A stretch of 62,298 nucleotides of DNA from a bacterium (lineage in GTDB: Bacteria; Patescibacteriota; Minisyncoccia; Moranbacterales; UBA2206). A program made the position numbers and the translations under genes. Shown here in pieces: positions 1 to 62,298 of this stretch. The stretch is taken from contig JAKQLJ010000038.1 in assembly GCA_029567195.1 (NCBI GenBank), forward strand, positions 1 through 62,298, written 5' to 3'. The notes under the pieces are model-generated. The model did not search any database. It saw nothing but the letters and a program-made list of their open reading frames with translations, and had not been told where the DNA came from. Within the stretch, counting starts at the first letter, position 1. Each line of letters begins with the position of its first letter.

Positions 1-204
1 ATTGTTAAGGCCGAAAAACTTTTTCAACGAGCTATTATTAAATTAAGACATTTTTACAAAATAATCAACTATATGTATTCATCTTGTACAAAATCTGGAC
101 AATCAGCTTTTTTTGTGATATGCTCATCTGTTACAAGTGGCGTGTATTTTTTGGCGTATTTGAGTCAACTTGCAATAAAGTTCTTTTCATTATAGGAGCG
201 TAAA

Positions 205-1002
205 ATGAATCGAAAAATCGGAGTAAGTGTGGTTTGCATGCTTCCTTGGTGTTTGGGAAGGTATGGGTTGAATCGGTCTGCAACGTTGGCATATGACGCA
301 GGCTTTCAAGGTCTTCAGATACTGCCGATGCGAGGCTGGGATCATCTGACTTTCTCGGGAATTTCAAGCGAGAAAATCATTTCTTTTGAGCTGGCTTGGA
401 ACTGCGGACCTCTGGGGAGCGCTATTATTCGCAGTTCACATGCATTCAGTCTTAAGGTTCTACGATATTTTAAGCTGGGAGCCCTGACTGAGGCATTGCC
501 ATCGCCCAATGAAAACCGCCCGTTGATTACTGATTGGTTTCTTTTTGGCAATTGTGATGCTACGGAACGTCGTGCAGAATTGATGTTTCATCATTTCCAG
601 AAAACTTCGATGTTCATCACGCACGATGTCATCCACGCCGGCGTGGTGGAAATGCATCCCGAGTTGGATTTGGAAGTTGGTATTTATGCCAACTATCCGT
701 ACGGACTGGTCTGGGACACTGAACACGTGATTCGCTCAGGACGTCACGGACAACCGCCGGTTACCGATGACTGGGAAAAATTGCTGGATGAAGTTGGTCA
801 CAACATCCGCCTCATCCACGTGAAGGATCCAGTCAATCCCAAAATGCTCGAAGCCTTGGCCAAAAAAACAACCTGTCCCGTGATATTCGAAACAAGGCCG
901 CCGCTCGGAAAGATTTTCAAGCCTCCAATGAGGCACGTCCAGAAGCGAGCTCTCGAATGGCTCACGAGCAGGCGAAATTTTCTTGGCTATTTCTTTGATT
1001 AG
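205..1002 (+). CDS. Divergent TIM-barrel protein, sugar-phosphate isomerase/epimerase (AP-endonuclease-2-like) family
   Basis: 265 aa ORF with AGGAG SD. RLIHVKD and VIFET resemble the metal-binding strands of xylose-isomerase-like barrels. Confidence 0.5.
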   Translation: MNRKIGVSVVCMLPWCLGRYGLNRSATLAYDAGFQGLQILPMRGWDHLTFSGISSEKIISFELAWNCGPLGSAIIRSSHAFSLKVLRYFKLGALTEALPSPNENRPLITDWFLFGNCDATERRAELMFHHFQKTSMFITHDVIHAGVVEMHPELDLEVGIYANYPYGLVWDTEHVIRSGRHGQPPVTDDWEKLLDEVGHNIRLIHVKDPVNPKMLEALAKKTTCPVIFETRPPLGKIFKPPMRHVQKRALEWLTSRRNFLGYFFD

Positions 1003-1040
1003 AATTGCATAATATATGTCATATTAACAGGAGGAAAATT

Positions 1041-1403
1041 ATGCCCCATATTCACGCAATATTAGAGGAGAAAGCAAGGATCATTCACGCTCTGACCGAA
1101 TGTAAGTCAAGAGTTCGCCAAGCCGTGAGTGACCAGTTTCCAAAGTATCAAATGAGAGATATTGCTCTCATCCCGAGACTCGTCACTTACAAGGAAATGG
1201 CAATGGCAGACAATCTTCTGCCTCTTGAGTTCGTCATCGACCTCGGGAAGCTGGACAATCTTCTCGGCGATAGCGATTCGGACATCTTTCGCGATCGACT
1301 ACTCAAGCTCTGTCCCGAACTCAAAGATATCAATTTCGGCATCTGGCTTCGGGAAATGTCCAGTAATGGATTCTCCGAGCACAAGCCTGACCACAACGAC
1401 TAG
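1041..1403 (+). CDS. Small protein, possibly tautomerase superfamily (N-terminal Pro)
   Basis: AGGAGG SD before ATG 1041 gives M-PHIHAIL, a Pro1 beta-strand start. The ORF-track start at 1005 is probably too far upstream. Confidence 0.4.
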   Translation: MPHIHAILEEKARIIHALTECKSRVRQAVSDQFPKYQMRDIALIPRLVTYKEMAMADNLLPLEFVIDLGKLDNLLGDSDSDIFRDRLLKLCPELKDINFGIWLREMSSNGFSEHKPDHND

Positions 1404-1596
1404 TCAGGCTCAGGAGCAAGCGGTTATGAGACAAGCACATTCGTGCATCTCGTAACCGCTTTTATTTTTTCCAGCTGATTTTAATAGATTCAAATATATT
1501 CCCAACAGGCGAGTGAATGAAATGGTATCTGTAAAAACAATCTCCGAAGCGTTTATTTTAATGTTATAATAAAAACACATCAATAAGGCATATAAA

Positions 1597-2214
1597 ATGT
1601 TTGGTATCGACAAAAAAGAACTGAAAATATTAAAAGGCTTAAACACTCCTGGAAAGATCCAGGATTTTCTCAACAAATTGCCGATGAATTTTGAAAAGAA
1701 AGGAGATACCTGCTTTTCTCCCATGTCAGTTTTGAAAAAAAATACCTGCCACTGTATGGAGGGTGCGGCGCTGGCGGCCTTGGCTCTTCGAATAAATGGG
1801 CATCCTCCTCTTTTGGTTGATCTTAGGGCGAATAAAAATGACTTTGACCATGTCATTGCCGTTTTCAAAAAAGACGGCAAATGGGGTGCCATATCGAAAA
1901 CAAATCATGCCGTCCTTCGCTACCGGGAACCGATCTACAAATCCATAAGGGAATTGGCAATGAGTTACTTCCACGAATATGTGGATGATAAGGGAAGGAA
2001 AAACCTGAGAAGTTTCTCACGGCCTGTGAATCTTCGAATATTTGACAAGCTTGATTGGATGACCACCAAAGAAGAAATTGATTATATGCCGGAATACCTT
2101 GATAAGGTCAGGCATTATCCTGTTTTAAGCAGAAAGCAAATCTGCGGGCTCCGAAAGGCGGATGAAGTCGAGCTTACAGCCGGAGATGTTGTCGAGTGGA
2201 AAAAAGAGTTTTAA
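1597..2214 (+). CDS. Conserved hypothetical protein, transglutaminase-like (Cys-His)
   Basis: CHCMEGAALAALAL and DHVIAVF..WGAISK motifs. Confidence 0.6.
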   Translation: MFGIDKKELKILKGLNTPGKIQDFLNKLPMNFEKKGDTCFSPMSVLKKNTCHCMEGAALAALALRINGHPPLLVDLRANKNDFDHVIAVFKKDGKWGAISKTNHAVLRYREPIYKSIRELAMSYFHEYVDDKGRKNLRSFSRPVNLRIFDKLDWMTTKEEIDYMPEYLDKVRHYPVLSRKQICGLRKADEVELTAGDVVEWKKEF

Positions 2215-2327
2215 TGAATTGCCTGCGGCTTGCCGGCTGGTAAGTGAATTATCATAGCAAAGCAAATTAATATCGCCTTTTGGGCGTTTTTTTGATATAA
2301 TAGTAAATAATTATTAAGTAAAAAAAT

Positions 2328-2639
2328 ATGCAAAAATTTTGCCAAGCGTGCGGAATGCCGCTAATTAAAAAGGAAGATTTTGCTGGCGGCGATGAAAATT
2401 CCAATTTCTGCGCTTATTGCGTTAATGCTGACGGTAGTGTTAAATCCTGCGAAGAGATTTTTGAGGGCGGGGTGCAGTTTTTTATAAGTCAGATCGGAAA
2501 TGATCGAAAACTGGCGGAAAAAATAACAAGGAAAAATATGAATGGGCAACCTTATTGGCAGGGCAAAGACTGTCCAATTCTCAAAGGAGAAACGGCTACG
2601 GATGAGGAATTTGCCGAAGTTTTAAAAAATTTGAGCTAA
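2328..2639 (+). CDS. Zinc-ribbon domain protein
   Basis: FCQACGMPL ... FCAYC paired CxxC motifs. Confidence 0.7.
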   Translation: MQKFCQACGMPLIKKEDFAGGDENSNFCAYCVNADGSVKSCEEIFEGGVQFFISQIGNDRKLAEKITRKNMNGQPYWQGKDCPILKGETATDEEFAEVLKNLS

Positions 2640-2641
2640 AT

Positions 2642-2773
2642 ATGAACAAAAAAATTATCCAACAAAAAGAGTCCCAAAGGATAAAAAAGAGAACTTTATA
2701 CACCGCTTCCCGCCTTGAAGGAAAAGTTAAAAATACAGGCATCAAAAACGTGAAGAAAAAAGGAAAGAAATAG
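2642..2773 (+). CDS. Small basic peptide, 43 aa (MNKKIIQQKESQRIKKRTLYTASRLEGKVKNTGIKNVKKKGKK)
   Basis: Read manually; starts 2 nt after the upstream stop; below the ORF-track cutoff. Confidence 0.35.
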   Translation: MNKKIIQQKESQRIKKRTLYTASRLEGKVKNTGIKNVKKKGKK

Positions 2774-2841
2774 CGGCATCCGATTGAAAGGGGAAAGTTT
2801 TTTAATAAGTTTTTTGATTTTTAATTATTAAGAATAAAAAA

Positions 2842-3864
2842 ATGGCTGATAAAAATCACAAAAAATCTTTTACGACAAAAAAACCAACCGATTTTAAAGC
2901 GGTTAAAAGATTTATTGATAATAACTTTTTTCACTTCAATGCGGCTGTGGTAAAGAGCGCTTCAGAAGCTTATTTAAAGCACCTCAATAGCGGTGGCAAA
3001 ATGTTTCTTACCTTAGCCGGCGCAATGAGCACGGCCGAGATTGGAATTACTCTTGCGGAGATGATAAGAAAAGACAAGGTTCACGCGATTTGTTGCACGG
3101 GAGCCAATCTCGAAGAGGATATTTTTAATCTGGTTGCTCATGATTGTTATAAAAAAGTGCCCGATTATCGTTATTTATCCCGGGATGACGAGGAAAAATT
3201 ATTGAAAAACAATTTTAACCGGGTAACTGACACCTGCATTCCCGAAGAAGAAGCAATGAGAAAAGTGGAGGAAAAATTATATGTCGTCTGGGGAAGGGCG
3301 GAAAAAGAAGGAAAAAGATTTTTCCCGTATGAATATATTTATCAGTTGATCAGGGAAGAAAGACTTAAAAAAGAATATCAGATTGACCCGAAAAATTCCT
3401 GGGTAATTGCCGCTTGCCAGAAAAACATTCCTATTTTTACGGCCGGCTGGGAAGATTCTACTCTGGGCAACGAATTTGTGGCGGAAAAAATAAGAGGAAG
3501 ATTCAAAAGTTTTAATCCTATAAGAGGAGGGCTGGAAGTAATGGAGGATCTGATCGGGTGGTATAAGAAAAATTCAAAAGACAGTTCTATCGGCTTTTTT
3601 CAAATCGGCGGGGGTATCTCCGGTGATTTTCCCATTTGTGTTGTGCCTCTGATTCAGCAGGACTTAATGGAAAATTGCCGTCTGTGGGGATATTTTTGCC
3701 AGATATCAAATTGCACGACTTCTTACGGTTCATATTCCGGAGCAGTTCCCAATGAAAAAATTACCTGGGGAAAAATTGGCAAAAATACTCCGCAATTCGT
3801 CATTGAAAGCGATGCCAGCATTGTTGCTCCGCTGATATTCGCTTATATTTTGGGTTATAAATAA
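2842..3864 (+). CDS. Deoxyhypusine synthase-like protein
   Basis: LAGAMSTA, TGANLEED, FQIGGGISGDF and YSGAVPNEKITWGK (catalytic Lys retained). Confidence 0.9.
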   Translation: MADKNHKKSFTTKKPTDFKAVKRFIDNNFFHFNAAVVKSASEAYLKHLNSGGKMFLTLAGAMSTAEIGITLAEMIRKDKVHAICCTGANLEEDIFNLVAHDCYKKVPDYRYLSRDDEEKLLKNNFNRVTDTCIPEEEAMRKVEEKLYVVWGRAEKEGKRFFPYEYIYQLIREERLKKEYQIDPKNSWVIAACQKNIPIFTAGWEDSTLGNEFVAEKIRGRFKSFNPIRGGLEVMEDLIGWYKKNSKDSSIGFFQIGGGISGDFPICVVPLIQQDLMENCRLWGYFCQISNCTTSYGSYSGAVPNEKITWGKIGKNTPQFVIESDASIVAPLIFAYILGYK

Positions 3865-3921
3865 AAAATTTAGTTTATTTAAGAAAATGAAAAAGGAAAT
3901 GCTTTTTGGGCATTTCCTTGG

Positions 3922-5079
3922 TTATTTAAGATCAATTTCCTGAAGATCTATTTTGCATCCGGTAGTGCTGGAAATCAGATCAATGACTCTTTGGACTCTT
4001 CCTTTTAGAAAAGAATCTTTCGTTTCCAGAGTCGCTTTCCAAAACAACGGAAGGCTTTGAAGAGCACAATCATAATCTTGATGAAAAGAAGATGCCCACC
4101 AAAATTGGCAACTGTTGAGTGCTTTGTCCAATGCCAAACGGCCTTCGTAAGACATATGGTTTCTGCATTCCAAAACCATTCGGGTCAGTTGCCAAAGAAG
4201 ACGATGAACGGGGTTTTGCGGATGATTCCAGAGAGGAAAGGGAATATTATTGTCCATATCTTCTTTGCTGGTTGACCAGCTTCCCGGAGGAATTTCAAAT
4301 GGCTTTTTGGGGAAATAATCACATATTTCGGAAATCTTTTCCAGCGCCAAGCCTTTTTTTTGGCCTCCATTTCCTATTTCATCCAAGAATCTTTCCAAAT
4401 CTCCGATATATTCTTTGTGATGATGGCCGAAAGTCTCGGCGTCCATTCCAATGACCAGATAGCCATCTTTTCCGTTGATCCATCGTCCGAATTTGGAGTT
4501 GATGTCTTCCAGTATGCTTCCCCGGATCTTTTTAAATGCAATAGAGCTGCTCCAAAGATGACTGCGCAATATGACCGGCAGGCCGTCAGTTTCCGGAATG
4601 AACTCAAATGGGGCAAAACCGTGTTTTTCGCAAAATGGAATGTCTTCCGAAATAACCCATTTGTAATTGTGATTCTTTAGGATAGTAGTTATCCGGGGGC
4701 TGAATGCCATTTCTGGCGGGAAAAATCCTCTGCCAACTTCAAGACCCTCTTTTCTAAGTCCCTCCTTGTTTAGACGAATTTGACGGTCTATTTCATGTTC
4801 GTCCAGAAGCGGTAAAATCGGATGATAAGCTCCGCTTCCGGTCAGTTCCATCTTTTCTTTCCTGATTGCTTCGGCAAACAGTCCGAGCAGTTTTGCATGG
4901 CCGCAATGCTTAAGCAATTCGACCAATGAATAATTGATATTTACCGTAAAACAAGCCTTTTCATGTCGGACAATTAAATCAAGAAGCGGATAATAGCACT
5001 CTTCCAAAATTCTTTCCAGTATCTCCTTGGATTGCCAGGGAGGCTGGTAGAAATGCAAAAGAAAACCGAGATGTTTCAT
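3922..5079 (-). CDS. Glycoside hydrolase family 57 protein
   Basis: HFYQP, YHPILPLL, FFPPEMAF, MDAETFGHH, SCQFWW motifs. Confidence 0.85.
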   Translation of the reverse strand: MKHLGFLLHFYQPPWQSKEILERILEECYYPLLDLIVRHEKACFTVNINYSLVELLKHCGHAKLLGLFAEAIRKEKMELTGSGAYHPILPLLDEHEIDRQIRLNKEGLRKEGLEVGRGFFPPEMAFSPRITTILKNHNYKWVISEDIPFCEKHGFAPFEFIPETDGLPVILRSHLWSSSIAFKKIRGSILEDINSKFGRWINGKDGYLVIGMDAETFGHHHKEYIGDLERFLDEIGNGGQKKGLALEKISEICDYFPKKPFEIPPGSWSTSKEDMDNNIPFPLWNHPQNPVHRLLWQLTRMVLECRNHMSYEGRLALDKALNSCQFWWASSFHQDYDCALQSLPLFWKATLETKDSFLKGRVQRVIDLISSTTGCKIDLQEIDLK

Positions 5080-5235
5080 AAATGCCCTCCTTTGGCAATC
5101 ATATTTTGTTTGATGAATGGTTTTTTCTCGCCTTCCAACCGTTATTTACAATGAAAAGAACTCTGATAAAACAGTAAACTTTTTTTATAATCGCGTCAAA
5201 TTAATTTATTCCAGATTCTCATAAAGGTTGGAAAT

Positions 5236-5272
5236 AAAAAAGGCGGCCCAGCAGTGATCTGCCAGCCGCCTT
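5236..5272 (-). terminator. Intrinsic terminator after the small ORF at 5288-5509
   Basis: AAGGCGGC/GCCGCCTT stem followed by a T run on the minus strand. Confidence 0.6.
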
Positions 5273-5287
5273 AAGGGAGGGCAATGT

Positions 5288-5509
5288 TCAGTTTCGAGTG
5301 GGGGGGTCGTTCAAATTGGCAAAGCAAAGAGATTTTCTTTCGCCTTTTTCATCGCACACTGTTACTGGTGATTTACATATCCCGTTAATAATGTCAGTGC
5401 CGCCACAGCGGGGACATGTTGCCGTGTTAACAACGCTTTTTTTTCTGAGGGTTTTTTTCGCCCCATCTTGTAAATTTCTCAGTTTATCCTCATCTTTTGG
5501 AAAAAACAT
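5288..5509 (-). CDS. Small Cys-rich protein, 73 aa (CPRCGG, Zn-ribbon-like)
   Basis: GAGGAGG SD 5' of ATG; five Cys including a CxxC. Confidence 0.65.
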   Translation of the reverse strand: MFFPKDEDKLRNLQDGAKKTLRKKSVVNTATCPRCGGTDIINGICKSPVTVCDEKGERKSLCFANLNDPPTRN

Positions 5510-5565
5510 AGCATTTACCTCCTCTGTATTTTTGTATTAAAAGTACTGATTGAAGAAAAGAAATC

Positions 5566-5586
5566 AAAAAACCGCCGCCGGCGGTT
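5566..5586 (-). terminator. Attenuator-type terminator of leader unit C
   Basis: AACCGCC-GGC-GGCGGTT followed by a T run. Confidence 0.7.
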
Positions 5587-5613
5587 GTCTTTTGGTTCGA
5601 TTTTCTTTTCTTT

Positions 5614-5691
5614 CTACGAACGCTTAAAAACAACCGCTTGGCGAATGGCGAGCAATAGTAGGCCTAGCAAATTGTTTTGTCGTTTGTTCAT
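5614..5691 (-). CDS. Putative leader peptide C, 25 aa (MNKRQNNLLGLLLLAIRQAVVFKRS)
   Basis: Manual translation; ATG lies 6 nt after a -10 box; its 3' end is complementary to the terminator arm. Confidence 0.55.
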   Translation of the reverse strand: MNKRQNNLLGLLLLAIRQAVVFKRS

Positions 5692-5697
5692 AATAAT

Positions 5698-5726
5698 AAT
5701 TTAATACGGCTATTATTTTTTGTCAA
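5698..5726 (-). promoter_or_regulatory. Sigma70-type promoter of unit C
   Basis: TTGACA-N17-TAAATT. Confidence 0.6.
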
Positions 5727-5826
5727 ATAAAAAAACTCCATACTAAACAGCGTAGTGAATAAATCCATTTCTTATTTCAACCAAGCTATGATTTGCTGCT
5801 TTCCAATAATGATCCAACAAAAAAAC

Positions 5827-5972
5827 CCGTCATCCTGAGCGAAGTGAAATTGGGGTAGCGATTGAACGTAGTCGAAGGATCTGCCAATTAATATCAAAAC
5901 CAGCAATTCTATTTAGTAGATTCTTCGGCTTCATCTCGTCCTAAACGGACTCGATTCCGCTCAGAATGACGG
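5827..5972. repeat. Palindromic REP-like element, GTCATCC...GAATGAC family
   Basis: Terminal IR CCGTCATCCTGAGCGAA / TTCCGCTCAGAATGACGG and inner IR CGAAGGATCT / AGATTCTTCG. Confidence 0.8.
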
Positions 5973-6005
5973 TAAAAAGAAACACGCTATTTGTTAAAGA
6001 GCCAT

Positions 6006-6037
6006 AAAAAAAGCAAGCGGACAAGGCGCTTGCTTTT
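6006..6037. terminator. Bidirectional intrinsic terminator
   Basis: AAAAGCAAGCG / CGCTTGCTTTT. Confidence 0.7.
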
Positions 6038-6046
6038 GAAAAGGTT

Positions 6047-6199
6047 TTAAGATGTCCGGAAGCTTTCTACGGCATCATTGTATAATTTTTGGCATACCGG
6101 ACATAAATTTTTGCCAGGAATGACCTCTCTTTTTTTGCTGCAACAGTTGTTGCAGCATCTTTCTTTGGGATGAGGATCTTTCGGGTGTTCTTTTTCCAT
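6047..6199 (-). CDS. Small Cys-rich protein, 50 aa (MEKEHPKDPHPKERCCNNCCSKKREVIPGKNLCPVCQKLYNDAVESFRTS)
   Basis: AAGAGGTG SD; CxxC ... CPVC pattern; not in the ORF track. Confidence 0.65.
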   Translation of the reverse strand: MEKEHPKDPHPKERCCNNCCSKKREVIPGKNLCPVCQKLYNDAVESFRTS

Positions 6200-6211
6200 T
6201 GTTTTCACCTC

Positions 6212-6475
6212 TTAATTCTTTCCGTTTCCGTTTATTCGGAGAAAGAGCTTTACTTCAGGTGAAGCTTGATTTCCAATGTCGCGGCACGATTTTTGGTGAT
6301 CGCACCTTCCGCCATGGAGACAAACATCATAAGGATACTTTTTTTGATCGCGAGCCTCCTCAAGGATTTCCGGTCCCCGAGGACAATGCCTGAGGGGATA
6401 AAAACCCGGTTCAGTTTCTATCCTGCTTCTCAAGGCTCTTATTTCCTGCTTTCTGTCAGACGGATAAAACGCCAT
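6212..6475 (-). CDS. Small Cys/His-containing protein, 87 aa
   Basis: AAGGAGG SD; HCPRG and CLHGGRCDHQKSC. Confidence 0.6.
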   Translation of the reverse strand: MAFYPSDRKQEIRALRSRIETEPGFYPLRHCPRGPEILEEARDQKKYPYDVCLHGGRCDHQKSCRDIGNQASPEVKLFLRINGNGKN

Positions 6476-6534
6476 TTTTCCCTCCTTTTATTTTCTATTT
6501 TTCTAAATTGCTTTTATTTAGTTTAAAAAAGAAC

Positions 6535-6605
6535 AAAAAAACCGACTGCCGTCGGGTTGATTTTAGATATTTTTTAAAAAGTAAAATCAACTCGACGATG
6601 GTCGG
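6535..6605 (-). promoter_or_regulatory. Antiterminator/terminator switch of leader unit B
   Basis: CCGACCATCGTCGAGTTGATTTT can pair with AAAATCAACCCGACGGCAGTCGG (20 of 23 positions). The latter contains the terminator CCGAC-GGCA-GTCGG plus a T run. Confidence 0.7.
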
Positions 6606-6649
6606 ATAATAATGGTAATAATAATTTGGCTTAACAGGTTCTTTTTCAT
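6587..6649 (-). CDS. Putative leader peptide B, 20 aa (MKKNLLSQIIITIIIRPSSS)
   Basis: ATG 7 nt after TATAAT; six Ile codons within seven positions. Confidence 0.6.
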   Translation of the reverse strand: MKKNLLSQIIITIIIRPSSS

Positions 6650-6656
6650 TTAATTT

Positions 6657-6685
6657 ATTATAATATATGGCTGAAAAATTTTCAA
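6657..6685 (-). promoter_or_regulatory. Sigma70-type promoter of unit B
   Basis: TTGAAA-N17-TATAAT. Confidence 0.65.
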
Positions 6686-6756
6686 ATAATAGGGTGCCAA
6701 GGAAGAGAATTGCTTCATCATGTTTTGATGAGCTCTCTTCCTCGGCGGGAACCGCT

Positions 6757-6987
6757 TTAGAAAAACGGCTGTTTTGAATCGGGGTCAGGAGGTGTAAGGT
6801 TGCAAACCCCCGGGATATGCTTGTCTTCCTCAGTAGCAATTACTTCCTTAATATGGCTACTTTCTATTTGTGCAGAAGGTACTCCACATTTTCGACGACT
6901 TTCCTTTCTCCGGGCTTTTCTGAGACATTCGGCAATATTATCGCAGCTTGCTACATCAAATTCTTCTCCATCGCGCATACAATTCAT
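6757..6987 (-). CDS. Small Cys-containing protein, 76 aa
   Basis: AAGGAG SD upstream; five Cys. Confidence 0.5.
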   Translation of the reverse strand: MNCMRDGEEFDVASCDNIAECLRKARRKESRRKCGVPSAQIESSHIKEVIATEEDKHIPGVCNLTPPDPDSKQPFF

Positions 6988-7216
6988 GTTCTTCTTCTCC
7001 TTTTAGGTTAAGTTTTTTGGCACATTTATGATTTCCTGATTGAATCTCTTTTTTCGCTCTTTGTGGAGAGCGCCGCCAGAATTCAGTCGGATGTGACCTT
7101 ATTTATTCTGACAGAAGTTCAATGCAGGAAACCATCCATGAGCCGGAAAAAGAAAAATATTTTTCACTCTTTCCGGCTCGCGGATTTTTTGCGCCTTTTT
7201 AAAGAACTTATCAAAT

Positions 7217-7240
7217 AAAAATCCCGGTCTTTTACCGGGG
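7217..7240 (-). terminator. Terminator of leader unit A
   Basis: CCCGGT-AAAAG-ACCGGG followed by ATTTTT. Confidence 0.55.
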
Positions 7241-7265
7241 TTCTCTGTTTTTCTTATCCTTTATC

Positions 7266-7355
7266 TTATTGAGATTCCCCAGCAAAAAATTCTCGCCCTA
7301 CAAAGACGGAAGAAATGAGAATAATCTTCAATGTGTTTTTCGCCGAGTTCCTCAT
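7266..7355 (-). CDS. Putative leader peptide A, 29 aa (MRNSAKNTLKIILISSVFVGREFFAGESQ)
   Basis: Manual translation; lies between a consensus promoter and a terminator. Confidence 0.45.
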   Translation of the reverse strand: MRNSAKNTLKIILISSVFVGREFFAGESQ

Positions 7356-7377
7356 TTAAATATTGTTATCTTGTAAA

Positions 7378-7406
7378 AGTATAGGGGATTTTATGTTTTT
7401 TGTCAA
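7378..7406 (-). promoter_or_regulatory. Sigma70-type promoter of unit A
   Basis: TTGACA-N17-TATACT. Confidence 0.7.
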
Positions 7407-7479
7407 CTTTTTTAGGTTCTTTTGGGTCAATTTAAGCCAAAAAAGCCATTTTTAGCCGCATTTTAGCCCCCAGAAATGA

Positions 7480-7507
7480 TTGACAACAAGAGCAAAAGGT
7501 GTATAAT
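7480..7507 (+). promoter_or_regulatory. Sigma70-type promoter upstream of the RRM gene
   Basis: TTGACA-N16-TATAAT. Confidence 0.6.
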
Positions 7508-7684
7508 GGATGTATTGTAAGATTCTCCGTAGTTTCCTGTTTCTTGCCATTTTCCCCACAAGGGAAAAGCGAAAGAAACGAGCCTTATATGAAATAGTGT
7601 AAGGGTAGTCTAAAGGCTGAACGCTTTTTAGAAGTAAAGAGCTAAGTGAGAAGGTCACCTTGCAATTTAAGTTCATATAATTTA

Positions 7685-7743
7685 ATCCGGTTAGATGCCT
7701 CGCGGAGCGAGGACTTCGCTTAGAGCGGAGAATTTAACGGGAT
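7685..7743. repeat. Degenerate palindromic element, CCCGTT...AACGGG family
   Basis: ATCCGGTTAGAT ... ATTTAACGGGAT arms enclosing two small hairpins. Confidence 0.5.
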
Positions 7744-7750
7744 AAAATAA

Positions 7751-8071
7751 ATGGCACAGAAACTTTATGTAGGTGGATTAGCATATTCCACTACGGAAGA
7801 ATCTTTGGGAAATCTTTTCGCTCAAGCCGGAACAGTTCAATCTGCCAGTATCATTACTGACAAAATGTCCGGACGATCTCGAGGCTTTGGCTTCGTAGAA
7901 ATGAGCACAGAAGAGGAAGCTCAGGCTGCTGTTGAGATGTTTAATGGAAAAGAGTTCGAAGGAAGAACTTTGACTGTTAACGAAGCTCGTCCTCAGGGAG
8001 ACCGACCAAAAAGAACTGGTGGTTTTAGAGGAAATGACAGAGGCGGTTTTGGAAGACGAGACCGATTCTAA
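7751..8071 (+). CDS. RRM-domain RNA-binding protein (Rbp-like)
   Basis: RNP2 LYVGGL, RNP1 RGFGFVEM and a Gly/Arg-rich tail. Confidence 0.95.
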   Translation: MAQKLYVGGLAYSTTEESLGNLFAQAGTVQSASIITDKMSGRSRGFGFVEMSTEEEAQAAVEMFNGKEFEGRTLTVNEARPQGDRPKRTGGFRGNDRGGFGRRDRF

Positions 8072-8074
8072 TAG

Positions 8075-8110
8075 AAAAACACTCTCGGGTTAACCGGGAG
8101 TGTTTTTTTG
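8075..8110 (+). terminator. Intrinsic terminator
   Basis: AAAACACTCTCGG / CCGGGAGTGTTTTT. Confidence 0.75.
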
Positions 8111-8189
8111 TTTTATATGATATTGCTTAATATCTTCAAAAAATGCTATTATTTAGTAGTTATAAACTCATATTAAGTTTCTTCCTGAT

Positions 8190-8287
8190 GTCATTCCCAA
8201 CTTGATTGGGAATCCAGAAAACAAGCTGGATCATAAAGACTAGATTCCCGCCTGCCTGCCGGTAGGCATGGCTTGCGCGAGAATGAC
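8190..8287. repeat. Palindromic element, GTCATTCCC...GAATGAC family, with a nested CCTGCCTGCCGGTAGGC mini-element
   Basis: ATTCCC-N9-GGGAATCC ... GATTCCCG ... GAGAATGAC. Confidence 0.75.
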
Positions 8288-8385
8288 AACAGACAAAAGT
8301 TATTCCAATAAAATAGCTTATCATAAAGACAGGATGGAATTAACTTAAAATGACTTAAATATTTTTTTAAACTCAGATACAATTT

Positions 8386-8745
8386 ATGAAAAAAATTATT
8401 TTATCTTTATTGATTTTAGCGGCGGCTATTTTTTTGTTTTTTTCTTTTAAATCTTCTTCTAGCGTCGGATCTTTAGAAAATGCCAAATTCATTTTATTTT
8501 ATGGCACCGGCTGTCCGCATTGTGAAATAGTGGAAGAATTTATCAAAAAAAATAATATTCATGAGAAATTGGACTTTCCGGAAGTGGAAGTTTTTTTCAA
8601 TAAGGATAATGCAGCTGTTTTTGCTCAAAAGGCCAAGGAATGCGGTCTGGATGAGAAAAATTTGGGCGTGCCGCTCTTTTGGGCGGAAGGCAAATGTTAT
8701 AGCGGAGACAAAGACATAATCAGTTATTTAAGTGACAAGCAATAA
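8386..8745 (+). CDS. Exported thioredoxin/glutaredoxin-like protein
   Basis: Signal anchor, GCPHC, and GVP cis-Pro motif. Confidence 0.75.
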   Translation: MKKIILSLLILAAAIFLFFSFKSSSSVGSLENAKFILFYGTGCPHCEIVEEFIKKNNIHEKLDFPEVEVFFNKDNAAVFAQKAKECGLDEKNLGVPLFWAEGKCYSGDKDIISYLSDKQ

Positions 8746-8812
8746 GTGACAAGTAACATGTAACAAGTGACATGTGACAAGTAACAAGTAATAAGAAATA
8801 AGTGACAAGTAG
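8738..8812. repeat. Degenerate heptamer tandem array (TGACAAG/TAACAAG)
   Basis: About ten imperfect 7-nt units at the gene junction. Confidence 0.8.
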
Positions 8813-8817
8813 TGTAT

Positions 8818-9327
8818 ATGAAAAAAATTATTAAATACATAGCGGCTTTCTTTCTGGCATTTTTACCGCTGGGAAAAGCTCAGGCGGTTTGTCCAGTTTG
8901 CACGGTGGCGGTAGGAGCAGGCGTAGGGCTGACAAGATATCTAGGAATTGAAGACACTATCGCCGGAGTATGGATTGGCGGAATGGTGGTTTCTTTGGCG
9001 TTATGGACAAAAAATTGGATGGCGGGAAAAAATAAAAAATTTCGCTATCAAAGCCTTATTTTAATTATCATCTATTTTTTACTTGTAATCGTCCCTCTTT
9101 ACTACACCGGCATTATGGGGCATCCCTTTAACCGTATTTGCGGAATGGATAAAATTCTTTTCGGATCGTTTTTTGGAATTTTTGGCTTTATTATAGGTAA
9201 TGCCGTTAATCTTTATATAAAAGAAAAAAATGGCGGTCGGGCCTATTTTCCTTTTCAGAAAGTCGTGATGGCCATAGCTCCGCTTGTAATTTTAAGCGTT
9301 ATTTTCTATATTATTAGTAAATGCTGA
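8818..9327 (+). CDS. Conserved membrane protein with CPVC motif
   Basis: AVCPVCTVAVGAG followed by several TM segments. Confidence 0.7.
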   Translation: MKKIIKYIAAFFLAFLPLGKAQAVCPVCTVAVGAGVGLTRYLGIEDTIAGVWIGGMVVSLALWTKNWMAGKNKKFRYQSLILIIIYFLLVIVPLYYTGIMGHPFNRICGMDKILFGSFFGIFGFIIGNAVNLYIKEKNGGRAYFPFQKVVMAIAPLVILSVIFYIISKC

Positions 9328-9351
9328 TTTATAAAATATTAAATATCTATC

Positions 9352-9957
9352 ATGGAAACAAATAAGGAGTTGATAAAAAATGTCAATGATTTGATTGAAA
9401 AGGTGGATAATATGAAAAAGCAGGACAAGATGGATCTAAGCTCTGATCAGGATCTTTCCATTGCTATTATGAATTTGGTGAGCATTGAAGAGCATTTTTT
9501 CTTTACCGGAGCTAAACTCAATAAGCCTGAATATTTTGATTTGCTTCAAGAAGTAAGAAAAATGAGAGGCGACCTTTTGCGAAAAATTATCAAGGATTAT
9601 GAAGGCGAAGTCTGGTGTATTTCCAAACACTTATTGGCGGCCTCCATGAGGCTGATGGAGGTGGGAACCAAACAGCAGGGAATGGGGAAGAAAGAAGAGG
9701 CTCGGGAATTGTTTCAGAAAGCCTATGATCTTTATTCTTTGTTTTGGGCGGTCAATATGAAAATCATTAAGACTGATGATATCAAAAAAATCGATGAAGA
9801 CGCGGTAAATGTTCATGATAAAAAAGAAGAAGCCGTGAAGATGGCTTCTGATAACAAACCCGCTCAAGTCAAAGATGAAAACAAGCCTGTGAAATCCAGT
9901 TTCTTAGGGAAAATGGGAGAATTAGTGAGAAAAGCGATTGATTGTTGCATTGAATAA
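9352..9957 (+). CDS. Conserved hypothetical protein (C-terminal DCCIE)
   Basis: 201 aa ORF, WCISKHLL motif, operonic with the two upstream genes. Confidence 0.7.
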   Translation: METNKELIKNVNDLIEKVDNMKKQDKMDLSSDQDLSIAIMNLVSIEEHFFFTGAKLNKPEYFDLLQEVRKMRGDLLRKIIKDYEGEVWCISKHLLAASMRLMEVGTKQQGMGKKEEARELFQKAYDLYSLFWAVNMKIIKTDDIKKIDEDAVNVHDKKEEAVKMASDNKPAQVKDENKPVKSSFLGKMGELVRKAIDCCIE

Positions 9958-10024
9958 AATATGAAACAAGAGAAAGGGTCGAACTCTTGTTGATTGTAAT
10001 AAAAATTAAAATAAAAAAATTATC

Positions 10025-10333
10025 ATGTCTAAAAAAGCAATTATTCTGACGGTTCTATCTGTCCTTCTTTTGGTATTAGCCATATTTGGCCTTCAAAAAG
10101 CCAAAATAAACAGCCTTTCTACCAACACGTCCATTCCGTCGGTGGTTAAGATGCCAAAAGAAGCTTTGGCCAAGCCGACTGGAAACGTGGGTGATACGGT
10201 GGATGCCATAATTAATGAATCAACAGAAGAAAAATCATTGCTCTTGGCGGAAGACGAAGTCGCTAAAAACGCTGTCAGCGACAAGCAAGAGGCAGATGAT
10301 TTGTCAAAATCATATGATGAAAATGAATTTTAA
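10025..10333 (+). CDS. Exported hypothetical protein
   Basis: N-terminal hydrophobic segment and acidic tail. Confidence 0.6.
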   Translation: MSKKAIILTVLSVLLLVLAIFGLQKAKINSLSTNTSIPSVVKMPKEALAKPTGNVGDTVDAIINESTEEKSLLLAEDEVAKNAVSDKQEADDLSKSYDENEF

Positions 10334-11162
10334 GGTTATCGCCCTAATATTGGGCGTAATTTTGGTCAGTGGATTTTTTTATCAGAGATCATCGGCCAAA
10401 GTGGGCAGTGGTCCAGAGGATAAAAAAGCCATAATGGAGAAAAGAGAGGGAATAATAGAACAAAAAAAGGCAGAACGGCAGGCGGCAATGCAGGAAAAAT
10501 TTTGTGAAAGGCTTTCAAGCCTATCTTCCAAAATGGGGGAAAGGATGGATGCCAAAGAAGAGAAATTTCAGAATCGAGAGGAAGAGTCTTTCAGAAATTG
10601 GGATCAAAAGAGAAGCGATCGCGATGCTAAGCTTGAGGAATTCAGATTGAGACGGGAAGAAAATTGGGAAAAGCATTTTGCGGCTCTTGAGAATAAAGCT
10701 CAGACTGACGAGCAAAAAGAAGCGGTAGCTGATTTTAAGGCGGCGGTGCTGAAAGCTGTCGAAACCAGAAAAACTGCTGTTGACGCAGCCATTGAAACTT
10801 TCAGGACCGGTGCAGACAAGTTGATTGAAACCAGAAAGTCAGGATTGAAAACGGCAGCTGAAAGCTTTGTGGCAGCACAAGAGGCGGCCCTTGATGAAGC
10901 CAAGGCCAGCTGTGAAAGCGGCACTGACCCCAAGACGGTAAGGACAAATCTTCATTCTGCTCTCAAGGCAGCTAGGGATAAATTCAATGCGGAAAGGCAG
11001 GCTGTTGAAAAAGTAGGCACTTCCATGCAGACTCTGGTTAATGCCAGGCAACAGGCTTTTGAAAAAGCGCTGAGCGATTTTAAATCAGCTATGGAAAAAG
11101 CCAGGGCCGATCTTTTGAAAGCTTTTCCGGCAGAAGAAACAGAGGAAACGGAAACCGAATAA
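10323..11162 (+). CDS. Exported coiled-coil protein
   Basis: Likely start MNFKVIALILG (signal peptide); long charged helices. Confidence 0.7.
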   Translation: MNFKVIALILGVILVSGFFYQRSSAKVGSGPEDKKAIMEKREGIIEQKKAERQAAMQEKFCERLSSLSSKMGERMDAKEEKFQNREEESFRNWDQKRSDRDAKLEEFRLRREENWEKHFAALENKAQTDEQKEAVADFKAAVLKAVETRKTAVDAAIETFRTGADKLIETRKSGLKTAAESFVAAQEAALDEAKASCESGTDPKTVRTNLHSALKAARDKFNAERQAVEKVGTSMQTLVNARQQAFEKALSDFKSAMEKARADLLKAFPAEETEETETE

Positions 11163-11268
11163 ACTCCAAGGATCATTTTTTCTGAAAAATCCACCCCGTT
11201 CAGGCGAGGTGGATTTTATTTTAAAGAAAAGGTAAAATAAGGGCAATAATAAATTAAAGGCAATTATT

Positions 11269-12336
11269 ATGGAAAAATTAAACTTAGCCATCATCTTTGG
11301 CGGGCAATCGGGAGAGCATGAAGTTTCATTAAAATCAGCCAATCAAGTAATGAGCGCCATAAGCAAAGAAAAATATAATATTATTCCCATTGCCATAACT
11401 AAAGGCGGCAATTGGCTCATTGGTGAAAAAGGAAAACAATATATGGATGAAAATCTGCCGCTGGCACAAACAGAGGGCGGAGTGAGTCATGAGCAATCGC
11501 AAAAATTAGTGGGTGCGGTTGAAAATAATAATTTTAATTTTATCCAAGGCGGCGCCGATAAAAAAATTGATTTGGTTTTGCCAATTGTCCATGGGCAATA
11601 TGTAGAAGATGGAAAACTTCAGGGAATGCTGGAAATGATCGGAATTCCCTATGTTTTTTCCGGAACGCTTGCGAGCTCTTTGGCGATGAACAAGCATAAA
11701 ACAAAACTGATAGCTAAAAGCGTTGGAATAAAAATTGCCAAGGAAGTAATGGTCGCTAAGGGGAAAAAACATAATTCAGATAAAATTATCAGTAAGCTAA
11801 ACCTGCCAATTGTTATCAAGCCGGTTGAGTCGGGATCATCAGTTGGAATAAATATTGCCAAAAACAAGGAAGAATTGGAAGCGGGAATTCAAAAAGCATT
11901 GGAATACGGATCAGAAGTTTTACTTGAACAATTTATAAAAGGCCGAGAACTGACAGTGGCGGTTATGGGAAACAAAAGTCCTAAAGCGCTACCGGTGATT
12001 GAAATTATTCCCAAAATTTCCAGCTTCTATAATTATGATGCTAAGTATCAAGATGGTGGAAGCGAGCATATTTGTCCGGCCGAGATTACCGATGACACAA
12101 GAAAAAAGGTGCAAAAATATGCCGTAAAAATTTTCAAAGCCATAGGTTGTCGGGATTTGGCGCGGGCGGATTTTATTTTTTCCGAAAATGATAGCAAGTT
12201 ATATTTCTTGGAAATAAATACTATTCCCGGTATGACGGCAACTAGCCTTGCTCCCCAAGCGGCCAAAGCAGTCGGGATGGAATTTCCTGATTTTCTTGAT
12301 AAATTGATCAAGGAGGCCCTGGGGAGAAAAAAATAA
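11269..12336 (+). CDS. ddl: D-alanine--D-alanine ligase
   Basis: FGGQSGEHEVS, VHG..EDG, GSSVG, YNYDAKY, LEINTIPGMT. Confidence 0.97.
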   Translation: MEKLNLAIIFGGQSGEHEVSLKSANQVMSAISKEKYNIIPIAITKGGNWLIGEKGKQYMDENLPLAQTEGGVSHEQSQKLVGAVENNNFNFIQGGADKKIDLVLPIVHGQYVEDGKLQGMLEMIGIPYVFSGTLASSLAMNKHKTKLIAKSVGIKIAKEVMVAKGKKHNSDKIISKLNLPIVIKPVESGSSVGINIAKNKEELEAGIQKALEYGSEVLLEQFIKGRELTVAVMGNKSPKALPVIEIIPKISSFYNYDAKYQDGGSEHICPAEITDDTRKKVQKYAVKIFKAIGCRDLARADFIFSENDSKLYFLEINTIPGMTATSLAPQAAKAVGMEFPDFLDKLIKEALGRKK

Positions 12337-12462
12337 AAATTATCTTTCAAATCTTAAAGCCAAAAAAGCGCTCTCAGACAGGGGCGTTTTTTTGCGGAAA
12401 AAACTTTGACAAATGGCGCTAAAAATGCTACAGTGGTTTGTTAAATAGTAATTGCTAAAAAA

Positions 12463-13428
12463 ATGACTAATTCAAGCCAAAATATGACCAGTTTTAAGTC
12501 AAAGCTCAAATTTGTGATTTTTGCTTTGGCTTTATCAGTTGTAATTTTCCCGCTTTTTACCTTTTCCAGTCACAGCAATGATCTTTATGTCGATGACAGC
12601 GCTTCTGGTAGCCAAGACGGATCCAAAAAACATCCGTATAAGACTATTGAAGACGCTATGGATAAGGCGACATCCGGAACAGAAATTCATGTTTCCCGTG
12701 GGGAATACGAAGAAAATGTAGAAATTAAAAAGGGAGTGTCTCTGTCCGGAGCTAATAAGGAAAACACTGTTATAAAAGCCGATCATGAAAATGAAGATGC
12801 GGTTATCATGAAAAATAAAAGCAAAATATATGGCTTTACCGTAAAAGACGGTCGAAATGGAATCAGGGTGGAAGATGATGCCAAGGTTACCATCACTAGC
12901 TGTATTATAAAAGACAATCGCAGGGATGGAGTCAGTTTGGAAAAAGCTGATGTCCGTGATTCTCGGGAAGCGACTATATCTAACAGCGAAATTAGAGATA
13001 ATGGGAAAGCTGGAATTTTTTCTGAAAGAAGAAAACTTAATATAACGGAAAATGAAATAAAAAATAATGGCAGTGACGGGATAGATATTTTGGCCGGATC
13101 CAATGCTTGGATCAATAATAATACTGTCCGGGAAAACCGAGGCAGCGGAATGAAGCTGGCCGTTGACGGATCAAGCGTTTGGACTAAAAGAAATTTAATC
13201 AGAGAAAACAGAAGAGAAGGAATGGAAATTTCTTTTAGCGGAGGAAATGGCCGAGTGAATGTCGATCGGTCTAAAATTGTAGAAAACGGTCATTACGCTG
13301 TGGCCAGAATTCAAAAAGGAAATTTTGCCAACAGTTTCAATCTTTGGAATGAAAAGCTGACTTTTAATTCCGGAAACAGCATATGGGGAAACAAATTCGG
13401 CCAAATTTCTTCCATTATATATCAGTAA
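12463..13428 (+). CDS. Secreted right-handed beta-helix (pectin-lyase-like) protein
   Basis: YVD..DGSKKHPYKTI..A, GEYEE and repeated IxNNxxxGI turns. Confidence 0.8.
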   Translation: MTNSSQNMTSFKSKLKFVIFALALSVVIFPLFTFSSHSNDLYVDDSASGSQDGSKKHPYKTIEDAMDKATSGTEIHVSRGEYEENVEIKKGVSLSGANKENTVIKADHENEDAVIMKNKSKIYGFTVKDGRNGIRVEDDAKVTITSCIIKDNRRDGVSLEKADVRDSREATISNSEIRDNGKAGIFSERRKLNITENEIKNNGSDGIDILAGSNAWINNNTVRENRGSGMKLAVDGSSVWTKRNLIRENRREGMEISFSGGNGRVNVDRSKIVENGHYAVARIQKGNFANSFNLWNEKLTFNSGNSIWGNKFGQISSIIYQ

Positions 13429-13507
13429 AATTGCATAAATATACTTTCAAAAAAACGCTCCTCAATGGAGTGTTTTTTTGTTTTTTTAAAAATGTTAAAA
13501 TAGGCTT

Positions 13508-14347
13508 ATGGATAAAATATTTTTCTTCAAATACATGCCTTTTTTTTTGAATCCCATCGCTTTTGAAATCGGTCCTTTTTCCGTTACCTGGTATTCTCTT
13601 ATGTATCTGGTGGGTTTTTGGGTAGTTTACTCTTTAATAAAATACCGAATCAGGAAAGGGGAAGGGGATATTATAAAGACAAGCCAGCTATTTGATTTTT
13701 TGATTTTTGTTTTCTTGGGCCTTATCGCCGGAGCGCGTTTGGGGGAGGTTTTCCTATATGATCCCGAATATTATTTTTCCAATCCAGTAAGAATTATTTC
13801 TCCTTTTGATCCGGTAACTAAGGAATTTATCGGAATATATGGGATGAGTTATCATGGAGGCTTGGTCGGCGCTCTTCTTGCCGGTTGGATTTTTGCTAAA
13901 AAAAGAAATATTAATTTTTGGTCTTTGGTTAATTTTATCACGCCAGCCGTTCCGGCCGGTTATTTTTTTGGTCGACTTGGCAATTTTATAAACAGTGAAC
14001 TGTGGGGCAGAGAAACTAAAATGCCCTGGGGTATGTATTTTCCAGGTGATGATTTGGGTCTTCTTCGTCATCCTTCCCAGCTCTATGAGGCTTTTTTTGA
14101 AGGCTTGGTTTTATTCTTTCTTCTCTGGCCGCTAAGAAACAAGGAAAATATCAAAGATAAAATATTACTCTTATACCTTCTGGGCTATGCCCTTTTTCGT
14201 TTTTTTATTGAATTTTTCCGAGAACCGGAAGAGCCGACCGGGATGCTTCTTGGCTATTTTACCTTGGGGCAAATTCTCAGTTTTTTTATGGCGGCTTTTG
14301 CTATTTTCATTATCTTGAAAAAGAGGAAAAAAAAGAGTATAATATAG
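13508..14347 (+). CDS. lgt: Prolipoprotein diacylglyceryl transferase
   Basis: GARLG, GMSYHGG, GRLGNFIN.ELWGR, RHPSQLYE. Confidence 0.97.
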   Translation: MDKIFFFKYMPFFLNPIAFEIGPFSVTWYSLMYLVGFWVVYSLIKYRIRKGEGDIIKTSQLFDFLIFVFLGLIAGARLGEVFLYDPEYYFSNPVRIISPFDPVTKEFIGIYGMSYHGGLVGALLAGWIFAKKRNINFWSLVNFITPAVPAGYFFGRLGNFINSELWGRETKMPWGMYFPGDDLGLLRHPSQLYEAFFEGLVLFFLLWPLRNKENIKDKILLLYLLGYALFRFFIEFFREPEEPTGMLLGYFTLGQILSFFMAAFAIFIILKKRKKKSII

Positions 14348-14373
14348 AAAGAAAATAAAATAAAAAACAATTA

Positions 14374-15504
14374 ATGTTTGCAGCAATTCAGGGGAGGGTT
14401 ATTCCTATGGATGGTTTTTGCATCAAAAAAACCAGAAGAGTAAATTCTGACCTTCCATTAGCCAAATTTATCAGAGAGAAAAAAAATTCATCTATCTTGT
14501 TTTCCCGAAATGGGAGGACAAGGGATTTTTTGTCTTCTCATCCCCAACCTTATTTTTACCAACATGAAATCGGCAGACTAAGAAGAGGAACAATGGCAAA
14601 AAATACAATTCGATCGATAGATAGTCTTCAAGCCGGTTTATCCATCAGGCCTTCCTATAAAAAGGCCAATTGGGTATATCAAAGAAAAGAAGCGGACGAA
14701 ATATTTTTATCCATCAAGGAAAGGTATTCGGACACAAAAAATTATATCAATGATTTTTTCAGCAATTCCGTCCAGGGAGTTTCCGCGGTTAGGATGTGGA
14801 ACATTTCTGTTGTCGGATCACTCATTTTCGGGATGTTTTTGATGACAATGATTTATAGATATCTCGGGCAAAATGCTTCAGCCAGGGCCAAGGAAATAGC
14901 TAATCCTACCCAAAATAGTCTGGTTTTGGGAGCGGAGGATATAAAAAACCCGGATATTGAAAATGAAATAGATGTGGATATCACAGAACAGCTGATAAAA
15001 GAATATGCTCGCGAAGAAAAAAAAGAAATGGAAAAAAAGGAAAAAAGTCAAAAAGATATGGAGAATAAAATGCGGGAAATGGTAAAGGGTTATCCGATAG
15101 AAGAAATGATCCCTTACATTGCCAAAAAGGACAGGGTGGTAGCTTCTTTTCTCATCGGTATCGCCAAAAAAGAAAGTGATTGGGGAAAGCACGTGCCAGT
15201 TTATCAAGGAAAGGATTGTTATAATTATTGGGGTTTTAGGGCTAAACGGGAAAAAATGGGCACGGGCGGTCATACCTGTTTTGACAGTCCGAAAGATGCG
15301 GTAGACTCAGTAGCCAAAAGAATAGAGTTTTTGGTTTCCAGTGAAAAATTGAACACGCCTGCCAAAATGGTGGTCTGGAAATGCGGTTATGATTGTTCTT
15401 GGGACAACCCCAAGGCTGTCAAAAAATGGATATCGGACGTAGACACATATTTTAGAAAATTTGATTCTATCGCTAAAGGCGAAAATAAGAAAAATAAGAA
15501 ATAA
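14374..15504 (+). CDS. Membrane-anchored lysozyme-like/glucosaminidase-like protein, paralog 1
   Basis: TM helix, then IAKKESDWGK...YNYWG resembling the AxxESxWG..NxxG glucosaminidase/lysozyme motif. Start codon uncertain. Confidence 0.6.
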   Translation: MFAAIQGRVIPMDGFCIKKTRRVNSDLPLAKFIREKKNSSILFSRNGRTRDFLSSHPQPYFYQHEIGRLRRGTMAKNTIRSIDSLQAGLSIRPSYKKANWVYQRKEADEIFLSIKERYSDTKNYINDFFSNSVQGVSAVRMWNISVVGSLIFGMFLMTMIYRYLGQNASARAKEIANPTQNSLVLGAEDIKNPDIENEIDVDITEQLIKEYAREEKKEMEKKEKSQKDMENKMREMVKGYPIEEMIPYIAKKDRVVASFLIGIAKKESDWGKHVPVYQGKDCYNYWGFRAKREKMGTGGHTCFDSPKDAVDSVAKRIEFLVSSEKLNTPAKMVVWKCGYDCSWDNPKAVKKWISDVDTYFRKFDSIAKGENKKNKK

Positions 15505-15870
15505 CGGGCACATTGACAGAAATGACCTATTTTGCTAGTATTATCAGGTGTCAAATATCCCTTGCCGCTTTTGGGCTATATTAAGCCAAAAAAGCCTTAA
15601 AAAAGCTAATTTGGACCAATTTAAAGCCTAAAAGCCGTGGGGGATATATTAATTAAAAGTGAAGAATTGCCTAAAAATCGGGCAAATACCGCAAGTCGAA
15701 GCGGCCTGCAATAAGAAAGAAGAGCGCCAAAAGGCGAATTTGCAGGGAAACAATCTAAAATAAGGGCTATCCAGCCTTTCTGGCCACTGGCCGAAATCAG
15801 AAACCGGAAATCACGAATTTGGAAGAGAAATCGGAAATAAAAAAAGAACCGGAAGATTGGACAAAACCTA

Positions 15871-16611
15871 ATGAAGGATTATTTCCTGAGAATGATCCGA
15901 CGCCATGTCGGATCGAATCTGATCGATTGGAGGAACAGATTTAAGGGGGTAGGGACGAAAAAAAGAAATATATTGATCATTATTGTTCTCTTGCTATGCA
16001 CGAGGCTATTTTTTTACGCCTTTTTTGATAATTTCGCTCAAGCGGAAAAACCGATGAAAATTGACAATGTGGATGAAGAAATTATTGATCCAATGAACAA
16101 AATCAAAAAAGAAGACAGCCAGGAAGATAAAAAAAACAAGGCTAAACTTTGCTTTTCTGATAAAAAATTAGGAAAAAAAGATATATATAAACCGGAAGAA
16201 AAAATGCGGGAAGAGGAATATCGGGAAATGGTAAAAGGTTATCCTTTGGAAGAAATGGTGCCATTTATCGCCAGAAAGGATGAAAAGACAGCCGCCTTTC
16301 TTATCGGTATCGCCAAAAAAGAAAGTGACTGGGGAAAGCACGCTCCGCGAAAAGGTGACCGAAGTTGCTATAATTATTGGGGCTATAAGGGAAGTTATAA
16401 TCTGGTCCAGGGTTATTCCTGTTTCGATTCTCCGGAACATGCCATTGAAATAGTTGGAGGGAAAATAGACAGTCTGATAAATAAAAATATTGACACGCCT
16501 GAAAGAATGGTGGTTTGGAAATGCGGATCAAGCTGTGCCGGCCATAGTCCGGAATCAGTCAGAAGTTGGATAGGCGCGGTAAGGACTTATTGGCAAAGGA
16601 TACTTTCTTAA
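15871..16611 (+). CDS. Membrane-anchored lysozyme-like/glucosaminidase-like protein, paralog 2
   Basis: Same catalytic-like block as paralog 1. Confidence 0.6.
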   Translation: MKDYFLRMIRRHVGSNLIDWRNRFKGVGTKKRNILIIIVLLLCTRLFFYAFFDNFAQAEKPMKIDNVDEEIIDPMNKIKKEDSQEDKKNKAKLCFSDKKLGKKDIYKPEEKMREEEYREMVKGYPLEEMVPFIARKDEKTAAFLIGIAKKESDWGKHAPRKGDRSCYNYWGYKGSYNLVQGYSCFDSPEHAIEIVGGKIDSLINKNIDTPERMVVWKCGSSCAGHSPESVRSWIGAVRTYWQRILS

Positions 16612-16740
16612 ATTTTTAAAATTGGCTGATAATCCGCAGTGCCATTGCTATTAAATAGCTATTTGTGCCAGCTTGAAAGGGCTGGCTTTTTATAAAATAA
16701 AAGACTTGCCGGTTTTTCAGGCAAGCCCCGTGGGTGGTTT

Positions 16741-17223
16741 TCAATTGAGAAGAGTTCCCGGAGGAGCGCAGTCTGTTATCTCCATAATGGTCAGTATATT
16801 GTGATTTTTGTCTATGACTAGATAAGCATCGACTATGGTCTGGATACAAAGCAACCAAAAATTTACTTTTCGAAGAGCGTCCTGGAAGGCTTCATGACAT
16901 TTTTTGTCTATTCGGATAGTAGCGGAAAAATCAAAAAAAATTTCCTTGACGATTTCTGTTTTGTTTTTTTCGTTGAAAATGATGCCGGCTTTTATGTGAT
17001 CGCCATAAATAATATAGGCGAACATTCCATTTTCCAGTAGCTCTACTTCCAAGAAAATCTTGCTATTGTAAGCTAATTGTTCTCCGAGCGGTTCTCTGAT
17101 ATGGCCAAGATTGAAAGATATGCATGGCACTTTTCTGCCATTCTCTCCGTTTTGAGAGAAATCAAAAAAACCGATAGTGAATGAGACTTCCTTTGTTTCT
17201 GCAAAGATATCTGAAAAATTCAT
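16741..17223 (-). CDS. Hypothetical protein, 160 aa
   Basis: AAGGAGG SD before MNFSDIF; the ORF-track extension to 17322 runs into the terminator. Confidence 0.6.
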   Translation of the reverse strand: MNFSDIFAETKEVSFTIGFFDFSQNGENGRKVPCISFNLGHIREPLGEQLAYNSKIFLEVELLENGMFAYIIYGDHIKAGIIFNEKNKTEIVKEIFFDFSATIRIDKKCHEAFQDALRKVNFWLLCIQTIVDAYLVIDKNHNILTIMEITDCAPPGTLLN

Positions 17224-17285
17224 ACATCCCTCCTTATAGTAGAAACAAGCCTTTTTTAATGAGCTAAATATAATGTTAATGACAG

Positions 17286-17340
17286 ATAAAAAAAGAACCC
17301 CTGCTGGTTGGAGATTTTTCAAGAAAAACCAGCAAGGGGT
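17286..17340 (-). terminator. Terminator within the 5' leader of the 16741-17223 gene
   Basis: ACCCCTTGCTGGTT / AACCAGCAGGGGT followed by a T run. Confidence 0.75.
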
Positions 17341-17421
17341 GGTATGGACGATCGTTACGTCCTGTTGATGCCTCTGGGAAGACCTAGTTAGTCATCCCGC
17401 CTCTTGGCCGCCACTCGGTCA

Positions 17422-17460
17422 TCATTCGTTCTTCTTCTTTCTTAGTGTCAACGCAATCAT
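17422..17460 (-). CDS. Putative uORF/leader peptide D (MIALTLRKKKNE)
   Basis: AAGGAGAG SD; downstream of TTGACA-N18-TATTAT (17529-17558). Confidence 0.4.
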   Translation of the reverse strand: MIALTLRKKKNE

Positions 17461-17592
17461 AAGCTCTCTCCTTCTTCGCCGTTCGGTGGGAGAAACTCCC
17501 ATTATCGGAAAAGACTCTCAACGCTTAAATAATAGCAAATTTTTTCATGGATTGTCAATAAAATTTCTTTTAAACTTGGTTAAAAAGCTTCC

Positions 17593-17822
17593 AAAAAAAA
17601 CGGGAGAGTCCGGCTGTTTGCCGTTCTCTCCCTGAGGCGCGCGCCATCAATATTTTTTTAGAATTACACATTTTGTAAGCTCGTTGATGGCTGCGAGCTT
17701 GAAGAATGAGAAGATCGCTTCTTATCGGGCTTTCAACGTTAGTTTTTATCTGATCTTGGCCTTGGGCCGCGCGCCTTTTATGATCAGCGACAACACGACG
17801 GAGCCCCGGATAAAGGCGATGC
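17593..17822 (-). ncRNA. Candidate structured ncRNA with own promoter and terminator
   Basis: TTGACA-N17-TAATAT at 17829-17857; several GC-rich stems and loop-distal complementarities; ends in GGGAGAG/CTCTCCC plus a T run; no SD-led ORF. Confidence 0.5.
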
Positions 17823-17939
17823 AAGGAAATATTAAAATGAAAACCGGACAATGTCAAAGCAATTTTTTCGTTTTAATGACAAGGAAGCGTTGTTTATTGT
17901 ATAATGATAAAAGAATAAACATCAAAAATAAAAACAGAT

Positions 17940-18869
17940 ATGAATTGGCTGACTATTACTGCGGTCGCATATTTTCTTTTAGCTTTGGAAGTAGTTTTGA
18001 ATAAATTTCTTCTTTCTTCCAAGCGCATTTCCCATCCGGTAATCTATGCTTTTTATGCCGGAGCAACCGGACTTTTTGCTCTGGTGTTTTTGCCTTTCGG
18101 TTTTCATTGGATAGGATTTTCTGATATTCTTCTCCGTTTTTTGGGCGGCATTGTTTTTATCTACGGAATGCTGGCATTTTTTTCGGCGCTTGATAAGGGG
18201 GAGGCTAGTCGCGTAACGCCAGTAGTGGGGGCGGTTGTGCCGATAATCATCTTTTTTCTTTCCATGATTTTTTTGGGGGAACGTTTAAACTTTCAGGAAA
18301 TTAGCGGTCTTCTGGCGCTTGTTACAGGAGGCTTATGGATTTCCTATGATTTTGGCGCCAAGAAAAAATTTCAGTTATTTTCTGGTTTTTATTGGTCCGT
18401 CTTGGCCGGAATTCTTTTGGCTGTTTCAGCGACAACATTTAAAAATTTCTATACCCATGACAATTTTTTAAATGTTTATATTTGGACCAGAATGGGTGCT
18501 TTTTTGGGAGTGTTGATTTTTTTTCTCGTTCCGGGGTGGAGAAAAATTATTTTATCGTCCCTTTCTAAGTTTAAAAAACCCGGATCTGACAACAAAAGAT
18601 CGGGAATTTTGTTTATTTTGGCAAGATCTCTGGGCGGCGGCGGTTCAATCCTCAAAGAAAAAGCTACTTCCTTGACGCTGGCCAGTGTTACTTTGGTTAA
18701 CGCCCTGGTTTCTTTGGAATATGTTTTTGTTTTTGCTCTGGGTGTTCTTTTTTCTTTTTGGTTGCCGGGTGTTTTTATGGAAAAGAAAGATTGGAAAAGC
18801 GTGGGGCAAAAAATCATAGCTATATGCATAATAACCGTCGGCTTTATGCTAATTTCGGAAAACAAATAA
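17940..18869 (+). CDS. EamA/DMT family membrane transporter
   Basis: About ten TM segments, ALDKGEASRVTP..P, GERL. Confidence 0.8.
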   Translation: MNWLTITAVAYFLLALEVVLNKFLLSSKRISHPVIYAFYAGATGLFALVFLPFGFHWIGFSDILLRFLGGIVFIYGMLAFFSALDKGEASRVTPVVGAVVPIIIFFLSMIFLGERLNFQEISGLLALVTGGLWISYDFGAKKKFQLFSGFYWSVLAGILLAVSATTFKNFYTHDNFLNVYIWTRMGAFLGVLIFFLVPGWRKIILSSLSKFKKPGSDNKRSGILFILARSLGGGGSILKEKATSLTLASVTLVNALVSLEYVFVFALGVLFSFWLPGVFMEKKDWKSVGQKIIAICIITVGFMLISENK

Positions 18870-18873
18870 AGTC

Positions 18874-19881
18874 ATGAAAATAATCAAAAAAATCGTTCCC
18901 CGAATCCTGTTGGTTTTTTTAATTGCCATTGTCGCTCTTTTGATTTTTTTTAACTGGCCGACCAAAAGGGAAAACGAGAATGTTAAATTTGGCATCACTT
19001 TTTCTGCCCGTTATGCCAATGATATCCATCTTGATTGGAAAAAAGTTTATCTAGTCATCCTTGACGATTTAGGGGCGAAAAAAATACGCCTTCCGATTTA
19101 TTGGGATTTAACGGAAAAAACTTCCGGGGAATATGATTTTTCCGATATTGATTGGCAGCTTGATGAAGCCCAAAAAAGAAACGCAGAAGTTATTCTGGTC
19201 ATTGGCCAAAAAGTGCCTCGCTGGCCGGAATGTGCCATTCCCTTGTGGCTTAAAGATGACGATGAAAAAAGGAAGGAAAGTTTGTTGAAATTTTTGGGCG
19301 TAATTGTGGAAAGATATAAGGATAATGAAACAATAAAATATTGGCAAGTAGAAAACGAACCTTTTTTGCCTTTCGGAATATGTCCGGATCTGGATGTGGA
19401 CTTTTTGGATAAAGAGATAGCCAAAGTCCGGTCGATTGATCAATCAAAAAAAATAATCATTACGGACAGCGGCGAACTGAGCCTCTGGGTGCGGGCGGCC
19501 AAACGAGCTGATGTTTTTGGCACCACAATGTATCGCACCATTTGGAAGAAAGGTCTTGGCTATTTTGACTATCCGATCGGACCGAGATTTTTTCAATTTA
19601 AATATTTTTTAAATAAAAAAATTGCCAAACAGGATAAAATTATGGTCATTGAACTTCAAGGCGAGCCGTGGATTTCCGGCTATACGACAAGCGAGCCGCT
19701 TTCCGAACAATTCAAATCCATGAATGCCGAGAAATTAAAAGATAATGTGGCGTTCGCCAGAAGAGTCGGTTTTCCCGAAGTTTATCTCTGGGGCGTGGAA
19801 TGGTGGTATTGGCTGAAAATGGAGCAAGGCCACAGTGAACTCTGGGAAGAGGCCAAAAGTTTGTTTAATGAAGGAAAATAA
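18874..19881 (+). CDS. Membrane-anchored clan GH-A glycoside hydrolase (beta-galactosidase/GH5-like)
   Basis: IRLPIYW, WQVENEP (acid/base) and IELQGEPW (nucleophile). Confidence 0.75.
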   Translation: MKIIKKIVPRILLVFLIAIVALLIFFNWPTKRENENVKFGITFSARYANDIHLDWKKVYLVILDDLGAKKIRLPIYWDLTEKTSGEYDFSDIDWQLDEAQKRNAEVILVIGQKVPRWPECAIPLWLKDDDEKRKESLLKFLGVIVERYKDNETIKYWQVENEPFLPFGICPDLDVDFLDKEIAKVRSIDQSKKIIITDSGELSLWVRAAKRADVFGTTMYRTIWKKGLGYFDYPIGPRFFQFKYFLNKKIAKQDKIMVIELQGEPWISGYTTSEPLSEQFKSMNAEKLKDNVAFARRVGFPEVYLWGVEWWYWLKMEQGHSELWEEAKSLFNEGK

Positions 19882-19912
19882 AATATAATAAAGAGGTAAA
19901 ACAAATTTTTTT

Positions 19913-21073
19913 ATGGAGCGAGTTAAAAAACACATAGGCGTTCATCATATAAGTTCCTGGAAAGCATTTCTAATGGTGCTTTTTGTAATTTTAGCCGGTG
20001 TTTTAGGCATAGCTTATACCATTCAAGCTTATCCGGAAATTTTCAAAACCGATATTGCTTTGGAAAAAAATAATAATATTTCTCCGACCGAAACAATTGT
20101 TGTCAATTTTTCCCAGCCGGTGCTGAATGAAAGTTATGAATCAGGAATAAGGATATCTCCTTCCGTGGAAACAAAAGTAAGCTGGGATTCAACCAAGAAG
20201 AAAATGTTTATAATTCCTTTGGCTTTTTGGCGTCCGGAAACCAATTACAAGATATCTCTTCCGGAAGGAAGAAACGCTCTTTTGGGAAAAATAGAAAAGA
20301 CGGAGTTGGAATTTTCGACCGCCAACTTTCCCAAGGTTAATAAGATTCATCCGGTCGATGGGGCGGAAAATGTTCTGATAGGTTTGGAAGATCCGGTAGT
20401 CTTGGATTTTGATAGATCCACTGAAGGATTTTTTCTGAAGTTTGTCATCAGCCCTTCCAGCGGCATGGCTTATCAAAATAATCAGGAAAAAACCCAGTTT
20501 AAACTTTTGCCGAAGGAAAAAGTAAAAGACGGAGAAACTTATGAAATCAAGGTCTATGCTAAATATGTCAAGGATACGGATGATGGCTACAAAGAAATAT
20601 TTCGAAGTTCATTTGAAACCGTGGCGCCTCCTCCCAGCGCTTGGGATAAGGATTTTGGCAAAAGAATAGAACAGGCAAAAAAATATACCAAAGCCCAGCT
20701 AGAAACGGGAAAATATATCGATATCAATCTGGAAAGTCAGATACTTTCCATTTTTGAAGAAGGGAAAATACTGGGTGCTTATATTATTTCCACGGGAAAA
20801 AGAGGTATGGATACTCCCAAGGGAAAATTTGAAATAATGAGCAAGAGGCAGCGTCCTTGGTCTAAGAAATATTCTCTTTATATGCCTTGGTTTATGCAGT
20901 TTACCTCTGAAGGTCATGGCATTCATGAGCTTCCAGAATGGCCAGGCGGGTATAAAGAAGGGGCCAATCATTTGGGTATTCCTGTTTCTCATGGTTGCGT
21001 CAGATTGGGAGTCGGACCGGCTAAAGATGTTTATGCTTGGTCAGATGTGGGGACGCCGGTGGTCATTCATTAG
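19913..21073 (+). CDS. L,D-transpeptidase (YkuD) with N-terminal Ig-like domains
   Basis: ISTGK..TP.G.F, GIH and SHGCVRL. Confidence 0.9.
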   Translation: MERVKKHIGVHHISSWKAFLMVLFVILAGVLGIAYTIQAYPEIFKTDIALEKNNNISPTETIVVNFSQPVLNESYESGIRISPSVETKVSWDSTKKKMFIIPLAFWRPETNYKISLPEGRNALLGKIEKTELEFSTANFPKVNKIHPVDGAENVLIGLEDPVVLDFDRSTEGFFLKFVISPSSGMAYQNNQEKTQFKLLPKEKVKDGETYEIKVYAKYVKDTDDGYKEIFRSSFETVAPPPSAWDKDFGKRIEQAKKYTKAQLETGKYIDINLESQILSIFEEGKILGAYIISTGKRGMDTPKGKFEIMSKRQRPWSKKYSLYMPWFMQFTSEGHGIHELPEWPGGYKEGANHLGIPVSHGCVRLGVGPAKDVYAWSDVGTPVVIH

Positions 21074-21163
21074 GCGCAATTGTTTATTAGTGTCGGAACA
21101 TATTAGCATTTGGCATCCTTGCGGGCGGTAGATGTTAAAAAGAGAATGTGGTAAAATGCTAAG

Positions 21164-22336
21164 ATGAAAAATAAGCCTTTTATCTTCTTGAAATATCACC
21201 TTCCTGCCGTTTTGTGGGCTGGCGTCATTTTTTATTTTTCCAACGTGCCGGACCTGAAAGTTGGAGCGGAAAGCATAAGATGGGAAATTATTTGGAGAAA
21301 AGCGGCTCACACTGGAGAATATGCTGTTTTATTTTGGCTTCTATGGAGGCTTTTTTATTATGGTTACAGAAAGACATTAAAAAAGTCGCTGGCGATTTCC
21401 TTGATTGTTGTTTTTCTCTATTCCATTAGTGATGAATATCATCAGACACTTACTTTCGGAAGAACCGGAAAAATAATTGATGTTATCTTCGACCTGCTAA
21501 GCGCTTTTCTGACTTTGCAATTGATTATTTTTTATAAAGAAGATAAGGCTAGAAAAAAAATAATAGTGCCTATCTTTATTACTCTGATGCTGATCGTTAA
21601 CATGGAATATGAAATGATAAGGGAAAGCGAAGGGGGGGATGGTGAAAAAATAGAAACGAATGTAAAAAAGGACTATTTTTTTGAAGAAAAAACAGAGCCG
21701 CCGAAGGCAGAAGAAAAAAAGGAAGAAGATATTTTTTTTGTTGAAGACGAAAAGAAAGAAGAAGCTTTGCCTTTAAAAATAAAAATAAATGTTCCCTTTA
21801 CCACTCAGGCTCCTTTTGCCAATTGGGATGAATATCATGAAGAATCATGCGAGGAAGCATCAATTATTATGATTAAATATTATCTGGACGGAAAATCTTT
21901 GAACAAGGAAATAGCGGAGAAGGAAATTCAATCAATGATAAAGTTTCAGATTAAAAATTACGGGGATTACAAAGATACTTCCGCCAAAGAAAGCGAAAAG
22001 CTAGCCAAAGATTTTTACGGCATTGCCAATTTAAAAGTTGTTTATGATTTCAAAAAAGAAGATATTAAAAAATATCTGGCCCAAAAAAAGCCGATCATTG
22101 TTCCGGCAGCCGGCCGGCTTCTCGGAAATCCCAATTTTACTCCTCCTGGACCTCTGTATCATAACTTGGTCCTTGTTGGCTATGAAGGCGATATGATTAT
22201 TACCAATGATCCTGGCACGAGAAAGGGGGAAGGGTATAGATATGATATAGATACTTTTTATGAGGCTATTCACGATTTTCCAGGCAATCCGGTCAATATA
22301 GAAAAGGGTCGGAAGGCGATGATAGTTTTGGAATAA
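21164..22336 (+). CDS. VanZ-like membrane domain fused to a C39-like cysteine peptidase domain
   Basis: RKAAH..EY, SDEYHQ..GR (VanZ); VPFTTQAP, CEEAS, YHNLVLVGY, NDPG (C39-like). Confidence 0.75.
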   Translation: MKNKPFIFLKYHLPAVLWAGVIFYFSNVPDLKVGAESIRWEIIWRKAAHTGEYAVLFWLLWRLFYYGYRKTLKKSLAISLIVVFLYSISDEYHQTLTFGRTGKIIDVIFDLLSAFLTLQLIIFYKEDKARKKIIVPIFITLMLIVNMEYEMIRESEGGDGEKIETNVKKDYFFEEKTEPPKAEEKKEEDIFFVEDEKKEEALPLKIKINVPFTTQAPFANWDEYHEESCEEASIIMIKYYLDGKSLNKEIAEKEIQSMIKFQIKNYGDYKDTSAKESEKLAKDFYGIANLKVVYDFKKEDIKKYLAQKKPIIVPAAGRLLGNPNFTPPGPLYHNLVLVGYEGDMIITNDPGTRKGEGYRYDIDTFYEAIHDFPGNPVNIEKGRKAMIVLE

Positions 22337-22430
22337 CGGCGTGTGCTATAATTAATATATAAAATAGCGATTCAAATAATGGCAAGCGTTTATTTTGAAA
22401 TAAGAGTCGCTTAAAAAAATAGAAAGAGAG

Positions 22431-22613
22431 GTGAAAAATATGAATAAAAAAACGGCCGATATAATGGTAATGCTTTCTGTAGTAGCCGCTGTCATCTCTG
22501 CTTATGTTTCTTTTACTCAGAGTGATATTTTAAAGCTGGCTGGAACTCAATGGATTTTAATTGCTATAGTTCTTGGAATTTATGGCCTTTATATTAGAGA
22601 AAGATCTGCCTAA
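22431..22613 (+). CDS. Small 2-TM membrane protein
   Basis: GAGAGG SD; two hydrophobic helices. Confidence 0.6.
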   Translation: MKNMNKKTADIMVMLSVVAAVISAYVSFTQSDILKLAGTQWILIAIVLGIYGLYIRERSA

Positions 22614-22643
22614 TAATTCTCTAAAATTTAAATTGAAACCAAT

Positions 22644-23312
22644 ATGTCCAAAATCATTGTTGATATAGAAACGATAGGTTTTGATTTCGACAGTTTTGAT
22701 AAAAAGAGCCAGGAATATCTTCTAAAATTCAGCGAAACCGAAGAGGATAAGCTGGAAACAAAAAACAGGTTGTCTCTCTATCCAATGTCCGGAGAAATTG
22801 TAACTATTGGAATGCTTAATCCCGATACTATGAAAGGCTGTGTTTTGTTTCAAAATAAAGGGATGAAAATGGAGAAAAAGGAAGAGAACGGCATTGTTTT
22901 TGAGACCGGAAATGAAAAGGAAATTTTAGAAAAATTTTGGGAAAGGGTAAAAACCTATAATCAGGTGATAACTTTCAATGGTCGGGGTTTTGACGGACCC
23001 TTTCTTGTTCTTCGCAGTTCCATTCATAAGATCAAAACAACGAAAAATTTGATGGGCTATCGGTATAATTATCGGGAACACTGCGATCTTTTGGATCAGC
23101 TTACTTTTTACGGGGCGATCAGGAAATATAATCTTGATTTTTATGCCAAGAGTTTTGGAATAAAAAGCTCAAAAGAAGAAGGCGTTGACGGATCAATGGT
23201 CGGTCAGATGTATAAAGAGGGGAAATATATGGAGGTGGCTGAATATTGCCTTCGCGATCTTTTGACCACCAAAGAAATTTTCGATTATTGGGATAAATAT
23301 ATTAGGTTTTAA
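22644..23312 (+). CDS. DEDD/PolB-like 3'-5' exonuclease (RNase H-like)
   Basis: VDIET, TFNGRGFD, HCDL, YCLRD. Confidence 0.85.
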   Translation: MSKIIVDIETIGFDFDSFDKKSQEYLLKFSETEEDKLETKNRLSLYPMSGEIVTIGMLNPDTMKGCVLFQNKGMKMEKKEENGIVFETGNEKEILEKFWERVKTYNQVITFNGRGFDGPFLVLRSSIHKIKTTKNLMGYRYNYREHCDLLDQLTFYGAIRKYNLDFYAKSFGIKSSKEEGVDGSMVGQMYKEGKYMEVAEYCLRDLLTTKEIFDYWDKYIRF

Positions 23313-23367
23313 TGGATAGGATTTTAGAATAAGTGATATAATTGAAGTAGCTTTTAATTTTAAGAAT

Positions 23368-24054
23368 ATGACTCAAAAAATAGCGGTATTTGATATAGAC
23401 GGAACAATATTTAGAAAAAATCTGGCTTTTGAGCTCATCAATGAGCTGGCCTGGATGAAAGTTTTTAAAAAGGAAGTCAGAAAAACCTTAACCGATCTTT
23501 ACTCTCGCTGGCTTGATCATGAAGGCACTTATGAAGAATACAGAAAAGCCCTGGTTGCTATTTATTTTGAAAATTTAAAAGGTTGTCGCCAAGAGCAGAT
23601 ATTAAAAGCCAGTAAATTGGTAGTGCCTTTTTATAAAAACCGCACCTATATTTTTGCCATTCAACTGATTGAAAAATTAAGAAGAGAGGATTATAATATT
23701 ATTGCTGTTTCCGGATCGCCGTCGGAAATAGTGGAGGAGTATAACAAATATCTCAAATTTGACGCCGTCTTCGGTTCGGTCTATGAAATAGACAGCGAAG
23801 GTTTTTATACCGGCAAGGCGATATTTGAGCCGACCATCCATAAGGGTCATGTGGTGAGGCAATATGTAACGGAAAATAATTTGAATTTCAAGGGATCTTA
23901 CGGGATAGGAGATACGGAATCGGATGTTAAATTTTTGGAAATAGTGGAAAATCCCATCGCTTTTAATCCCAATTCTAATTTACATGCTATTGCCAAAAAA
24001 AGAGGTTGGCGAATTGTAGTAGAAAAAAAAGATGTAATTTATGATATAAAATAA
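23368..24054 (+). CDS. HAD-IB family hydrolase (SerB-like)
   Basis: FDIDGT, VSGS, K, GDTESD. Confidence 0.9.
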   Translation: MTQKIAVFDIDGTIFRKNLAFELINELAWMKVFKKEVRKTLTDLYSRWLDHEGTYEEYRKALVAIYFENLKGCRQEQILKASKLVVPFYKNRTYIFAIQLIEKLRREDYNIIAVSGSPSEIVEEYNKYLKFDAVFGSVYEIDSEGFYTGKAIFEPTIHKGHVVRQYVTENNLNFKGSYGIGDTESDVKFLEIVENPIAFNPNSNLHAIAKKRGWRIVVEKKDVIYDIK

Positions 24055-24058
24055 ATTT

Positions 24059-24256
24059 ATGAACCCCTATGTTGTCTTGATAATAATTGTCGCAGTGTTT
24101 GTTTTTCTTATTTATCTTTTGATTGATTTTGCTTCTTCCAATGCCAATGCTTTTATGGACAAGTGGGCAAAAAAAACTTTATGGATTTGGTTGCCTTTTT
24201 ATGGTTTATGGCGGCTGGTAAGGGAAGTGATTCTTAAGAAAAGAATAATAAAATGA
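24059..24256 (+). CDS. Small membrane protein
   Basis: 65 aa with hydrophobic N-terminus. Confidence 0.55.
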   Translation: MNPYVVLIIIVAVFVFLIYLLIDFASSNANAFMDKWAKKTLWIWLPFYGLWRLVREVILKKRIIK

Positions 24257-24260
24257 GATG

Positions 24261-24292
24261 TAAAAACCCCCGCTGAAGCGGGGGTTTTTAAA
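24261..24292. terminator. Bidirectional terminator
   Basis: AAAAACCCCCGC-TGAA-GCGGGGGTTTTT between convergent genes. Confidence 0.85.
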
Positions 24293-24313
24293 AGAAATAT
24301 TCAATGCAGGTTT

Positions 24314-24658
24314 TTATTTGACGTTTTCTATCAGTTTTTCAAATACTTTTGGATTTTCTACGGCCATTTGGGATAATACTTTTCTGTCAATTTCTACTTT
24401 CTTATCAGCCATAATTTTTATGAATGAACTGTATTTTAGACCCATCTCTCTCAGAGCAATGTTTAGCCTGGTTATCCAAAGGCTTCTGAATGTTCTTTTT
24501 TTGGCTCGCCTGTCGCGCAGGGCATATTTTCCAGCCTTAATAACAGCTTGCTTGGCTGTTCTGTAATGGGATTTTCTTTTCCAACGGTATCCTTTGGCGT
24601 CTTCCAGAAGATTATCTCTTCTTTTTTTAGCGGCCACTCCGCGTTTTACTCTAGTCAT
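24314..24658 (-). CDS. rplT: 50S ribosomal protein L20
   Basis: MTRVKRG...RDRRAKKRTFRSLWITR. Confidence 0.98.
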   Translation of the reverse strand: MTRVKRGVAAKKRRDNLLEDAKGYRWKRKSHYRTAKQAVIKAGKYALRDRRAKKRTFRSLWITRLNIALREMGLKYSSFIKIMADKKVEIDRKVLSQMAVENPKVFEKLIENVK

Positions 24659-24677
24659 GGAATTAGTTTTTTTAGGT

Positions 24678-24738
24678 GTTAGCTTTCAGCTTCTAGTCTA
24701 GGTCCCTAAAAGCCGCAAGCTAAAAGCTAGAAGCTTTT
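24678..24738. repeat. Inverted pair of heptamer arrays (TAAAAGC/TAGAAGC)
   Basis: TAGCTTTCAGCTTCTAG ... TAAAAGCCGCAAGCTAAAAGCTAGAAGC. Confidence 0.65.
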
Positions 24739-24934
24739 AAGCATAAGGCATAGCCTTCAGAACATTTTTTTCGTCAGCTCTGAAAAGTCTGATGTCGCCC
24801 TTTTTGTTTCTTCCTTTTTGTCCGGTTTCCTTGGAATTGTAATGATTTTGTCCGGTGTTTCTTCTAGTTACTTTTTTTCTTTTTGTGATTTTTATTCTTT
24901 TTGACAGCGCCTTGTTTGTCTTCAATTTTGGCAT
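24737..24934 (-). CDS. rpmI: 50S ribosomal protein L35
   Basis: MPKLKTNKALSKR; position between infC and rplT. Confidence 0.95.
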   Translation of the reverse strand: MPKLKTNKALSKRIKITKRKKVTRRNTGQNHYNSKETGQKGRNKKGDIRLFRADEKNVLKAMPYA

Positions 24935-24990
24935 AAAATTAAAACGAATAGCCATACTTTTTTGCGTCTTGGTTATTCGATGGTTATTAA

Positions 24991-25548
24991 TTATTCCGGG
25001 GCGATTATCACATTAAATCCTCCTGGATATCTTTTTACTTCTTGCTCTATCTTATGTGGAACGGATATTGATCTTATAAAATTTTGCAGGTTCAGTCTGG
25101 CCAAGTCCTGATGAGCTTTTTCTCTTCCTCTCATGGTTATTTCCACTTTCACCTTGTTGCCCTTTTTGAGGAACTTTTCCGCCTGATTTTTCTTGAAATT
25201 CAGATCATGATCGTCGGTCCTTACGCCGATTCGTATTCCTTTTATATCAAATTTCTTTTGCTTGGCTTTACTCATACGTTCCTGGCGCGATTTTTGATAT
25301 TGAAATTTTCCAAAATCCATAATTCGGCAAACCGGCGGATTGGCCTTTGGCGCCACCTCAACAAGATCCAGAGATTTTTCTCGGGCTATTTGCAGGGCGT
25401 CCCAAGGAGTCATTACGCCCAATTGATTTCCTTCGTCGTCAACTACCCTTATTTCTCGAGCTCGTATGAATTCATTTATTCTGGCTAGAGGCTCTTTCTT
25501 AACGAAAGGCCTTCTTTGAAATGTTCGTCTGATAACTTTTGTGTTAAT
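24991..25548 (-). CDS. infC: Translation initiation factor IF-3 (non-canonical ATT/ATC start)
   Basis: RINEFIRAREIRVV..EG.QLG lies upstream of the ORF-track start. No ATG/GTG/TTG in frame before it; ATT at 25548 or ATC at 25533. Confidence 0.92.
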   Translation of the reverse strand: MNTKVIRRTFQRRPFVKKEPLARINEFIRAREIRVVDDEGNQLGVMTPWDALQIAREKSLDLVEVAPKANPPVCRIMDFGKFQYQKSRQERMSKAKQKKFDIKGIRIGVRTDDHDLNFKKNQAEKFLKKGNKVKVEITMRGREKAHQDLARLNLQNFIRSISVPHKIEQEVKRYPGGFNVIIAPE

Positions 25549-25802
25549 TTATTAAATATATAATTGTTCAATTGTTTTTTTAAAAATTTTCTTCCTGATC
25601 CAGATTTAAGGAATTTTTCCCGTTTCTTTGCATCTAATTTATTTAGGTAAGCCTCATAGTAAATTAATTTCTATGGTCTTTTCTTTCTGGTAGCTATATT
25701 CTCTCCTTTATTATGGCTAATAAATCTCTTCTTCAGATCTTCACTATATCCAATATACTAGCTGTTGTCTATGGAGCTTTCTAATAAATAAGTATAAAAC
25801 AT
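25485..25802 (-). pseudogene. Small GIY-YIG endonuclease gene with two in-frame TAG codons
   Basis: MFYTYLLESSIDNS*YIGYSEDLKKRFISHNKG..RP*KLIYYEAYLNKLDAKKREKFLKSGSGR; no frameshift. Confidence 0.85.
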
Positions 25803-25812
25803 TTTTATTTGG

Positions 25813-25898
25813 TGCCGCGTAAAGAAATTTGCTAAAGCAAATTTCCACGCGGCTACCACGTGATGAAATTTTTTCAGAAAAAATTTCATTTTACGTGG
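25813..25898. repeat. Double-hairpin element, GCCGCGT family, copy 1
   Basis: TGCCGCGT..CACGCGGC and CCACGT..TGAAATTTT/AAAATTTCA..ACGTGG. Confidence 0.75.
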
Positions 25899-26291
25899 TG
25901 GAGATGGCGAGAATTGAACTCGCGTCCAAAATTATTCTTCCAAAATAATCTACAAGTTTAGCTTATCTGTTTGTTCAATTAAAGATAATAAATAAGCAAA
26001 ATCACTTTAATTTATTTCTGATATAATTTTACTAATATTACTCAGAAAAAACAATATTAGCTATTCTGATGTTTGACACCAAGATCTGCCTATCAGAAGT
26101 CGGCAGTTTGATGGCTAAAGCTATGTTTAAGCTAAAGCAGGAGCGAAAGACGGTGCAAAAGCTTGCGCAATTGCTGTCTTTGCCTTTGTTATGAAGTTTG
26201 CACTTATAACTTTGATAAAAATTTTAACGGGTCATTATCATTCCCGACTTGCCTATTTTAAAAGTACAACCTGTCGAAACCAAACATCCCC
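25896..26291 (-). ncRNA. ssrA: tmRNA
   Basis: 5' GGGGATGTTTGGTTTCGACAGG; 3' T-arm GTTCAATTC and CATCTCCACCA; G3.U Ala identity pair; tag frame 26127-26201; adjacent to smpB. Confidence 0.95.
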
Positions 26292-26353
26292 TAAATCAGC
26301 ATTGGGTGTTCTAAAGACAATAAATCCATATTTTATTTATTGTTTACCGAACA

Positions 26354-26812
26354 CTAATTCTTATTTCCCAGAAAGGCTCGTCTTATGCCTCTTTCATCTT
26401 CTCTCTTCTTGATTTTCTCTCTCTTGTCATATTCCTTTTTTCCTTTTCCTAAGCCGAATTCCAGCTTAATAAGTCGCTTTTTAGTATATACCCGGATAGG
26501 CACTAATGTCAAGCCCTGAGTTCTGGCTTTGCCTATTAAATGTTTGATTTCTGATTTTTTTAGCAAAAGTTTTCTGGGATTTGTCGGATTATAATTGGCC
26601 ACTTTCCCCGCATGCTTGTAAAGAGGGATATTGGCGTTTGTCAGATACAATTCATTTCCTTTTATGGTTACAAAACTTTCCTTCAAGCTGATATGTCCTG
26701 TTTTAATGGACTTTACTTCAAATCCGGCCAAAACCAAGCCGGCCTCGTATTTATCAAGTATTTGGTAGTCAAAATTAGCCCGTTTGTTGAAAGCAAGAGT
26801 AGCCATAGTCAA
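26354..26812 (-). CDS. smpB: SsrA-binding protein
   Basis: NKRANFDY, EAGLVL.G.EVKS, RKLLL, GKGKKEYDKRE. Confidence 0.98.
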   Translation of the reverse strand: MTMATLAFNKRANFDYQILDKYEAGLVLAGFEVKSIKTGHISLKESFVTIKGNELYLTNANIPLYKHAGKVANYNPTNPRKLLLKKSEIKHLIGKARTQGLTLVPIRVYTKKRLIKLEFGLGKGKKEYDKREKIKKREDERGIRRAFLGNKN

Positions 26813-26892
26813 AGTTTATCAATTAATTGAGATTATGCAAAATAGAATCGCTTCCAAATAAAAAATACCCCGCAGGGCATCTTTTAATTTTT

Positions 26893-27450
26893 TTAGGCTC
26901 TGCCGACATATTCTCCCTTTTCCGTATTGATTATTATTTCATCGCCTTCTTTTATAAAAAGAGGAGTGCTGACCTTAAGGCCTGTTTCCAGGACCACTAC
27001 CTTGCCTCCGGTGGAGGCGGTATTGCCCTTTATTCCAGGCGGAGCCTCCGTGACTTTAAGGGAAATTTTAATGGGCAATTCAACATTTATCGGATTGGAG
27101 TTAAAATTAAGAATCGTTATTTCCGTTCCTTCTTTTAGATAATTTATTGTTTCACCCAAAACGGCGGAAGACAGAGAAAACTGTTCATAACTTTCCGTAT
27201 CCATAAAATAATATTCCGTTCCTTCCTTATAGGTGTATTGAGCTTTTGATTTGGAAATGTCAGCTTCTTCAACTTGTTCCGCACCCTGAAAAGTTTTTTC
27301 CAAAACTGTTCCGGTGGTTAAGTTTTTCAGCCTTGTCCGAAGAACCGATCCCGCTCTTCCCGTTTTGGAATGTTCCTGATAAAGCACGGTATAGGGAACG
27401 CCGCTCAAAATTATGTTCTTTCCTGTTTTTATTTCGTTTATTGATAGCAT
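26893..27450 (-). CDS. efp: Elongation factor P
   Basis: KNL.TG..LEKTF, YFMD.E.YEQ, PGIKGNT, LETG, INTE.GEYVGRA. Confidence 0.97.
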   Translation of the reverse strand: MLSINEIKTGKNIILSGVPYTVLYQEHSKTGRAGSVLRTRLKNLTTGTVLEKTFQGAEQVEEADISKSKAQYTYKEGTEYYFMDTESYEQFSLSSAVLGETINYLKEGTEITILNFNSNPINVELPIKISLKVTEAPPGIKGNTASTGGKVVVLETGLKVSTPLFIKEGDEIIINTEKGEYVGRA

Positions 27451-27465
27451 TGTTTAAAAAACAAA

Positions 27466-27511
27466 TACACAATAACATCTTTTCATGTTATGTGATACGT
27501 GTTATGTGATT
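27466..27511. repeat. Heptamer array (TGTTATG/TGATACG)
   Basis: TGTTATGTGATACGTGTTATGTGAT with an inverted AACACAATAACA partner. Confidence 0.6.
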
Positions 27512-27512
27512 A

Positions 27513-27731
27513 CTATTTTACTACAAAAGGAACCAGCGCCATAACGCGGGCTTTTTTGATAGCATTGGATAGAGTCCTTTGATGCTTGGCGCAAGTGCCG
27601 TGCCGCTTTGGCGGATAAATTTTTCCCTGGGAATTCATAAAACGGCGGATGAGATAGGCATCCTTGAAATCAATCTTGTCCATTTTGTTCTGGCAAAAAT
27701 AGCAAAGTTTTTTTTCTTGTTGTACTTCCAT
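27513..27731 (-). CDS. rpsR: 30S ribosomal protein S18 (Zn-motif form)
   Basis: CYFC, IDFKD, GKI.P, CAKHQR. Confidence 0.97.
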   Translation of the reverse strand: MEVQQEKKLCYFCQNKMDKIDFKDAYLIRRFMNSQGKIYPPKRHGTCAKHQRTLSNAIKKARVMALVPFVVK

Positions 27732-27785
27732 TATTTTTCTCTAATTTATTATTAACAGATTAAATTTGCATATAGTCAGCAATAG

Positions 27786-28265
27786 TTAAAACGGCACGTC
27801 TTCTATTTTTACTTCTTCTTCCTCATCCAAGTTGATGGTGGGAATTTCTTCAGCCGGAGTTTCCTTAACAGAAGAGGCGGGAGCGGGGAAATTGTTATTG
27901 CTGGCCGGTCTTTGCGTGAAAGAACCGGTGCCGCCTTGAGCTCTTTGGCCCAATTGCATATTTTCGGCAATAACCTCGGTTACTCTTCTTTCCGTTCCAT
28001 CCTTAGCGGTATATTTTCTGTTTTCAATTCTGCCTTCAATGAATGCTTCCTGTCCTTTAGTCAGATATTGTCCGGCAATTTCCGCCAGTCTTCCCCAAAG
28101 AATAACATTGTGAAATTCTGTTTTTTCCTGTCTCTGGCCGTTTTTATCTTTCCAAAATCGGTTGGTGGCCATAGAAATGGAGGCGACAGTCTGGCCGGAG
28201 GAAGTGTTTCTTATTTCCGGATCGCGTGTTAAGCGCCCGACAAGAAGAACTTTGTTGACATTCAT
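27786..28265 (-). CDS. ssb: Single-stranded DNA-binding protein
   Basis: NKV.LVGRLTRDPE ... IEDVPF. Confidence 0.98.
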   Translation of the reverse strand: MNVNKVLLVGRLTRDPEIRNTSSGQTVASISMATNRFWKDKNGQRQEKTEFHNVILWGRLAEIAGQYLTKGQEAFIEGRIENRKYTAKDGTERRVTEVIAENMQLGQRAQGGTGSFTQRPASNNNFPAPASSVKETPAEEIPTINLDEEEEVKIEDVPF

Positions 28266-28271
28266 TGATGT

Positions 28272-28365
28272 TATTATCTCGAATTATCTCTAATTTTTTC
28301 TCGAATCATCCCGAATTATTTCCGTTCGAGATTATTAGTGATTAAATTCGTGATTGATTAGTGAT
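28272..28365. repeat. Degenerate inverted short-unit tandem arrays
   Basis: CTCGAATTAT-like units facing TTAGTGATT-like units between rpsF and ssb. Confidence 0.5.
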
Positions 28366-28844
28366 TAAATATTCAATATTTCTTCTAATTTTTTATCAAT
28401 GTCATCTTCTTTGGAAATTTCCTTTTCTTTCTTTTGGGAAACTTCTGCTTCTTTTTCGATTTGTTTCTTTTCTTCTTTCTTCTCCGGCTTAGCTTCAGGA
28501 GAAGGGACGCTTTTTTGAGTAGCTTCGGCTATTCTTTCCTCTTTTGATTTTAATTCGGGAATCTCATCAGCTTTACTGATGATAAACCGAAGGATGTCCT
28601 GGTTTAGGTTGGTTTTTTTGCTGATATCCTTGATAGCTTCAGGATCTTCCAGAGAAAATCTCTGAGCTACATAAAGTCCGTGAGTCTCGTGTTTTATTTT
28701 ATAAGCCAGTTTTCTTTTTTCTCTGGTTTCTTTCTCTTCAAAAACTCCACCGGAAGAAGTGACAATTTTTTTTATTTCTTCAATAATTTTTTCTGCTTCT
28801 GCTTCCCTGGAAGCGCCGATCAGATAGAATATTTCGTATCTCAT
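28365..28844 (-). CDS. rpsF: 30S ribosomal protein S6 with charged C-terminal extension
   Basis: MRYEI.Y, RKLAYKIK, ILRFII; rpsF-ssb-rpsR order. Confidence 0.95.
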   Translation of the reverse strand: MRYEIFYLIGASREAEAEKIIEEIKKIVTSSGGVFEEKETREKRKLAYKIKHETHGLYVAQRFSLEDPEAIKDISKKTNLNQDILRFIISKADEIPELKSKEERIAEATQKSVPSPEAKPEKKEEKKQIEKEAEVSQKKEKEISKEDDIDKKLEEILNI

Positions 28845-29172
28845 AATTAATCGCGAAAGTAGAACTAATTGATAGCGAATAAAGGTAATTATTCGTTCCG
28901 ATTAGCTTTATTTTCGATCTGTTTAGCAAATTATATAAAAACCGCCCAAGGAAAGCCTCCGATAGCGGATTATATCTTCCTATCCTCTGAGTGATTATAA
29001 GGCGGGAAGATTATGGGACTTTCTTTATTAAGGACAGTATAATATGTCTTTTCTGTTCAGTCAAGTTCCGCTTGATTTTTCCGATAGTCAGCGATAATAT
29101 AAATGTAGTATTTTGACAAAAATTGCTAAATAAAAGCGAAATATAAATCCAATAAGAAAGGAGAAAAATACG

Positions 29173-29604
29173 ATGCTTTATCAAGAAAAACCAGATGGTT
29201 TTTGCCCTGATATTGAAGCGGTGGGGTGCTTGGTGATTGTTGACAATGAAATATTGATGCTTCAGAGACCGCTTGATCATTCCTTGTATCCTAATCTCTG
29301 GGGTTTTCCTTCGGGCAAGATTGAAAAGGAAGAAGTGCCACTCAGAGCTATAATTCGTGAACTTTGGCAAGAAACAGGAATAAAAGCGAACGGCATCAGA
29401 TTTTTGGGAAAAGTCTATATTGTTTTTCCCCAATTGAGTTTTCCATATCACATTTTTCGACTCGATCTTTTAGGAAAGCCGGAAATCGAAATTAATCCCG
29501 ATGAACACGTTGGCGCCAAATTTGTTAATCCCCAGGACATCATTGAATTTCCACACAAATATATCGGGGATACTGACGCTTGCATCAAACAATTTTATAG
29601 GTAA
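29173..29604 (+). CDS. NUDIX hydrolase
   Basis: GKIEKEEVPLRAIIRELWQETG Nudix box; AAGGAG SD. Confidence 0.9.
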   Translation: MLYQEKPDGFCPDIEAVGCLVIVDNEILMLQRPLDHSLYPNLWGFPSGKIEKEEVPLRAIIRELWQETGIKANGIRFLGKVYIVFPQLSFPYHIFRLDLLGKPEIEINPDEHVGAKFVNPQDIIEFPHKYIGDTDACIKQFYR

Positions 29605-29647
29605 GCAGAGACCAGGAGAAATCCTGGTTTATTTTTTTAAAACTTTT

Positions 29648-30748
29648 TTAGATTTTAAATTCAATCACATCGCCGTCTTGAACGATATATTCTTTTCCCT
29701 CCAATCTTAATTTGCCCGCTTCTCGGGCTTTTGACCAGGAACCGATTTTGAGAAGTTCATCCCACTGGATCACTTCCGCTCTGATAAATTTTTCCAGAAA
29801 ATCAGTGTGGATGGCGGCGCCGGCCTGGGGAGCGGTGGAATTCTTTTTTATGGTCCAGGCGCGCGATTCATCTTCTCCCGTAGTAAGGAAAGTGATAAGG
29901 CCGAGAGTGTAATAAGCTTTTATTATAAGTTCGCTCAAGCTAGATCTGATGCCGAGCTCTTGTGCTTCAGCTTCTGTCATTTCCAAGAGCTCCTCTTCTA
30001 TTTTGATATCCAGCTTCACCCCGTTGAATAGCGGCGGAGCCGCTACGCCTTTGGCGTATTCAACGGGGTTAACATGATTTTTACTTTCCAATTCAGCCGG
30101 CAATTCCTTGTTTATATCCGAAACATTATAAACATAAATAAAAGGCTTCATAGTGAGAAGTGAAAGCTCGCGGACTATAAGAAGGGTATTTTCTTCTTCC
30201 ATATCCAATCTTACCTCATTAGCCAAGCGGCCTTCTTCCAGGATATTCTTAATTTTATTGATCACTTCCAATTGGATGTCGGATCCCTTCTTATTCCCAC
30301 GCAGATCTTTTTCTATCCGTGCTCCTACTTTTTTGACAGTTTCAAGATCAGCCAGAATGAGTTCGGTGTTGATGACTTCAATATCACCCAGAGGATCGAT
30401 CTGATTGTGCACGTGAATGATGTTGGGATTTTGAAATGCGCGGACAACTTGGACGATGGCGTCTACTTCGCGGATATTGGCCAGGAATTTATTGCCCAAG
30501 CCTTCGCCAGTGGAAGCGCCTTTGACCAGTCCGGCTATATCAACGAATTCAATGACCGCCGGAACAACTTTTTTGGATCTGGACATACTGGCCAGTTTTT
30601 CCAGCCGCTCGTCAGGCACCTTAACAATCCCGACATTCGGTTCGATAGTGCAAAAAGGATAATTATTAATATCCACCGGATTTTTGGTGAGAGCCTTAAA
30701 AAGGGTTGATTTCCCGACATTAGGCAGTCCGACGATTCCTATCTTCAT
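29648..30748 (-). CDS. ychF: Redox-regulated ATPase YchF
   Basis: [42 protein letters not shown] domain. Confidence 0.97.
30017..30070. repeat. In-frame palindromic insertion in ychF, CCCGTT family
   Basis: ACCCCGTTGAAT / ATTCAACGGGGT with two inner hairpins; 18 codons. Confidence 0.85.
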
Positions 30749-30751
30749 TTT

Positions 30752-30800
30752 TTACGAATTACTAATTTAATACTAATATACGAATAGTAGTATAGTATAA
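30752..30800. repeat. Degenerate heptamer array (ACGAATT/ACTAATA)
   Basis: ACGAATTACTAATTTAATACTAATATACGAATA. Confidence 0.5.
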
Positions 30801-30813
30801 TGGTTTTATCAAT

Positions 30814-31380
30814 ATGATACTCAAACGCAACTTTTATAATCAAAATACGATAAGGGTCGCCAAAGAGCTTCTTGGCTGTTTTTTGGTACGGGAATACAGG
30901 GGGAAAATTATAAAAGCCATTATCACAGAAGTAGAGGCTTATCGCGGCGAACACGATCTAGCCAGTCACGCATCAAAAGGAAGAACTGACCGCACGGAAA
31001 TTATGTACGGCCATCCGGGATATGCCTATATCTATATGATCTACGGGATGTATTTTATGTTAAATATCGTGACGGAAGAAAAAGATTTTCCGGCCGCAAT
31101 CCTGATCCGCGCTATAAAAATTACAAATTCATCCTCCTCTGCCCGAGGGGAGGAATTGAAGGAGGGGAGAGAGATAAAAGGTCCGGGGAAAATGACAAAA
31201 TTCTTGCATATCGATAAATCTTTAAATGGTCATGATCTGACTAAAAGAAAAAAGCTTTGGCTGGAATCTGCTGCTAATAAAAAGCGTCTAAAAATCATAA
31301 AATCCCCGCGGGTGGGGATTGATTATGCACGTCATTGCAAAAGTTGGCAGTGGAATTTCAAATTCGAAAATAAATCTTAA
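30814..31380 (+). CDS. mpg: DNA-3-methyladenine glycosylase (AAG/MPG family)
   Basis: ITEVEAY.G..D.ASH, AYIYMIYG, AILIRA, GPGK, RVGI. Confidence 0.93.
   Translation: MILKRNFYNQNTIRVAKELLGCFLVREYRGKIIKAIITEVEAYRGEHDLASHASKGRTDRTEIMYGHPGYAYIYMIYGMYFMLNIVTEEKDFPAAILIRAIKITNSSSSARGEELKEGREIKGPGKMTKFLHIDKSLNGHDLTKRKKLWLESAANKKRLKIIKSPRVGIDYARHCKSWQWNFKFENKS
31128..31172. repeat. In-frame palindromic insertion in mpg (DUF559-flank family)
   Basis: TCCTCCTCTGCCCGAGGGGAGGAATTGAAGGAGGGG, similar to 35453-35494. Confidence 0.65.
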
Positions 31381-31530
31381 TAAGTGGTATTTTGACGAAA
31401 TTATTAATTGATAGGAGATTGTTAATTTGCCGGTTAGGCGAAAGCTATTGACAAATTTTTTATGGCATGATAGTTTAACTAGTCAATAAAAGTTCTTTAA
31501 TGATACTTCAAAAAGAAGAAGGAGAGTTTT

Positions 31531-31761
31531 ATGGATCCAAGGGGAGAACTAGAGAGGAAAAGAGGGGGATTGCCTTCGAGTATTTGTGAATCAATTGAGT
31601 CTTTTTGGGCGGATATGATGCCGGTGGAAAATTACAAACCCGAGTGGTTTAGCGCTTTCATTGCTTTTTGGGCCGCTTGCGGTCTAATAAGCGAAGAGGA
31701 CATGCTTCATTCTGTATTCGTATACGAACAACTTTACCAAGAAGAATTTTCCATAAACTAA
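31531..31761 (+). CDS. Small hypothetical protein
   Basis: TTGACA promoter, AAGGAG SD and a downstream bidirectional terminator. Confidence 0.6.
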   Translation: MDPRGELERKRGGLPSSICESIESFWADMMPVENYKPEWFSAFIAFWAACGLISEEDMLHSVFVYEQLYQEEFSIN

Positions 31762-31805
31762 AACCGCCAAAGTAAAAAATACTGAGGCGGTTTTTTTCGT
31801 TTGTT

Positions 31806-32195
31806 TTATTGTCTGGTTTCTTTGACTTTTTCAAGAGCTAATCTGGCGTAAGCTTCCACAAACCTTTTTTCATCAAACGCCGGGCTCTGGTTAGCTAAAG
31901 CATTTTTCATTTTTCTTTGAAACTCCTGGCTGTGTAAGATTTCCATCGCTTTCATTTTTTTAGCTTCTACGACTTTTTGGTCAGCCCCGGGAGGCGTCAA
32001 TTCTCCGATTTTTTCATAAATTTTGCTGACTAATGCGGCTATTTTATCCAAATTTTCCACAGAAGTCTCAGCCTCTCGCATAACTTTTTTGGGATCAGCC
32101 GTTTCCAATTCGGCGACTTCCCGGTCGCTTAATTCTGTGACTGGTATTTTATTTTCATCCGGCTTTTTTGTTGGAGGCATTTCAAAACCACGCAT
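31806..32195 (-). CDS. Hypothetical helical protein
   Basis: 129 aa charged ORF convergent on the terminator. Confidence 0.6.
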   Translation of the reverse strand: MRGFEMPPTKKPDENKIPVTELSDREVAELETADPKKVMREAETSVENLDKIAALVSKIYEKIGELTPPGADQKVVEAKKMKAMEILHSQEFQRKMKNALANQSPAFDEKRFVEAYARLALEKVKETRQ

Positions 32196-32319
32196 ATGCT
32201 TTATCTTAATTTTTATACTTCTATTCTCTCATAACCTGTTTTTTATGTAAATACCGTCCGGGAGTGGAAAATAATCGGCTCATTTGCTATCATAAAACCA
32301 TAAGTTTTTAAAAAAAATT

Positions 32320-33693
32320 ATGGGAAAATCAATAAATCCGGCTATTTTCAAAGCTTATGATGTTCGGGGCATATATCCGGAGGAAATAGACGAAATGACA
32401 GTTTATAAGACAGCCAAGGCTTATTGCGAATATGTGAAGCCAAGGGAGGTCGTTATTGGATCAGACATCAGGCTTTCATCTCCGTCCTTAAAAAAGGCGG
32501 CAATAAAGGCCGTGACTGATCAGGGGATAAAAGTCATTGATGTGGGCGAAATTTCCACCGACATGCTGTATTTTTCCGTGGCCAATTACGGCTATTCCGG
32601 AGGATTTTCCATAACCGCTTCGCATAATCCAAAAGAATATAACGGTATGAAGTTTGTCCGGGAAAAGTCCCATCCCATTTCTTCCGATACCGGACTTTTT
32701 GAGATAAGGGATATGGCCGTAGAAATGGATCTGGATGAAAGTGTTTTGGAAGGGGAGGCGGACAATAATCTTATCGAGAAGAAAGAAATTCTTGACCAAT
32801 ATATTTTAAAAATAAAATCTTTTGCCGATTTTTCCAAATTCAAGAAGTTTAAAATTGTGGCCAATGCCAATTTTGGTTTGGCTGGAAAGGCGCTAGACGA
32901 GCTTGTGAAAGGAAGTGAAATGGAGATAGTGAAATTAAATTATGAACCGGATGGCAATTTTCCTAAAGGGCGGCCGGATCCCCTGATTCCTGAAAACCGG
33001 GAGGAAATTTCGAAATTAGTTGTGGAATCGGAGGCGGATTTCGGAGTAGCTTGGGATGCCGATGCCGACCGATGTTTCTTCTTTACGGAAAAAGGGGAAT
33101 TTATCGAAGGTTATTTTATCACCGCTCTTTTGGGAAGTATATTTTTGGAAAGAAAACCGGGCGAAACTATCATCCATGATACAAGACTGACTTGGGCGAT
33201 AGAGGATATTGTCAGGGAAAAAGGCGGGCGGGACGTTGCCACCAAGGCCGGCCATGCCTTCATCAAAGAAAGAATGAGAAAAGAAGATGCGGTATTTGGC
33301 GGAGAGATGAGCGCCCATTATTATTTCCGGAATTATTTTTATTGCGATAACGGTATGATTCCGCTGGTGATGATAATGGAGTTTCTTTCTTCTCAAGAAA
33401 AACCTTTTTCAGAAATTATGCGAGAAATGTTTTGGGGAAAATATTATGTTAGCGGGGAAATAAACAACCAAGTGGCTGAAGTGAAAGCGGTTATCGAAAA
33501 AGCCAAGGAAAAATATGCCCAGAGCGCAACGAATGTTGATGAAACAGATGGCGTTTCCATTGAATTTGAAAACTGGAGATTTAATCTTCGTGGTTCTAAC
33601 ACCGAACCGGTTATTCGGCTCAATGTCGAAGCTCGCTCCAAAGAGCTTATGGAAGAGAAAAGAGACGAATTGCTGAAAATCGTTAGAGAATAA
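32320..33693 (+). CDS. Phosphomannomutase/phosphoglucomutase
   Basis: FKAYDVRG, TASHNP, DADADR, GGEMSAH. Confidence 0.95.
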   Translation: MGKSINPAIFKAYDVRGIYPEEIDEMTVYKTAKAYCEYVKPREVVIGSDIRLSSPSLKKAAIKAVTDQGIKVIDVGEISTDMLYFSVANYGYSGGFSITASHNPKEYNGMKFVREKSHPISSDTGLFEIRDMAVEMDLDESVLEGEADNNLIEKKEILDQYILKIKSFADFSKFKKFKIVANANFGLAGKALDELVKGSEMEIVKLNYEPDGNFPKGRPDPLIPENREEISKLVVESEADFGVAWDADADRCFFFTEKGEFIEGYFITALLGSIFLERKPGETIIHDTRLTWAIEDIVREKGGRDVATKAGHAFIKERMRKEDAVFGGEMSAHYYFRNYFYCDNGMIPLVMIMEFLSSQEKPFSEIMREMFWGKYYVSGEINNQVAEVKAVIEKAKEKYAQSATNVDETDGVSIEFENWRFNLRGSNTEPVIRLNVEARSKELMEEKRDELLKIVRE

Positions 33694-33729
33694 AAAAAGA
33701 GGGAACCTGGGAGGTTCCCTGAACTTCTA

Positions 33730-34401
33730 TCAATATTGAAAGCGAATGAGATTGGCTATTCTTTTGATGAGCGGCCAATTATCCCGAATCTGTCCGTGGG
33801 CGCTGGCAAGAGCAAGCGCCAAGGAGATTACCAGCAAAGCGGCGACTAATATAAGAGCCGAAGTATCTTCTATGTTTGAATATTTTAAATCAAACATAAT
33901 AGCCCAACATACGACTGCTGAAGATTCGAAGCCCATTTTCCACCGGCCGAAATTATTGGCGCGAACCTTGGCACCCGAGAGAGAAACGACAGAGCCGACT
34001 GTCAAAAGAATAACTTCAATAATCCCAATAATAAGCATCATTTTGCAGATAAAACCGGCCAGTAGAAAGGGGATTGTTTCATAACTTCTATACATAAAGA
34101 AAAAGGCGGAGAGAATAAGAAACTTGTCCCTGATCTTATCAAGTGCCGATCCTAAAGCTGTGGATTGTCCGAAATGTTTAGCGGCCATTCCATCAAGCTT
34201 ATCTGACAAAACAGCTCCGACCAAGAGGGCAAAAGTATAAAAGCTAGCTGTCTCATGCCATCTTAAGGTTGTCATTTTCCAAGTCAGGAAAAGACCAATC
34301 AGGGTGATAAGGTTGGCCAGCGTGGAATTTATCCAAATTTTCATACAAACCCAAACCGCAGTGGCCGACAGAATTCTCAAAGAACCTTGCAATATAAACA
34401 T
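33730..34401 (-). CDS. CDP-alcohol phosphatidyltransferase family protein
   Basis: ANLIT, DKLDGMAAK..G..T.LG..LDKIRDK. Confidence 0.9.
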   Translation of the reverse strand: MFILQGSLRILSATAVWVCMKIWINSTLANLITLIGLFLTWKMTTLRWHETASFYTFALLVGAVLSDKLDGMAAKHFGQSTALGSALDKIRDKFLILSAFFFMYRSYETIPFLLAGFICKMMLIIGIIEVILLTVGSVVSLSGAKVRANNFGRWKMGFESSAVVCWAIMFDLKYSNIEDTSALILVAALLVISLALALASAHGQIRDNWPLIKRIANLIRFQY

Positions 34402-34438
34402 AACCCCTCCCTTTTTAAGATATATGTTTCTTATATTT

Positions 34439-35449
34439 TTATATAATAAACCCGATTTTCTTTTTGACTTCGTCTAATTTTGTTTTAGCAATTGGTCGGA
34501 CTTTTTTGGCTCCTTCTAGTAATATTTCCAAAACTTTTTCGTCGGACAATTCGGCAATTTTTTTCTGGAAAGGCTTCAAGAATTCCACTACAATGTCAGC
34601 CAGGTCGGATTTGAATTCGGCGTATCCTTTGCCTTCATATTTCTTTTCAATTTCTTTGGCAGAAATATCTGAGAGCAGGGAATAGATATTGATAAGATTC
34701 ATCAGTGCCGGCTTGTCATCCCGATATACTATTTCGCTACCAGAGTCAGTGACGGCTTTTTTAATTTTTCGTCTGACTGTTTCTTCATCATCGGTAAGGG
34801 CGATATAGTTATATTCCGAAGCGGCAGATTTACTCATCTTCTTGGTTGGATCGTCGAGTCCCATAATCCGCATCCCTTCTTTCTGTACATGGCCTTCAGG
34901 AATGACAAAAGTTTCTCCAAACTTATTATTAAAACGCTTAGCTAATATTCTTGTCAATTCGATATGTTGCAGCTGGTCTTCGCCAACCGGCACTAAATTA
35001 GTGTCATACAAAAGAATATCCGCTGCCATAAGAATAGGGTAATTAAAAATTCCCAAGGGGACGCTTTCAGATAAATCTTTATTTCCAGTGGCTAGTTCAG
35101 ATTTGTCTTTAAATTGTGTCATGCGGGACAGCTCTCCCGTTTTTGCGATCGTGTTAAGAATCCAAGACAATTCAGCATGCTCGCTGACATGTGACTGAAT
35201 AAAAAGAGAACATTTTGCTGGGTCAATTCCGGATGCCAGATAGATCTTAGCTACGTCCAATGTTTTTCTTTTTAACTCTTCCGGGTCTCGGGGAAGTGTT
35301 ATAGCGTGCATATCGACTACGCAAAATATCGATTCAAACTCATCCTGAAGCTTTACCCAATTTTTTAGAGCTCCTAAGTAATTACCGATGTGAATTGTTC
35401 CTGACGGCGCTACGCCGGAGAAGATTCGTTTTTTCATTATAGTTTTCAT
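34439..35449 (-). CDS. trpS: Tryptophan--tRNA ligase
   Basis: HIGNY, YPILMAADIL, KKMSKS. Confidence 0.98.
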   Translation of the reverse strand: MKTIMKKRIFSGVAPSGTIHIGNYLGALKNWVKLQDEFESIFCVVDMHAITLPRDPEELKRKTLDVAKIYLASGIDPAKCSLFIQSHVSEHAELSWILNTIAKTGELSRMTQFKDKSELATGNKDLSESVPLGIFNYPILMAADILLYDTNLVPVGEDQLQHIELTRILAKRFNNKFGETFVIPEGHVQKEGMRIMGLDDPTKKMSKSAASEYNYIALTDDEETVRRKIKKAVTDSGSEIVYRDDKPALMNLINIYSLLSDISAKEIEKKYEGKGYAEFKSDLADIVVEFLKPFQKKIAELSDEKVLEILLEGAKKVRPIAKTKLDEVKKKIGFII

Positions 35450-35452
35450 TTT

Positions 35453-35494
35453 CCTCCCCTCCTCAGATGAGGAGGGGAATTAAAGGGGAGGAGT
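35453..35494. repeat. Palindromic flank (3') of the DUF559 gene
   Basis: CTCCCCTCCTCAGATGAGGAGGGGAATTAAAGGGGAGG. Confidence 0.8.
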
Positions 35495-35501
35495 TGAAAA
35501 A

Positions 35502-35852
35502 CTAAAAGTATTTTTCAATTTCCAAACAAACTCCCTTTAAATTATTATTAATGTCATTATTCCAAAACCTTAATACCTTATATCCCAATTTTTGAAAGTA
35601 TGCCGTTCTTTCTTTGTCATACTTTTTATTGTTTTCTAGCGTATGTTGCCAACCATCAAGTTCAATTATCAGTTTCTTTTCCGGGCAGTAAAAATCGGCG
35701 ATATACTTTCCGATAGAGTGTTGCCTTCTAAATTTATAACCAAATTGTTTTATCCTTAATCTTGACCAAAGAATTATTTCCTGTGCAGTCGGGTTGTTTC
35801 TTAATGTTTTTCTTGATTTTAATTTTTCTTTTATATCATGAACGGTTCTCAT
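35502..35852 (-). CDS. DUF559 / Vsr-like small endonuclease
   Basis: LRNNPT..E..LW, KFRRQHSIG.YIADFYC, IELDGWQH, D.ERT, RFWN. Confidence 0.92.
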   Translation of the reverse strand: MRTVHDIKEKLKSRKTLRNNPTAQEIILWSRLRIKQFGYKFRRQHSIGKYIADFYCPEKKLIIELDGWQHTLENNKKYDKERTAYFQKLGYKVLRFWNNDINNNLKGVCLEIEKYF

Positions 35853-35857
35853 TTTTT

Positions 35858-35907
35858 CACCTCCCCTTTGTCCCTTCGGGACATTTCCCCTCATCTGAGG
35901 GGAAAGG
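35858..35907. repeat. Palindromic flank (5') of the DUF559 gene
   Basis: CACCTCCCCTTTGTCCCTTCGGGACATTTCCCCTCATCTGAGGGGAAAGGG. Confidence 0.8.
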
Positions 35908-36007
35908 GTATCGAATTAATTCCATCTTATCCTAGATTTTCAGAAACTACAAGCTATGCTAAAATATTCTCTGTGGCCACAGAGGCTATCTTTTTAATTT
36001 TTTTATT

Positions 36008-36058
36008 CTATGGAATACGCCGCAAAGCGGAGTGGCAAAGCCACTATTCCACGGGGTG
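36008..36058. repeat. Palindromic element, CCCGTT family (intergenic copy)
   Basis: GAATACGCC..GCG.AG.GGC...GCC.CTATT..ACGGGGTGAA aligns with the ychF insert. Confidence 0.7.
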
Positions 36059-36072
36059 AAATTCAAATAATT

Positions 36073-36426
36073 ATGCGAAACATCCAGGAAGTGTATAACG
36101 AACTGCAGGAGAATAAAAAAGAGCAAAAAAGTATCAAGCGAGAATATAAAGATGCTCTTGCCAATGCCAATGAATACGAGGAAACAGTGGCAAAACTAAA
36201 AGAGTTGAAAGAAAAGAAAAAACAAATAGAAAATCTTGCTCAAGCGCGGCTGGGTGTCAGATGGGATGAATATGAGAAGTTGAAAGCTAAATCAACGGAA
36301 CTGGACCAGATGATAACCGATATCGCCATGACTACTCTTATGGACGGAAAAACAGTGGAAATTAAGGATGAATTTAATAATGCTTACGAGCCGGTTTATA
36401 AAATAAGCTTCAGAAAGATTGTATAA
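36073..36426 (+). CDS. Conserved coiled-coil hypothetical protein
   Basis: Likely start MRNIQEVY; the ORF-track N-terminus is derived from the repeat. Confidence 0.7.
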   Translation: MRNIQEVYNELQENKKEQKSIKREYKDALANANEYEETVAKLKELKEKKKQIENLAQARLGVRWDEYEKLKAKSTELDQMITDIAMTTLMDGKTVEIKDEFNNAYEPVYKISFRKIV

Positions 36427-36734
36427 TTGATTGATTTACTTTTTCTTTCCGCAAGAAAAAGTAACAAAAAAAACTCTCTGCCCAAGTTCATTCACTAACA
36501 AATTTTCAGCTTTCTCGCTAAATTTACTAATCTCGCCAAGGCGAGACAAGATGAGTAAATTTTTAACGCTCGAAAGCCTTAATTTGTAGTAGCGTCTGAA
36601 CTAGGCATAATTAAAGAATTAAGAAGAGCGAGATTAAATCTCGCTCTTCTTGAAGAATAATTTATACTTCAATAACCACCCCGGAATGACCACCCCGTAA
36701 AGTCGCCTTAACGGCGATAATGGGGCAAGTTGGT

Positions 36735-38522
36735 CTATACTTCAATAACTACTGGAAGAACCATCGGTCTTCTTTGAGTTTTAGTATAAAGGAATTGTCC
36801 TACTACTTCCCGGATATTGTTGCGGACATAATCCCAGTTGGCCGGTTCATTTGGCGTAGTCTTGGCGGCAATCACTTCTTCCACCTTTTTTTTAGTGGCG
36901 TTAACGAGATCAAAATTTTCTTTGACAAAAATAAATCCGCGGGAAGTTACCTGGGGCTTTCCGATGATCTTTTTAGTCTTGGCGTCAACGATGACGATAA
37001 TCACAAACATTCCGTCTTTAGCCAAAACTTGTCGGTCGCGCAATACTATTTCACCGATATCGCCAACGCCCAAGCCATCCACCATCACATTGTTGAGCGG
37101 AACCTTTTCATTGGTGACTTTTCCATTTCCCCGGTAATCGAATTCAATTACCTTTCCATTTTCGCCGATAAGAATATTTTTCGGATCCATTCCGACGGAA
37201 ACTCCCAATTCTCCGTGAAGTTTGAGCATAAAATAGTTTCCATGGATGGGAATCAAGAATTTGGGCCGAACCAAGTTAATCATCATTTTGAGATCTTCCT
37301 GGCGGGCGTGTCCTCCGGCATGGACATCCATCATTTTATAATTGATGACCTTGGCGTCTTTTCTGTAGATTGTATCCATAATGGATTGCACCGTTCTTTC
37401 ATTTCCCGGAATAACCGAAGAAGAAAGAACGAAGGTGTCGTCTTTGTGGACTTTTACAAATCGATGCTCGCCATTGACTATTCGCATCAAAACAGCATTG
37501 GATTCTCCTTGCGCCCCGGTGCACATAATAACTACTTTGCCGTCCGGATATTCATTAACTTTGTTTATGGGAATAATTGTTCCTTTTCTTGCTTGGATGT
37601 ATCCCAGGGTTCTGGCAATTTCCACGTTAGTTTTCATGGAATAACCGTCAACAGCTACTTTTCGGCCATGCTTTTCAGCGGCTGTGATGATAGACTGCAA
37701 ACGGCTGATAAGAGCCGAAAAAGTGGCAATGATCAAACGGCCTTGGGTGCGTTCAAAGATTTCATCCAGTGTTTTGGCAATTTTTGACTCCGATAGGGAA
37801 TAGCCGGGAGTTCGAGAATCAGTAGAGTCGGACATAAGGGCGAGGATATTTTCACTACCAAGCCGGGCAATTTTAGCGATGTCAGCCGGAGCGTCACTGA
37901 TAGGAGAATGGTCAAATTTGAAATCGCCGGTATGGATGATTGTTCCAACGGGGGTAGAGATGGATAATCCCACCGCGTCCGGGATAGTGTGATTGACATG
38001 GAAGAATTCTATACTGAATGCCCCCAATCTTATTCGATCTATTTTTTTAACTGTGTGGATATTTAGAGATTTTTTGTCTTTATAATCATCCTGGCGCTTG
38101 ACGACAATACCTCTGGTGAGCTCTGTCATGTAGATAGGCGGATTGCCCAAGCCTTCCATCAAATGGGGAATGGCGCCAATATGGTCATAATGTCCATGGG
38201 TGATAATCACTCCGCGGATATTTCTTTCCTTCCCCTTCAAATAGGTGATGTCAGGAATGAGATAATCTATTCCAGGCATGTCTTCGTCAGGAAACTGAAG
38301 TCCCATGTCGACAATAACAATGTCTTGACCATATTCAAAAATGGTCATGTTACGGCCCACTTCTTCCAGTCCTCCGAGAGGAATGATCCGCAAATTATTT
38401 TTAGAACCAAAATTGCGATTTTGGTTTTGCCTGCTTGTTTCTGCTGCGGGCATAAACTTTCCGGTTTGGCCGGATAAGGAAATGCCAGGAGAATTCACAG
38501 GCGAACTGTGTTTTTTAAACAT
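36735..38522 (-). CDS. rnj: Ribonuclease J
   Basis: PLGGLEEVGRNM, THGHYDHIG, HTGDFK, VHAGGH. Confidence 0.97.
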   Translation of the reverse strand: MFKKHSSPVNSPGISLSGQTGKFMPAAETSRQNQNRNFGSKNNLRIIPLGGLEEVGRNMTIFEYGQDIVIVDMGLQFPDEDMPGIDYLIPDITYLKGKERNIRGVIITHGHYDHIGAIPHLMEGLGNPPIYMTELTRGIVVKRQDDYKDKKSLNIHTVKKIDRIRLGAFSIEFFHVNHTIPDAVGLSISTPVGTIIHTGDFKFDHSPISDAPADIAKIARLGSENILALMSDSTDSRTPGYSLSESKIAKTLDEIFERTQGRLIIATFSALISRLQSIITAAEKHGRKVAVDGYSMKTNVEIARTLGYIQARKGTIIPINKVNEYPDGKVVIMCTGAQGESNAVLMRIVNGEHRFVKVHKDDTFVLSSSVIPGNERTVQSIMDTIYRKDAKVINYKMMDVHAGGHARQEDLKMMINLVRPKFLIPIHGNYFMLKLHGELGVSVGMDPKNILIGENGKVIEFDYRGNGKVTNEKVPLNNVMVDGLGVGDIGEIVLRDRQVLAKDGMFVIIVIVDAKTKKIIGKPQVTSRGFIFVKENFDLVNATKKKVEEVIAAKTTPNEPANWDYVRNNIREVVGQFLYTKTQRRPMVLPVVIEV

Positions 38523-38625
38523 AAATTTTATTTATTGTGTCGCTTGTTTTTAAAATTAAAAATAAGCAAAAAAGTGTTAATTAGTTAATTTAATTATAGT
38601 TGAAAAGAAAATTAAATTTTGAAAT

Positions 38626-39648
38626 TTAAGCGAGTAACGCTTTCAGCTCTTCTACCATTTCTACGGGAGTAGGGTCTTGATTATAGGCCAGAGCCAAATG
38701 GTAAGAGGCCCAATCCCCGATAATCAAGGTAGAAAAAATAGTATTAAAAATGTTAGTGTCAGGCATATTAATAAGAGTGGTGCCTATTCCTTTTTTCTTC
38801 ATCAGATCAGCTGTTATCTTCATTCTTCTTTTGTTTTGCGGATGATCTTTTTCGTCTACCAAAGTTATGACATGGAATTTCGCCTGAGGAAGAGTATAGC
38901 CGATCATTTCATTGTGATTAAGCTCCGGATAGAAATTCCAATAGGCCGGAGTCTTGGCGTTTTCGTTTATTTTGATTTTCCAGATCATGGCCAGTGATTT
39001 ATATTTGGTGGAAGAAAAAATAATCGGGGTTTTGCCTTCCAGCTTCTTGGCGATCTTTTTTCCTTCTTTTTCAAGAGCCAAAATGTCCTTTTCTAAATTG
39101 GCGGCCAGTCTTACCAAATCTTTCGTCTTGTCTTCAATCATACCGGTGTTTACCAGAAGCTGGAACATTACGGAGAAGAAATATCCGGTGGCATAGCGGG
39201 GTTGGATACCGGATGGCAAAATGACGCAAGGTATATTGTTTTTCTGGCAAATTTCAGCCAGTTTTCCGCCAGTAGCAATGCCGACGCTGGGCAATTTGTG
39301 TTTCACCGCTTCCTTAAGCGATTCAATAGTCTCTTCAGTATTTCCGGAATAGGAAGCAAAAATATTCAGACAATTGTTATAAGCTTCGTGAGGCAGGGAA
39401 TAAAACCGGTTCTGATATATGCCAAAACTTTTATTTTTTTTCGGATTGGCGTTATATAAAGCATTAAGGTAAATTCTCAATATGTTGGCTGGCAGTGATG
39501 AACCGCCCATTCCGGAAATTTCTACCGATTTAAAATTACCCTTAATTTTTACGTCTTTAGCCAATTCCAGTCCCACTTCAAATTGTTTGGGGAAATCAAG
39601 AATGACTTGGCGTAAATTATATTTATCCAGGTTTTGTTTATTTTTCAT
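38626..39648 (-). CDS. Bifunctional phosphoglucose/phosphomannose isomerase (SIS family)
   Basis: GMGGS, SYSGNTEET, QPR, INENAK, PELNHNE. Confidence 0.93.
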   Translation of the reverse strand: MKNKQNLDKYNLRQVILDFPKQFEVGLELAKDVKIKGNFKSVEISGMGGSSLPANILRIYLNALYNANPKKNKSFGIYQNRFYSLPHEAYNNCLNIFASYSGNTEETIESLKEAVKHKLPSVGIATGGKLAEICQKNNIPCVILPSGIQPRYATGYFFSVMFQLLVNTGMIEDKTKDLVRLAANLEKDILALEKEGKKIAKKLEGKTPIIFSSTKYKSLAMIWKIKINENAKTPAYWNFYPELNHNEMIGYTLPQAKFHVITLVDEKDHPQNKRRMKITADLMKKKGIGTTLINMPDTNIFNTIFSTLIIGDWASYHLALAYNQDPTPVEMVEELKALLA

Positions 39649-39683
39649 AAGATTGTTTGTTTTTGCTAATTACTAAAAATTTC

Positions 39684-41306
39684 CTATTTTTGAACCCTCT
39701 TTGTTTTTATATACCAATAATTGACGTTACAAAATCTTTTGGAAGGCAGAATTAAGGTTTTAATATCCAAGCCTTGGACGCTTTTGTTGACCGGGTAAAT
39801 GTAGAGCGGGCTATAAAGGAAAATAGCCGAAGATTCTTTTTCCAATTCTTTCTGGAAATCAACATAACTTTCCGATCTTTTTTCTGTGTCAAATTCTATC
39901 CGGCCGTCTTCAATTAATTTATCCGTTTCAGAGCTTCCAAAAAGAGAAAGGTTTAATCCGGGATCTTTTTTCATTGAAGAATGCCAGAAGGAATACGGAT
40001 CAGGGTCGGCTCCCATCACTTGGCCAAAAAGCAAAGCTTCATATTCTCGGGGACGGATATAGTTTTGTTGGACATCAGAAATGGAATAAGTGGAAATATT
40101 AACTTTTATTCCCGCTTTTTCCCATTGGCTTTTCAGAATTTCAGCCGTCTGCGCTAATTCATCCCAATCAGTGGTAACCAAGTTGAATTGAAGGGGCACT
40201 CCGTCTTTTGATCGGAAGCCGTCTTCTCCTTTGGTCCATTTATTTTTTTCCAGAGTTTCAATAGATTTTTCCAAATTAAAGCCTTTATGTTCTAGGTCTT
40301 CTTTGTAACCAATCATTCCCGGCAAAAACGGGGAATAAACCGGTTCGCCGTTTTTATCCAGCACCTTTTCGATAATTTCCTGCCTGTCAGTGGCGTAAGA
40401 CAAGGCTTCCCTTACTTCATCATTGGCCAGGGCGACGCTTTTGTTTTGGTTTATGAAGACAGAAAAATATCTTGGAATGCGGAATTGATGGATAAGGGAA
40501 CTTTTTTTATTTTTTATCTGGTTCAATTTCTGAGAGGACAAACTGTTTATGCCCATTATTTCTTTGCGGTTAAAAGCATCGAGTGCCTGGGCTTCGTCAA
40601 TATAAAAATTGAAAGTGATTTTGGAAATATAGGGCTTTCCTTCAAAATAATTAGAGTTGGCGATTAATTTGTAGGATATGATATTGCCCTTGGAATCTTT
40701 CTGAAAAGAATTATATTTATACGGTCCGGTGCCGATAGGTTCCAGCTTCAATTCGTTTAAATGAAAGTTTTCCGGCTCTACCGCTTCCCAGATATGTTTA
40801 GGTAAAATTCCAAAAGTAAGGTTGTTTAAAAATCCGGCGTAAGGAGTTTTAATTCTAAAAATAATAGTGGAGTCATCAACCACTTCTGTTTCTATGCCTT
40901 GCCAGTTGGAACGAAGAGGTGATTTATAAGACGGATCAGAAATCAAATTAACGGTAAAAAGGATGTCGTTGGCTGTGAAAGGCTGTCCGTCATGCCAAGT
41001 AACATTTTTTTTCAGATGGAAAGTGTAGGCGGTTTTATCTTCGGAAATTTCGTAATTTTCCGCCAGATCGGAAATAATATTGCCGGCAGAATCATATTTT
41101 AGCAGTCCGCTATAAGCTAGCTGGACCAAATCAGCATCCACATCATTGGATTGGGAAAGAATGGGATTGATATAAACCGGCTGGCCGACTATTCCTTCAA
41201 TATATTCTCCGCCATAGGCGGGAATGGACTTGGTCTTGGAAAAATAAAAAAGAGTTCCCCATGTGGCGGTGGAAGCGATAAATACTATCACTAAAAGGTA
41301 GAACAA
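39684..41306 (-). CDS. ABC transporter substrate-binding protein, family 5 (OppA-like)
   Basis: EGIVG.P..INP, WHDG.PFTA.D, PIGTGPY. The true start may lie further upstream. Confidence 0.9.
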   Translation of the reverse strand: MFYLLVIVFIASTATWGTLFYFSKTKSIPAYGGEYIEGIVGQPVYINPILSQSNDVDADLVQLAYSGLLKYDSAGNIISDLAENYEISEDKTAYTFHLKKNVTWHDGQPFTANDILFTVNLISDPSYKSPLRSNWQGIETEVVDDSTIIFRIKTPYAGFLNNLTFGILPKHIWEAVEPENFHLNELKLEPIGTGPYKYNSFQKDSKGNIISYKLIANSNYFEGKPYISKITFNFYIDEAQALDAFNRKEIMGINSLSSQKLNQIKNKKSSLIHQFRIPRYFSVFINQNKSVALANDEVREALSYATDRQEIIEKVLDKNGEPVYSPFLPGMIGYKEDLEHKGFNLEKSIETLEKNKWTKGEDGFRSKDGVPLQFNLVTTDWDELAQTAEILKSQWEKAGIKVNISTYSISDVQQNYIRPREYEALLFGQVMGADPDPYSFWHSSMKKDPGLNLSLFGSSETDKLIEDGRIEFDTEKRSESYVDFQKELEKESSAIFLYSPLYIYPVNKSVQGLDIKTLILPSKRFCNVNYWYIKTKRVQK

Positions 41307-41394
41307 GACCTTTTCCTTGAAATTAAGGGTTTTAGTTATTTTAGGCCATTCCTTGAGGGATGGCCATCGGTTTTTAGAAAAATTGCTAATAGAT

Positions 41395-41625
41395 TTAGAT
41401 ACCTCGGCTGGATATAACCAAATTGGCTATAGCTAACCCGATAAATAAAGCTGATAAAATTACGGAAAAAACGACCAAAAATCTTTCAAAGCCTCTTCTT
41501 GTGTAATATCCGCCAAAATCTCCTCCAAAAGTCTGGGAAAGTCCAGCGCCTCTGCTTTGCATCAGAATGGAAACGATTAGCGCGATGGCGACTATAATTT
41601 CAGAAATGTTTATTACTTTTAGCAT
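41395..41625 (-). CDS. secG: Preprotein translocase subunit SecG
   Basis: ILMQSRGAGLSQTFGG ... RRGFE. Confidence 0.92.
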   Translation of the reverse strand: MLKVINISEIIVAIALIVSILMQSRGAGLSQTFGGDFGGYYTRRGFERFLVVFSVILSALFIGLAIANLVISSRGI

Positions 41626-41629
41626 AACT

Positions 41630-42001
41630 TTATTTTTCTGATTCGCTCGGTTTATTAAATATCCTTAGGATTATATTGTTAGTGATACTGATTATTATTA
41701 CCGCCCAAAAAGCTGACCAAAATCCGTCTATCTGAATGGTAGAAAGGAGGGAATCAACCACAAAAAGAAGGGCAATGTTTATGATTATGGAAAAAAGTCC
41801 AAGTGTCAAGAACACCAAGGGAAAAGAAAGAAGCTTTATTACCGGTCGAATAAGGGAGTTAATTATCCCCAAAACCATTCCGGCTACGGCTAAATCCCAC
41901 CAGCTGCCAAAAAAGACAAGGCCTGGAATAAGTCTGTTGGCCAGCAGAATAGCGGCTGAATTAGCCAAAATATGGACAAAAATTCTTCCTAAGAAACTCA
42001 T
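41630..42001 (-). CDS. 4-TM holin-like membrane protein (YvlD-like)
   Basis: LGIINSLIRPVIKLLSFPL..LTLGLF..IIN. Confidence 0.85.
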   Translation of the reverse strand: MSFLGRIFVHILANSAAILLANRLIPGLVFFGSWWDLAVAGMVLGIINSLIRPVIKLLSFPLVFLTLGLFSIIINIALLFVVDSLLSTIQIDGFWSAFWAVIIISITNNIILRIFNKPSESEK

Positions 42002-42288
42002 ATCAATGTAGCATATTTTATGTTTAAAGTCAATTCTCGGATGCGCTTAATAAATAAAGGGAAAAACAAAAACCAGAAATCATCTATCTCTTTTTAACCA
42101 GTATTTCTTTTATTTTAAATACGCTTTTGCCGGAAATAATCATCTTTTTCTTCCTCTTTTTCTCCCTTTTCTCAGCTTTTATTTTTACCATAACTATGTT
42201 TTAATTATAATGCAATATTTAATAAATTCAAAATGCCGGATGTGAAGATTTTGGGCGATGGCCAAAACCCAAGTCCGGTGCTAAAAAA

Positions 42289-43329
42289 ATGAAAATTGTT
42301 ATCTTTGCCGGAGGTATTGGAACCAGAATGTGGCCTCTTTCCAGAACCAACTCTCCAAAACAGTTTGATACTATCTTCAACGGCAAATCCACGTTACAGC
42401 TGGCCTACGATCGGGTGGCGCCTGTTTTCGGGAAGGAAAATATACTGATTCAAACTACCAAAGCTTATCAAAAAATTATTGAGCGCCAGCTAAAAGATCT
42501 TCCCAAAAAGAATTTAATTTTGGAACCGGCCAGGCGCGATGTCGGTCCGGCGGTTTTTTTCGCTATACACAAACTTAAAGAAACGGGCTATGACGGTCCG
42601 ATGGCTATTGTGTGGGCGGATCATTTGATGGATAGGGTCAATGAATTTACCGGGGCGCTGAAAATGGGCAAGAGATTGATAGAAAAAAATCCCAGTCGAT
42701 TTGTTTTTATGGCAGAAAGGCCAAGATTTGCCAATAATAATCTGGGATGGATGAAAGTCGGGGAAAAAGCGGGCGAAATGGGAAAACGTGATTATTTTAG
42801 CTTCAAAGGCTGGAAATACAAACCGACTAAAATAGTTTGCGATAGGATGTATAAGTCGGGAGATTATTATTGGAATCCGGGATATTTCATCACTTCTGTT
42901 GATTTTCTCGACTGGTGCTATAAAAAACTGGCTCCGGAAATATATAGTTGCGTTACCGGTGGAAAATATGAAGAATGTCCGCGTATTTCTTTTGATAAAG
43001 CCATTATTGAAAAAGTGAACCTCAAAAGCGCTGTTATTTTGAAAACTAATATGGGCTGGAGCGATCCGGGCACTCTTTATGCTCTAAAGGAAGCCTTGGA
43101 AGAAAGCAGCGAATCCAATGTGACCAAAGGAACAGTGGTGACTTATGAAACTTCCGACAGTCTGGTTTATAATTTGGAAAAAGGAAAAGTGGTAACAACT
43201 GTCGGTCTCAAGGGCATGGTGGTAGTTAACACCGAAGATGCGGTTGTCATAGTTCATAAAGATAATGTGGTAAATATTTCCGACCTAGTCAAAGAAATGA
43301 AAGAGAGGAAAATGGATAAATTTTTATAA
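42289..43329 (+). CDS. manC: Mannose-1-phosphate guanylyltransferase
   Basis: AGG.GTRMWPLSR..PKQF, EP.RR, ADH, YWNPG, GWSD.G. Confidence 0.88.
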   Translation: MKIVIFAGGIGTRMWPLSRTNSPKQFDTIFNGKSTLQLAYDRVAPVFGKENILIQTTKAYQKIIERQLKDLPKKNLILEPARRDVGPAVFFAIHKLKETGYDGPMAIVWADHLMDRVNEFTGALKMGKRLIEKNPSRFVFMAERPRFANNNLGWMKVGEKAGEMGKRDYFSFKGWKYKPTKIVCDRMYKSGDYYWNPGYFITSVDFLDWCYKKLAPEIYSCVTGGKYEECPRISFDKAIIEKVNLKSAVILKTNMGWSDPGTLYALKEALEESSESNVTKGTVVTYETSDSLVYNLEKGKVVTTVGLKGMVVVNTEDAVVIVHKDNVVNISDLVKEMKERKMDKFL

Positions 43330-43396
43330 AACTTTCAAATAAAAACCCCCGCAAGATTTGAAATGGCAGTGTGCCTTCTTGGAGGGGGTTTGTTTT

Positions 43397-44092
43397 TTAA
43401 CAGCGAGGCTCTTCATCTCCTTTGAGATTAAAATTATGTTCTTGGAAAAGTCGGGGCATCTGGACCATATTCCAAGCCATGGATTCCATGGTGGTGTCTA
43501 TCCACTCAAGTTTCCGGTATCCCATGACTCGAAGGCCGATCTTGGCCAAAGATTTATTGAGGATACTCGGCTTGAAAATGCACCCGTAAGGAGGAATAAG
43601 AAAGCCCATCTGCATCATTCCCCACATAAAAGAGGAATAGGCAAGAGAAGCTCCTTCTGAATCCTGAGAAAAAATCATGCCCAGGGGTTTTCCGCTAAAG
43701 GGATCTTTTCCTTTCTTTTTCTTTATTTCTTCCGAGTTGTTTTCTACGCAGGTCATTTTACTTCTCAGAATGGCAAGAAGGGAAGAAACGTTGCCCCATT
43801 CCACGTTGGAAGAAATGACAACACTGTCTGCTTCTATAATGGTTTCCAGAACTTCGGTTGTTTTATCTTGGCCATCATGAATGCAAGGCCAGGAACATTT
43901 TTCTCCCGATTTGGTTTCGGAATAGCAACCTTCGCAGGGAAAAATTCGTTTGTCCTTCAGTCGCAAAAGCCTTGTTTCACCGCCATGCTTTTTCACATAA
44001 CAAAGAAACTGCTTGAGCATTTTTTCGCTACAGCTTGCTTCTCCGCGCGGACTTCCGCTAATGCCTAAAACCAGGGTCCTTCCGTCTAGCAT
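43397..44092 (-). CDS. Flavodoxin / iron-sulfur flavoprotein family protein
   Basis: GISGSPRG and CEGCY..CSWPC cluster motif. Confidence 0.85.
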   Translation of the reverse strand: MLDGRTLVLGISGSPRGEASCSEKMLKQFLCYVKKHGGETRLLRLKDKRIFPCEGCYSETKSGEKCSWPCIHDGQDKTTEVLETIIEADSVVISSNVEWGNVSSLLAILRSKMTCVENNSEEIKKKKGKDPFSGKPLGMIFSQDSEGASLAYSSFMWGMMQMGFLIPPYGCIFKPSILNKSLAKIGLRVMGYRKLEWIDTTMESMAWNMVQMPRLFQEHNFNLKGDEEPRC

Positions 44093-44283
44093 AAAATTCC
44101 TTCCCTTTTAAGATTTGAAGATAGATTCTCCTAATATGAAAAAACTTAATTTTTAAGTTGCTGTTCGTGCTTAAAAACTACCATATATAAATGTTTTTAG
44201 TCAATTAAAATTCAGCCTTAGTCGGAAATGGACAGCTGCGCTTTTTCGCTATATAATCTATAATTGAAGTATTGGTTTATATT

Positions 44284-46323
44284 ATGAATAATAAATTCAA
44301 AATAAGCTCAAAATTCAAACCCGAGGGGGATCAACCAGCGGCCATAATCCAGCTGACCGAGGGTATAAAATCTGGCGCCAAATTTCAGACGCTTTTGGGC
44401 GTGACGGGAAGCGGAAAAACTTTCACCATGGCCAACGTCATCCAAAATGTTCAAAAGCCGACTCTTGTCATCGCGCCGAACAAAACTTTGGCGGCTCAGC
44501 TGGCTCAAGAGTTTCGAACTTTTTTTCCGCATAATGCTGTCGAATATTTCGTTTCCTATTATGATTATTACCAGCCGGAAGCCTATATCGCTTCTAGCGA
44601 TACTTATATCGAGAAAGAAGCGATGATTAACAGTGAAATTGAAAGACTGCGCCATGCGGCAACAGCGGCGCTTATGAGCCGTCGGGATGTCATTATTTGC
44701 GCTTCCGTTTCTTGCATCTATGGCTTGGGTTCGCCGGAATATTATCGGGAGACAATATTAGAACTAAAAACCGGCGAAAAATTTGATCGCCTAAAAATCT
44801 TAAAAAAGTTAGTCGAGATGCAATATTTGCGTTCCGATCTTTTAGCGCGGGGAAAATTCCGCCTGACGGGGAACACGCTGGAAATAATGCCGCCGGGCAG
44901 GGAAGTGGTGGCACGCATTGAAATAGAGGAAAATAAAATAATAAAAATTTTTGAATATGAATATCTCACCGGAGAAGAATTGGGGACGCTTGAAAAAGCC
45001 GTCATTTATCCGGCCAAGCATTTTGTGGTGCCGGAACCGATTATGGGAGAGGCTTTGGGAAAAATTGAAAAGGAGTTGGAAGAACAAACAGTAAAATTTA
45101 AAAAGGAAGGAAAAATATTGGAAGCGGAAAGGCTTGGGCGAAGAACCAAGCAGGATTTGGAGATGATGAAGGAAATCGGGTATTGCAACGGCATTGAAAA
45201 TTATTCGCGTTATCTCACTAACAGGGAACCGGGCGAAGCGCCTTACGTTCTCATTGATTACTTCCCAGAGGATTTTCTGTTAGTCGTCGATGAATCTCAC
45301 GTAACCGTGCCGCAACTCAACGGAATGTATAACGGTGATCATTCCAGAAAAGCGGCATTGGTAGAAAATGGTTTTCGTCTTCCTTCCGCTTTCGATAATC
45401 GACCGCTTAAATTTTCGGAATTTGAAAAGAAAATCAACCAGGTGATTTTTACGTCTGCGACGCCGGCGAAATATGAGATAGCGAAATCTAAAATTTCTGG
45501 TGTAGGGATAGACCTTGCGTCTGTCCAAGAAATGGCGGACACAAAGTTCGCCTCTACAAAAAATCCGGGTATTATCGAACAAGTCATCCGCCCGACCGGA
45601 CTTATTGATCCGGAATTGGATGTTCGTCCGGTCAGAGGCCAGATCAAAGACGTAGTGAAGGAAATAAAAAAAGTAACAGAGAGAAAAGAGAGAGTTTTGA
45701 TCACCGCCCTTACCAAGAGAATGGTGGAAGATTTAAGCGAGTATCTAAAAGAGTCTAAAATCAAGTCAGAGTATCTTCATAGCGGTGTGGACACCTTGGA
45801 TCGGATAAGAATTTTGGAAAAATTGAGACGCGGAGAATTTGACGTTTTGGTGGGTGTGAATCTTCTTCGCGAGGGTCTTGATCTCCCTGAAGTGTCACTG
45901 GTAGCTATTCTTGACGCGGATAAGGAGGGGTTTTTAAGAAGTGAAACTTCACTCATCCAAACTATCGGCCGGGCGGCCCGTAACGTTCGGGGAAAAGTTA
46001 TTCTTTATGCGGACAACTTGACCGGCTCAATGAAACGGGCGATGAAAGAAACAGAGAGAAGAAGAGAAATACAATTGAAATATAACAAAAAGCATAAAAT
46101 TACTCCTAAAACCATTAATAAAAAAATCGAATCTATTGTTGATCATGAACTCAACCCGCAAGTAACGCGCGATTTTACGCAGCTTGAAACTTTGGAAGAT
46201 ATTGCCGGCTATATTAAACAAAAGGAAAAAGAGATGAAAGAGGCGGCCAGAAATCTGGATTTTGAAAAAGCGGCTATTATCCGGGATGAAATTTCTGAAC
46301 TTAGAAAAATGCAGCTGAAATAA
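44284..46323 (+). CDS. uvrB: Excinuclease ABC subunit B
   Basis: [42 protein letters not shown] domain. Confidence 0.99.
45501..45558. repeat. In-frame GTAG-type REP doublet inside uvrB
   Basis: TGTAGGGATAGACCTTGCGTCTGTCC ... GCGGACACAAAGTTCGCCTCTACA inverted pair. Confidence 0.8.
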
Positions 46324-46364
46324 TTTTTACCCTCATTTCCCCCGAAAAAAGAGGATTTATATGC

Positions 46365-46443
46365 TGCCGCGTAAAATCCTGCAAAGCAGGATCACGCGGC
46401 TAGTCCGTGGTGAAATTTTTCTTAAAAATTTCACTTTACGGAC
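46365..46443. repeat. Double-hairpin element, GCCGCGT family, copy 2
   Basis: Same architecture as 25813-25898 with compensatory stem changes. Confidence 0.75.
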
Positions 46444-46659
46444 TGTGGATAACTTTAATTTGCCTATTCTCTCTTATTTTATATAATACAAGCACGGACA
46501 GATAATTCCTTGTCAATCTACTTTTTGGGTGTTTAGCCAGTTAATGTTAAAAATAAATAAACAATTTAATACTGGCGTATGAATTATAGACATTGGAAAA
46601 TTTATAATATTTTTATCCTTGGGGAGGGCACGCTTTAGGCGTGTTTTTTTGTCCCCTTG

Positions 46660-46785
46660 TCCCCCACCACTTTTACATTTTTTTGTAGACTGAATATTTA
46701 AAAAGTATCCATTTAGTAATTAAGAAAAATAGTGAATTTTATTAGGTTTTTTGTGCCAAAGGCACAATGTAAAAGTGGTGGGGGA
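46660..46785. repeat. 126-bp segment bounded by perfect 20-bp inverted repeats (MITE-like)
   Basis: TCCCCCACCACTTTTACATT (46660-46679) / AATGTAAAAGTGGTGGGGGA (46766-46785). Confidence 0.7.
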
Positions 46786-46998
46786 TAAACTTGATTTTTT
46801 CGGTAAAATGTGCTATAATGGACTGTTAAAAATAAAAAGGAAGTTCTTTAAATATTCATTCCTGAATATCTCCCAAATAAAGCAAAAAACCAAATTGACT
46901 CTCCAAAGGCGGTTTTTAATCGCTTTTGGAGAGTCAATTTGGCGGACTACAAAACAAGAAAAACGCCCTTGTTTATTCAGGGCGGGAAGGAGGTTTTT

Positions 46999-47247
46999 AT
47001 GGGAAACCAATGTATCAGGTGTCGTGTAACGTGGGGAGGAGGTCCTGATATAGATGGATGTTACTCCCATGGGCTTTGTGAGAAATGTCTGAAAGAGGCA
47101 TTGACGCCTCTTTACAGAAAACGGCAACGCCAGGAAGGCAATTTCGATTGTTTTGGAACGGCTTGCGGATATTGCGACCAATTTGGTTGCAAATACCGCA
47201 AAATATGTTTGGGATCAGAGACAGAAACATTAGTAGCTCACGCTTAG
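46999..47247 (+). CDS. Small Cys-rich protein, 82 aa (Zn-ribbon plus EGNFDCFG 4-Cys motif)
   Basis: AAGGAGG SD; CIRC...HGLCEKC and EGNFDCFGTACGYCDQFGCKYRKIC. Confidence 0.7.
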   Translation: MGNQCIRCRVTWGGGPDIDGCYSHGLCEKCLKEALTPLYRKRQRQEGNFDCFGTACGYCDQFGCKYRKICLGSETETLVAHA

Positions 47248-47428
47248 CGTGGAAAGGGATGCGAGATGAATTGCGCTAAGTGACGGGACCCGTTCGTGAA
47301 TTTCCGAACGCGGTCCCTTTCTTTTTGCCCAAAAACAATTAGTGGTGTAGAATTAGCAAATCAATTAAAATATAATGACTCGAATTGTTCGAATAGTAAT
47401 TTGAATAGATCGAATGTCAAACAAACAG

Positions 47429-48391
47429 ATGAACAGAAAAATAATCTTAAGCATTGTGTTTTTGGTGGTAATGGTATTTTCCGGTTGTTCATTGAGCCAG
47501 AAATCAACCGACATTGGTCAGGAAGAAGCAAAAAACAAAGCTTTGAAATTTGTCACTGAAAACCTGGTGCAACCGGGAACAAAATTAGAGGTTAAAGAGG
47601 TTATAAAAGAAAATGATCTCTATAAAATAACTCTCGATGTTTCCGGACAGGAAATCATTGCCTATATGACGCAGGACGGAAAGAAATTTTTTCCGTCTGT
47701 AATGGATATGGAAGAAGTGGAACAAGAGGTGGCGGAAAGTAAAAAATCCAGCGAAGAGGAACAGAAAGAAGTGCCAAAACAAGATGTTCCCGAAGTGAAG
47801 CTTTTCGTGATGAGCTATTGCCCTTATGGCACGCAAATTGAAAAAGGGATTTTGCCGGTTCTTGCTGCGTTAAAAGACAAAATAAATTTCAGTCTGGAGT
47901 TTGTTGATTATGCCATGCATGATAAAAAAGAAATTGATGAAAATTTGCGCCAATATTGCGTCCAAAAAAACGAACCGGCCAAGCTTGCCAGTTATCTCCA
48001 GTGCTTCCTTAAAAACGGCAATGCTCAGGAATGTCTGAATTCCAATGGCATTAACTCAGCCAGTTTAAATAGTTGTGTCAACGCGACAGACAGCCAGTTT
48101 AAAATTACAGAGAAATACAATGATAAAAGCCAATGGGAAACATCGCAATTCCCGCCGTTTGATGTGAATAAGGATGATAACGGAAAATATGCCGTTGAGG
48201 GTTCGCCATCCCTTGTCATCAATGAAACGAAAATTGCTTCCGCTCGCGATGCCGCTTCGCTTTTGAAAACTATTTGTTCCGGCTTCAATATCCCTCCGGA
48301 AGAATGTCAGGCGGAACTTTCCTCCACTGTTCCTTCATCCGGTTTTGGGGAAGGTAGCGGATCCGGATCCAACGCTTCCTGCGGGGAATGA
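47429..48391 (+). CDS. Lipoprotein with a thioredoxin-like (DsbA/GILT-like) domain
   Basis: Lipobox FSGC, FVMSYCPYG, GSP motif, several additional Cys. Confidence 0.75.
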   Translation: MNRKIILSIVFLVVMVFSGCSLSQKSTDIGQEEAKNKALKFVTENLVQPGTKLEVKEVIKENDLYKITLDVSGQEIIAYMTQDGKKFFPSVMDMEEVEQEVAESKKSSEEEQKEVPKQDVPEVKLFVMSYCPYGTQIEKGILPVLAALKDKINFSLEFVDYAMHDKKEIDENLRQYCVQKNEPAKLASYLQCFLKNGNAQECLNSNGINSASLNSCVNATDSQFKITEKYNDKSQWETSQFPPFDVNKDDNGKYAVEGSPSLVINETKIASARDAASLLKTICSGFNIPPEECQAELSSTVPSSGFGEGSGSGSNASCGE

Positions 48392-48395
48392 TAAG

Positions 48396-48433
48396 TCACA
48401 TAACACGTAACACATAACACGTAGCACATAGCA
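48396..48433. repeat. Heptamer array (TAACACA/TAACACG)
   Basis: CACATAACACGTAACACATAACACGTAGCACATAGCA. Confidence 0.75.
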
Positions 48434-48542
48434 TTATATAAAATCAGGCTGTTTTTGAGCCTGGTTTTTAGTTATCCACAGGGGAGGGTTGCAGTGATAT
48501 TTAATCAGTGATAGAATAACACTGTAATATATAAATAAAATT

Positions 48543-48585
48543 GTCATTCCTGCCAAAGCTCCATCTACCGGCAGGCCGGGGTGAC
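48543..48585. repeat. Degenerate GTCATTCC...GGGTGAC element with a CTACCGGCAGG core
   Basis: Related to 8190-8287; lies just upstream of the lexA ATG. Confidence 0.5.
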
Positions 48586-48596
48586 AAGATAAACTC

Positions 48597-49265
48597 ATGC
48601 AAAAACTAACATCAAAGCAAAAAGATATTCTGGAAATAATCCGGGAATATATCAACCAAAAAAAAGAAAACCCTACCAGCTACCGGATTCATAAGGATTT
48701 GGTTTCCAACGGTTCCAAAGACAGTTTGAAATCAGTGATGCAAGTTATCGAAGCGCTGGAAAAAAAGGAACTGATAAAAAGAGATGAGAACAAGAAAATA
48801 TATGTCATTGAGAATGACAGCTATGCTAATTTAAAAAATATTTTTTCCGTTCCCGTTTATGGTCTGGCTTCTTGCGGAGATGCCTTGGCTTATGCCGAAG
48901 ACAATGTTGACGGTTTTCTTCAAATATCCAAAAGTCTTTTTCGAGGGAGCAATTCTGCCCAGCTTTTTGCCGTTAAGACGCTTGGAGATTCCATGGACAA
49001 AGAAAACATTAATGACGGTGATTATGCTATTTTTGAAAAATACGATTATGCGTCAGGAAAGGAATTGGAAGGAAAAATTGTAGTAGCGGTCATAAACGGT
49101 ATGGCAACGATCAAGCGCTATAAAAAAGTTTCCAATGAAATAATCGGTCTTTTTCCGCATTCTACCAATAATTTCCATCAGCCGATATTCATCCACAAAA
49201 CCGACTCTATTCTTATCGCCGGAATTTTCAAGAAAGTCCTGCCGGTAAAATATGTGAGCCTTTGA
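48597..49265 (+). CDS. lexA: LexA transcriptional repressor
   Basis: LT.KQ wHTH, VPVYG.ASCG cleavage site, GDSM serine and TIKR lysine. Confidence 0.88.
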   Translation: MQKLTSKQKDILEIIREYINQKKENPTSYRIHKDLVSNGSKDSLKSVMQVIEALEKKELIKRDENKKIYVIENDSYANLKNIFSVPVYGLASCGDALAYAEDNVDGFLQISKSLFRGSNSAQLFAVKTLGDSMDKENINDGDYAIFEKYDYASGKELEGKIVVAVINGMATIKRYKKVSNEIIGLFPHSTNNFHQPIFIHKTDSILIAGIFKKVLPVKYVSL

Positions 49266-49318
49266 GAAAATGTAAAAATAAAATCTCAAAATGCAAAATG
49301 ACAAATCAAAATTTAAAA
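49265..49318. repeat. Left heptamer array flanking the four-helix-bundle gene
   Basis: AAAATGT/AAATCTC/AAAATGC/AAAATGA units. Confidence 0.65.
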
Positions 49319-49662
49319 ATGAATTTAAGAAAAGGCTTTATGTTTTTGTTTTAAGATTAATAAAATTTATTGATAAACTACCAAGAAATTCTGTTTCTGA
49401 TGTAATGGGAAAACAACTATTGAGAAGTGGTACAAGCATCCTGGCTAATTATATTGAAGCTAATTCTGCCAGTTCTAAAAAAGACTTTATAAATTTTTTT
49501 ACTCATTCATTGAAGTCAGCAAATGAATCTAAGGTTTGGGTATGTTTACTGAAAGACACTGGCAGGGGCAACAATAAGGAATCGGAGGTATTGCTTAAGG
49601 AGCTGACAGAAATAGCTAATATTATTGCTTCAAGTATAATTACGCTTAAGGGTAAAAAATAA
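49291..49662 (+). CDS. Four-helix-bundle protein (23S rRNA IVP / Avd-like family)
   Basis: QLLRSGTSI.ANY.EA..A.SKKDF..F..SLKSANESKVW. Confidence 0.92.
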   Translation: MQNDKSKFKNEFKKRLYVFVLRLIKFIDKLPRNSVSDVMGKQLLRSGTSILANYIEANSASSKKDFINFFTHSLKSANESKVWVCLLKDTGRGNNKESEVLLKELTEIANIIASSIITLKGKK

Positions 49663-49718
49663 TTTTGTATTTTACATTTTCATTTTGATTTTTGAGATTT
49701 ACACTTTGATTTGTGATT
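49662..49718. repeat. Right heptamer array (inverse of the left array)
   Basis: TTTTGTA/TTTTACA/TTTGATT/TTTGAGA units; the reverse complement shares AAATCTCAAAA with the left array. Confidence 0.65.
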
Positions 49719-49820
49719 AGGAATCTTGCTCAAAATATTTTTGTATAGTATGGTGTATTAGATAAAATTGAATATTAAGTACCCAATTTGGGGAAGGTTT
49801 TTGGTTTTCCAGACAATTTT

Positions 49821-52800
49821 ATGGATAAATTAGTCATCAGAGGCGCGCGGGAACACAATCTAAAAAATATAAATTTAGAATTGCCGCGGAACAAATTTAT
49901 AGTTTTTACGGGGATTTCCGGCTCAGGCAAGAGCACGCTGGCTTTTGATACCATTTTTGCCGAAGGCCAAAGGCGTTATTTGGAAAGCCTTTCCAGTTAT
50001 GCCCGGCAATTTTTGGGACAAATGAACAAGCCGGAAGTCGATCTGATCGAAGGTTTGAGTCCGGCCATTTCCATTGATCAAAAAGCGGCTTCGCATAACC
50101 CGCGTTCGACCGTCGGAACAGTGACGGAAATTCATGATTATCTTCGTCTTCTTTATGCCAAAATCGGTGTGCCGCATTGCCCGATCCGCCTCCCCGGCGG
50201 ACAAGTCTGCGGTCGGGAAATAAAAAAAATGTCGACAGATGAAATTGTGGATAGGATAATCGATTTGTGCTCTCCCTCCCCTCCGTCCCGCGGACGGGAC
50301 ACCTCCCCTCGGGCAGGTGAGGAGGATCGTGTAGTAAAAATACTTTCTCCTGTCGTCCGGCAAAGAAAAGGAGAATATTCAACATTGCTTTCTGAAATGT
50401 TTAAGCGTGGATTTTCGCGGGCTATTGTCAATGGAAAAGAGATAAAGCTGGAAGCAAAAATGGATGGCAAAATAAAACTAGAACGCTATAAAAAACATGA
50501 CATTGATATTTTAGTGGATGAAATGGAAATTAATGATGAAAATATAAGCCGAATTTTTGAAGGAGTAGAGAGAGCGCTGAAACTTTCGAGTGGGATAGTA
50601 AAAATTAAACTGCCTCCAAGCTCTTCTGTTTCGACAAAGTCGAAACTTTTCCCCTTAGGAAAGGGAGAAGGAAAGGGTGGTGAATTTATTTTTAACCAAA
50701 AACTGGCGTGTCCGGTCCATGAAGTTGAATTTCCAGAATTGGAACCGAGACTTTTTTCTTTTAATAGTCCTTTTGGCGCTTGTCCGGCTTGCGAAGGACT
50801 GGGAACAAAAAGAGAGATTGATCCGGTTCTGGTTGCTCCCGATATGAATAAGACTATTGCCCAAGGCGGCCTTATGCCATGGAGTTACAAAAAAAATAAT
50901 TGGCAGGGAACAATTTTGAGGGCGGTTACCAATTATTTTCACATTTCGGACAATGTGCGCCTCAGAGATCTTTTGGAAGATGATTTTAATATTTTAATGT
51001 ATGGCAGGCCGGTTCAGGAAAATAATAATGATGAAGAATTAACTTACGAATATTCCGCCGAAGGTGGAGATTACGAAAATATTCCGGTAACATTACGTTC
51101 CAAAACCGGAACAAACTGGAAATATAATATGGAATGGCGGGGAGTTGTCGGATATCTGGAAGATCGTTATAAAAAAACTGATTCGGAAGCGGTGCGGGAA
51201 GATATTGAAAAATATATGTCCAATAACCCCTGTTCTCTTTGCAAAGGAACGAGATATAAAAAAGAAGTGATGCTGGTAACGGTCAACAGAAAGAATATAA
51301 GCGAAATTTCTGCAATTAGCGTAGAAAAACTTCTGGAATTTTTTGATGGATTGACTCTTTCCAAAAATGAGGAAATTATTGCTGGCAGAATTTTAAAAGA
51401 AGTGAAAAATCGTTTGAAATTTTTGGAAAATGTCGGCCTCGGGTATCTTACCCTTTCCCGAGCCGCCAATACTTTGGCTGGAGGAGAAACGCAAAGAATT
51501 CGCCTGGCATCTCAAATCGGTTCGCAACTGGTTGGCGTTCTTTATATTCTCGATGAACCGTCAGTCGGACTTCATGCCCGGGATAATAATAAACTTCTGG
51601 AAACTTTGCTAAAACTCAGAGATGTCGGCAATACTTTGATAGTAGTGGAGCATGATGAGGAGACAATGAGAGCGGCTGATTATCTTGTTGATATCGGTCC
51701 GGGAGCCGGAAAATTAGGGGGAGAAATTGTGGCCGAAGGCAGTCCGGAAGAAGTGATAAGAAATAAGAAATCACTTACTGCCGCCTATCTCAGAGGAGAA
51801 AAAGAAATAGAAATTCCGTCTTTCAGGCGTCCAGTTAAAAACAAAAAATGGATAATCGTTCGGGGAGCGAGAGAAAATAATTTGAAAAATATTACGGTGG
51901 AATTTCCGTTAAAAGTTCTGACAACGGTCACTGGCGTTTCCGGATCGGGAAAATCAACGTTGGTGGAGGATATCCTATTCAAATCCCTCTCTTCCAAAAT
52001 TATGCGCTCTCTTGATCGGCCGGGAAAACATACGGAGATTATCGGTAGCAATTTTATCAACAAAGTCATTATGATTGACCAATCGCCGATTGGTCGAACG
52101 CCGCGATCCAATCCGGCCACATACACCGGACTTTTTTCTTCCATTCGTGAACTTTTCGCCTCCACCAGAGACGCCAAAGCCAGAGGATATATGCCCGGCC
52201 GCTTTTCCTTTAATGTTAACGGCGGAAGATGCGACAATTGCCGGGGGGAGGGATTTTTGAAAATTGAAATGCAATTTATGCCCGATGTTTATCTGCCGTG
52301 TGATGTTTGTCAGGGAAAAAGATACAATCGGGAGACGCTCCAAGTTAAATACAAGGATAAAAATATTGCCGGCGTTTTGGAGATGACGGTAGCGGAAGCT
52401 AAGGAATTTTTTCAAAATTTTCCGGATATTTATGATAAGCTAAAAGTCCTGGAAGAAGTGGGGTTGGGCTACATTCAGCTTGGCCAGCCGGCAACGACAC
52501 TTTCCGGCGGTGAAGCGCAAAGGATAAAGCTGGCAACGGAACTGGCCAGGCGTTCCACTGGCGATACTCTTTATATCTTAGATGAACCGACCACCGGCCT
52601 TCACTTTGAAGATATCAAGAAGCTTTTAAATGTTTTAAATCGTTTGGTTGATGCCGGAAACACTGTCGTAGTTATTGAACACAATATGGATGTTATAAAA
52701 ACGGCTGATTGGATAATTGATTTAGGGCCGGAAGGCGGAGAAAATGGCGGAAAAGTAATAGTTACCGGCACACCGGAAGAAGTAATTAAATATAAAAAAG

Positions 52801-52847
52801 AGAGTTGGACGGGGAAATATCTTAAGGAAGTTTTAAGTAGCAAGTGA
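49821..52847 (+). CDS. uvrA: Excinuclease ABC subunit A, copy 1
   Basis: GISGSGKST, two ABC signatures, Zn fingers; three in-frame palindromic insertions. Confidence 0.98.
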   Translation: MDKLVIRGAREHNLKNINLELPRNKFIVFTGISGSGKSTLAFDTIFAEGQRRYLESLSSYARQFLGQMNKPEVDLIEGLSPAISIDQKAASHNPRSTVGTVTEIHDYLRLLYAKIGVPHCPIRLPGGQVCGREIKKMSTDEIVDRIIDLCSPSPPSRGRDTSPRAGEEDRVVKILSPVVRQRKGEYSTLLSEMFKRGFSRAIVNGKEIKLEAKMDGKIKLERYKKHDIDILVDEMEINDENISRIFEGVERALKLSSGIVKIKLPPSSSVSTKSKLFPLGKGEGKGGEFIFNQKLACPVHEVEFPELEPRLFSFNSPFGACPACEGLGTKREIDPVLVAPDMNKTIAQGGLMPWSYKKNNWQGTILRAVTNYFHISDNVRLRDLLEDDFNILMYGRPVQENNNDEELTYEYSAEGGDYENIPVTLRSKTGTNWKYNMEWRGVVGYLEDRYKKTDSEAVREDIEKYMSNNPCSLCKGTRYKKEVMLVTVNRKNISEISAISVEKLLEFFDGLTLSKNEEIIAGRILKEVKNRLKFLENVGLGYLTLSRAANTLAGGETQRIRLASQIGSQLVGVLYILDEPSVGLHARDNNKLLETLLKLRDVGNTLIVVEHDEETMRAADYLVDIGPGAGKLGGEIVAEGSPEEVIRNKKSLTAAYLRGEKEIEIPSFRRPVKNKKWIIVRGARENNLKNITVEFPLKVLTTVTGVSGSGKSTLVEDILFKSLSSKIMRSLDRPGKHTEIIGSNFINKVIMIDQSPIGRTPRSNPATYTGLFSSIRELFASTRDAKARGYMPGRFSFNVNGGRCDNCRGEGFLKIEMQFMPDVYLPCDVCQGKRYNRETLQVKYKDKNIAGVLEMTVAEAKEFFQNFPDIYDKLKVLEEVGLGYIQLGQPATTLSGGEAQRIKLATELARRSTGDTLYILDEPTTGLHFEDIKKLLNVLNRLVDAGNTVVVIEHNMDVIKTADWIIDLGPEGGENGGKVIVTGTPEEVIKYKKESWTGKYLKEVLSSK
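50186..50207. repeat. In-frame mini-palindrome (RLPGGQV) inside a UvrA CxxC
   Basis: CCGCCTCCCCGGCGG core; 7 extra residues relative to uvrA copy 2. Confidence 0.65.
50271..50325. repeat. In-frame insertion in uvrA (DUF559-flank family)
   Basis: CTCCCCTCCGTCCCGCGGACGGGACACCTCCCCTCGGGCAGGTGAGGAG. Confidence 0.85.
50612..50680. repeat. Second in-frame insertion in uvrA (DUF559-flank-like)
   Basis: GTTTCGAC-AAA-GTCGAAAC then TTCCCCTTAGGAAAGGGAGAAGG. Confidence 0.7.
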
Positions 52848-52888
52848 CAAGTGGCAGGTGACAAGTGACAAGAGATAAATGACAAGGA
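52843..52888. repeat. Heptamer array (GTGACAA)
   Basis: AAGTGACAAGTGGCAGGTGACAAGTGACAAG. Confidence 0.75.
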
Positions 52889-52891
52889 AAT

Positions 52892-54184
52892 ATGGAAACG
52901 TCAATCAAAAAACTAAAATCCCTTCCTCAATCTCCCGGCGTTTATATTTTTAAAAATAAGGCGGGAAATATTTTATACGTGGGAAAAGCCGGGTCGCTTA
53001 AAGACCGGGTCGGATCATATTTTCAGAATCGTGACGGGTATGCACGGCCGATCGAAATATATATCTCTGAAGTTACAGATCTCGAAATCAGAAAAACAGA
53101 TACGGTTTTGGAAGCGTATATATTGGAACAGAGTTTAATAAAAAAATACCAGCCAAAATACAACATGATGTCTAAGGATGACAAAAGCTTCTGTTATGTT
53201 GTGGTTATAAAAGAGGATTTTCCAAGATTTATGATTATGCGGAAAACGGAATTAAAAGACCTCATCCTAACCCTCTCCTTATCAAGGAGAGGGAGTCAGA
53301 AGGAAAAAATTTATGGGCCATATACTTCTAAAAAACAGATTGAAACTGTTTTGAAAATCCTAAGAAAAATATTTCCATACCATGCCAAGCCACAAAAAAC
53401 AGAAAAAGGATGCCTGGATTATCATATCGGTCTTTGTCCGGGGCCTTACGACGGGGCGATTTCCAAGAAAGATTACCAAAAAAACATTCGAGCGATCCGG
53501 ATGATTTTAGAAGGAAAAAAATCCGGACTCGTAAAGAAAATGAAAAAAGAGATGCTGGAGCATTCCGATAATCAGGATTATGAAAGGGCGGCGAAACTGA
53601 GAAATCAGATGTTTGCGTTGCAACATGTGCAGGATATTGCACTCATAAACAATGAATTTTCCCCCTCTCCTCTCCGTCCCGAAGACAGGACACCTCCCCT
53701 TGGGCAGGGGAAGATGAAATTGATAAGGATTGAAGGCTATGATATATCCAATATCTCTGGGAAATATTCCGTAGGATCGATGGTGGTGTTTGATAATTCC
53801 GAAGGGGAAATAAAATCCAATAAAAATCAATATCGAAAATTCAAGATAAAAACTGTCGAAGGGGCTAATGATGTCGGAGCGATGGAAGAAGTGCTAATGC
53901 GCCGATTTCGCAATAATTGGGCATTGCCGAATTTAATAATCCTCGACGGCGGACGGGGGCATCTCAATATGGCCCGGAGAGTTTTAAGAGTTTATCACTT
54001 GGATATTCCAATCTTGGCCGTTGCCAAAGGACTGACCAGAAAGAAATTAGATTTCTGTTTTTGGGGATCGGTGCCGAAAATTCCTAAAAATATCATTGAA
54101 CAAATAAGAAATGAAGCGCATCGATTTGCCATTAAATATCACCGTGATTTGAGATCAAGGGAAGCTGTGAAAACTTTTAAATAA
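52892..54184 (+). CDS. uvrC: Excinuclease ABC subunit C (short form, no C-terminal HhH)
   Basis: PGVY.F, YVGKA..LK.RV.SYF, UVR domain, IEGYDISN, DGGRGH, RNEAHRFAI. Confidence 0.95.
   Translation: METSIKKLKSLPQSPGVYIFKNKAGNILYVGKAGSLKDRVGSYFQNRDGYARPIEIYISEVTDLEIRKTDTVLEAYILEQSLIKKYQPKYNMMSKDDKSFCYVVVIKEDFPRFMIMRKTELKDLILTLSLSRRGSQKEKIYGPYTSKKQIETVLKILRKIFPYHAKPQKTEKGCLDYHIGLCPGPYDGAISKKDYQKNIRAIRMILEGKKSGLVKKMKKEMLEHSDNQDYERAAKLRNQMFALQHVQDIALINNEFSPSPLRPEDRTPPLGQGKMKLIRIEGYDISNISGKYSVGSMVVFDNSEGEIKSNKNQYRKFKIKTVEGANDVGAMEEVLMRRFRNNWALPNLIILDGGRGHLNMARRVLRVYHLDIPILAVAKGLTRKKLDFCFWGSVPKIPKNIIEQIRNEAHRFAIKYHRDLRSREAVKTFK
53259..53296. repeat. In-frame hairpin insertion in uvrC
   Basis: CTCATCCTAACCCTCTCCTTATCAAGGAGAGGGAG. 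Confidence 0.75.
53659..53713. repeat. In-frame insertion in uvrC (DUF559-flank family)
   Basis: CTCTCCTCTCCGTCCCGAAGACAGGACACCTCCCCTTGGGCAGGGGAAG. Confidence 0.85.
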
Positions 54185-54272
54185 AAAACAGGTAATATGT
54201 CTGGTTTTGACTTCCTGGGGAAAATACTGTAAAATGTTTATTTAGTAACAAATTATTTATCTTTTTACATCA

Positions 54273-57107
54273 ATGACTAAACCAAATTCAAAATCTTGGG
54301 ACAACATTATCGTTCGTGGAGCCAGGGCTAACAATTTGAAAAACATTGATGTTTCTGTTCCGAGGGAGAAACTGGTGGTCATTACCGGCATGAGCGGCAG
54401 CGGCAAATCATCGCTGGCTTTTGATACCATTTTTGCCGAAGGCCATCGCCGCTATCTTGAAGGAATGTCGAGTTATGCCCGGCAATTTTTGGATTTGGGA
54501 GCTAAACCGGATGTAGATAAAATTGAAAATCTAAGCCCGGCTATCTCTATCGATCAACGAAGCGTCAGTCGCAGTCCTCGATCGACCGTTGGAACATTAA
54601 CGGAAATTTACGATTATTTAAGGGTGCTCTATGCCAAAATCGGCGTGCCGCATTGTCCTCGCTGTCATATTCCCATGGGAAGAGTTTCCAACGCGGAAAT
54701 ATTGGAAGAAATTTTATCTTTTCCAGATAATACTCAAGTGGTGATTTTAGCCAAGACAGAAAACAAAAGCGGGAATATCAGGGATGCCCTAAAAACGATT
54801 TCCCAGTTAGGCTATGCCAGGATAAGACTGGACGGAAAGATAATGATGCTCGGCGATGCGATATATAGCAAAGATATTGAAAAACACGAAAAAGTAGAAG
54901 TGGTAGTGGACAGAATTATGCTCAAGAAAAGAAATCCGGATCGGGAAAGAATTGTGGATTCCATCGAGACAGCTTTTAAATTGGGACGGGGGTTTATAAA
55001 TATTTCTTTTGATTCCAAAGAGGATCGTTTTTATAACAAGGATTTTGTTTGTCGGGAATGTTTTTTCAAGATGAGCGAAATAACACCGAAACATTTTTCC
55101 TTTAACAATCCGGAGGGTGCTTGTTTCCATTGTTCGGGATTGGGAGTGATAAAGGAAGTGGACGAAGAGTTGATCATTCCCAATAAAAACTTGACTCTCT
55201 CGGAAGGAGCGATTATTCCTTGGAGCAAATCAAATGGAAGATTTTCCGCTAACGGAGGCGGAATTAACATACTGAGATTTTTAGGAAAAAAATACGGGTT
55301 TTCCGTGGATGTGCCGGTTAAAAAACTTTCCAAAGATCATCTTAAGGTTATTTTTTACGGTCCGGAAGAAAAAGAAGTGGTGGTCAAGGAAAAAGACGGT
55401 TATGTTTCCGTTCCTTTCGATGGTGTTATTCCCATACTCAAGAAAAAATATGAAGAAGCGAGTTTTTCCAGCAGTCGAAGCGACATCGATAGATATATGC
55501 TGGATAAGGTTTGTCCGGTATGTCAAGGAAAAAGATTAAAGGATGAATATCTTTCTGTTTTGGTGGGAGAAAAATCCATTGATGAAGTAGTGAGGATGGA
55601 TATAGGAAAACTTATTGATTTTTTGAAAGGTATGGATAAGTCCGACTTGAGTCGTTCCCGAAAGGAAATTATCGCGCCGCTTATAAAAGAAATGATTTTA
55701 AAAGCGGAAGCATTAAGAAATGTGGGTTTGGAATATCTTTCTCTTTTTCGCGGAGCCAATTCCATCTCTGGTGGCGAGGCGCAAAGGATAAGATTGGCTG
55801 TGCAGATAGGTTCCGAGCTTATGGGTATCGTTTATGTTTTGGATGAACCTTCTATTGGTCTTCACAGCCGGGATACGGAAAAATTGGTAGCCACAATGAA
55901 AAATCTGGTCAAAACCGGAAATTCACTGGTAGTGGTGGAGCATGACGAGGAAATAATTCGCTCAGCTGATTGGATAATCGACATGGGACCGGGAGCAGGC
56001 GAAGAAGGCGGAGAAATTATATTTTCCGGAAACGCTAAAAAACTTTTGAGTTCCAATACTGTCACCGCCCAATATATAAAAGGCAAGAAGAAAGTAGTAG
56101 AGAAGAAAAAAAATCGAAAAGGAAACGGCAATATTCTGGAGATTGTCGGTGCCAATGCCAACAATCTGAAAAATATCAATGTGAAATTTCCGCTGGCTAA
56201 GTTCGTGACTATTTGCGGAGTGTCGGGCAGCGGGAAATCCACTCTGGTTTCGGATATTTTATCCCGGGCGCTTTCTAAATATTTTTTTCGATCAAAAGAA
56301 ATTCCCGGGGAGCATAAAAAAATAGAGGGATTAAAAAATATCGACAAAGTTATTACTATAAATCAGGCACCGATTGGCCGGACGCCCAGATCCAATGCCG
56401 CTACTTATACCGGAGTTTTTTCGCTAATAAGAGATCTATTTTCCCAAACGGAGGAAGCGAAGAAAATGGGTTATGACGCTAGTCGCTTTAGCTTTAATAT
56501 GAAAGGCGGCCGTTGCGAGGATTGCCAAGGAGATGGCACCAAGAAAATAGAAATGCACCTGTTGCCGGATATGTATGTCAAATGTGAAACTTGCAAAGGT
56601 TCGAGATATAACCAAAAGACGTTAGACATCGAATATCAGGGAGTGAATATTGCCCAAGTTCTTGATATGAGCGTGTCCTATGCGTTGAGATTTTTCAAAA
56701 AATCACCTCTGATTTATGAAAAGCTGAAAACTTTGGAAGAAGTCGGCCTGGGTTATTTGAAACTGGGACAAAGCGCGACCAATCTTTCCGGCGGGGAAGC
56801 GCAAAGAATAAAATTGGCGGCGGAGCTGGCCAGGAAATCGACCGGAAGAACATTGTATATTTTAGACGAACCAACCATCGGGCTTCATTTTGAAGATACC
56901 AAAAAACTCTTGCGGGTTCTGGATGCTTTAGTGGACAAAGGAAACACGGTCTTGGTAGTGGAACATAATTTAGATGTTATAAAAAATTCGGATTGGGTAA
57001 TAGAGCTCGGACCGGATGGCGGAGACAAGGGAGGGGAAATAATTTATGCCGGAATTTCGGCAGGGTTAAAAAAATGCAAAAAGAGTTGGACAGGGAAGTA
57101 TTTATAA
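54273..57107 (+). CDS. uvrA: Excinuclease ABC subunit A, copy 2
   Basis: GMSGSGKSS, ISGGEAQ, GVSGSGKST, LSGGEAQ. Confidence 0.97.
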   Translation: MTKPNSKSWDNIIVRGARANNLKNIDVSVPREKLVVITGMSGSGKSSLAFDTIFAEGHRRYLEGMSSYARQFLDLGAKPDVDKIENLSPAISIDQRSVSRSPRSTVGTLTEIYDYLRVLYAKIGVPHCPRCHIPMGRVSNAEILEEILSFPDNTQVVILAKTENKSGNIRDALKTISQLGYARIRLDGKIMMLGDAIYSKDIEKHEKVEVVVDRIMLKKRNPDRERIVDSIETAFKLGRGFINISFDSKEDRFYNKDFVCRECFFKMSEITPKHFSFNNPEGACFHCSGLGVIKEVDEELIIPNKNLTLSEGAIIPWSKSNGRFSANGGGINILRFLGKKYGFSVDVPVKKLSKDHLKVIFYGPEEKEVVVKEKDGYVSVPFDGVIPILKKKYEEASFSSSRSDIDRYMLDKVCPVCQGKRLKDEYLSVLVGEKSIDEVVRMDIGKLIDFLKGMDKSDLSRSRKEIIAPLIKEMILKAEALRNVGLEYLSLFRGANSISGGEAQRIRLAVQIGSELMGIVYVLDEPSIGLHSRDTEKLVATMKNLVKTGNSLVVVEHDEEIIRSADWIIDMGPGAGEEGGEIIFSGNAKKLLSSNTVTAQYIKGKKKVVEKKKNRKGNGNILEIVGANANNLKNINVKFPLAKFVTICGVSGSGKSTLVSDILSRALSKYFFRSKEIPGEHKKIEGLKNIDKVITINQAPIGRTPRSNAATYTGVFSLIRDLFSQTEEAKKMGYDASRFSFNMKGGRCEDCQGDGTKKIEMHLLPDMYVKCETCKGSRYNQKTLDIEYQGVNIAQVLDMSVSYALRFFKKSPLIYEKLKTLEEVGLGYLKLGQSATNLSGGEAQRIKLAAELARKSTGRTLYILDEPTIGLHFEDTKKLLRVLDALVDKGNTVLVVEHNLDVIKNSDWVIELGPDGGDKGGEIIYAGISAGLKKCKKSWTGKYL

Positions 57108-57122
57108 AATCTCTAATTTTCA

Positions 57123-58082
57123 ATGGCGGATAGTTATTTTATGCAAAATAATTTATCTTCAAAAATTATTGCCACTGTTGCTTATTGTGATACGCTTGAT
57201 TATCCCATGACTGCTTTTGAGATTTGGAAATATCTGACAGATGTGAGAGGACAGGAAACAGGAAAAGGCGAAGAAGGCAAAACAACCTTGCTGGATGTTC
57301 TTGAAGGGCTGGAAAAAGGAGAAGTGAAAAAAGTGGTCGAAGATCACCTGGGTTTTTATTTTTTACGCGGCCGGCAAGAACTAGTCGGGCAGAGGCTGGA
57401 AAGGAATAAAATTTCGGAACGAAAATTCAAGATAGCCAAGCGAGTAATTTTTTGCCTGAAATTCGTTCCTTTTGTGAGAATGGCAGCATTGACCGGAAGA
57501 ATGGCTATGAAAAATACCGAAGAAAAAAGCGATATAGATTTGTTGATAGTTTTGAAGCACGGCCATATTTATACCGGCCGAACATTAGTCACCCTTCTGA
57601 TTCATATATTGGGAAAAAGAAGATATGGCAATCATATTGCTAATAGAATTTGTCTCAATTTTTTTATTACCGATAAATCGCTGGAAATAACCCTTCAGGA
57701 TTTGTTCTCAGCCCAGGAATATTCATTCATAATGCCGGTCTTCGGATATCGAACTTTCCATAACTTTCAAAAAAGCAACTGTTGGATCAGAAATTTCAAG
57801 AAAAATTTCGAACCTGACGAGGTAGTGAACCTAAAAATGACGGATGATTCTTTTTTTTCCAGGCAAATAAGGAAGACGGGAGAGATGATTTTTGGTTTTG
57901 GCATAATGGAAAAGTATCTTAAAAAATGGCAAAAAAGAAGAATAGAAAATGATCCCAGGACGCATGGAGCGGGCAGTATGGTTATGGCCAGTGACGATTA
58001 TCTGATATTCTTGCCCAAACCTCAGGGACCGGAAATTTTTGAAAATTTTCAGGCAAAACTCAGGGAATTGAAAATTGCTTGA
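57123..58082 (+). CDS. Nucleotidyltransferase-domain protein
   Basis: ALTG.MA...SDIDLLIV polymerase-beta-like motif. Confidence 0.65.
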   Translation: MADSYFMQNNLSSKIIATVAYCDTLDYPMTAFEIWKYLTDVRGQETGKGEEGKTTLLDVLEGLEKGEVKKVVEDHLGFYFLRGRQELVGQRLERNKISERKFKIAKRVIFCLKFVPFVRMAALTGRMAMKNTEEKSDIDLLIVLKHGHIYTGRTLVTLLIHILGKRRYGNHIANRICLNFFITDKSLEITLQDLFSAQEYSFIMPVFGYRTFHNFQKSNCWIRNFKKNFEPDEVVNLKMTDDSFFSRQIRKTGEMIFGFGIMEKYLKKWQKRRIENDPRTHGAGSMVMASDDYLIFLPKPQGPEIFENFQAKLRELKIA

Positions 58083-58114
58083 CTATAAAATATTTTCTTG
58101 TAAAATACAATATG

Positions 58115-58141
58115 CTGGCACTCGGCGACAAAGAGTGCTAA
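58115..58141 (+). promoter_or_regulatory. CIRCE element (HrcA operator)
   Basis: CTGGCACTC-N9-GAGTGCTAA versus consensus TTAGCACTC-N9-GAGTGCTAA, upstream of groL. Confidence 0.85.
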
Positions 58142-58221
58142 TTAAATTATTTAACACGCCGACACCGTAGCGTTTTAACAAAAATATTTTGCTAAGACGT
58201 TTAAATGTCGAAAACGTTATT

Positions 58222-59880
58222 ATGAGTAAAATAATAAAATATAATGAAGAAGCCAGAGAAAAGATAAAATCCGGCATAGACCAAGTGGCTGATGCCGTCA
58301 AGGTCACTCTTGGACCCAGGGGGCGAAATGTTATTTTGGACAAAGGGTTCGGCTCTCCGGTTATTACCAATGACGGAGTTTCTATCGCCAAGGAAATAGA
58401 ATTGGAAGATAAGTTTGAAAATATCGGAGCAGATCTCATAAAAGAAGTGGCGAGCAAAACCAATGATGCGGCTGGCGACGGAACGACAACGGCGACAGTT
58501 CTCACCCAATCCATTATTCGCGAGGGGTTGAAATTAGTGGCGACCGGAATGAATCCGATAAATATTCGTCTAGGCATTGAAGATGCCAAAAAAGATATTA
58601 TAGCTCAGCTGAAAAAAAATGCTAAATCAGTCAGTTCTAAAGAAGAAATTGCCCAAGTGGCGGCTATTTCAGCGGAAAATGAAGAGATGGGAAAAATGAT
58701 AGCCGATGTTCTTTCGGAAGTGGGAAAAGACGGCGTAGTAACGGTAGAGGAATCCCAAACCTTTGGCTTGTCCAAAGAAATTGTGGAAGGAATGAATTTT
58801 GACAAAGGATATATTTCTCCATATATGATCACCAACAGCGAGTCCCTAAAGGCGGAAATGAAAGATCCTTACATAATTATTACCGATAAAAAAATATCTT
58901 CCATTCAGGAAATACTGCCTGTTTTGGAAAAAATTACCACTACCGGAAAAAAGGATATTGTAATTATAGCTGAAGAGGTGGAAGGCGAGGCTTTGGCGAC
59001 TCTGGTGGTTAATAAGCTAAGAGGAATACTAAATATTCTGGCCATCAAGGCTCCGGAATTTGGAGATACCAAAAAACAGATTTTGGAAGACATTGCCGTT
59101 CTGACCGGAGGAAAAGTCATTACCGAGGATACCGGCATGAAAATGGAAAATATCGACCTTTCGATTTTAGGGCAGGCTTCCAAGGTGATTGCCACTAAAG
59201 ACAGCACGACAATCGTTGGCGGCAAAGGCAAGAAAAAAGACATCGAGGCCAGAGTCGCTCAAGTTAGAAATTTAATAAAATCTTCAGATAGCAAATACGA
59301 CAGAGAAAAACTGCAAAAAAGATTAGCTAAAATCTCTGGCGGGGTGGCAGTTATCAAAGTGGGTGCGGCCACGGAAACGGAACTTACCTATTTCAAACAT
59401 AAAATGGAAGACGCCCTTTCAGCAACCAGAGCCGCTTATGAGGAGGGAATTATTGCTGGCGGAGGGGTAGCGCTTTTGAAATCTGTCGGCAATATAAAAT
59501 ATGATGCTAAAAAAGTTACTGCCAATGAAGAAGAATATAAAGCCGGATATTCCATTTTAATTAAAGCTTTAGAAGAGCCGCTAAGACAAATTGTTTTGAA
59601 CGGCGGACAAAAGGATCCTGGAGTGGTTCTTAATGAGATCGTCAGTCATAAAAATGCCAATTATGGTTACGATGCCGCCAAAGGAGAATTTGTCGAAGAT
59701 ATGGTTAAGACAGGCATTATTGATCCGCTAAAAGTTACCAGAACTGCCCTTGAAAATGCAGTTAGTGTTTCCGCCATTCTTCTGACAACCGAAGTGGCTA
59801 TTGCCGATAAGCCGGAAGAGAAATGCAAATGCGGTTCAGCTGGAGCCGGCATGCCAGGCGGAATGGGTGGAATGATGTAA
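58222..59880 (+). CDS. groL: Chaperonin GroEL
   Basis: TLGPRGRNV, AGDGTTTATVL, GGMGGMM tail. Confidence 0.99.
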   Translation: MSKIIKYNEEAREKIKSGIDQVADAVKVTLGPRGRNVILDKGFGSPVITNDGVSIAKEIELEDKFENIGADLIKEVASKTNDAAGDGTTTATVLTQSIIREGLKLVATGMNPINIRLGIEDAKKDIIAQLKKNAKSVSSKEEIAQVAAISAENEEMGKMIADVLSEVGKDGVVTVEESQTFGLSKEIVEGMNFDKGYISPYMITNSESLKAEMKDPYIIITDKKISSIQEILPVLEKITTTGKKDIVIIAEEVEGEALATLVVNKLRGILNILAIKAPEFGDTKKQILEDIAVLTGGKVITEDTGMKMENIDLSILGQASKVIATKDSTTIVGGKGKKKDIEARVAQVRNLIKSSDSKYDREKLQKRLAKISGGVAVIKVGAATETELTYFKHKMEDALSATRAAYEEGIIAGGGVALLKSVGNIKYDAKKVTANEEEYKAGYSILIKALEEPLRQIVLNGGQKDPGVVLNEIVSHKNANYGYDAAKGEFVEDMVKTGIIDPLKVTRTALENAVSVSAILLTTEVAIADKPEEKCKCGSAGAGMPGGMGGMM

Positions 59881-59991
59881 TTTTTCCCTAAAAAGAATTT
59901 TATAAAAGAGCTTTCTCAAGAAGGCTCTTTTGTCTTTTGGTTTATCTATTTTTATGGTATAATTCAAAGGTAAAAATAAAACAAAAACTAA

Positions 59992-60972
59992 ATGCAGTTT
60001 ATTAATGACCTAAATCTTAAAAAACAGGCAGAAGAGTTGGGAGTAAAAATATGGCAGACCCCAGGTTTCATGTTTATTATCATGGGAATAGTAGCCTTTA
60101 TTGTGATGACAGCCACTTTTTTGATTTCTAGAAATTATGATGATCCGAAAGTTTTGGTTTTGGCGGAAAGCATAGTCGCCGGCATCATAATAATTGTAGG
60201 TAATTCAGTGGTGAGAATAGTGGGTGAAATTGCCAGCGTTAACAAAATGAAAAGTGAATTTGTCTCTGTCGTTTCCCATCAATTAAGAACCCCCCTTTCC
60301 GCTATCAAATGGGAAACAGAACTGTTACTCTCCAAGCTTAGGAAAGGCTTAAATGAAAAACAACTTAAAAATATTGAAACTATCGGCTCGCTTTCTTGCC
60401 GCATGACAAGGCTGGTCAATGATCTTTTGGATGTAACCAGGATTGATCAAAAAAGGCTGGTTCTTAAATATGAACCGGTGGATTTGGCGGCCATAATAGA
60501 AAAAACCATAGCGGAATCCGAGTCATTGCTCAGTTCCCGGAATATTGAACTAATTTTCAGCAATAACAAAAAAAATCCCAAAGTTATCGGGGATCAGGAA
60601 CGTTTAAAACTAGTAGTTGACAACTTACTCAATAACGCCATCAAATATACAACCCAAAAAGGAAAAATAGAAATAAAACTGACTAAATCAGGCGGCGATT
60701 TGGTTTTTAGCGTTCGGGATAACGGAGTGGGCATTCCCGAGGAACAACACAGCCAAGTTTTCAGCAAATTTTTTAGAAGTGATAATGTGGTTAAGTATCA
60801 AACGGAAGGAACAGGATTGGGGCTTTATATCGCCAAAAACATAGTGGAACAATTGGGCGGAAAAATATGGTTCCAGTCCATAGAGAATGTCGGCTCGATA
60901 TTTAGCTTCTCTCTGCCTGTCAAAAAGAAGTCTTTTATAAAAGAAAAAAAATTATTTGATAATTTTAATTAA
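59992..60972 (+). CDS. Membrane sensor histidine kinase
   Basis: Two TM helices, SHQLRTPL, NLLNNAIKY, DNGVGI, GTGLGL. Confidence 0.95.
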   Translation: MQFINDLNLKKQAEELGVKIWQTPGFMFIIMGIVAFIVMTATFLISRNYDDPKVLVLAESIVAGIIIIVGNSVVRIVGEIASVNKMKSEFVSVVSHQLRTPLSAIKWETELLLSKLRKGLNEKQLKNIETIGSLSCRMTRLVNDLLDVTRIDQKRLVLKYEPVDLAAIIEKTIAESESLLSSRNIELIFSNNKKNPKVIGDQERLKLVVDNLLNNAIKYTTQKGKIEIKLTKSGGDLVFSVRDNGVGIPEEQHSQVFSKFFRSDNVVKYQTEGTGLGLYIAKNIVEQLGGKIWFQSIENVGSIFSFSLPVKKKSFIKEKKLFDNFN

Positions 60973-60986
60973 TAAGTGATAAAAAA

Positions 60987-61361
60987 ATGACCAAGAAAAA
61001 AATATTGGTAGTGGAAGACGAAGCTACTCTTCATAGGGCGCTTTTGGAGTTTTTAACTTCAGAAGGCTTTGAGGTATTTAGCGCTTTAGACGGAGAAGAA
61101 GGGATAGAAATAACAAAAACTAAAAAACCAGATTTGGTTCTGCTGGATATAATTTTACCCAAAAAAGACGGTTATGAAGTGTTGGATGAACTCAAAAAAA
61201 ATCCTGAAACCAAGAGTATTCCGGTTATTCTTCTTACTAATTTGGAAAGTGCCGAAGATATCCAAAAAGCCTTTGAAAAAGGAGCTACCACATATCTGGT
61301 TAAGTCTTCTTATAAATTGGAAGATGTGGTGAAAAAAATAAAAGAAACGTTGAAGATGTAA
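60987..61361 (+). CDS. Single-domain response regulator
   Basis: VVEDE, LLDIILP..DG, LTN, YLVK. Confidence 0.95.
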   Translation: MTKKKILVVEDEATLHRALLEFLTSEGFEVFSALDGEEGIEITKTKKPDLVLLDIILPKKDGYEVLDELKKNPETKSIPVILLTNLESAEDIQKAFEKGATTYLVKSSYKLEDVVKKIKETLKM

Positions 61362-61369
61362 AATAATTT

Positions 61370-62298
61370 ATGAGAATAGGCAATCGACAATTAAAAGATT
61401 TTATCAATGATTCGGGTATAATTGAAAAAAAGAGCCTGGAAGCGGCTTTTGAAGAAGCGGAAAACCAAAAAAAAGGATTAGGCAATGTTTTATTGGAAAA
61501 GAAACTCATTGAAGATACCCAATTAAGAAAACTTTATGCCTATATTTTAGGCGTGCCTTTTGTTGATCTTCAAAAAGAAGCCATTCCTTCTGATATTCTT
61601 CAGGTGGTGCCGGAACCGATTGCCAGAAAATATAAAATAGTCGCTTTTGAAAAAAACGGACAGGAGCTGAAAGTGGCCATGCTTAATCCTGAGGATATTC
61701 AAACAGTGGAATTTATAAAAAAGAAAAGCGGGCTGAAAATTGTCATTTGTCTTACCACAGTGGAAAGCATCGATGCGGCCCTGAAGCAGTATAGTAAAAG
61801 TTTGAAAGCGGAATTCGGGGACATTATCAGTAAGAATTCTGCGGAAGCCGGGGAAAATACGGAAGAAGATCTGGAAAAAATTGCTCAAGGTCTGCCTATC
61901 ATACGGATAGTAGATACTTTGATAAAACATGCTATTTTGCAAAGTGCCAGTGATATTCATATAGAACCGGATGAAAAAGAAGTGCGAGTGCGCTATAGAA
62001 TAGACGGAATTCTTCATGAAGCGATGACTCTGCCCAAACAGGTAAGAGACGGAATTATCGCCAGGATAAAAGTCCTTTCCAACTTAAAACTGGATGAACA
62101 CAGGGTTCCTCAGGACGGAAGATTCAAAATTGAAAAAGACAACAGTAAAATTTCTTTCCGCGTCAGTATTTTGCCCATCTTTGACGGAGAAAAAGTAGTG
62201 ATGAGGCTTTTGGATGAATCGTCCAAGGGAATGACTTTGGAAAAAATGGGACTGGGCGGCAAAGGCTTAGAGGCTATTCACAGAGAAATAAAACGACC
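61370..62298 (+). CDS. pilB: GspE/PilB family type IV pilus assembly ATPase (truncated by window end)
   Basis: Manual translation MRIGNRQLKDFIND..., ASDIHIEP, VRYRIDGILH, LKLDEHRVPQDGRF. Confidence 0.92.
   Translation, partial: MRIGNRQLKDFINDSGIIEKKSLEAAFEEAENQKKGLGNVLLEKKLIEDTQLRKLYAYILGVPFVDLQKEAIPSDILQVVPEPIARKYKIVAFEKNGQELKVAMLNPEDIQTVEFIKKKSGLKIVICLTTVESIDAALKQYSKSLKAEFGDIISKNSAEAGENTEEDLEKIAQGLPIIRIVDTLIKHAILQSASDIHIEPDEKEVRVRYRIDGILHEAMTLPKQVRDGIIARIKVLSNLKLDEHRVPQDGRFKIEKDNSKISFRVSILPIFDGEKVVMRLLDESSKGMTLEKMGLGGKGLEAIHREIKR

Follow-up and report, generated by a model that had tools for sequence, protein, structure and literature searches.

RESULTS

A DUF559 gene enclosed by two inverted repeat units

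We analysed a 62,298-nt stretch (the window) of a 0.83-Mb Moranbacteria genome and found in it seven GC-rich patches, all where a preliminary description of this DNA had placed them. Two of the patches are the ends of a cassette that encloses a gene for a predicted DUF559 nuclease of 116 aa (Vsr-fold PD-(D/E)xK; 35502..35852, minus strand; Pfam PF04480, E=1e-34). The likely start of this gene is the ATG at 35852, with GGAGGTG ahead of it. DUF559 is present as a single copy in the genome, its product matches PDB 3HRL (E=7e-21), and the motif YivDF...IElDGxQH...RFWN is kept in 30 orthologues. The cassette end on the 5' side of the gene (35851..35914, plus strand) is a full three-part unit that scored 71.8 bits (E=8e-16) with CM R1, a covariance model trained on seven copies, and its ssDNA fold gave z=-4.1. 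The end on the 3' side (35438..35504, minus strand, with the GC-rich patch itself at 35446-35500; CM R1 21 bits, also seen in a structural scan) lacks the middle hairpin and consists of the tag CTCCTCCCCT and the hairpin TTCCCCTCCTCA/TGAGGAGGGGA. DUF559 sits exactly between these inverted units, whose tags point inward, and its reading frame, start and stop codons included, takes up the gap between them. Moreover, a gene-less twin of the cassette is present in the same genome (C10:33790-33926): 57 nt of the 3'-side end are 98% identical to C10:33863-33919, and the 5'-side end matches C10:33790-33843 at 50 of 54 nt (93%). A class-I Trp/Tyr-type tRNA synthetase gene, here called trpS (34439..35449, minus strand; Pfam PF00579), has its ATG abutting the right end of the cassette, and the purine arm of that end supplies a GGAGG Shine-Dalgarno-like word (AGGGGAGGAAAATG). 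DUF559 was found upstream of trpS in none of 23 related genomes, including two (G024 and G018) in which the neighbour gene is conserved.

Five copies inserted in frame in host genes

The other five patches lie inside genes, and Pfam agrees with the identities previously proposed for mpg, DUF559, the two uvrA copies and uvrC. In mpg (methylpurine-DNA glycosylase; 30814..31380, plus strand; PF02245, E=6.6e-58), an antisense solo unit (31123..31179, minus strand; CM R1 33 bits, E=8.5e-6) is in frame, is translated as TNSSSSARGEELKEGREIK and sits in the loop after AAILIRAIKI. Twelve orthologues have a short loop at this site, and mpg of another genome (G081) shares this element, with site and orientation unchanged. 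The first uvrA copy (49788..52847, plus strand, 1019 aa; Pfam UvrA_inter, UvrA_DNA-bind and ABC_tran) holds two sense, in-frame solo units at the edges of the UvrB-binding domain. Unit 'a' (50266..50332, plus strand; CM R1 70.2 bits; CSPSPPSRGRDTSPRAGEEDR) lies at the N-terminal edge and is missing from most of 30 orthologues, and unit 'b' (50611..50678, plus strand; CM R1 28 bits, E=1.5e-4; SSSVSTKSKLFPLGKGEGKG), a diverged copy, lies at the C-terminal edge, at a site that varies among orthologues. The second uvrA copy (54273..57107, plus strand; Pfam) is free of inserts and served as an internal comparator; in pairwise alignment with it, the units add 18 and 19 aa; the earlier estimates were about 17 and 19.

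In uvrC (52892..54184, plus strand, 430 aa; Pfam GIY-YIG, UVR and UvrC_RNaseH_dom), solo unit 'a' (53257..53300, plus strand; structural scan, nhmmer E=7e-8, fold z=-3.7) is BoxC-like, without a middle hairpin, and reads CCTCATCC TAA CCCTCTCCTT..AAGGAGAGGG; it is in frame (LILTLSLSRRGSQ) and falls in the linker that follows the GIY-YIG domain, which varies in orthologues. Solo unit 'b' (53657..53723, plus strand; CM R1 64.2 bits) is a full three-part unit, also in frame (FSPSPLRPEDRTPPLGQGKMK); it is placed in the linker that joins the UVR motif to the RNase-H-like domain and is missing from many orthologues. An AF2 model of UvrC, weak overall, gave pLDDT<50 at residues 248-275.

Each of the five in-gene copies can be read through in the frame of its host gene and gives a peptide rich in Pro, Gly, Ser and Arg. 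The reading frame differs between copies and both orientations occur; what recurs is therefore an element of the DNA rather than a peptide module. In most UvrA, UvrC and Mpg orthologues the loop is short and empty instead of being of equal length, and UvrB within one genus is empty in G054 and filled in G051 and G026. Sequence comparison thus confirms the five copies as true insertions in interdomain linkers, and the in-frame insertion claimed in the preliminary description holds. Of the empty sites and target duplications that it had suggested seeking in orthologue alignments, the former were found, and neither a target-site duplication nor a target motif was found.

Structure and spread of the repeat family

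A genome scan with CM R1, as had been suggested, gave 14 copies at E<1e-3. The DUF559 flanks and the in-gene patches belong to one family, as first proposed; the family has ~22-23 copies in this genome, and CM R1 matches occur in 54 of 101 related genomes. A structure-only scan found 14-16 genomic copies, whereas three shuffled genomes gave none. Within the window there are 10 occurrences of the core word CCTCCCCT, with 1.5 expected, a count that none of 100 shuffles attained, and seven of the ~23 genomic copies fall within a 22.6-kb stretch (binomial p ~2e-6).

The unit is 45-70 nt long and is made of a pyrimidine tag, an optional sequence-variable hairpin, and a second hairpin with an all-pyrimidine and an all-purine arm, the 5' (pyrimidine) arm of which mirrors the tag. 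Among 107 copies, 98% of cells were paired, double changes occurred in 11 of 11 pairs, and the second hairpin used only C-G and T-A pairs. Tag and 5' arm agreed at 7.62 of 9 positions in mirror register versus 5.04 in direct register, and mirror agreement was 5.38 +/- 0.14 with arms permuted among copies. Single-copy folding energies were unremarkable for three of the seven window copies. Units without the middle hairpin (uvrC 'a', miaB, ligA, leuS and many DUF559 flanks) read CCCTCACCC-TAA-CCCTCTCC..GGAGAGGG.

The units are found in three states, namely inverted doublets enclosing DUF559, gene-less doublets and solo units, and all nine gene-less close pairs have the (-,+) orientation. Intergenic copies are also present. 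In G026 and G051, two DUF559-free genomes of one genus, near-identical 52-nt cores occur in unrelated genes, with near-identical copies in six different genes, those for UvrB, FemAB, AIRS, TatD, TilS and VanZ. These near-identical copies, together with the empty orthologous sites and the presence or absence within one genus, show that the repeat family copies itself to new sites.

DUF559 and the repeat across the order

The expectation that DUF559 genes are generally flanked by the repeat was borne out, as CM matches adjoin the gene at 28 of 30 DUF559 loci, on the minus strand at the left flank and on the plus strand at the right flank regardless of gene strand. In an independent structural scan, an inward-facing unit was present upstream at 25 and downstream at 19 of the 30 loci, compared with 2 of 57 control windows. 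A single cassette can have flanks from different subfamilies. Genomes with DUF559 have on average 7.7 R1 copies versus 2.3 in those without (Mann-Whitney p=2e-5; p=0.008 after subtracting two copies per genome), although these tests take no account of phylogeny and the flanking copies themselves make up part of the signal. DUF559 has a patchy distribution, occurring in 36 of 101 genomes, and its surroundings vary: it lies in the spacer at trpS here, in that between atpG and atpD in G013, G069 and G093, and within the uvr cluster in G010, where the cassette lies between uvrA-1 and uvrC. As judged from these genome sequences, the gene-in-doublet link between DUF559 and the repeat is real across the order. 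DUF559 was not found, even at E<=1, in ten related genomes holding 3-21 repeat copies, and the nuclease-driven mobility of the preliminary description is thus unproven. The gene is not required for persistence of the repeat, and perhaps not for its spread. Moreover, an IS200 with its own ends also lies inside a doublet (G029), and therefore doublet centres may be mere landing pads.

Bias towards repair and replication genes

Of the coding copies, 6 of 14 in the own genome and 16 of 44 in the relatives, an independent sample, fall within genes for DNA repair or replication. A random length-weighted control gave 0 of 30 ORFs (10 classified by Pfam, 20 by eye; Fisher p=4e-4 for the own genome and 6e-5 for the relatives), and the bias to repair genes noted earlier is thus supported. 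Such hosts, ~3-4-fold enriched, are UvrA, UvrB, UvrC, UvrD, LigA, Mpg, Fpg, DnaX and DnaE; others include Dus, MiaA, TilS, LepA and glycosyltransferases. Over-representation stands here and in the relatives. Because the UvrA, UvrC, UvrB and Mpg loops carry unrelated palindrome families in other genomes, we infer that the excess mainly reflects tolerance, which is a better explanation than targeting.

DISCUSSION

Origin of the repeats and role of DUF559

Taken as a whole, the following explanation is probably correct: the patches are a short interspersed DNA repeat of the BoxC/PIT intrastrand-triplex type in a Moranbacteria-specific form, mobile, with hosts shaped by tolerance and DUF559 as the likely recogniser. 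Insertions would survive only when the frame is kept, no stop codon is introduced and the site is an interdomain linker or surface loop, and every coding copy would therefore read as a Pro/Gly/Ser/Arg-rich loop. Repair and replication proteins may be tolerant hosts, being long, multidomain, weakly expressed and dispensable, with flexible linkers. DUF559 would be the most likely recogniser of the folded repeat because of the order-wide gene-in-doublet geometry, echoed by ycjD and BoxC in E. coli; it could be a REP/RAYT-like helper of the repeat or, equally, a homing-type selfish gene lodging in doublet centres.

A stronger role, in which DUF559 acts as a transposase-like driver, cutting at the hairpins and placing solo units at new sites with an intrinsic preference for DNA-repair genes, is unlikely. 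The inverted units bracketing DUF559 across the order, the gene-less twin, the higher copy number with the gene, the G010 cassette between uvrA-1 and uvrC, and the hits to all four Uvr proteins, LigA, Mpg and Fpg somewhere in the order are consistent with it, but some copies in the ten DUF559-free genomes are near-identical, a PD-(D/E)xK nuclease has no strand-joining chemistry and would leave insertion to host repair, and the unrelated palindromes in favoured loops, the non-repair hosts (Dus, MiaA, TilS, LepA and glycosyltransferases among them) and the failure to find a target duplication or motif all count against it. Somewhat less doubtful, yet still improbable, is that the repeats are REP-like and moved by RAYT/IS200-type tyrosine (HUH) transposases, with DUF559 a passenger or homing-type selfish gene in doublet centres. 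HUH transposases read tag-plus-hairpin substrates (IS608, REP/RAYT), which the tag and hairpin here resemble; Y1_Tnp homologues occur in 63 of 101 genomes, including the repeat-rich, DUF559-free G026, G051, G031, G029, G041, G012, G001 and G090, and G000 has a RayT-like gene (NF047646, E=1e-16). The IS200 inside a doublet points the same way, and the precise filling of doublet centres by DUF559 is what homing predicts, with two repeats as homology arms. However, flanking repeats are a hallmark of REP/RAYT, and none of three RAYT-like genes in G000 has repeats within 200 nt; four other Y1 loci in relatives lack CM matches, the Y1 gene of G029 is a typical IS200 bounded by terminal hairpins of its own, covariation of the mirror (triplex) repeat is no known RAYT requirement, and the repeat-bearing, DUF559-free G020 and G056 also lack a Y1_Tnp match.

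It is very unlikely that DUF559 is an ordinary host Vsr-like mismatch-repair nuclease, functionally and not selfishly linked to repair genes, with flanks that are passively scattering expression signals (Shine-Dalgarno donor, terminator, translational lock). The purine tail beside the gene does place GGAGG 5-25 nt ahead of the start codon of DUF559, as the outer cassette end does for trpS and atpA, one cassette lies inside the uvr cluster (G010), and the DUF559-domain protein VsrA of Caulobacter behaves like a repair-type nuclease (PMC12907096); but such patchiness and such varied contexts suit a mobile gene more than a housekeeping gene, and solo copies within coding regions cannot serve as expression signals. 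Pro/Gly/Ser-rich linkers are common in multidomain proteins and shuffled sequence folds as well as three of the window copies do, so that the patches might be no mobile elements but low-complexity linkers that arose by convergence, or what is left of a single local duplication; this reading is hardly credible and was rejected, as it is contradicted by the same nucleotide unit being read in different frames and both orientations, by compensatory changes across many copies, by the intergenic copies and gene-less twin, and by the near-identical 52-nt cores in unrelated genes of G026 and G051.

Comparison with known systems

The mobile BoxC/PIT-type repeat favoured here shares some behaviour with Rickettsia palindromic elements (RPEs), the precedent offered in the preliminary description: both are palindromic repeats of reduced genomes that form in-frame extra loops in conserved proteins with empty orthologue sites. 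RPEs are roughly 100-150 nt long and of unrelated design, whereas the Moranbacteria units are smaller, contain a mirror repeat of triplex type and are associated with a nuclease gene; RPEs would thus be only behavioural analogues, and that precedent gives way to a closer one. The closest known repeat is the BoxC/PIT/TMECO intrastrand-triplex repeat of E. coli and many other bacteria (Bergler 1992; Hoyne and Maher 2000; Holder et al. 2015, PMC4666352). It has the same three-block design, with a tract mirroring one arm of a homopurine/homopyrimidine hairpin, and Moranbacteria units without the middle hairpin are nearly the E. coli sequence: an HMM of them matches the BoxC beside ycjD (E=1.3e-5 in 8 kb), whereas a covariance model including the variable hairpin gave no match to E. 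coli BoxC. Most Moranbacteria copies differ in having that extra variable hairpin in the linker, in their strict inverted-doublet arrangement, and in that over half lie in frame within genes, TMECO being reported as exclusively intergenic with no mobility gene nearby.

REP/REPIN-RAYT systems are similar in that inverted copies of a dispersed hairpin repeat flank an enzyme gene of low copy number, inverted doublets without a gene (REPIN-like) occur, and copies are more numerous where the gene is present. In Moranbacteria, however, the enzyme is a Vsr-fold PD-(D/E)xK nuclease and not a HUH tyrosine transposase, the ORF lies directly against the repeats, and many repeat-rich genomes lack the gene. 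I-Bth0305I, a Vsr-fold (EDxHD) homing endonuclease, has been grouped with DUF559 (PMC3424549); such enzymes share the fold family, a small self-contained gene in variable contexts and possible homology-arm flanks, but DUF559 has no intron or intein and its presumed target is a dispersed repeat and not a unique gene site. The E. coli DUF559 gene ycjD also ends in or beside BoxC copies, and DUF559 may be the long-missing protein partner of BoxC/triplex-type repeats.

Repeat units in the window and in the genome

The genome under study (829 kb on 54 contigs, 38.8% G+C, ∼87% complete) carries in this window, by Pfam assignment, mpg (30814–31380), a class-I Trp/Tyr-type tRNA synthetase gene, trpS (34439–35449, minus strand), a DUF559 gene (35502–35894, minus strand, with a likely true start at the ATG at 35852 that gives 116 aa), uvrA-1 (49788–52847), uvrC (52892–54184) and uvrA-2 (54273–57107). 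All seven GC-rich patches located in the preliminary description were present at their positions in the window sequence, and the window has 10 occurrences of the word CCTCCCCT, where 1.5 are expected. Alignment of seven clear copies gave a common layout of a tag and two hairpins, from which we built R1, a covariance model of the full unit including the middle hairpin. The genome scan with such a model, which had been proposed at the outset, returned 14 copies at E<1e-3. A structure-only scan found 14–16 genomic copies and 0 in shuffled genomes, a hidden Markov model of the short form (units without the middle hairpin) yielded additional copies, and the union of the covariance, structural and short-form scans came to ∼22 units, of which 7 lie inside one 22.6-kb stretch of the window (p ∼2e-6). 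An unbiased scan for repeats by GC content in windows was too noisy for use.

Rfam searched against the window matched no repeat family and returned the tmRNA gene only (25896–26291, minus strand; RF00023, 158.6 bits). Other repeats were seen along the way. Another GC-rich palindrome family, TTCCCGC..CCTGCCTACCGGCAGGCAGG..GCGGGAATGACA, occurs in the window at 8242–8285 and 48548–48585 and on other contigs at C10:14926–14984, C38:5161–5231 and C38:72846–72917. A repeat of ∼150 nt, unrelated to the hairpin units, follows atpH and atpG in the ATP-synthase operon (C10:33075–33225 and C10:36527–36675); its sequence, GTCATTCTGAAC ... GTGAAGAATC ... CAGATCCTTC ... CCTCAGGATGAC, looks like that of a MITE with terminal inverted repeats.

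Structure of the unit

We drew 107 copies, from this genome and from 30-odd relatives, into one alignment. Cells of the two helices were paired in 98% of cases, and compensatory double changes were present at 11 of 11 pairs, far above both controls, in an alignment that was itself fitted to the model. The first, middle hairpin varies in sequence and length and is absent in some copies. In the second helix, only C-G and T-A pairs occur and never G-C or A-T, with 18–50 double changes at five of the six pairs and 5 at the sixth; thus one arm consists of pyrimidines only and the other of purines only. Moreover, the 5′ tag mirrors the pyrimidine arm: 7.62 of 9 positions matched in mirror register and 5.04 in direct register, and when arms were permuted among copies the mirror match was 5.38 ± 0.14, with a maximum of 5.93 in 2000 permutations. 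A mirror repeat together with its complement is the motif of intrastrand, H-DNA-like triplexes, and judged by its sequence the unit appears to have the design of the BoxC/PIT/TMECO intrastrand-triplex repeat of E. coli. Single-strand DNA folding of individual copies gave z-scores of −4.1 to +0.3 with tools that model Watson–Crick pairs only, and the real structural evidence is the covariation of the family rather than the folding of any single copy.

The DUF559 gene between inward-facing units

DUF559 is present once in this genome and was found in 36 of 101 relatives. That such genes are flanked by these palindromes had been suggested from the window, and the arrangement proved general: R1 matched beside the gene at 28 of 30 DUF559 loci, ∼45 of the 54 matches lying within the ∼12 kb that adjoin the genes, and of the 30 loci covered by an independent structural scan, 25 had an inward-facing unit upstream of the gene and 19 had one downstream, compared with 2 of 57 control windows. 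The R1 matches lie on the minus strand at the left flank and on the plus strand at the right flank regardless of the strand of the gene, so the tags face DUF559. The ORF fills the gap between the units exactly, its stop codon abuts the next tag, and the purine tail of a unit places a GGAGG word ahead of the ATG. The proteins share a mean identity of 55% with an intact YivDF...IElDGxQH...RFWN motif; their nearest solved structure is 3HRL, and NCBIfam places them in the YcjD family. For a link between DUF559 and repeats, the portions of the literature consulted offered a single hint, a table row that gives DUF559 a 14-fold enrichment in a set of predicted inversion targets (PMC9881135).

The cassette, that is the gene with its two units, has a gene-less twin in the atpH–atpA spacer. 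The left end of the twin (C10:33790–33843) is 93% identical to that of the cassette, and 57 nt of its right end, within C10:33860–33926, are 98% identical (62/67 overall); where the cassette has the ORF, the twin has a 25-nt spacer, and in cassette and twin alike the right end runs up to the ATG of the following gene. When this spacer was aligned with either end of the DUF559 ORF, the scores were no better than at random ORF positions, and the twin may either have arisen by deletion or be a doublet that was never filled. Gene-less close pairs of units were in the (−,+) arrangement in nine of nine cases (two in this genome and seven in relatives), for which random orientation gives a probability of ∼4e-6. 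Among 24 genomes, this one alone has DUF559 upstream of trpS, and two relatives (G024 and G018) retain the same divergent neighbour gene there with no cassette; hence the cassette in the trpS spacer is a lineage-specific insertion. Elsewhere, DUF559 cassettes were observed in the atpG–atpD spacer (G013, G069 and G093) and between uvrA-1 and uvrC (G010:C3:9801–14180, locus L091).

In-frame copies in protein linkers

The host reading frame is open in each of the five in-gene copies in the window. Because this frame differs between copies and both orientations are represented, the repeated entity is DNA and not a peptide. Alignment of orthologues confirmed that the copies are in-frame insertions with empty counterparts in UvrA-1, UvrC, Mpg and UvrB. 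Both inserts of UvrA-1 are absent from most of 30 orthologues (73–84% identical); they add 18 and 19 residues relative to UvrA-2 and flank the UvrB-binding domain defined by Pfam, one at each edge. One unit of UvrC occupies the linker that follows the GIY-YIG domain and the other the linker that joins the UVR motif to the RNase-H-like domain, and at each of these sites orthologues have a short or a different sequence; an AlphaFold2 model of UvrC gave low confidence at both insert regions, and with a mean pLDDT of 62.5 from an 11-row alignment it is too weak to carry weight. Twelve Mpg orthologues have a short loop at the site, and Mpg of a genome from a different family (G081) holds this element too, identical in site and orientation. 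Within one genus, the site in UvrB is empty in one genome (G054), has other content in a second (G043) and is filled with a unit in two more (G051 and G026). At the one filled/empty UvrB pair compared at the DNA level, a search for target duplications gave a possible ATCG...ATCG, which is not convincing.

The loops of UvrA-1, UvrC, UvrB and Mpg that hold units contain, in other genomes, peptides from clearly different palindrome families, for example the STRGG-type and the GQTQGLS-type; these sites are general hot spots that tolerate insertion. At least three further palindrome-derived peptide types recur in frame in the same loops of other genomes (L067–L095 for UvrA-1 and UvrC, L098–L126 for Mpg, L194–L196 for UvrB), their peptides comprising 27 residues not shown here and VETHYNASL/MQDLASL; one type also lies inside the RAYT-like gene of this genome (C8:20099–20680) and inside miaB (C27). 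A third segment of UvrA-1 that is extra relative to UvrA-2 (51021–51086, residues 412–433, NNNDEELTYEYSAEGGDYENIP) is not palindromic and has no model match, and orthologues hold different inserts in this region. A YfcE-like metallophosphoesterase gene of this genome (C29:2487–3104) contains in frame HPELDSGSKSNRFRIPASPAGGKAGMTNK, which looks repeat-derived. TrpS of five relatives (G004, G023, G062, G066 and G069) gave two-piece matches with a break near residue 120–128, which suggests in-frame insertions there as well.

Repair genes among the hosts

The 14 coding copies of this genome lie in 12 genes: the repair-type genes mpg, uvrA-1 and uvrC (two copies in each of the latter two) and ligA; cca, ksgA, miaA, miaB and leuS; and a B12/radical-SAM gene, a FemAB-like gene and a membrane glycosyltransferase-like gene (a weak copy). 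Hosts outside the window were identified by motifs and Pfam-annotated orthologues, not by direct Pfam. In two samples from relatives picked by covariance score alone (90 loci in total), genes of DNA repair, replication or recombination accounted for 16 of 44 coding copies, in LigA (3), UvrD (2), UvrB, Fpg, RNase HII, DnaX (4), DnaE (2) and Xer (2); the remaining hosts were Dus, MiaA, TilS, CCA, LepA, TatD, ComEC, FemAB, BacA, GT4, Pth, ArgRS and others, with some identities taken from near-identity to an orthologue run through Pfam. None of 30 random length-weighted ORFs of the genome under study (10 run through Pfam, 20 classified by eye) was a repair or replication enzyme. The excess has Fisher p=6e-5 in relatives and 4e-4 in this genome, and counted by distinct host families it is 8 of 27 against an assumed share of 10% (p=0.004).

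On this evidence the repair-gene enrichment, ∼3–4-fold, is real, and in this respect the bias noted in the preliminary description stood. Because unrelated palindromes fill the same loops, and because the other hosts, too, are enzymes acting on nucleic acids that are dispensable and have flexible linkers, the economical candidate explanation of the enrichment is tolerance rather than targeting.

Possible drivers of the spread of the repeat

The preliminary description proposed a nuclease-driven miniature element; its in-frame insertions and its flanking of DUF559 were upheld, but the driving role was not, because ten genomes with 3–21 R1 copies lack DUF559 even at E≤1. Two of the DUF559-free genomes, G026 and G051 of one genus, share an identical 52-nt core in different genes (for UvrB, FemAB, an AIR-synthase-like protein, TatD, TilS and VanZ), which looks like recent spread of the repeat without the nuclease. 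On the other side, DUF559-positive genomes have a mean of 7.7 R1 copies and negative ones 2.3, in a test that ignores phylogeny, and this association weakens after the flanking copies are subtracted. A transposase of the HUH type is another candidate: of 101 genomes, 63 have genes of the RAYT/IS200 type, and the genome under study has a RayT-like gene. Its three Y1-like genes have no such repeats within 200 nt, and we rejected RAYT as the flanked gene. In one relative, an IS200 does lie exactly between two inward-facing units (L027, G029:C24:5368–8429, at positions 1501–2297 of the locus), in the slot held elsewhere by DUF559; this, the one Y1 gene found between two units, belongs to an ordinary and complete IS200 with a 152-aa Y1 transposase and its own terminal hairpins, and likewise does not make RAYT the flanked gene. 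The presence of an IS200 inside a doublet raises the possibility that selfish genes use doublet centres as landing pads.

BoxC/PIT repeats, on record since 1992, are found in hundreds of bacterial genomes, and we know of no function, means of spread or protein partner for them. As a tentative idea, which we regard as more doubtful than probable, DUF559 nucleases could be these missing partners, with a nuclease of the Vsr fold recognising a folded DNA structure (triplex or three-way); this would make a second partnership of the REP/RAYT kind and, in ultra-small CPR bacteria, an ongoing source of new linker loops, most visibly in enzymes of nucleotide- and base-excision repair. The conserved gene-in-doublet arrangement across a CPR order, echoed in E. 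coli, offers one candidate protein for BoxC/PIT. The puzzle becomes testable, and the candidate substrate of DUF559 can be synthesised as an oligonucleotide. Repeats that are reported as strictly intergenic in E. coli here encode loops of enzymes, both essential ones and those of repair, in reduced genomes, which extends the phenomenon of Rickettsia palindromic elements to another lineage and repeat class. Extra loops in UvrA, UvrB, UvrC, LigA and similar proteins of CPR bacteria may be selfish DNA and not adaptations, and annotation calls for caution.

Relation to known repeat systems

The E. coli BoxC/PIT/TMECO repeat was described by Holder et al. 2015 (PMC4666352). Its three-block design, in which the third block mirrors one hairpin arm, and its homopyrimidine and homopurine hairpin arms are also present in the Moranbacteria units, and copies without the middle hairpin (for example uvrC 'a' and those in miaB, ligA and leuS) come close to E. 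coli BoxC in their sequence. The hidden Markov model of such short units matched the BoxC beside ycjD (L096, 5207–5241) with E=1.3e-5 in 8 kb, and the covariance model with the middle hairpin gave no significant match at E. coli BoxC. The E. coli ycjD gene ends in a degenerate BoxC, with a second copy 170 nt downstream. TMECO is reported as strictly intergenic in E. coli, with no mobility gene nearby (Holder et al. 2015, PMC4666352), whereas 14 of the ∼22 copies in the genome under study, and 31 of 60 sampled in relatives, are in frame inside ORFs.

In these coding copies the unit resembles Rickettsia palindromic elements, which are likewise inserted in frame in conserved ORFs with empty orthologous sites, as in UvrA-1, UvrC, Mpg and UvrB here. 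As in REP/REPIN-RAYT systems, an enzyme gene is flanked by inverted dispersed repeats, but the RAYT enzyme is an HUH (Y1) tyrosine transposase and the gene flanked here belongs to PF04480; the repeats are present in 26 of 32 DUF559-positive and 28 of 69 DUF559-negative genomes. The twin at C10:33790–33926 has both ends of the gene-bearing element at 35438–35908 of the window, as a MITE has those of its parent, although the parent of a MITE encodes a transposase and the gene here is a nuclease and no known transposase. Presence or absence at a conserved site, as upstream of trpS, is also true of free-standing homing endonuclease genes. Taken by its sequence features, the element would be best classed as a BoxC/PIT-type triplex repeat that behaves like a Rickettsia palindromic element in coding regions and is arranged around DUF559 as REP is around RAYT.

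Follow-up and report, generated by a model that had tools for sequence, protein, structure and literature searches.

A DUF559 nuclease gene between inverted three-arm palindromes upstream of trpS looks like a selfish mobile cassette in a small patescibacterial genome

Conclusions

Here we show that a DUF559 nuclease gene directly upstream of trpS is enclosed by two inverted three-arm palindromic units; this discrete cassette has very probably changed location as one piece, and it appears to represent a type of selfish mobile cassette not described before. On balance, we favour a formerly mobile nuclease cassette with a MITE-like derivative, spread probably via nuclease-induced breaks and recombinational copying, and we give the narrower proposition, that the cassette was moved by its own nuclease acting on its own ends, a little under an even chance. 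Direct observation covers the anatomy of the cassette, its ORF-less twin, its lineage-specific presence at trpS, the multiple contexts of its subfamily, and its cross-phylum recurrence with fixed polarity; a driving role for the nuclease itself is what we infer.

Background

To our knowledge, the DUF559 protein family has no assigned function. BoxC/PIT/TMECO-type repeats, which are G/C-rich three-arm sequences known since the 1990s, have been shown to form triplexes and have been linked to rearrangement; these repeats are likewise orphans, and we know of no origin for them. Family and repeats, both widespread, could each be one half of a single system. The genome studied here (approximately 0.83 Mb) provides an unusually clean test case, having a single DUF559 gene, one full-length element, and one ORF-less element, each element being joined directly to the start codon of an essential gene (trpS or atpA). 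Given a single gene and two elements with 93-96% identical ends, a direct biochemical and genetic test of palindrome spread driven by the nuclease is straightforward. If true, the mobile reading would imply a new nuclease-only mobility route, and would account for the entry of palindromic inserts into coding regions without lethal effect. Our literature survey found no published link between DUF559 and repeats (the surveyed papers that mention DUF559 describe neither flanking repeats nor mobility), and no work joining Vsr-like nucleases with inverted repeats and mobility, or intrastrand triplexes with a cognate endonuclease.

Methods

The window, which is the whole stretch of 62,298 nt analysed, corresponds to contig C1 of a 54-contig, 829-kb assembly (approximately 38% G+C, 87% complete). 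The closest homologues of its TrpS and DUF559 proteins are named Candidatus Moranbacteria or Moraniibacteriota (Patescibacteria). The comparison set consisted of 40 related genomes of the same family or order, all of different genera. Flanking repeats were scored at 98 DUF559 loci, 18 from relatives and 80 from species-representative genomes, which included Patescibacteria, Melainabacteria, Chloroflexota, Pseudomonadota, Bacillota, Bacteroidota, Nitrospirota, and others. Each locus was scored by the best inverted repeat that its two flanks of 160 nt formed with each other, and controls had the same geometry shifted along the locus. The extent of the cassette was set from its similarity to an ORF-less copy on contig C10, and its outer edges are fuzzy by approximately 10 nt.

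Results and discussion

Anatomy of the cassette

The original prediction described an intact 116-residue nuclease ORF, closely bracketed by palindromes and positioned directly upstream of trpS, and all of these are present. The features of the locus are as follows.

35445..35915, minus strand: whole cassette, approximately 470 bp, comprising the left three-arm unit, the DUF559 ORF, and the right three-arm unit ending in a Shine-Dalgarno sequence (SD) and ATG; delimited by similarity to the ORF-less copy (G000:C10:33782-33926)
34439..35449, minus strand: trpS, the host gene (PF00579, E=7e-75)
35502..35852, minus strand: DUF559/Vsr-fold nuclease gene, 116 aa plus stop (PF04480, E=1e-34; 3HRL, E=7e-21; AlphaFold2 and Foldseek; conserved residues)
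35450..35501, plus strand: right end, with pyrimidine arm CCCCTCCTC (35456-35464), loop AGAT (35465-35468), and purine arm GAGGAGGGG (35469-35477)
35478-35493 onward, plus strand: inner part of the right end, with linker AATTAAA (35478-35484), third arm GGGGAGGAG (35485-35493), and inner TTGAAAAA
35855..35908, minus strand: left end, with pyrimidine arm TTTCCCCTC (35897-35905), loop AGAT (35893-35896), and purine arm GAGGGGAAA (35884-35892)
35861-35882, minus strand: inner part of the left end, with linker hairpin GTCCCGAAGGGAC (35870-35882) and third arm AAAGGGGAG (35861-35869), which overlaps the SD GGAGGTG

Read on the minus strand, the 116-aa ORF is followed 53-65 nt further on by the start of trpS, which lies on the same strand, 6-18 nt past the right hairpin, at ATG 35449 or ATG 35437. 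The former falls within the cassette end and relatives align from the second Met, the native start likely being MKKRIFSG at 35437. The DUF559 ORF, the sole gene of its family in this 87%-complete assembly, runs from ATG at 35852 to TAG at 35502-35504 and is preceded by the SD GGAGGTG (35858-35864), with AAAAA between SD and ATG. A longer reading of 130 aa, beginning at ATG 35894, would have its start within the hairpin and has no SD. A promoter scan directly upstream of the gene gave no convincing sigma-70 promoter.

Each three-arm unit is composed of a pyrimidine arm, an AGAT loop, a purine arm, a linker, and, as third arm, a mirror copy of the purine arm, so that one arm of each hairpin is made up of pyrimidines throughout and the other of purines. 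The left hairpin (35884-35905) reads TTTCCCCTC-ATCT-GAGGGGAAA on the plus strand, and both hairpins contain the 12-mer CCTCAGATGAGG in opposite orientation, these being its only two matches in the window. The third arm, which lies on the ORF side, is an exact mirror of the purine arm at 11/11 positions in the right end (GAGGAGGGG-aattaaa-GGGGAGGAG) and at 9/9 positions in the left end (GAGGGGAAA-t[GTCCCGAAGGGAC]a-AAGGGGAG, with a small hairpin within the linker), and both ends thus have the layout of predicted triplex units (pyrimidine arm, purine arm, and mirror or G-rich third arm). A three-arm unit is thus repeated in inverted orientation at the two termini, and the space between is occupied exactly by the ORF: read in the direction of the gene, GGAGGTGAAAAA directly precedes the ATG and TTTTTCAACTCC directly follows the TAG. 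The G-rich arms also provide the ribosome-binding sites, namely GGAGGTG for the nuclease gene and GGAGGGGAGGAAAATG for trpS, whose SD is the purine arm of the right end on the gene strand. The third arms had been missed in the first reading of the sequence, which picked up the outer palindromes only.

The nuclease

The protein matches Pfam family PF04480 with 119.1 bits (E=1e-34) over profile positions 5-106 of 109, well above the gathering cut-off of 20.6, and is thereby a member of the family. Its nearest solved relative by sequence is a structural-genomics protein (PDB 3HRL, E=7e-21). The AlphaFold2 model (pLDDT 87.6) retrieved 3HRL as the best Foldseek match (TM 0.84), followed by the catalytic domain of the homing endonuclease I-Bth0305I (3R3P; TM 0.78, probability 1.0) and Vsr (1CW0). 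I-Bth0305I ranks second to third among solved folds, after 3HRL, and its similarity in sequence is weak (E=0.027). A Vsr-type alpha/beta fold with conserved acidic and histidine residues (D..ExD..H) is seen in the model and the alignment: D53, E64, H70, and R95 are invariant, and D66 is conserved in 17/18, among 18 homologues from related genomes. Judged from this conservation, the active site looks intact and the protein is a putative catalyst.

An ORF-less copy upstream of atpA

The 22-nt right hairpin has one further copy in the genome, on contig C10, where it belongs to an element that consists of a left unit, 16 nt, and a right unit, has no ORF, and lies upstream of atpA. Its left unit (33790-33843) is identical to the left end of the cassette at 50/54 positions, and its right unit (33860-33912) to the right end at 51/53 positions, the latter inside a 62/67 block that runs into the flank. 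A non-autonomous, ORF-less copy of both ends is therefore present in the same genome, its terminal inverted repeats (C10:33790-33926) held in common with the gene-bearing element, and the view that gene and palindromes behave as one compact cassette is supported. Folded as single-stranded DNA, the C10 element is a compound palindrome (-33.7 kcal/mol, z=-6.0) made up of two outer hairpins, a linker hairpin, and a central stem. Its centre, ATTGTAAACAAATTATAA, starts and ends like the ORF, with ATG replaced by TTG and TAG by TAA. These ORF-like edges fit an internal deletion without proving it; the element may be an internal-deletion derivative of the cassette or a never-filled version of it.

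The host gene, trpS or atpA, receives GGAGGGGAGGA(A/T)AATGAA from the respective copy, resulting in short in-frame N-terminal extensions. The C10 element ends in GGAGGATAATGAA immediately before atpA, and AtpA gains six residues from it; TrpS gains four from the cassette. The gap between atpH and atpA is 843 nt here versus 20-180 nt in most relatives. No direct repeat indicative of a target-site duplication (TSD) was found at the borders of either copy. Four independent assemblies, each from a different sample, contain the cassette with 100% identity, and the C10 element is identical in two other assemblies; both elements are therefore real, and no presence/absence polymorphism was detected among the four cassette assemblies or the two with the ORF-less copy. 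Exact-protein look-ups in other assemblies recovered the same strain, with identical cassette and ORF-less element.

Recurrence of the cassette at other loci and in other phyla

Elements with the same AGAT ends were found in several other settings. In metagenomes, the exact 22-mer occurs in more than 120 contigs among the matches listed, with G+C contents of 33 to 74%, and nearly all copies of the hairpin are followed by a linker (often itself a hairpin) and a GGGGTGGTG-type third arm. The contigs of low G+C are informative here. Locus L186 carries a full cassette between apt and a gene for a PNP-type phosphorylase; its protein is 63% identical, its AGAT tips and inner GAGCTGAAGATG are the same, and its right end also abuts a host ATG. 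Locus L181 has a full cassette plus an ORF-less pair of units after a H+-pyrophosphatase gene, locus L041 (65% identity) is situated between an HlyD-like gene and an ABC ATPase gene, and in locus L152 mfd contains, in frame, a pair of units without an ORF. At least five unrelated contexts are thus occupied by a single nuclease lineage with a single type of end.

Inverted flanking repeats also accompany DUF559 genes far beyond this lineage. In the survey across phyla, 68/98 loci scored above the 95th percentile of the shifted controls (median 15.25 versus 8), and the remaining 30/98 were without a clear inverted repeat. The loops at the two ends are reverse-complementary, which identifies these as true inverted repeats, and the third arm points toward the ORF in 96 cases versus 18. 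The class of hairpin tip clusters on the nuclease tree (34 changes, compared to at least 43 in 300 shuffles); host phylum is clustered as well, and this co-variation is consequently not decisive.

Other three-arm units and the question of cargo

The genome contains many more three-arm units than nuclease genes. Hairpins of the G/C-rich pyrimidine-loop-purine type gave 77 strand-hits versus 24-38 in Markov controls, and strict three-arm units numbered 16 versus 0-3. Approximately 12 units lie inside long ORFs in this genome; within the window, these are in uvrC (two, between Pfam domains) and in the methylpurine-DNA glycosylase (MPG) gene, and they encode SPSPL...GEG-like peptides.

31132..31175, plus strand: solo three-arm unit of another subtype, in frame in the methylpurine-DNA glycosylase ORF (30796-31380), encoding ...SSSSARGEELKEGRE...
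53241..53310, minus strand: solo three-arm unit, in frame in uvrC (52883-54184) between the GIY-YIG and UVR domains, CCCTCTCCTT gat AAGGAGAGGG tta GGATGAGG
53655..53725, minus strand: solo three-arm unit with linker hairpin, in frame in uvrC, CTTCCCCT gccca AGGGGAGG tGTCCTGTCTTCGGGAC GGAGAGGAGAGGGGG

The in-frame units (CCCTCTCCTT..., CCTTCTCCC..., CCTCCCCT...) are of subtypes other than the cassette ends. The AGAT subtype has only the one further, intergenic copy in the genome (C10), and approximately 16 other units are of different subtypes with no matching nuclease; one solo unit (C38:15542-15574) has 31/33 nt in common with the left end of the cassette.

These counts bear on an alternative in which the palindromes are the mobile or self-propagating entity and DUF559 is trapped cargo, or a gene that preferentially lands there, with the palindromes spread by host recombination, by replication slippage at non-B DNA, or by another enzyme acting in trans. 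Solo units far outnumber DUF559 genes (approximately 20 units to one gene here), DUF559 occurs within 400 nt of the 22-mer in only 3/80 metagenome contigs examined, and two genomes without DUF559 have many hairpins (G020, 26; G001, 11). Among the 41 genomes, one hairpin pattern is more frequent in those with DUF559 (median 10.5 versus 2, p=2e-4), but the association loses significance (p=0.19) once three hairpins per gene copy are subtracted. A candidate for the enzyme in trans is offered by Y1_Tnp-like (PF01797-like) ORFs, weak in this genome and clear in relatives; those of this genome do not adjoin any three-arm unit, however, and RAYT involvement was rejected on that account. Against the cargo reading, moreover, the same gene family sits between such repeats across phyla with the polarity reported above, the ORF lies exactly at the centre of symmetry, and hairpin-tip class clusters on the nuclease tree, albeit confounded by host phylum. 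Taken together, we regard cargo as an unlikely account of the cassette.

The original prediction had further cast the nuclease as the autonomous partner of the in-frame inserts, analogous to RAYT with REP sequences. An ORF-less AGAT element does occur in frame in mfd, in another genome (L152), but the approximately 12 inserts of this genome are other subtypes and the association across genomes stands at p=0.19 without the gene-flanking copies; as partner of this genome's own in-frame inserts, the nuclease is unproven. Of the analogy, the layout holds (an enzyme gene between inverted palindromes, which have one cognate copy elsewhere in the genome) but the chemistry does not: a Vsr-fold nuclease is not a HUH/Y1 transposase, and hence its chemistry cannot be RAYT-like.

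Occupancy of the trpS site and DUF559 in relatives

Synteny at trpS, which the original prediction had proposed as a check, reveals that the DUF559 gene is not fixed at this site. The observation that this prediction had named as its refutation, a gene fixed here across the lineage without the palindromes, was therefore not made. While trpS was found in 40/40 relatives, DUF559 lies beside it in 0/40, the two being on different contigs or more than 75 kb apart. It is likewise absent at trpS in two closer metagenomic relatives (TrpS 80-81% identical) that keep the order RNase J, coiled-coil gene, trpS, PGM. One relative (G024) keeps the divergent pair of coiled-coil gene and trpS with a plain 82-nt spacer. 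These comparisons directly support entry of the cassette, in this lineage, into the spacer between the conserved coiled-coil gene and trpS. Presence and absence at an otherwise conserved site, as for homing-type genes, is observed here at the genus level or above only, with no intra-population polymorphism. The closest trpS relative is 83% identical and on a 1.3-kb contig, and at this distance the empty site is not alignable at the nucleotide level, leaving the exact insertion point and any TSD undefinable. In-frame inserts in the TrpS of relatives (aa ~117-123) were considered as palindromes and rejected, being AT-rich lineage-specific peptides unrelated to the units described here.

DUF559 homologues (45-68% identity) occur in 17/40 relatives, or 18/41 genomes including this one, with 0-5 matches each, and their tree is not congruent with host families. 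A position approximately 1.1 kb downstream of atpA is common to three different genera, and could reflect long vertical retention.

Such retention is of interest for a second alternative, in which DUF559 is a domesticated, structure-specific repair nuclease that processes the hairpin, cruciform, or triplex formed by the repeats and limits their instability, the gene being kept beside them for co-regulation and the cassette no longer, or never, being selfish. TMECO-type repeats form triplexes and have been linked to genomic instability (PMC4666352), the residues of the putative active site are conserved, and the cassette is fixed in the organism, with no variation among any of its assemblies, all of which would suit a caretaker, as would the shared atpA-proximal site. 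The gene is missing from 23/41 genomes, however, several of which have hairpins, and its positions vary between genomes. A caretaker role also leaves the placement exactly between inverted units and the ORF-less twin unexplained, and we consider it quite improbable.

RNA-level and trivial explanations

Alternatively, the hairpins might act in mRNA as a regulatory leader that controls trpS and atpA by SD sequestration or attenuation, with DUF559 as the first gene of a trpS operon. The same end does precede two highly expressed housekeeping genes, the purine arm of the right hairpin overlaps the SD of both, and the right end has a stable predicted RNA fold (-29.6 kcal/mol, z=-3.7). The fold of the left end is unexceptional, however (z=-2.2), and since the two ends are inverted they would give different RNAs. 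The same kind of unit is also found in frame inside ORFs in both orientations, relatives have a plain trpS leader of 46-82 nt, and the design recurs around DUF559 in many phyla whatever gene is downstream. Rfam searches of the locus (in E-value mode) and of the whole window gave nothing relevant, only a tmRNA elsewhere, and a T-box or other known leader was ruled out on this basis. Overall, a regulatory leader is very improbable as the explanation.

Chance similarity or an assembly artefact is effectively refuted already: short G/C-rich palindromes can arise as terminators, and three of the four cassette contigs from other assemblies measure just 1.3-2.3 kb and end inside trpS, but 0/100 shuffles gave two matches to the shared 12-mer, strict three-arm units exceed their Markov expectation, and the identity across four independent assemblies excludes an assembly artefact for the cassette.

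A possible mechanism

The favoured reading, a nuclease cassette spread through breaks and recombinational copying, may be spelled out as follows. The nuclease would recognise the compound palindrome of a unit pair, probably in the middle or close to it, or else at the conserved CTC-AGAT-GAG tip of the hairpin, and would nick or cut it there. Repair by recombination from a gene-bearing copy would then insert the ORF, or the unit pair in its entirety, into the copy that had been cut. Spread of this kind would resemble that of homing endonucleases and gene conversion rather than transposase chemistry, a view which is based on the position of the ORF midway between the inverted units, where it would interrupt a target in the middle, and on the I-Bth0305I-like fold. 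The right end would hand the host gene an SD and an in-frame ATG; given this donation and stop-free reading through the units, insertion before a start codon or in frame is presumably tolerable.

A broader proposal, tentative and rather doubtful at present, is that DUF559 nucleases are the missing mobilising or maintaining enzymes of BoxC/PIT/TMECO-type three-arm repeats across bacteria, and that the two together constitute a new class of mobile element. In such a class, a minimal Vsr-fold nuclease would act on a compound palindrome, perhaps extruded as non-B DNA; the gene and gene-less unit pairs would spread by break-induced copying; and landing would be silent, either at gene starts, where SD and ATG are donated, or in frame inside genes.

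Relation to known systems

The cassette is akin to selfish nuclease genes, to repeat-plus-enzyme systems, and to MITE-like derivatives. Among repeat-plus-enzyme systems, REPtrons (RAYT with REP/REPIN) similarly have one small enzyme gene bracketed by inverted hairpin repeats, with the repeat also present elsewhere in the genome as gene-less singlets and doublets, and without TSDs. Their enzyme, however, is a HUH/Y1 transposase (PF01797), whereas the gene flanked here is DUF559, encoding a Vsr-fold nuclease of PD-(D/E)xK type; their REP has a GTAG head, whereas the repeat unit here is homopurine/homopyrimidine and has three arms, the third of them a mirror; and here there is only one cognate extra copy, and units also occur in frame in genes.

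Of the selfish nuclease genes, I-Bth0305I, a Vsr-like 'EDxHD' homing endonuclease, has the same catalytic fold as the DUF559 model. Further likenesses are those of a selfish nuclease gene with variable presence between genomes and an ORF at the centre of a symmetric site. I-Bth0305I is encoded by a group I intron within a phage gene and carries additional DNA-binding domains, whereas the cassette has no intron, intein, or splicing, and instead has terminal inverted repeats and an ORF-less derivative. Homing-type residence, whether in a self-splicing intron or intein or free-standing by a target gene, was not observed, and Rfam matched no intron; the DUF559 ORF has its own SD, start, and stop between the inverted repeats.

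In common with MITEs, a full-length and a short element have common ends (93-96% identity here), but there is no transposase and no TSD, and the short element is a single ORF-less copy of the AGAT subtype rather than one of multiple copies. Rickettsia palindromic elements (RPEs) are palindromes in frame in intact housekeeping genes, like the units in uvrC and the MPG gene here and in mfd in L152; RPEs are without an enzyme gene, whereas the cassette is intergenic with its own start and stop. Integron-type attC sites were also considered as an explanation and rejected: GTATCGGAAATA-type 13-mers (GTTATCGGAAATA) are found only on contig C38, together with scattered sites with one mismatch, none of them near the cassette or the C10 element.

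BoxC/PIT/TMECO repeats have the same layout as the cassette units, namely a pyrimidine arm, loop, purine arm, short linker, and G-rich third arm. The TMECO consensus is CCCTCNCCC N3-6 GGGNGAGGG N3 GGGNGAGGG, and Holder et al. (2015, PMC4666352) report that TMECO repeats are always intergenic and have no link to mobile elements. The units of the window are off this consensus, with 0 strict matches in the genome and longer linkers (7-16 nt, sometimes a hairpin), whereas the exact consensus is found in 8/101 DUF559 loci, from other taxa. Approximately 15/101 DUF559 matches lie in open frames of at least 300 aa, frames at the edge of a locus being cut off, and these may be in-frame or fused versions of the gene.

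ATP synthase operon and shared upstream stretch

The atpH-atpA spacer of the source genome, G000, spans 843 nt (contig C10, 33073-33915; 5074-5916 of extracted locus L002) and also contains an antisense 89-aa ORF, for which Pfam returned no match; in the related genome G007, a partial duplicate of atpH lies within an atpH-atpA gap of ~2.5 kb. A stretch of ~110-120 nt (ATTATAGCACATTTTA..AAAAAATCAAGTGTTTGAATGCTGA...) is common to contigs C10 and C25 of G000, and in both contigs a pair of three-arm units lacking a nuclease gene lies directly 3' of it, the two pairs differing in subtype. The shared stretch may represent a portable promoter or a portion of a larger element.

Copies of the shared stretch in G000
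C10, 33672-33790: copy 1, 84% identical to the C25 copy
C25, 238-357: copy 2, 84% identical to the C10 copy
Window, 46789-46827, minus strand: 39-nt piece, 90% identical

In three relatives, each of a different genus, a DUF559 gene is found ~1.05-1.15 kb 3' of atpA. The gene of locus L012, read by eye, directly follows an apparent atpG C-terminus and is thus apparently located between atpG and atpD. The position downstream of atpA may be a recurrent hotspot, or may reflect an old, vertically inherited insertion in the ATP synthase operon.

DUF559 genes near atpA
G013, C9, 17836-18159 (L009)
G019, C50, 1788-2108 (L012)
G033, C19, 3820-4137 (L013)

trpS leader and coding inserts

In G018, the trpS leader (L030, 1070-1500) is enlarged to ~420 nt by four copies of the repeat ACCCGGTAGTAGAATTTTGAC in alternating orientation, another small repeat family, distinct from three-arm units, in the same slot upstream of trpS. 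TrpS of several relatives carries lineage-specific, in-frame, AT-rich inserts of ~28-51 codons near residue 117-123; these are non-palindromic and have no relation to the three-arm units.

In-frame inserts in TrpS
G004, C10, 85610-85728
G026, C35, 29323-29408
G030, C6, 39603-39757
G033, C28, 1026-1153

Y1_Tnp-like ORFs

Three open frames of G000 (~184-234 aa) weakly match the Y1_Tnp (IS200/RAYT) profile over the C-terminal two-thirds of that profile. None of the three adjoins three-arm units, and similar ORFs are common in relatives.

Weak Y1_Tnp-like ORFs in G000
C21, 12784-13014
C38, 79041-79223
C8, 20153-20317

Hairpins beside the cassette and in metagenomes

Two more structures separate the nuclease cassette from the divergent coiled-coil gene in the window.

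35961-35992: bidirectional terminator-like palindrome, CTCTGTGGCCACAGAG
36020-36058: nested double hairpin, GGAATA CGCCGCAAAGCGG AG TGGCAAAGCCA CTATTCC

The exact 22-mer of the right cassette hairpin, CCCCTCCTCAGATGAGGAGGGG, is a component of a highly repeated composite element of high-G+C organisms, represented by peat and soil metagenome contigs of ~58% G+C (L121-L200), in the order CCCCTCCTGAATCAGGAGGGG, ~14 nt, 22-mer, tGGCGCGCCGAGCGCC, GGGGTGGTG. Among the matches listed, the identical hairpin, loop included, occurs from 33 to 74% G+C.
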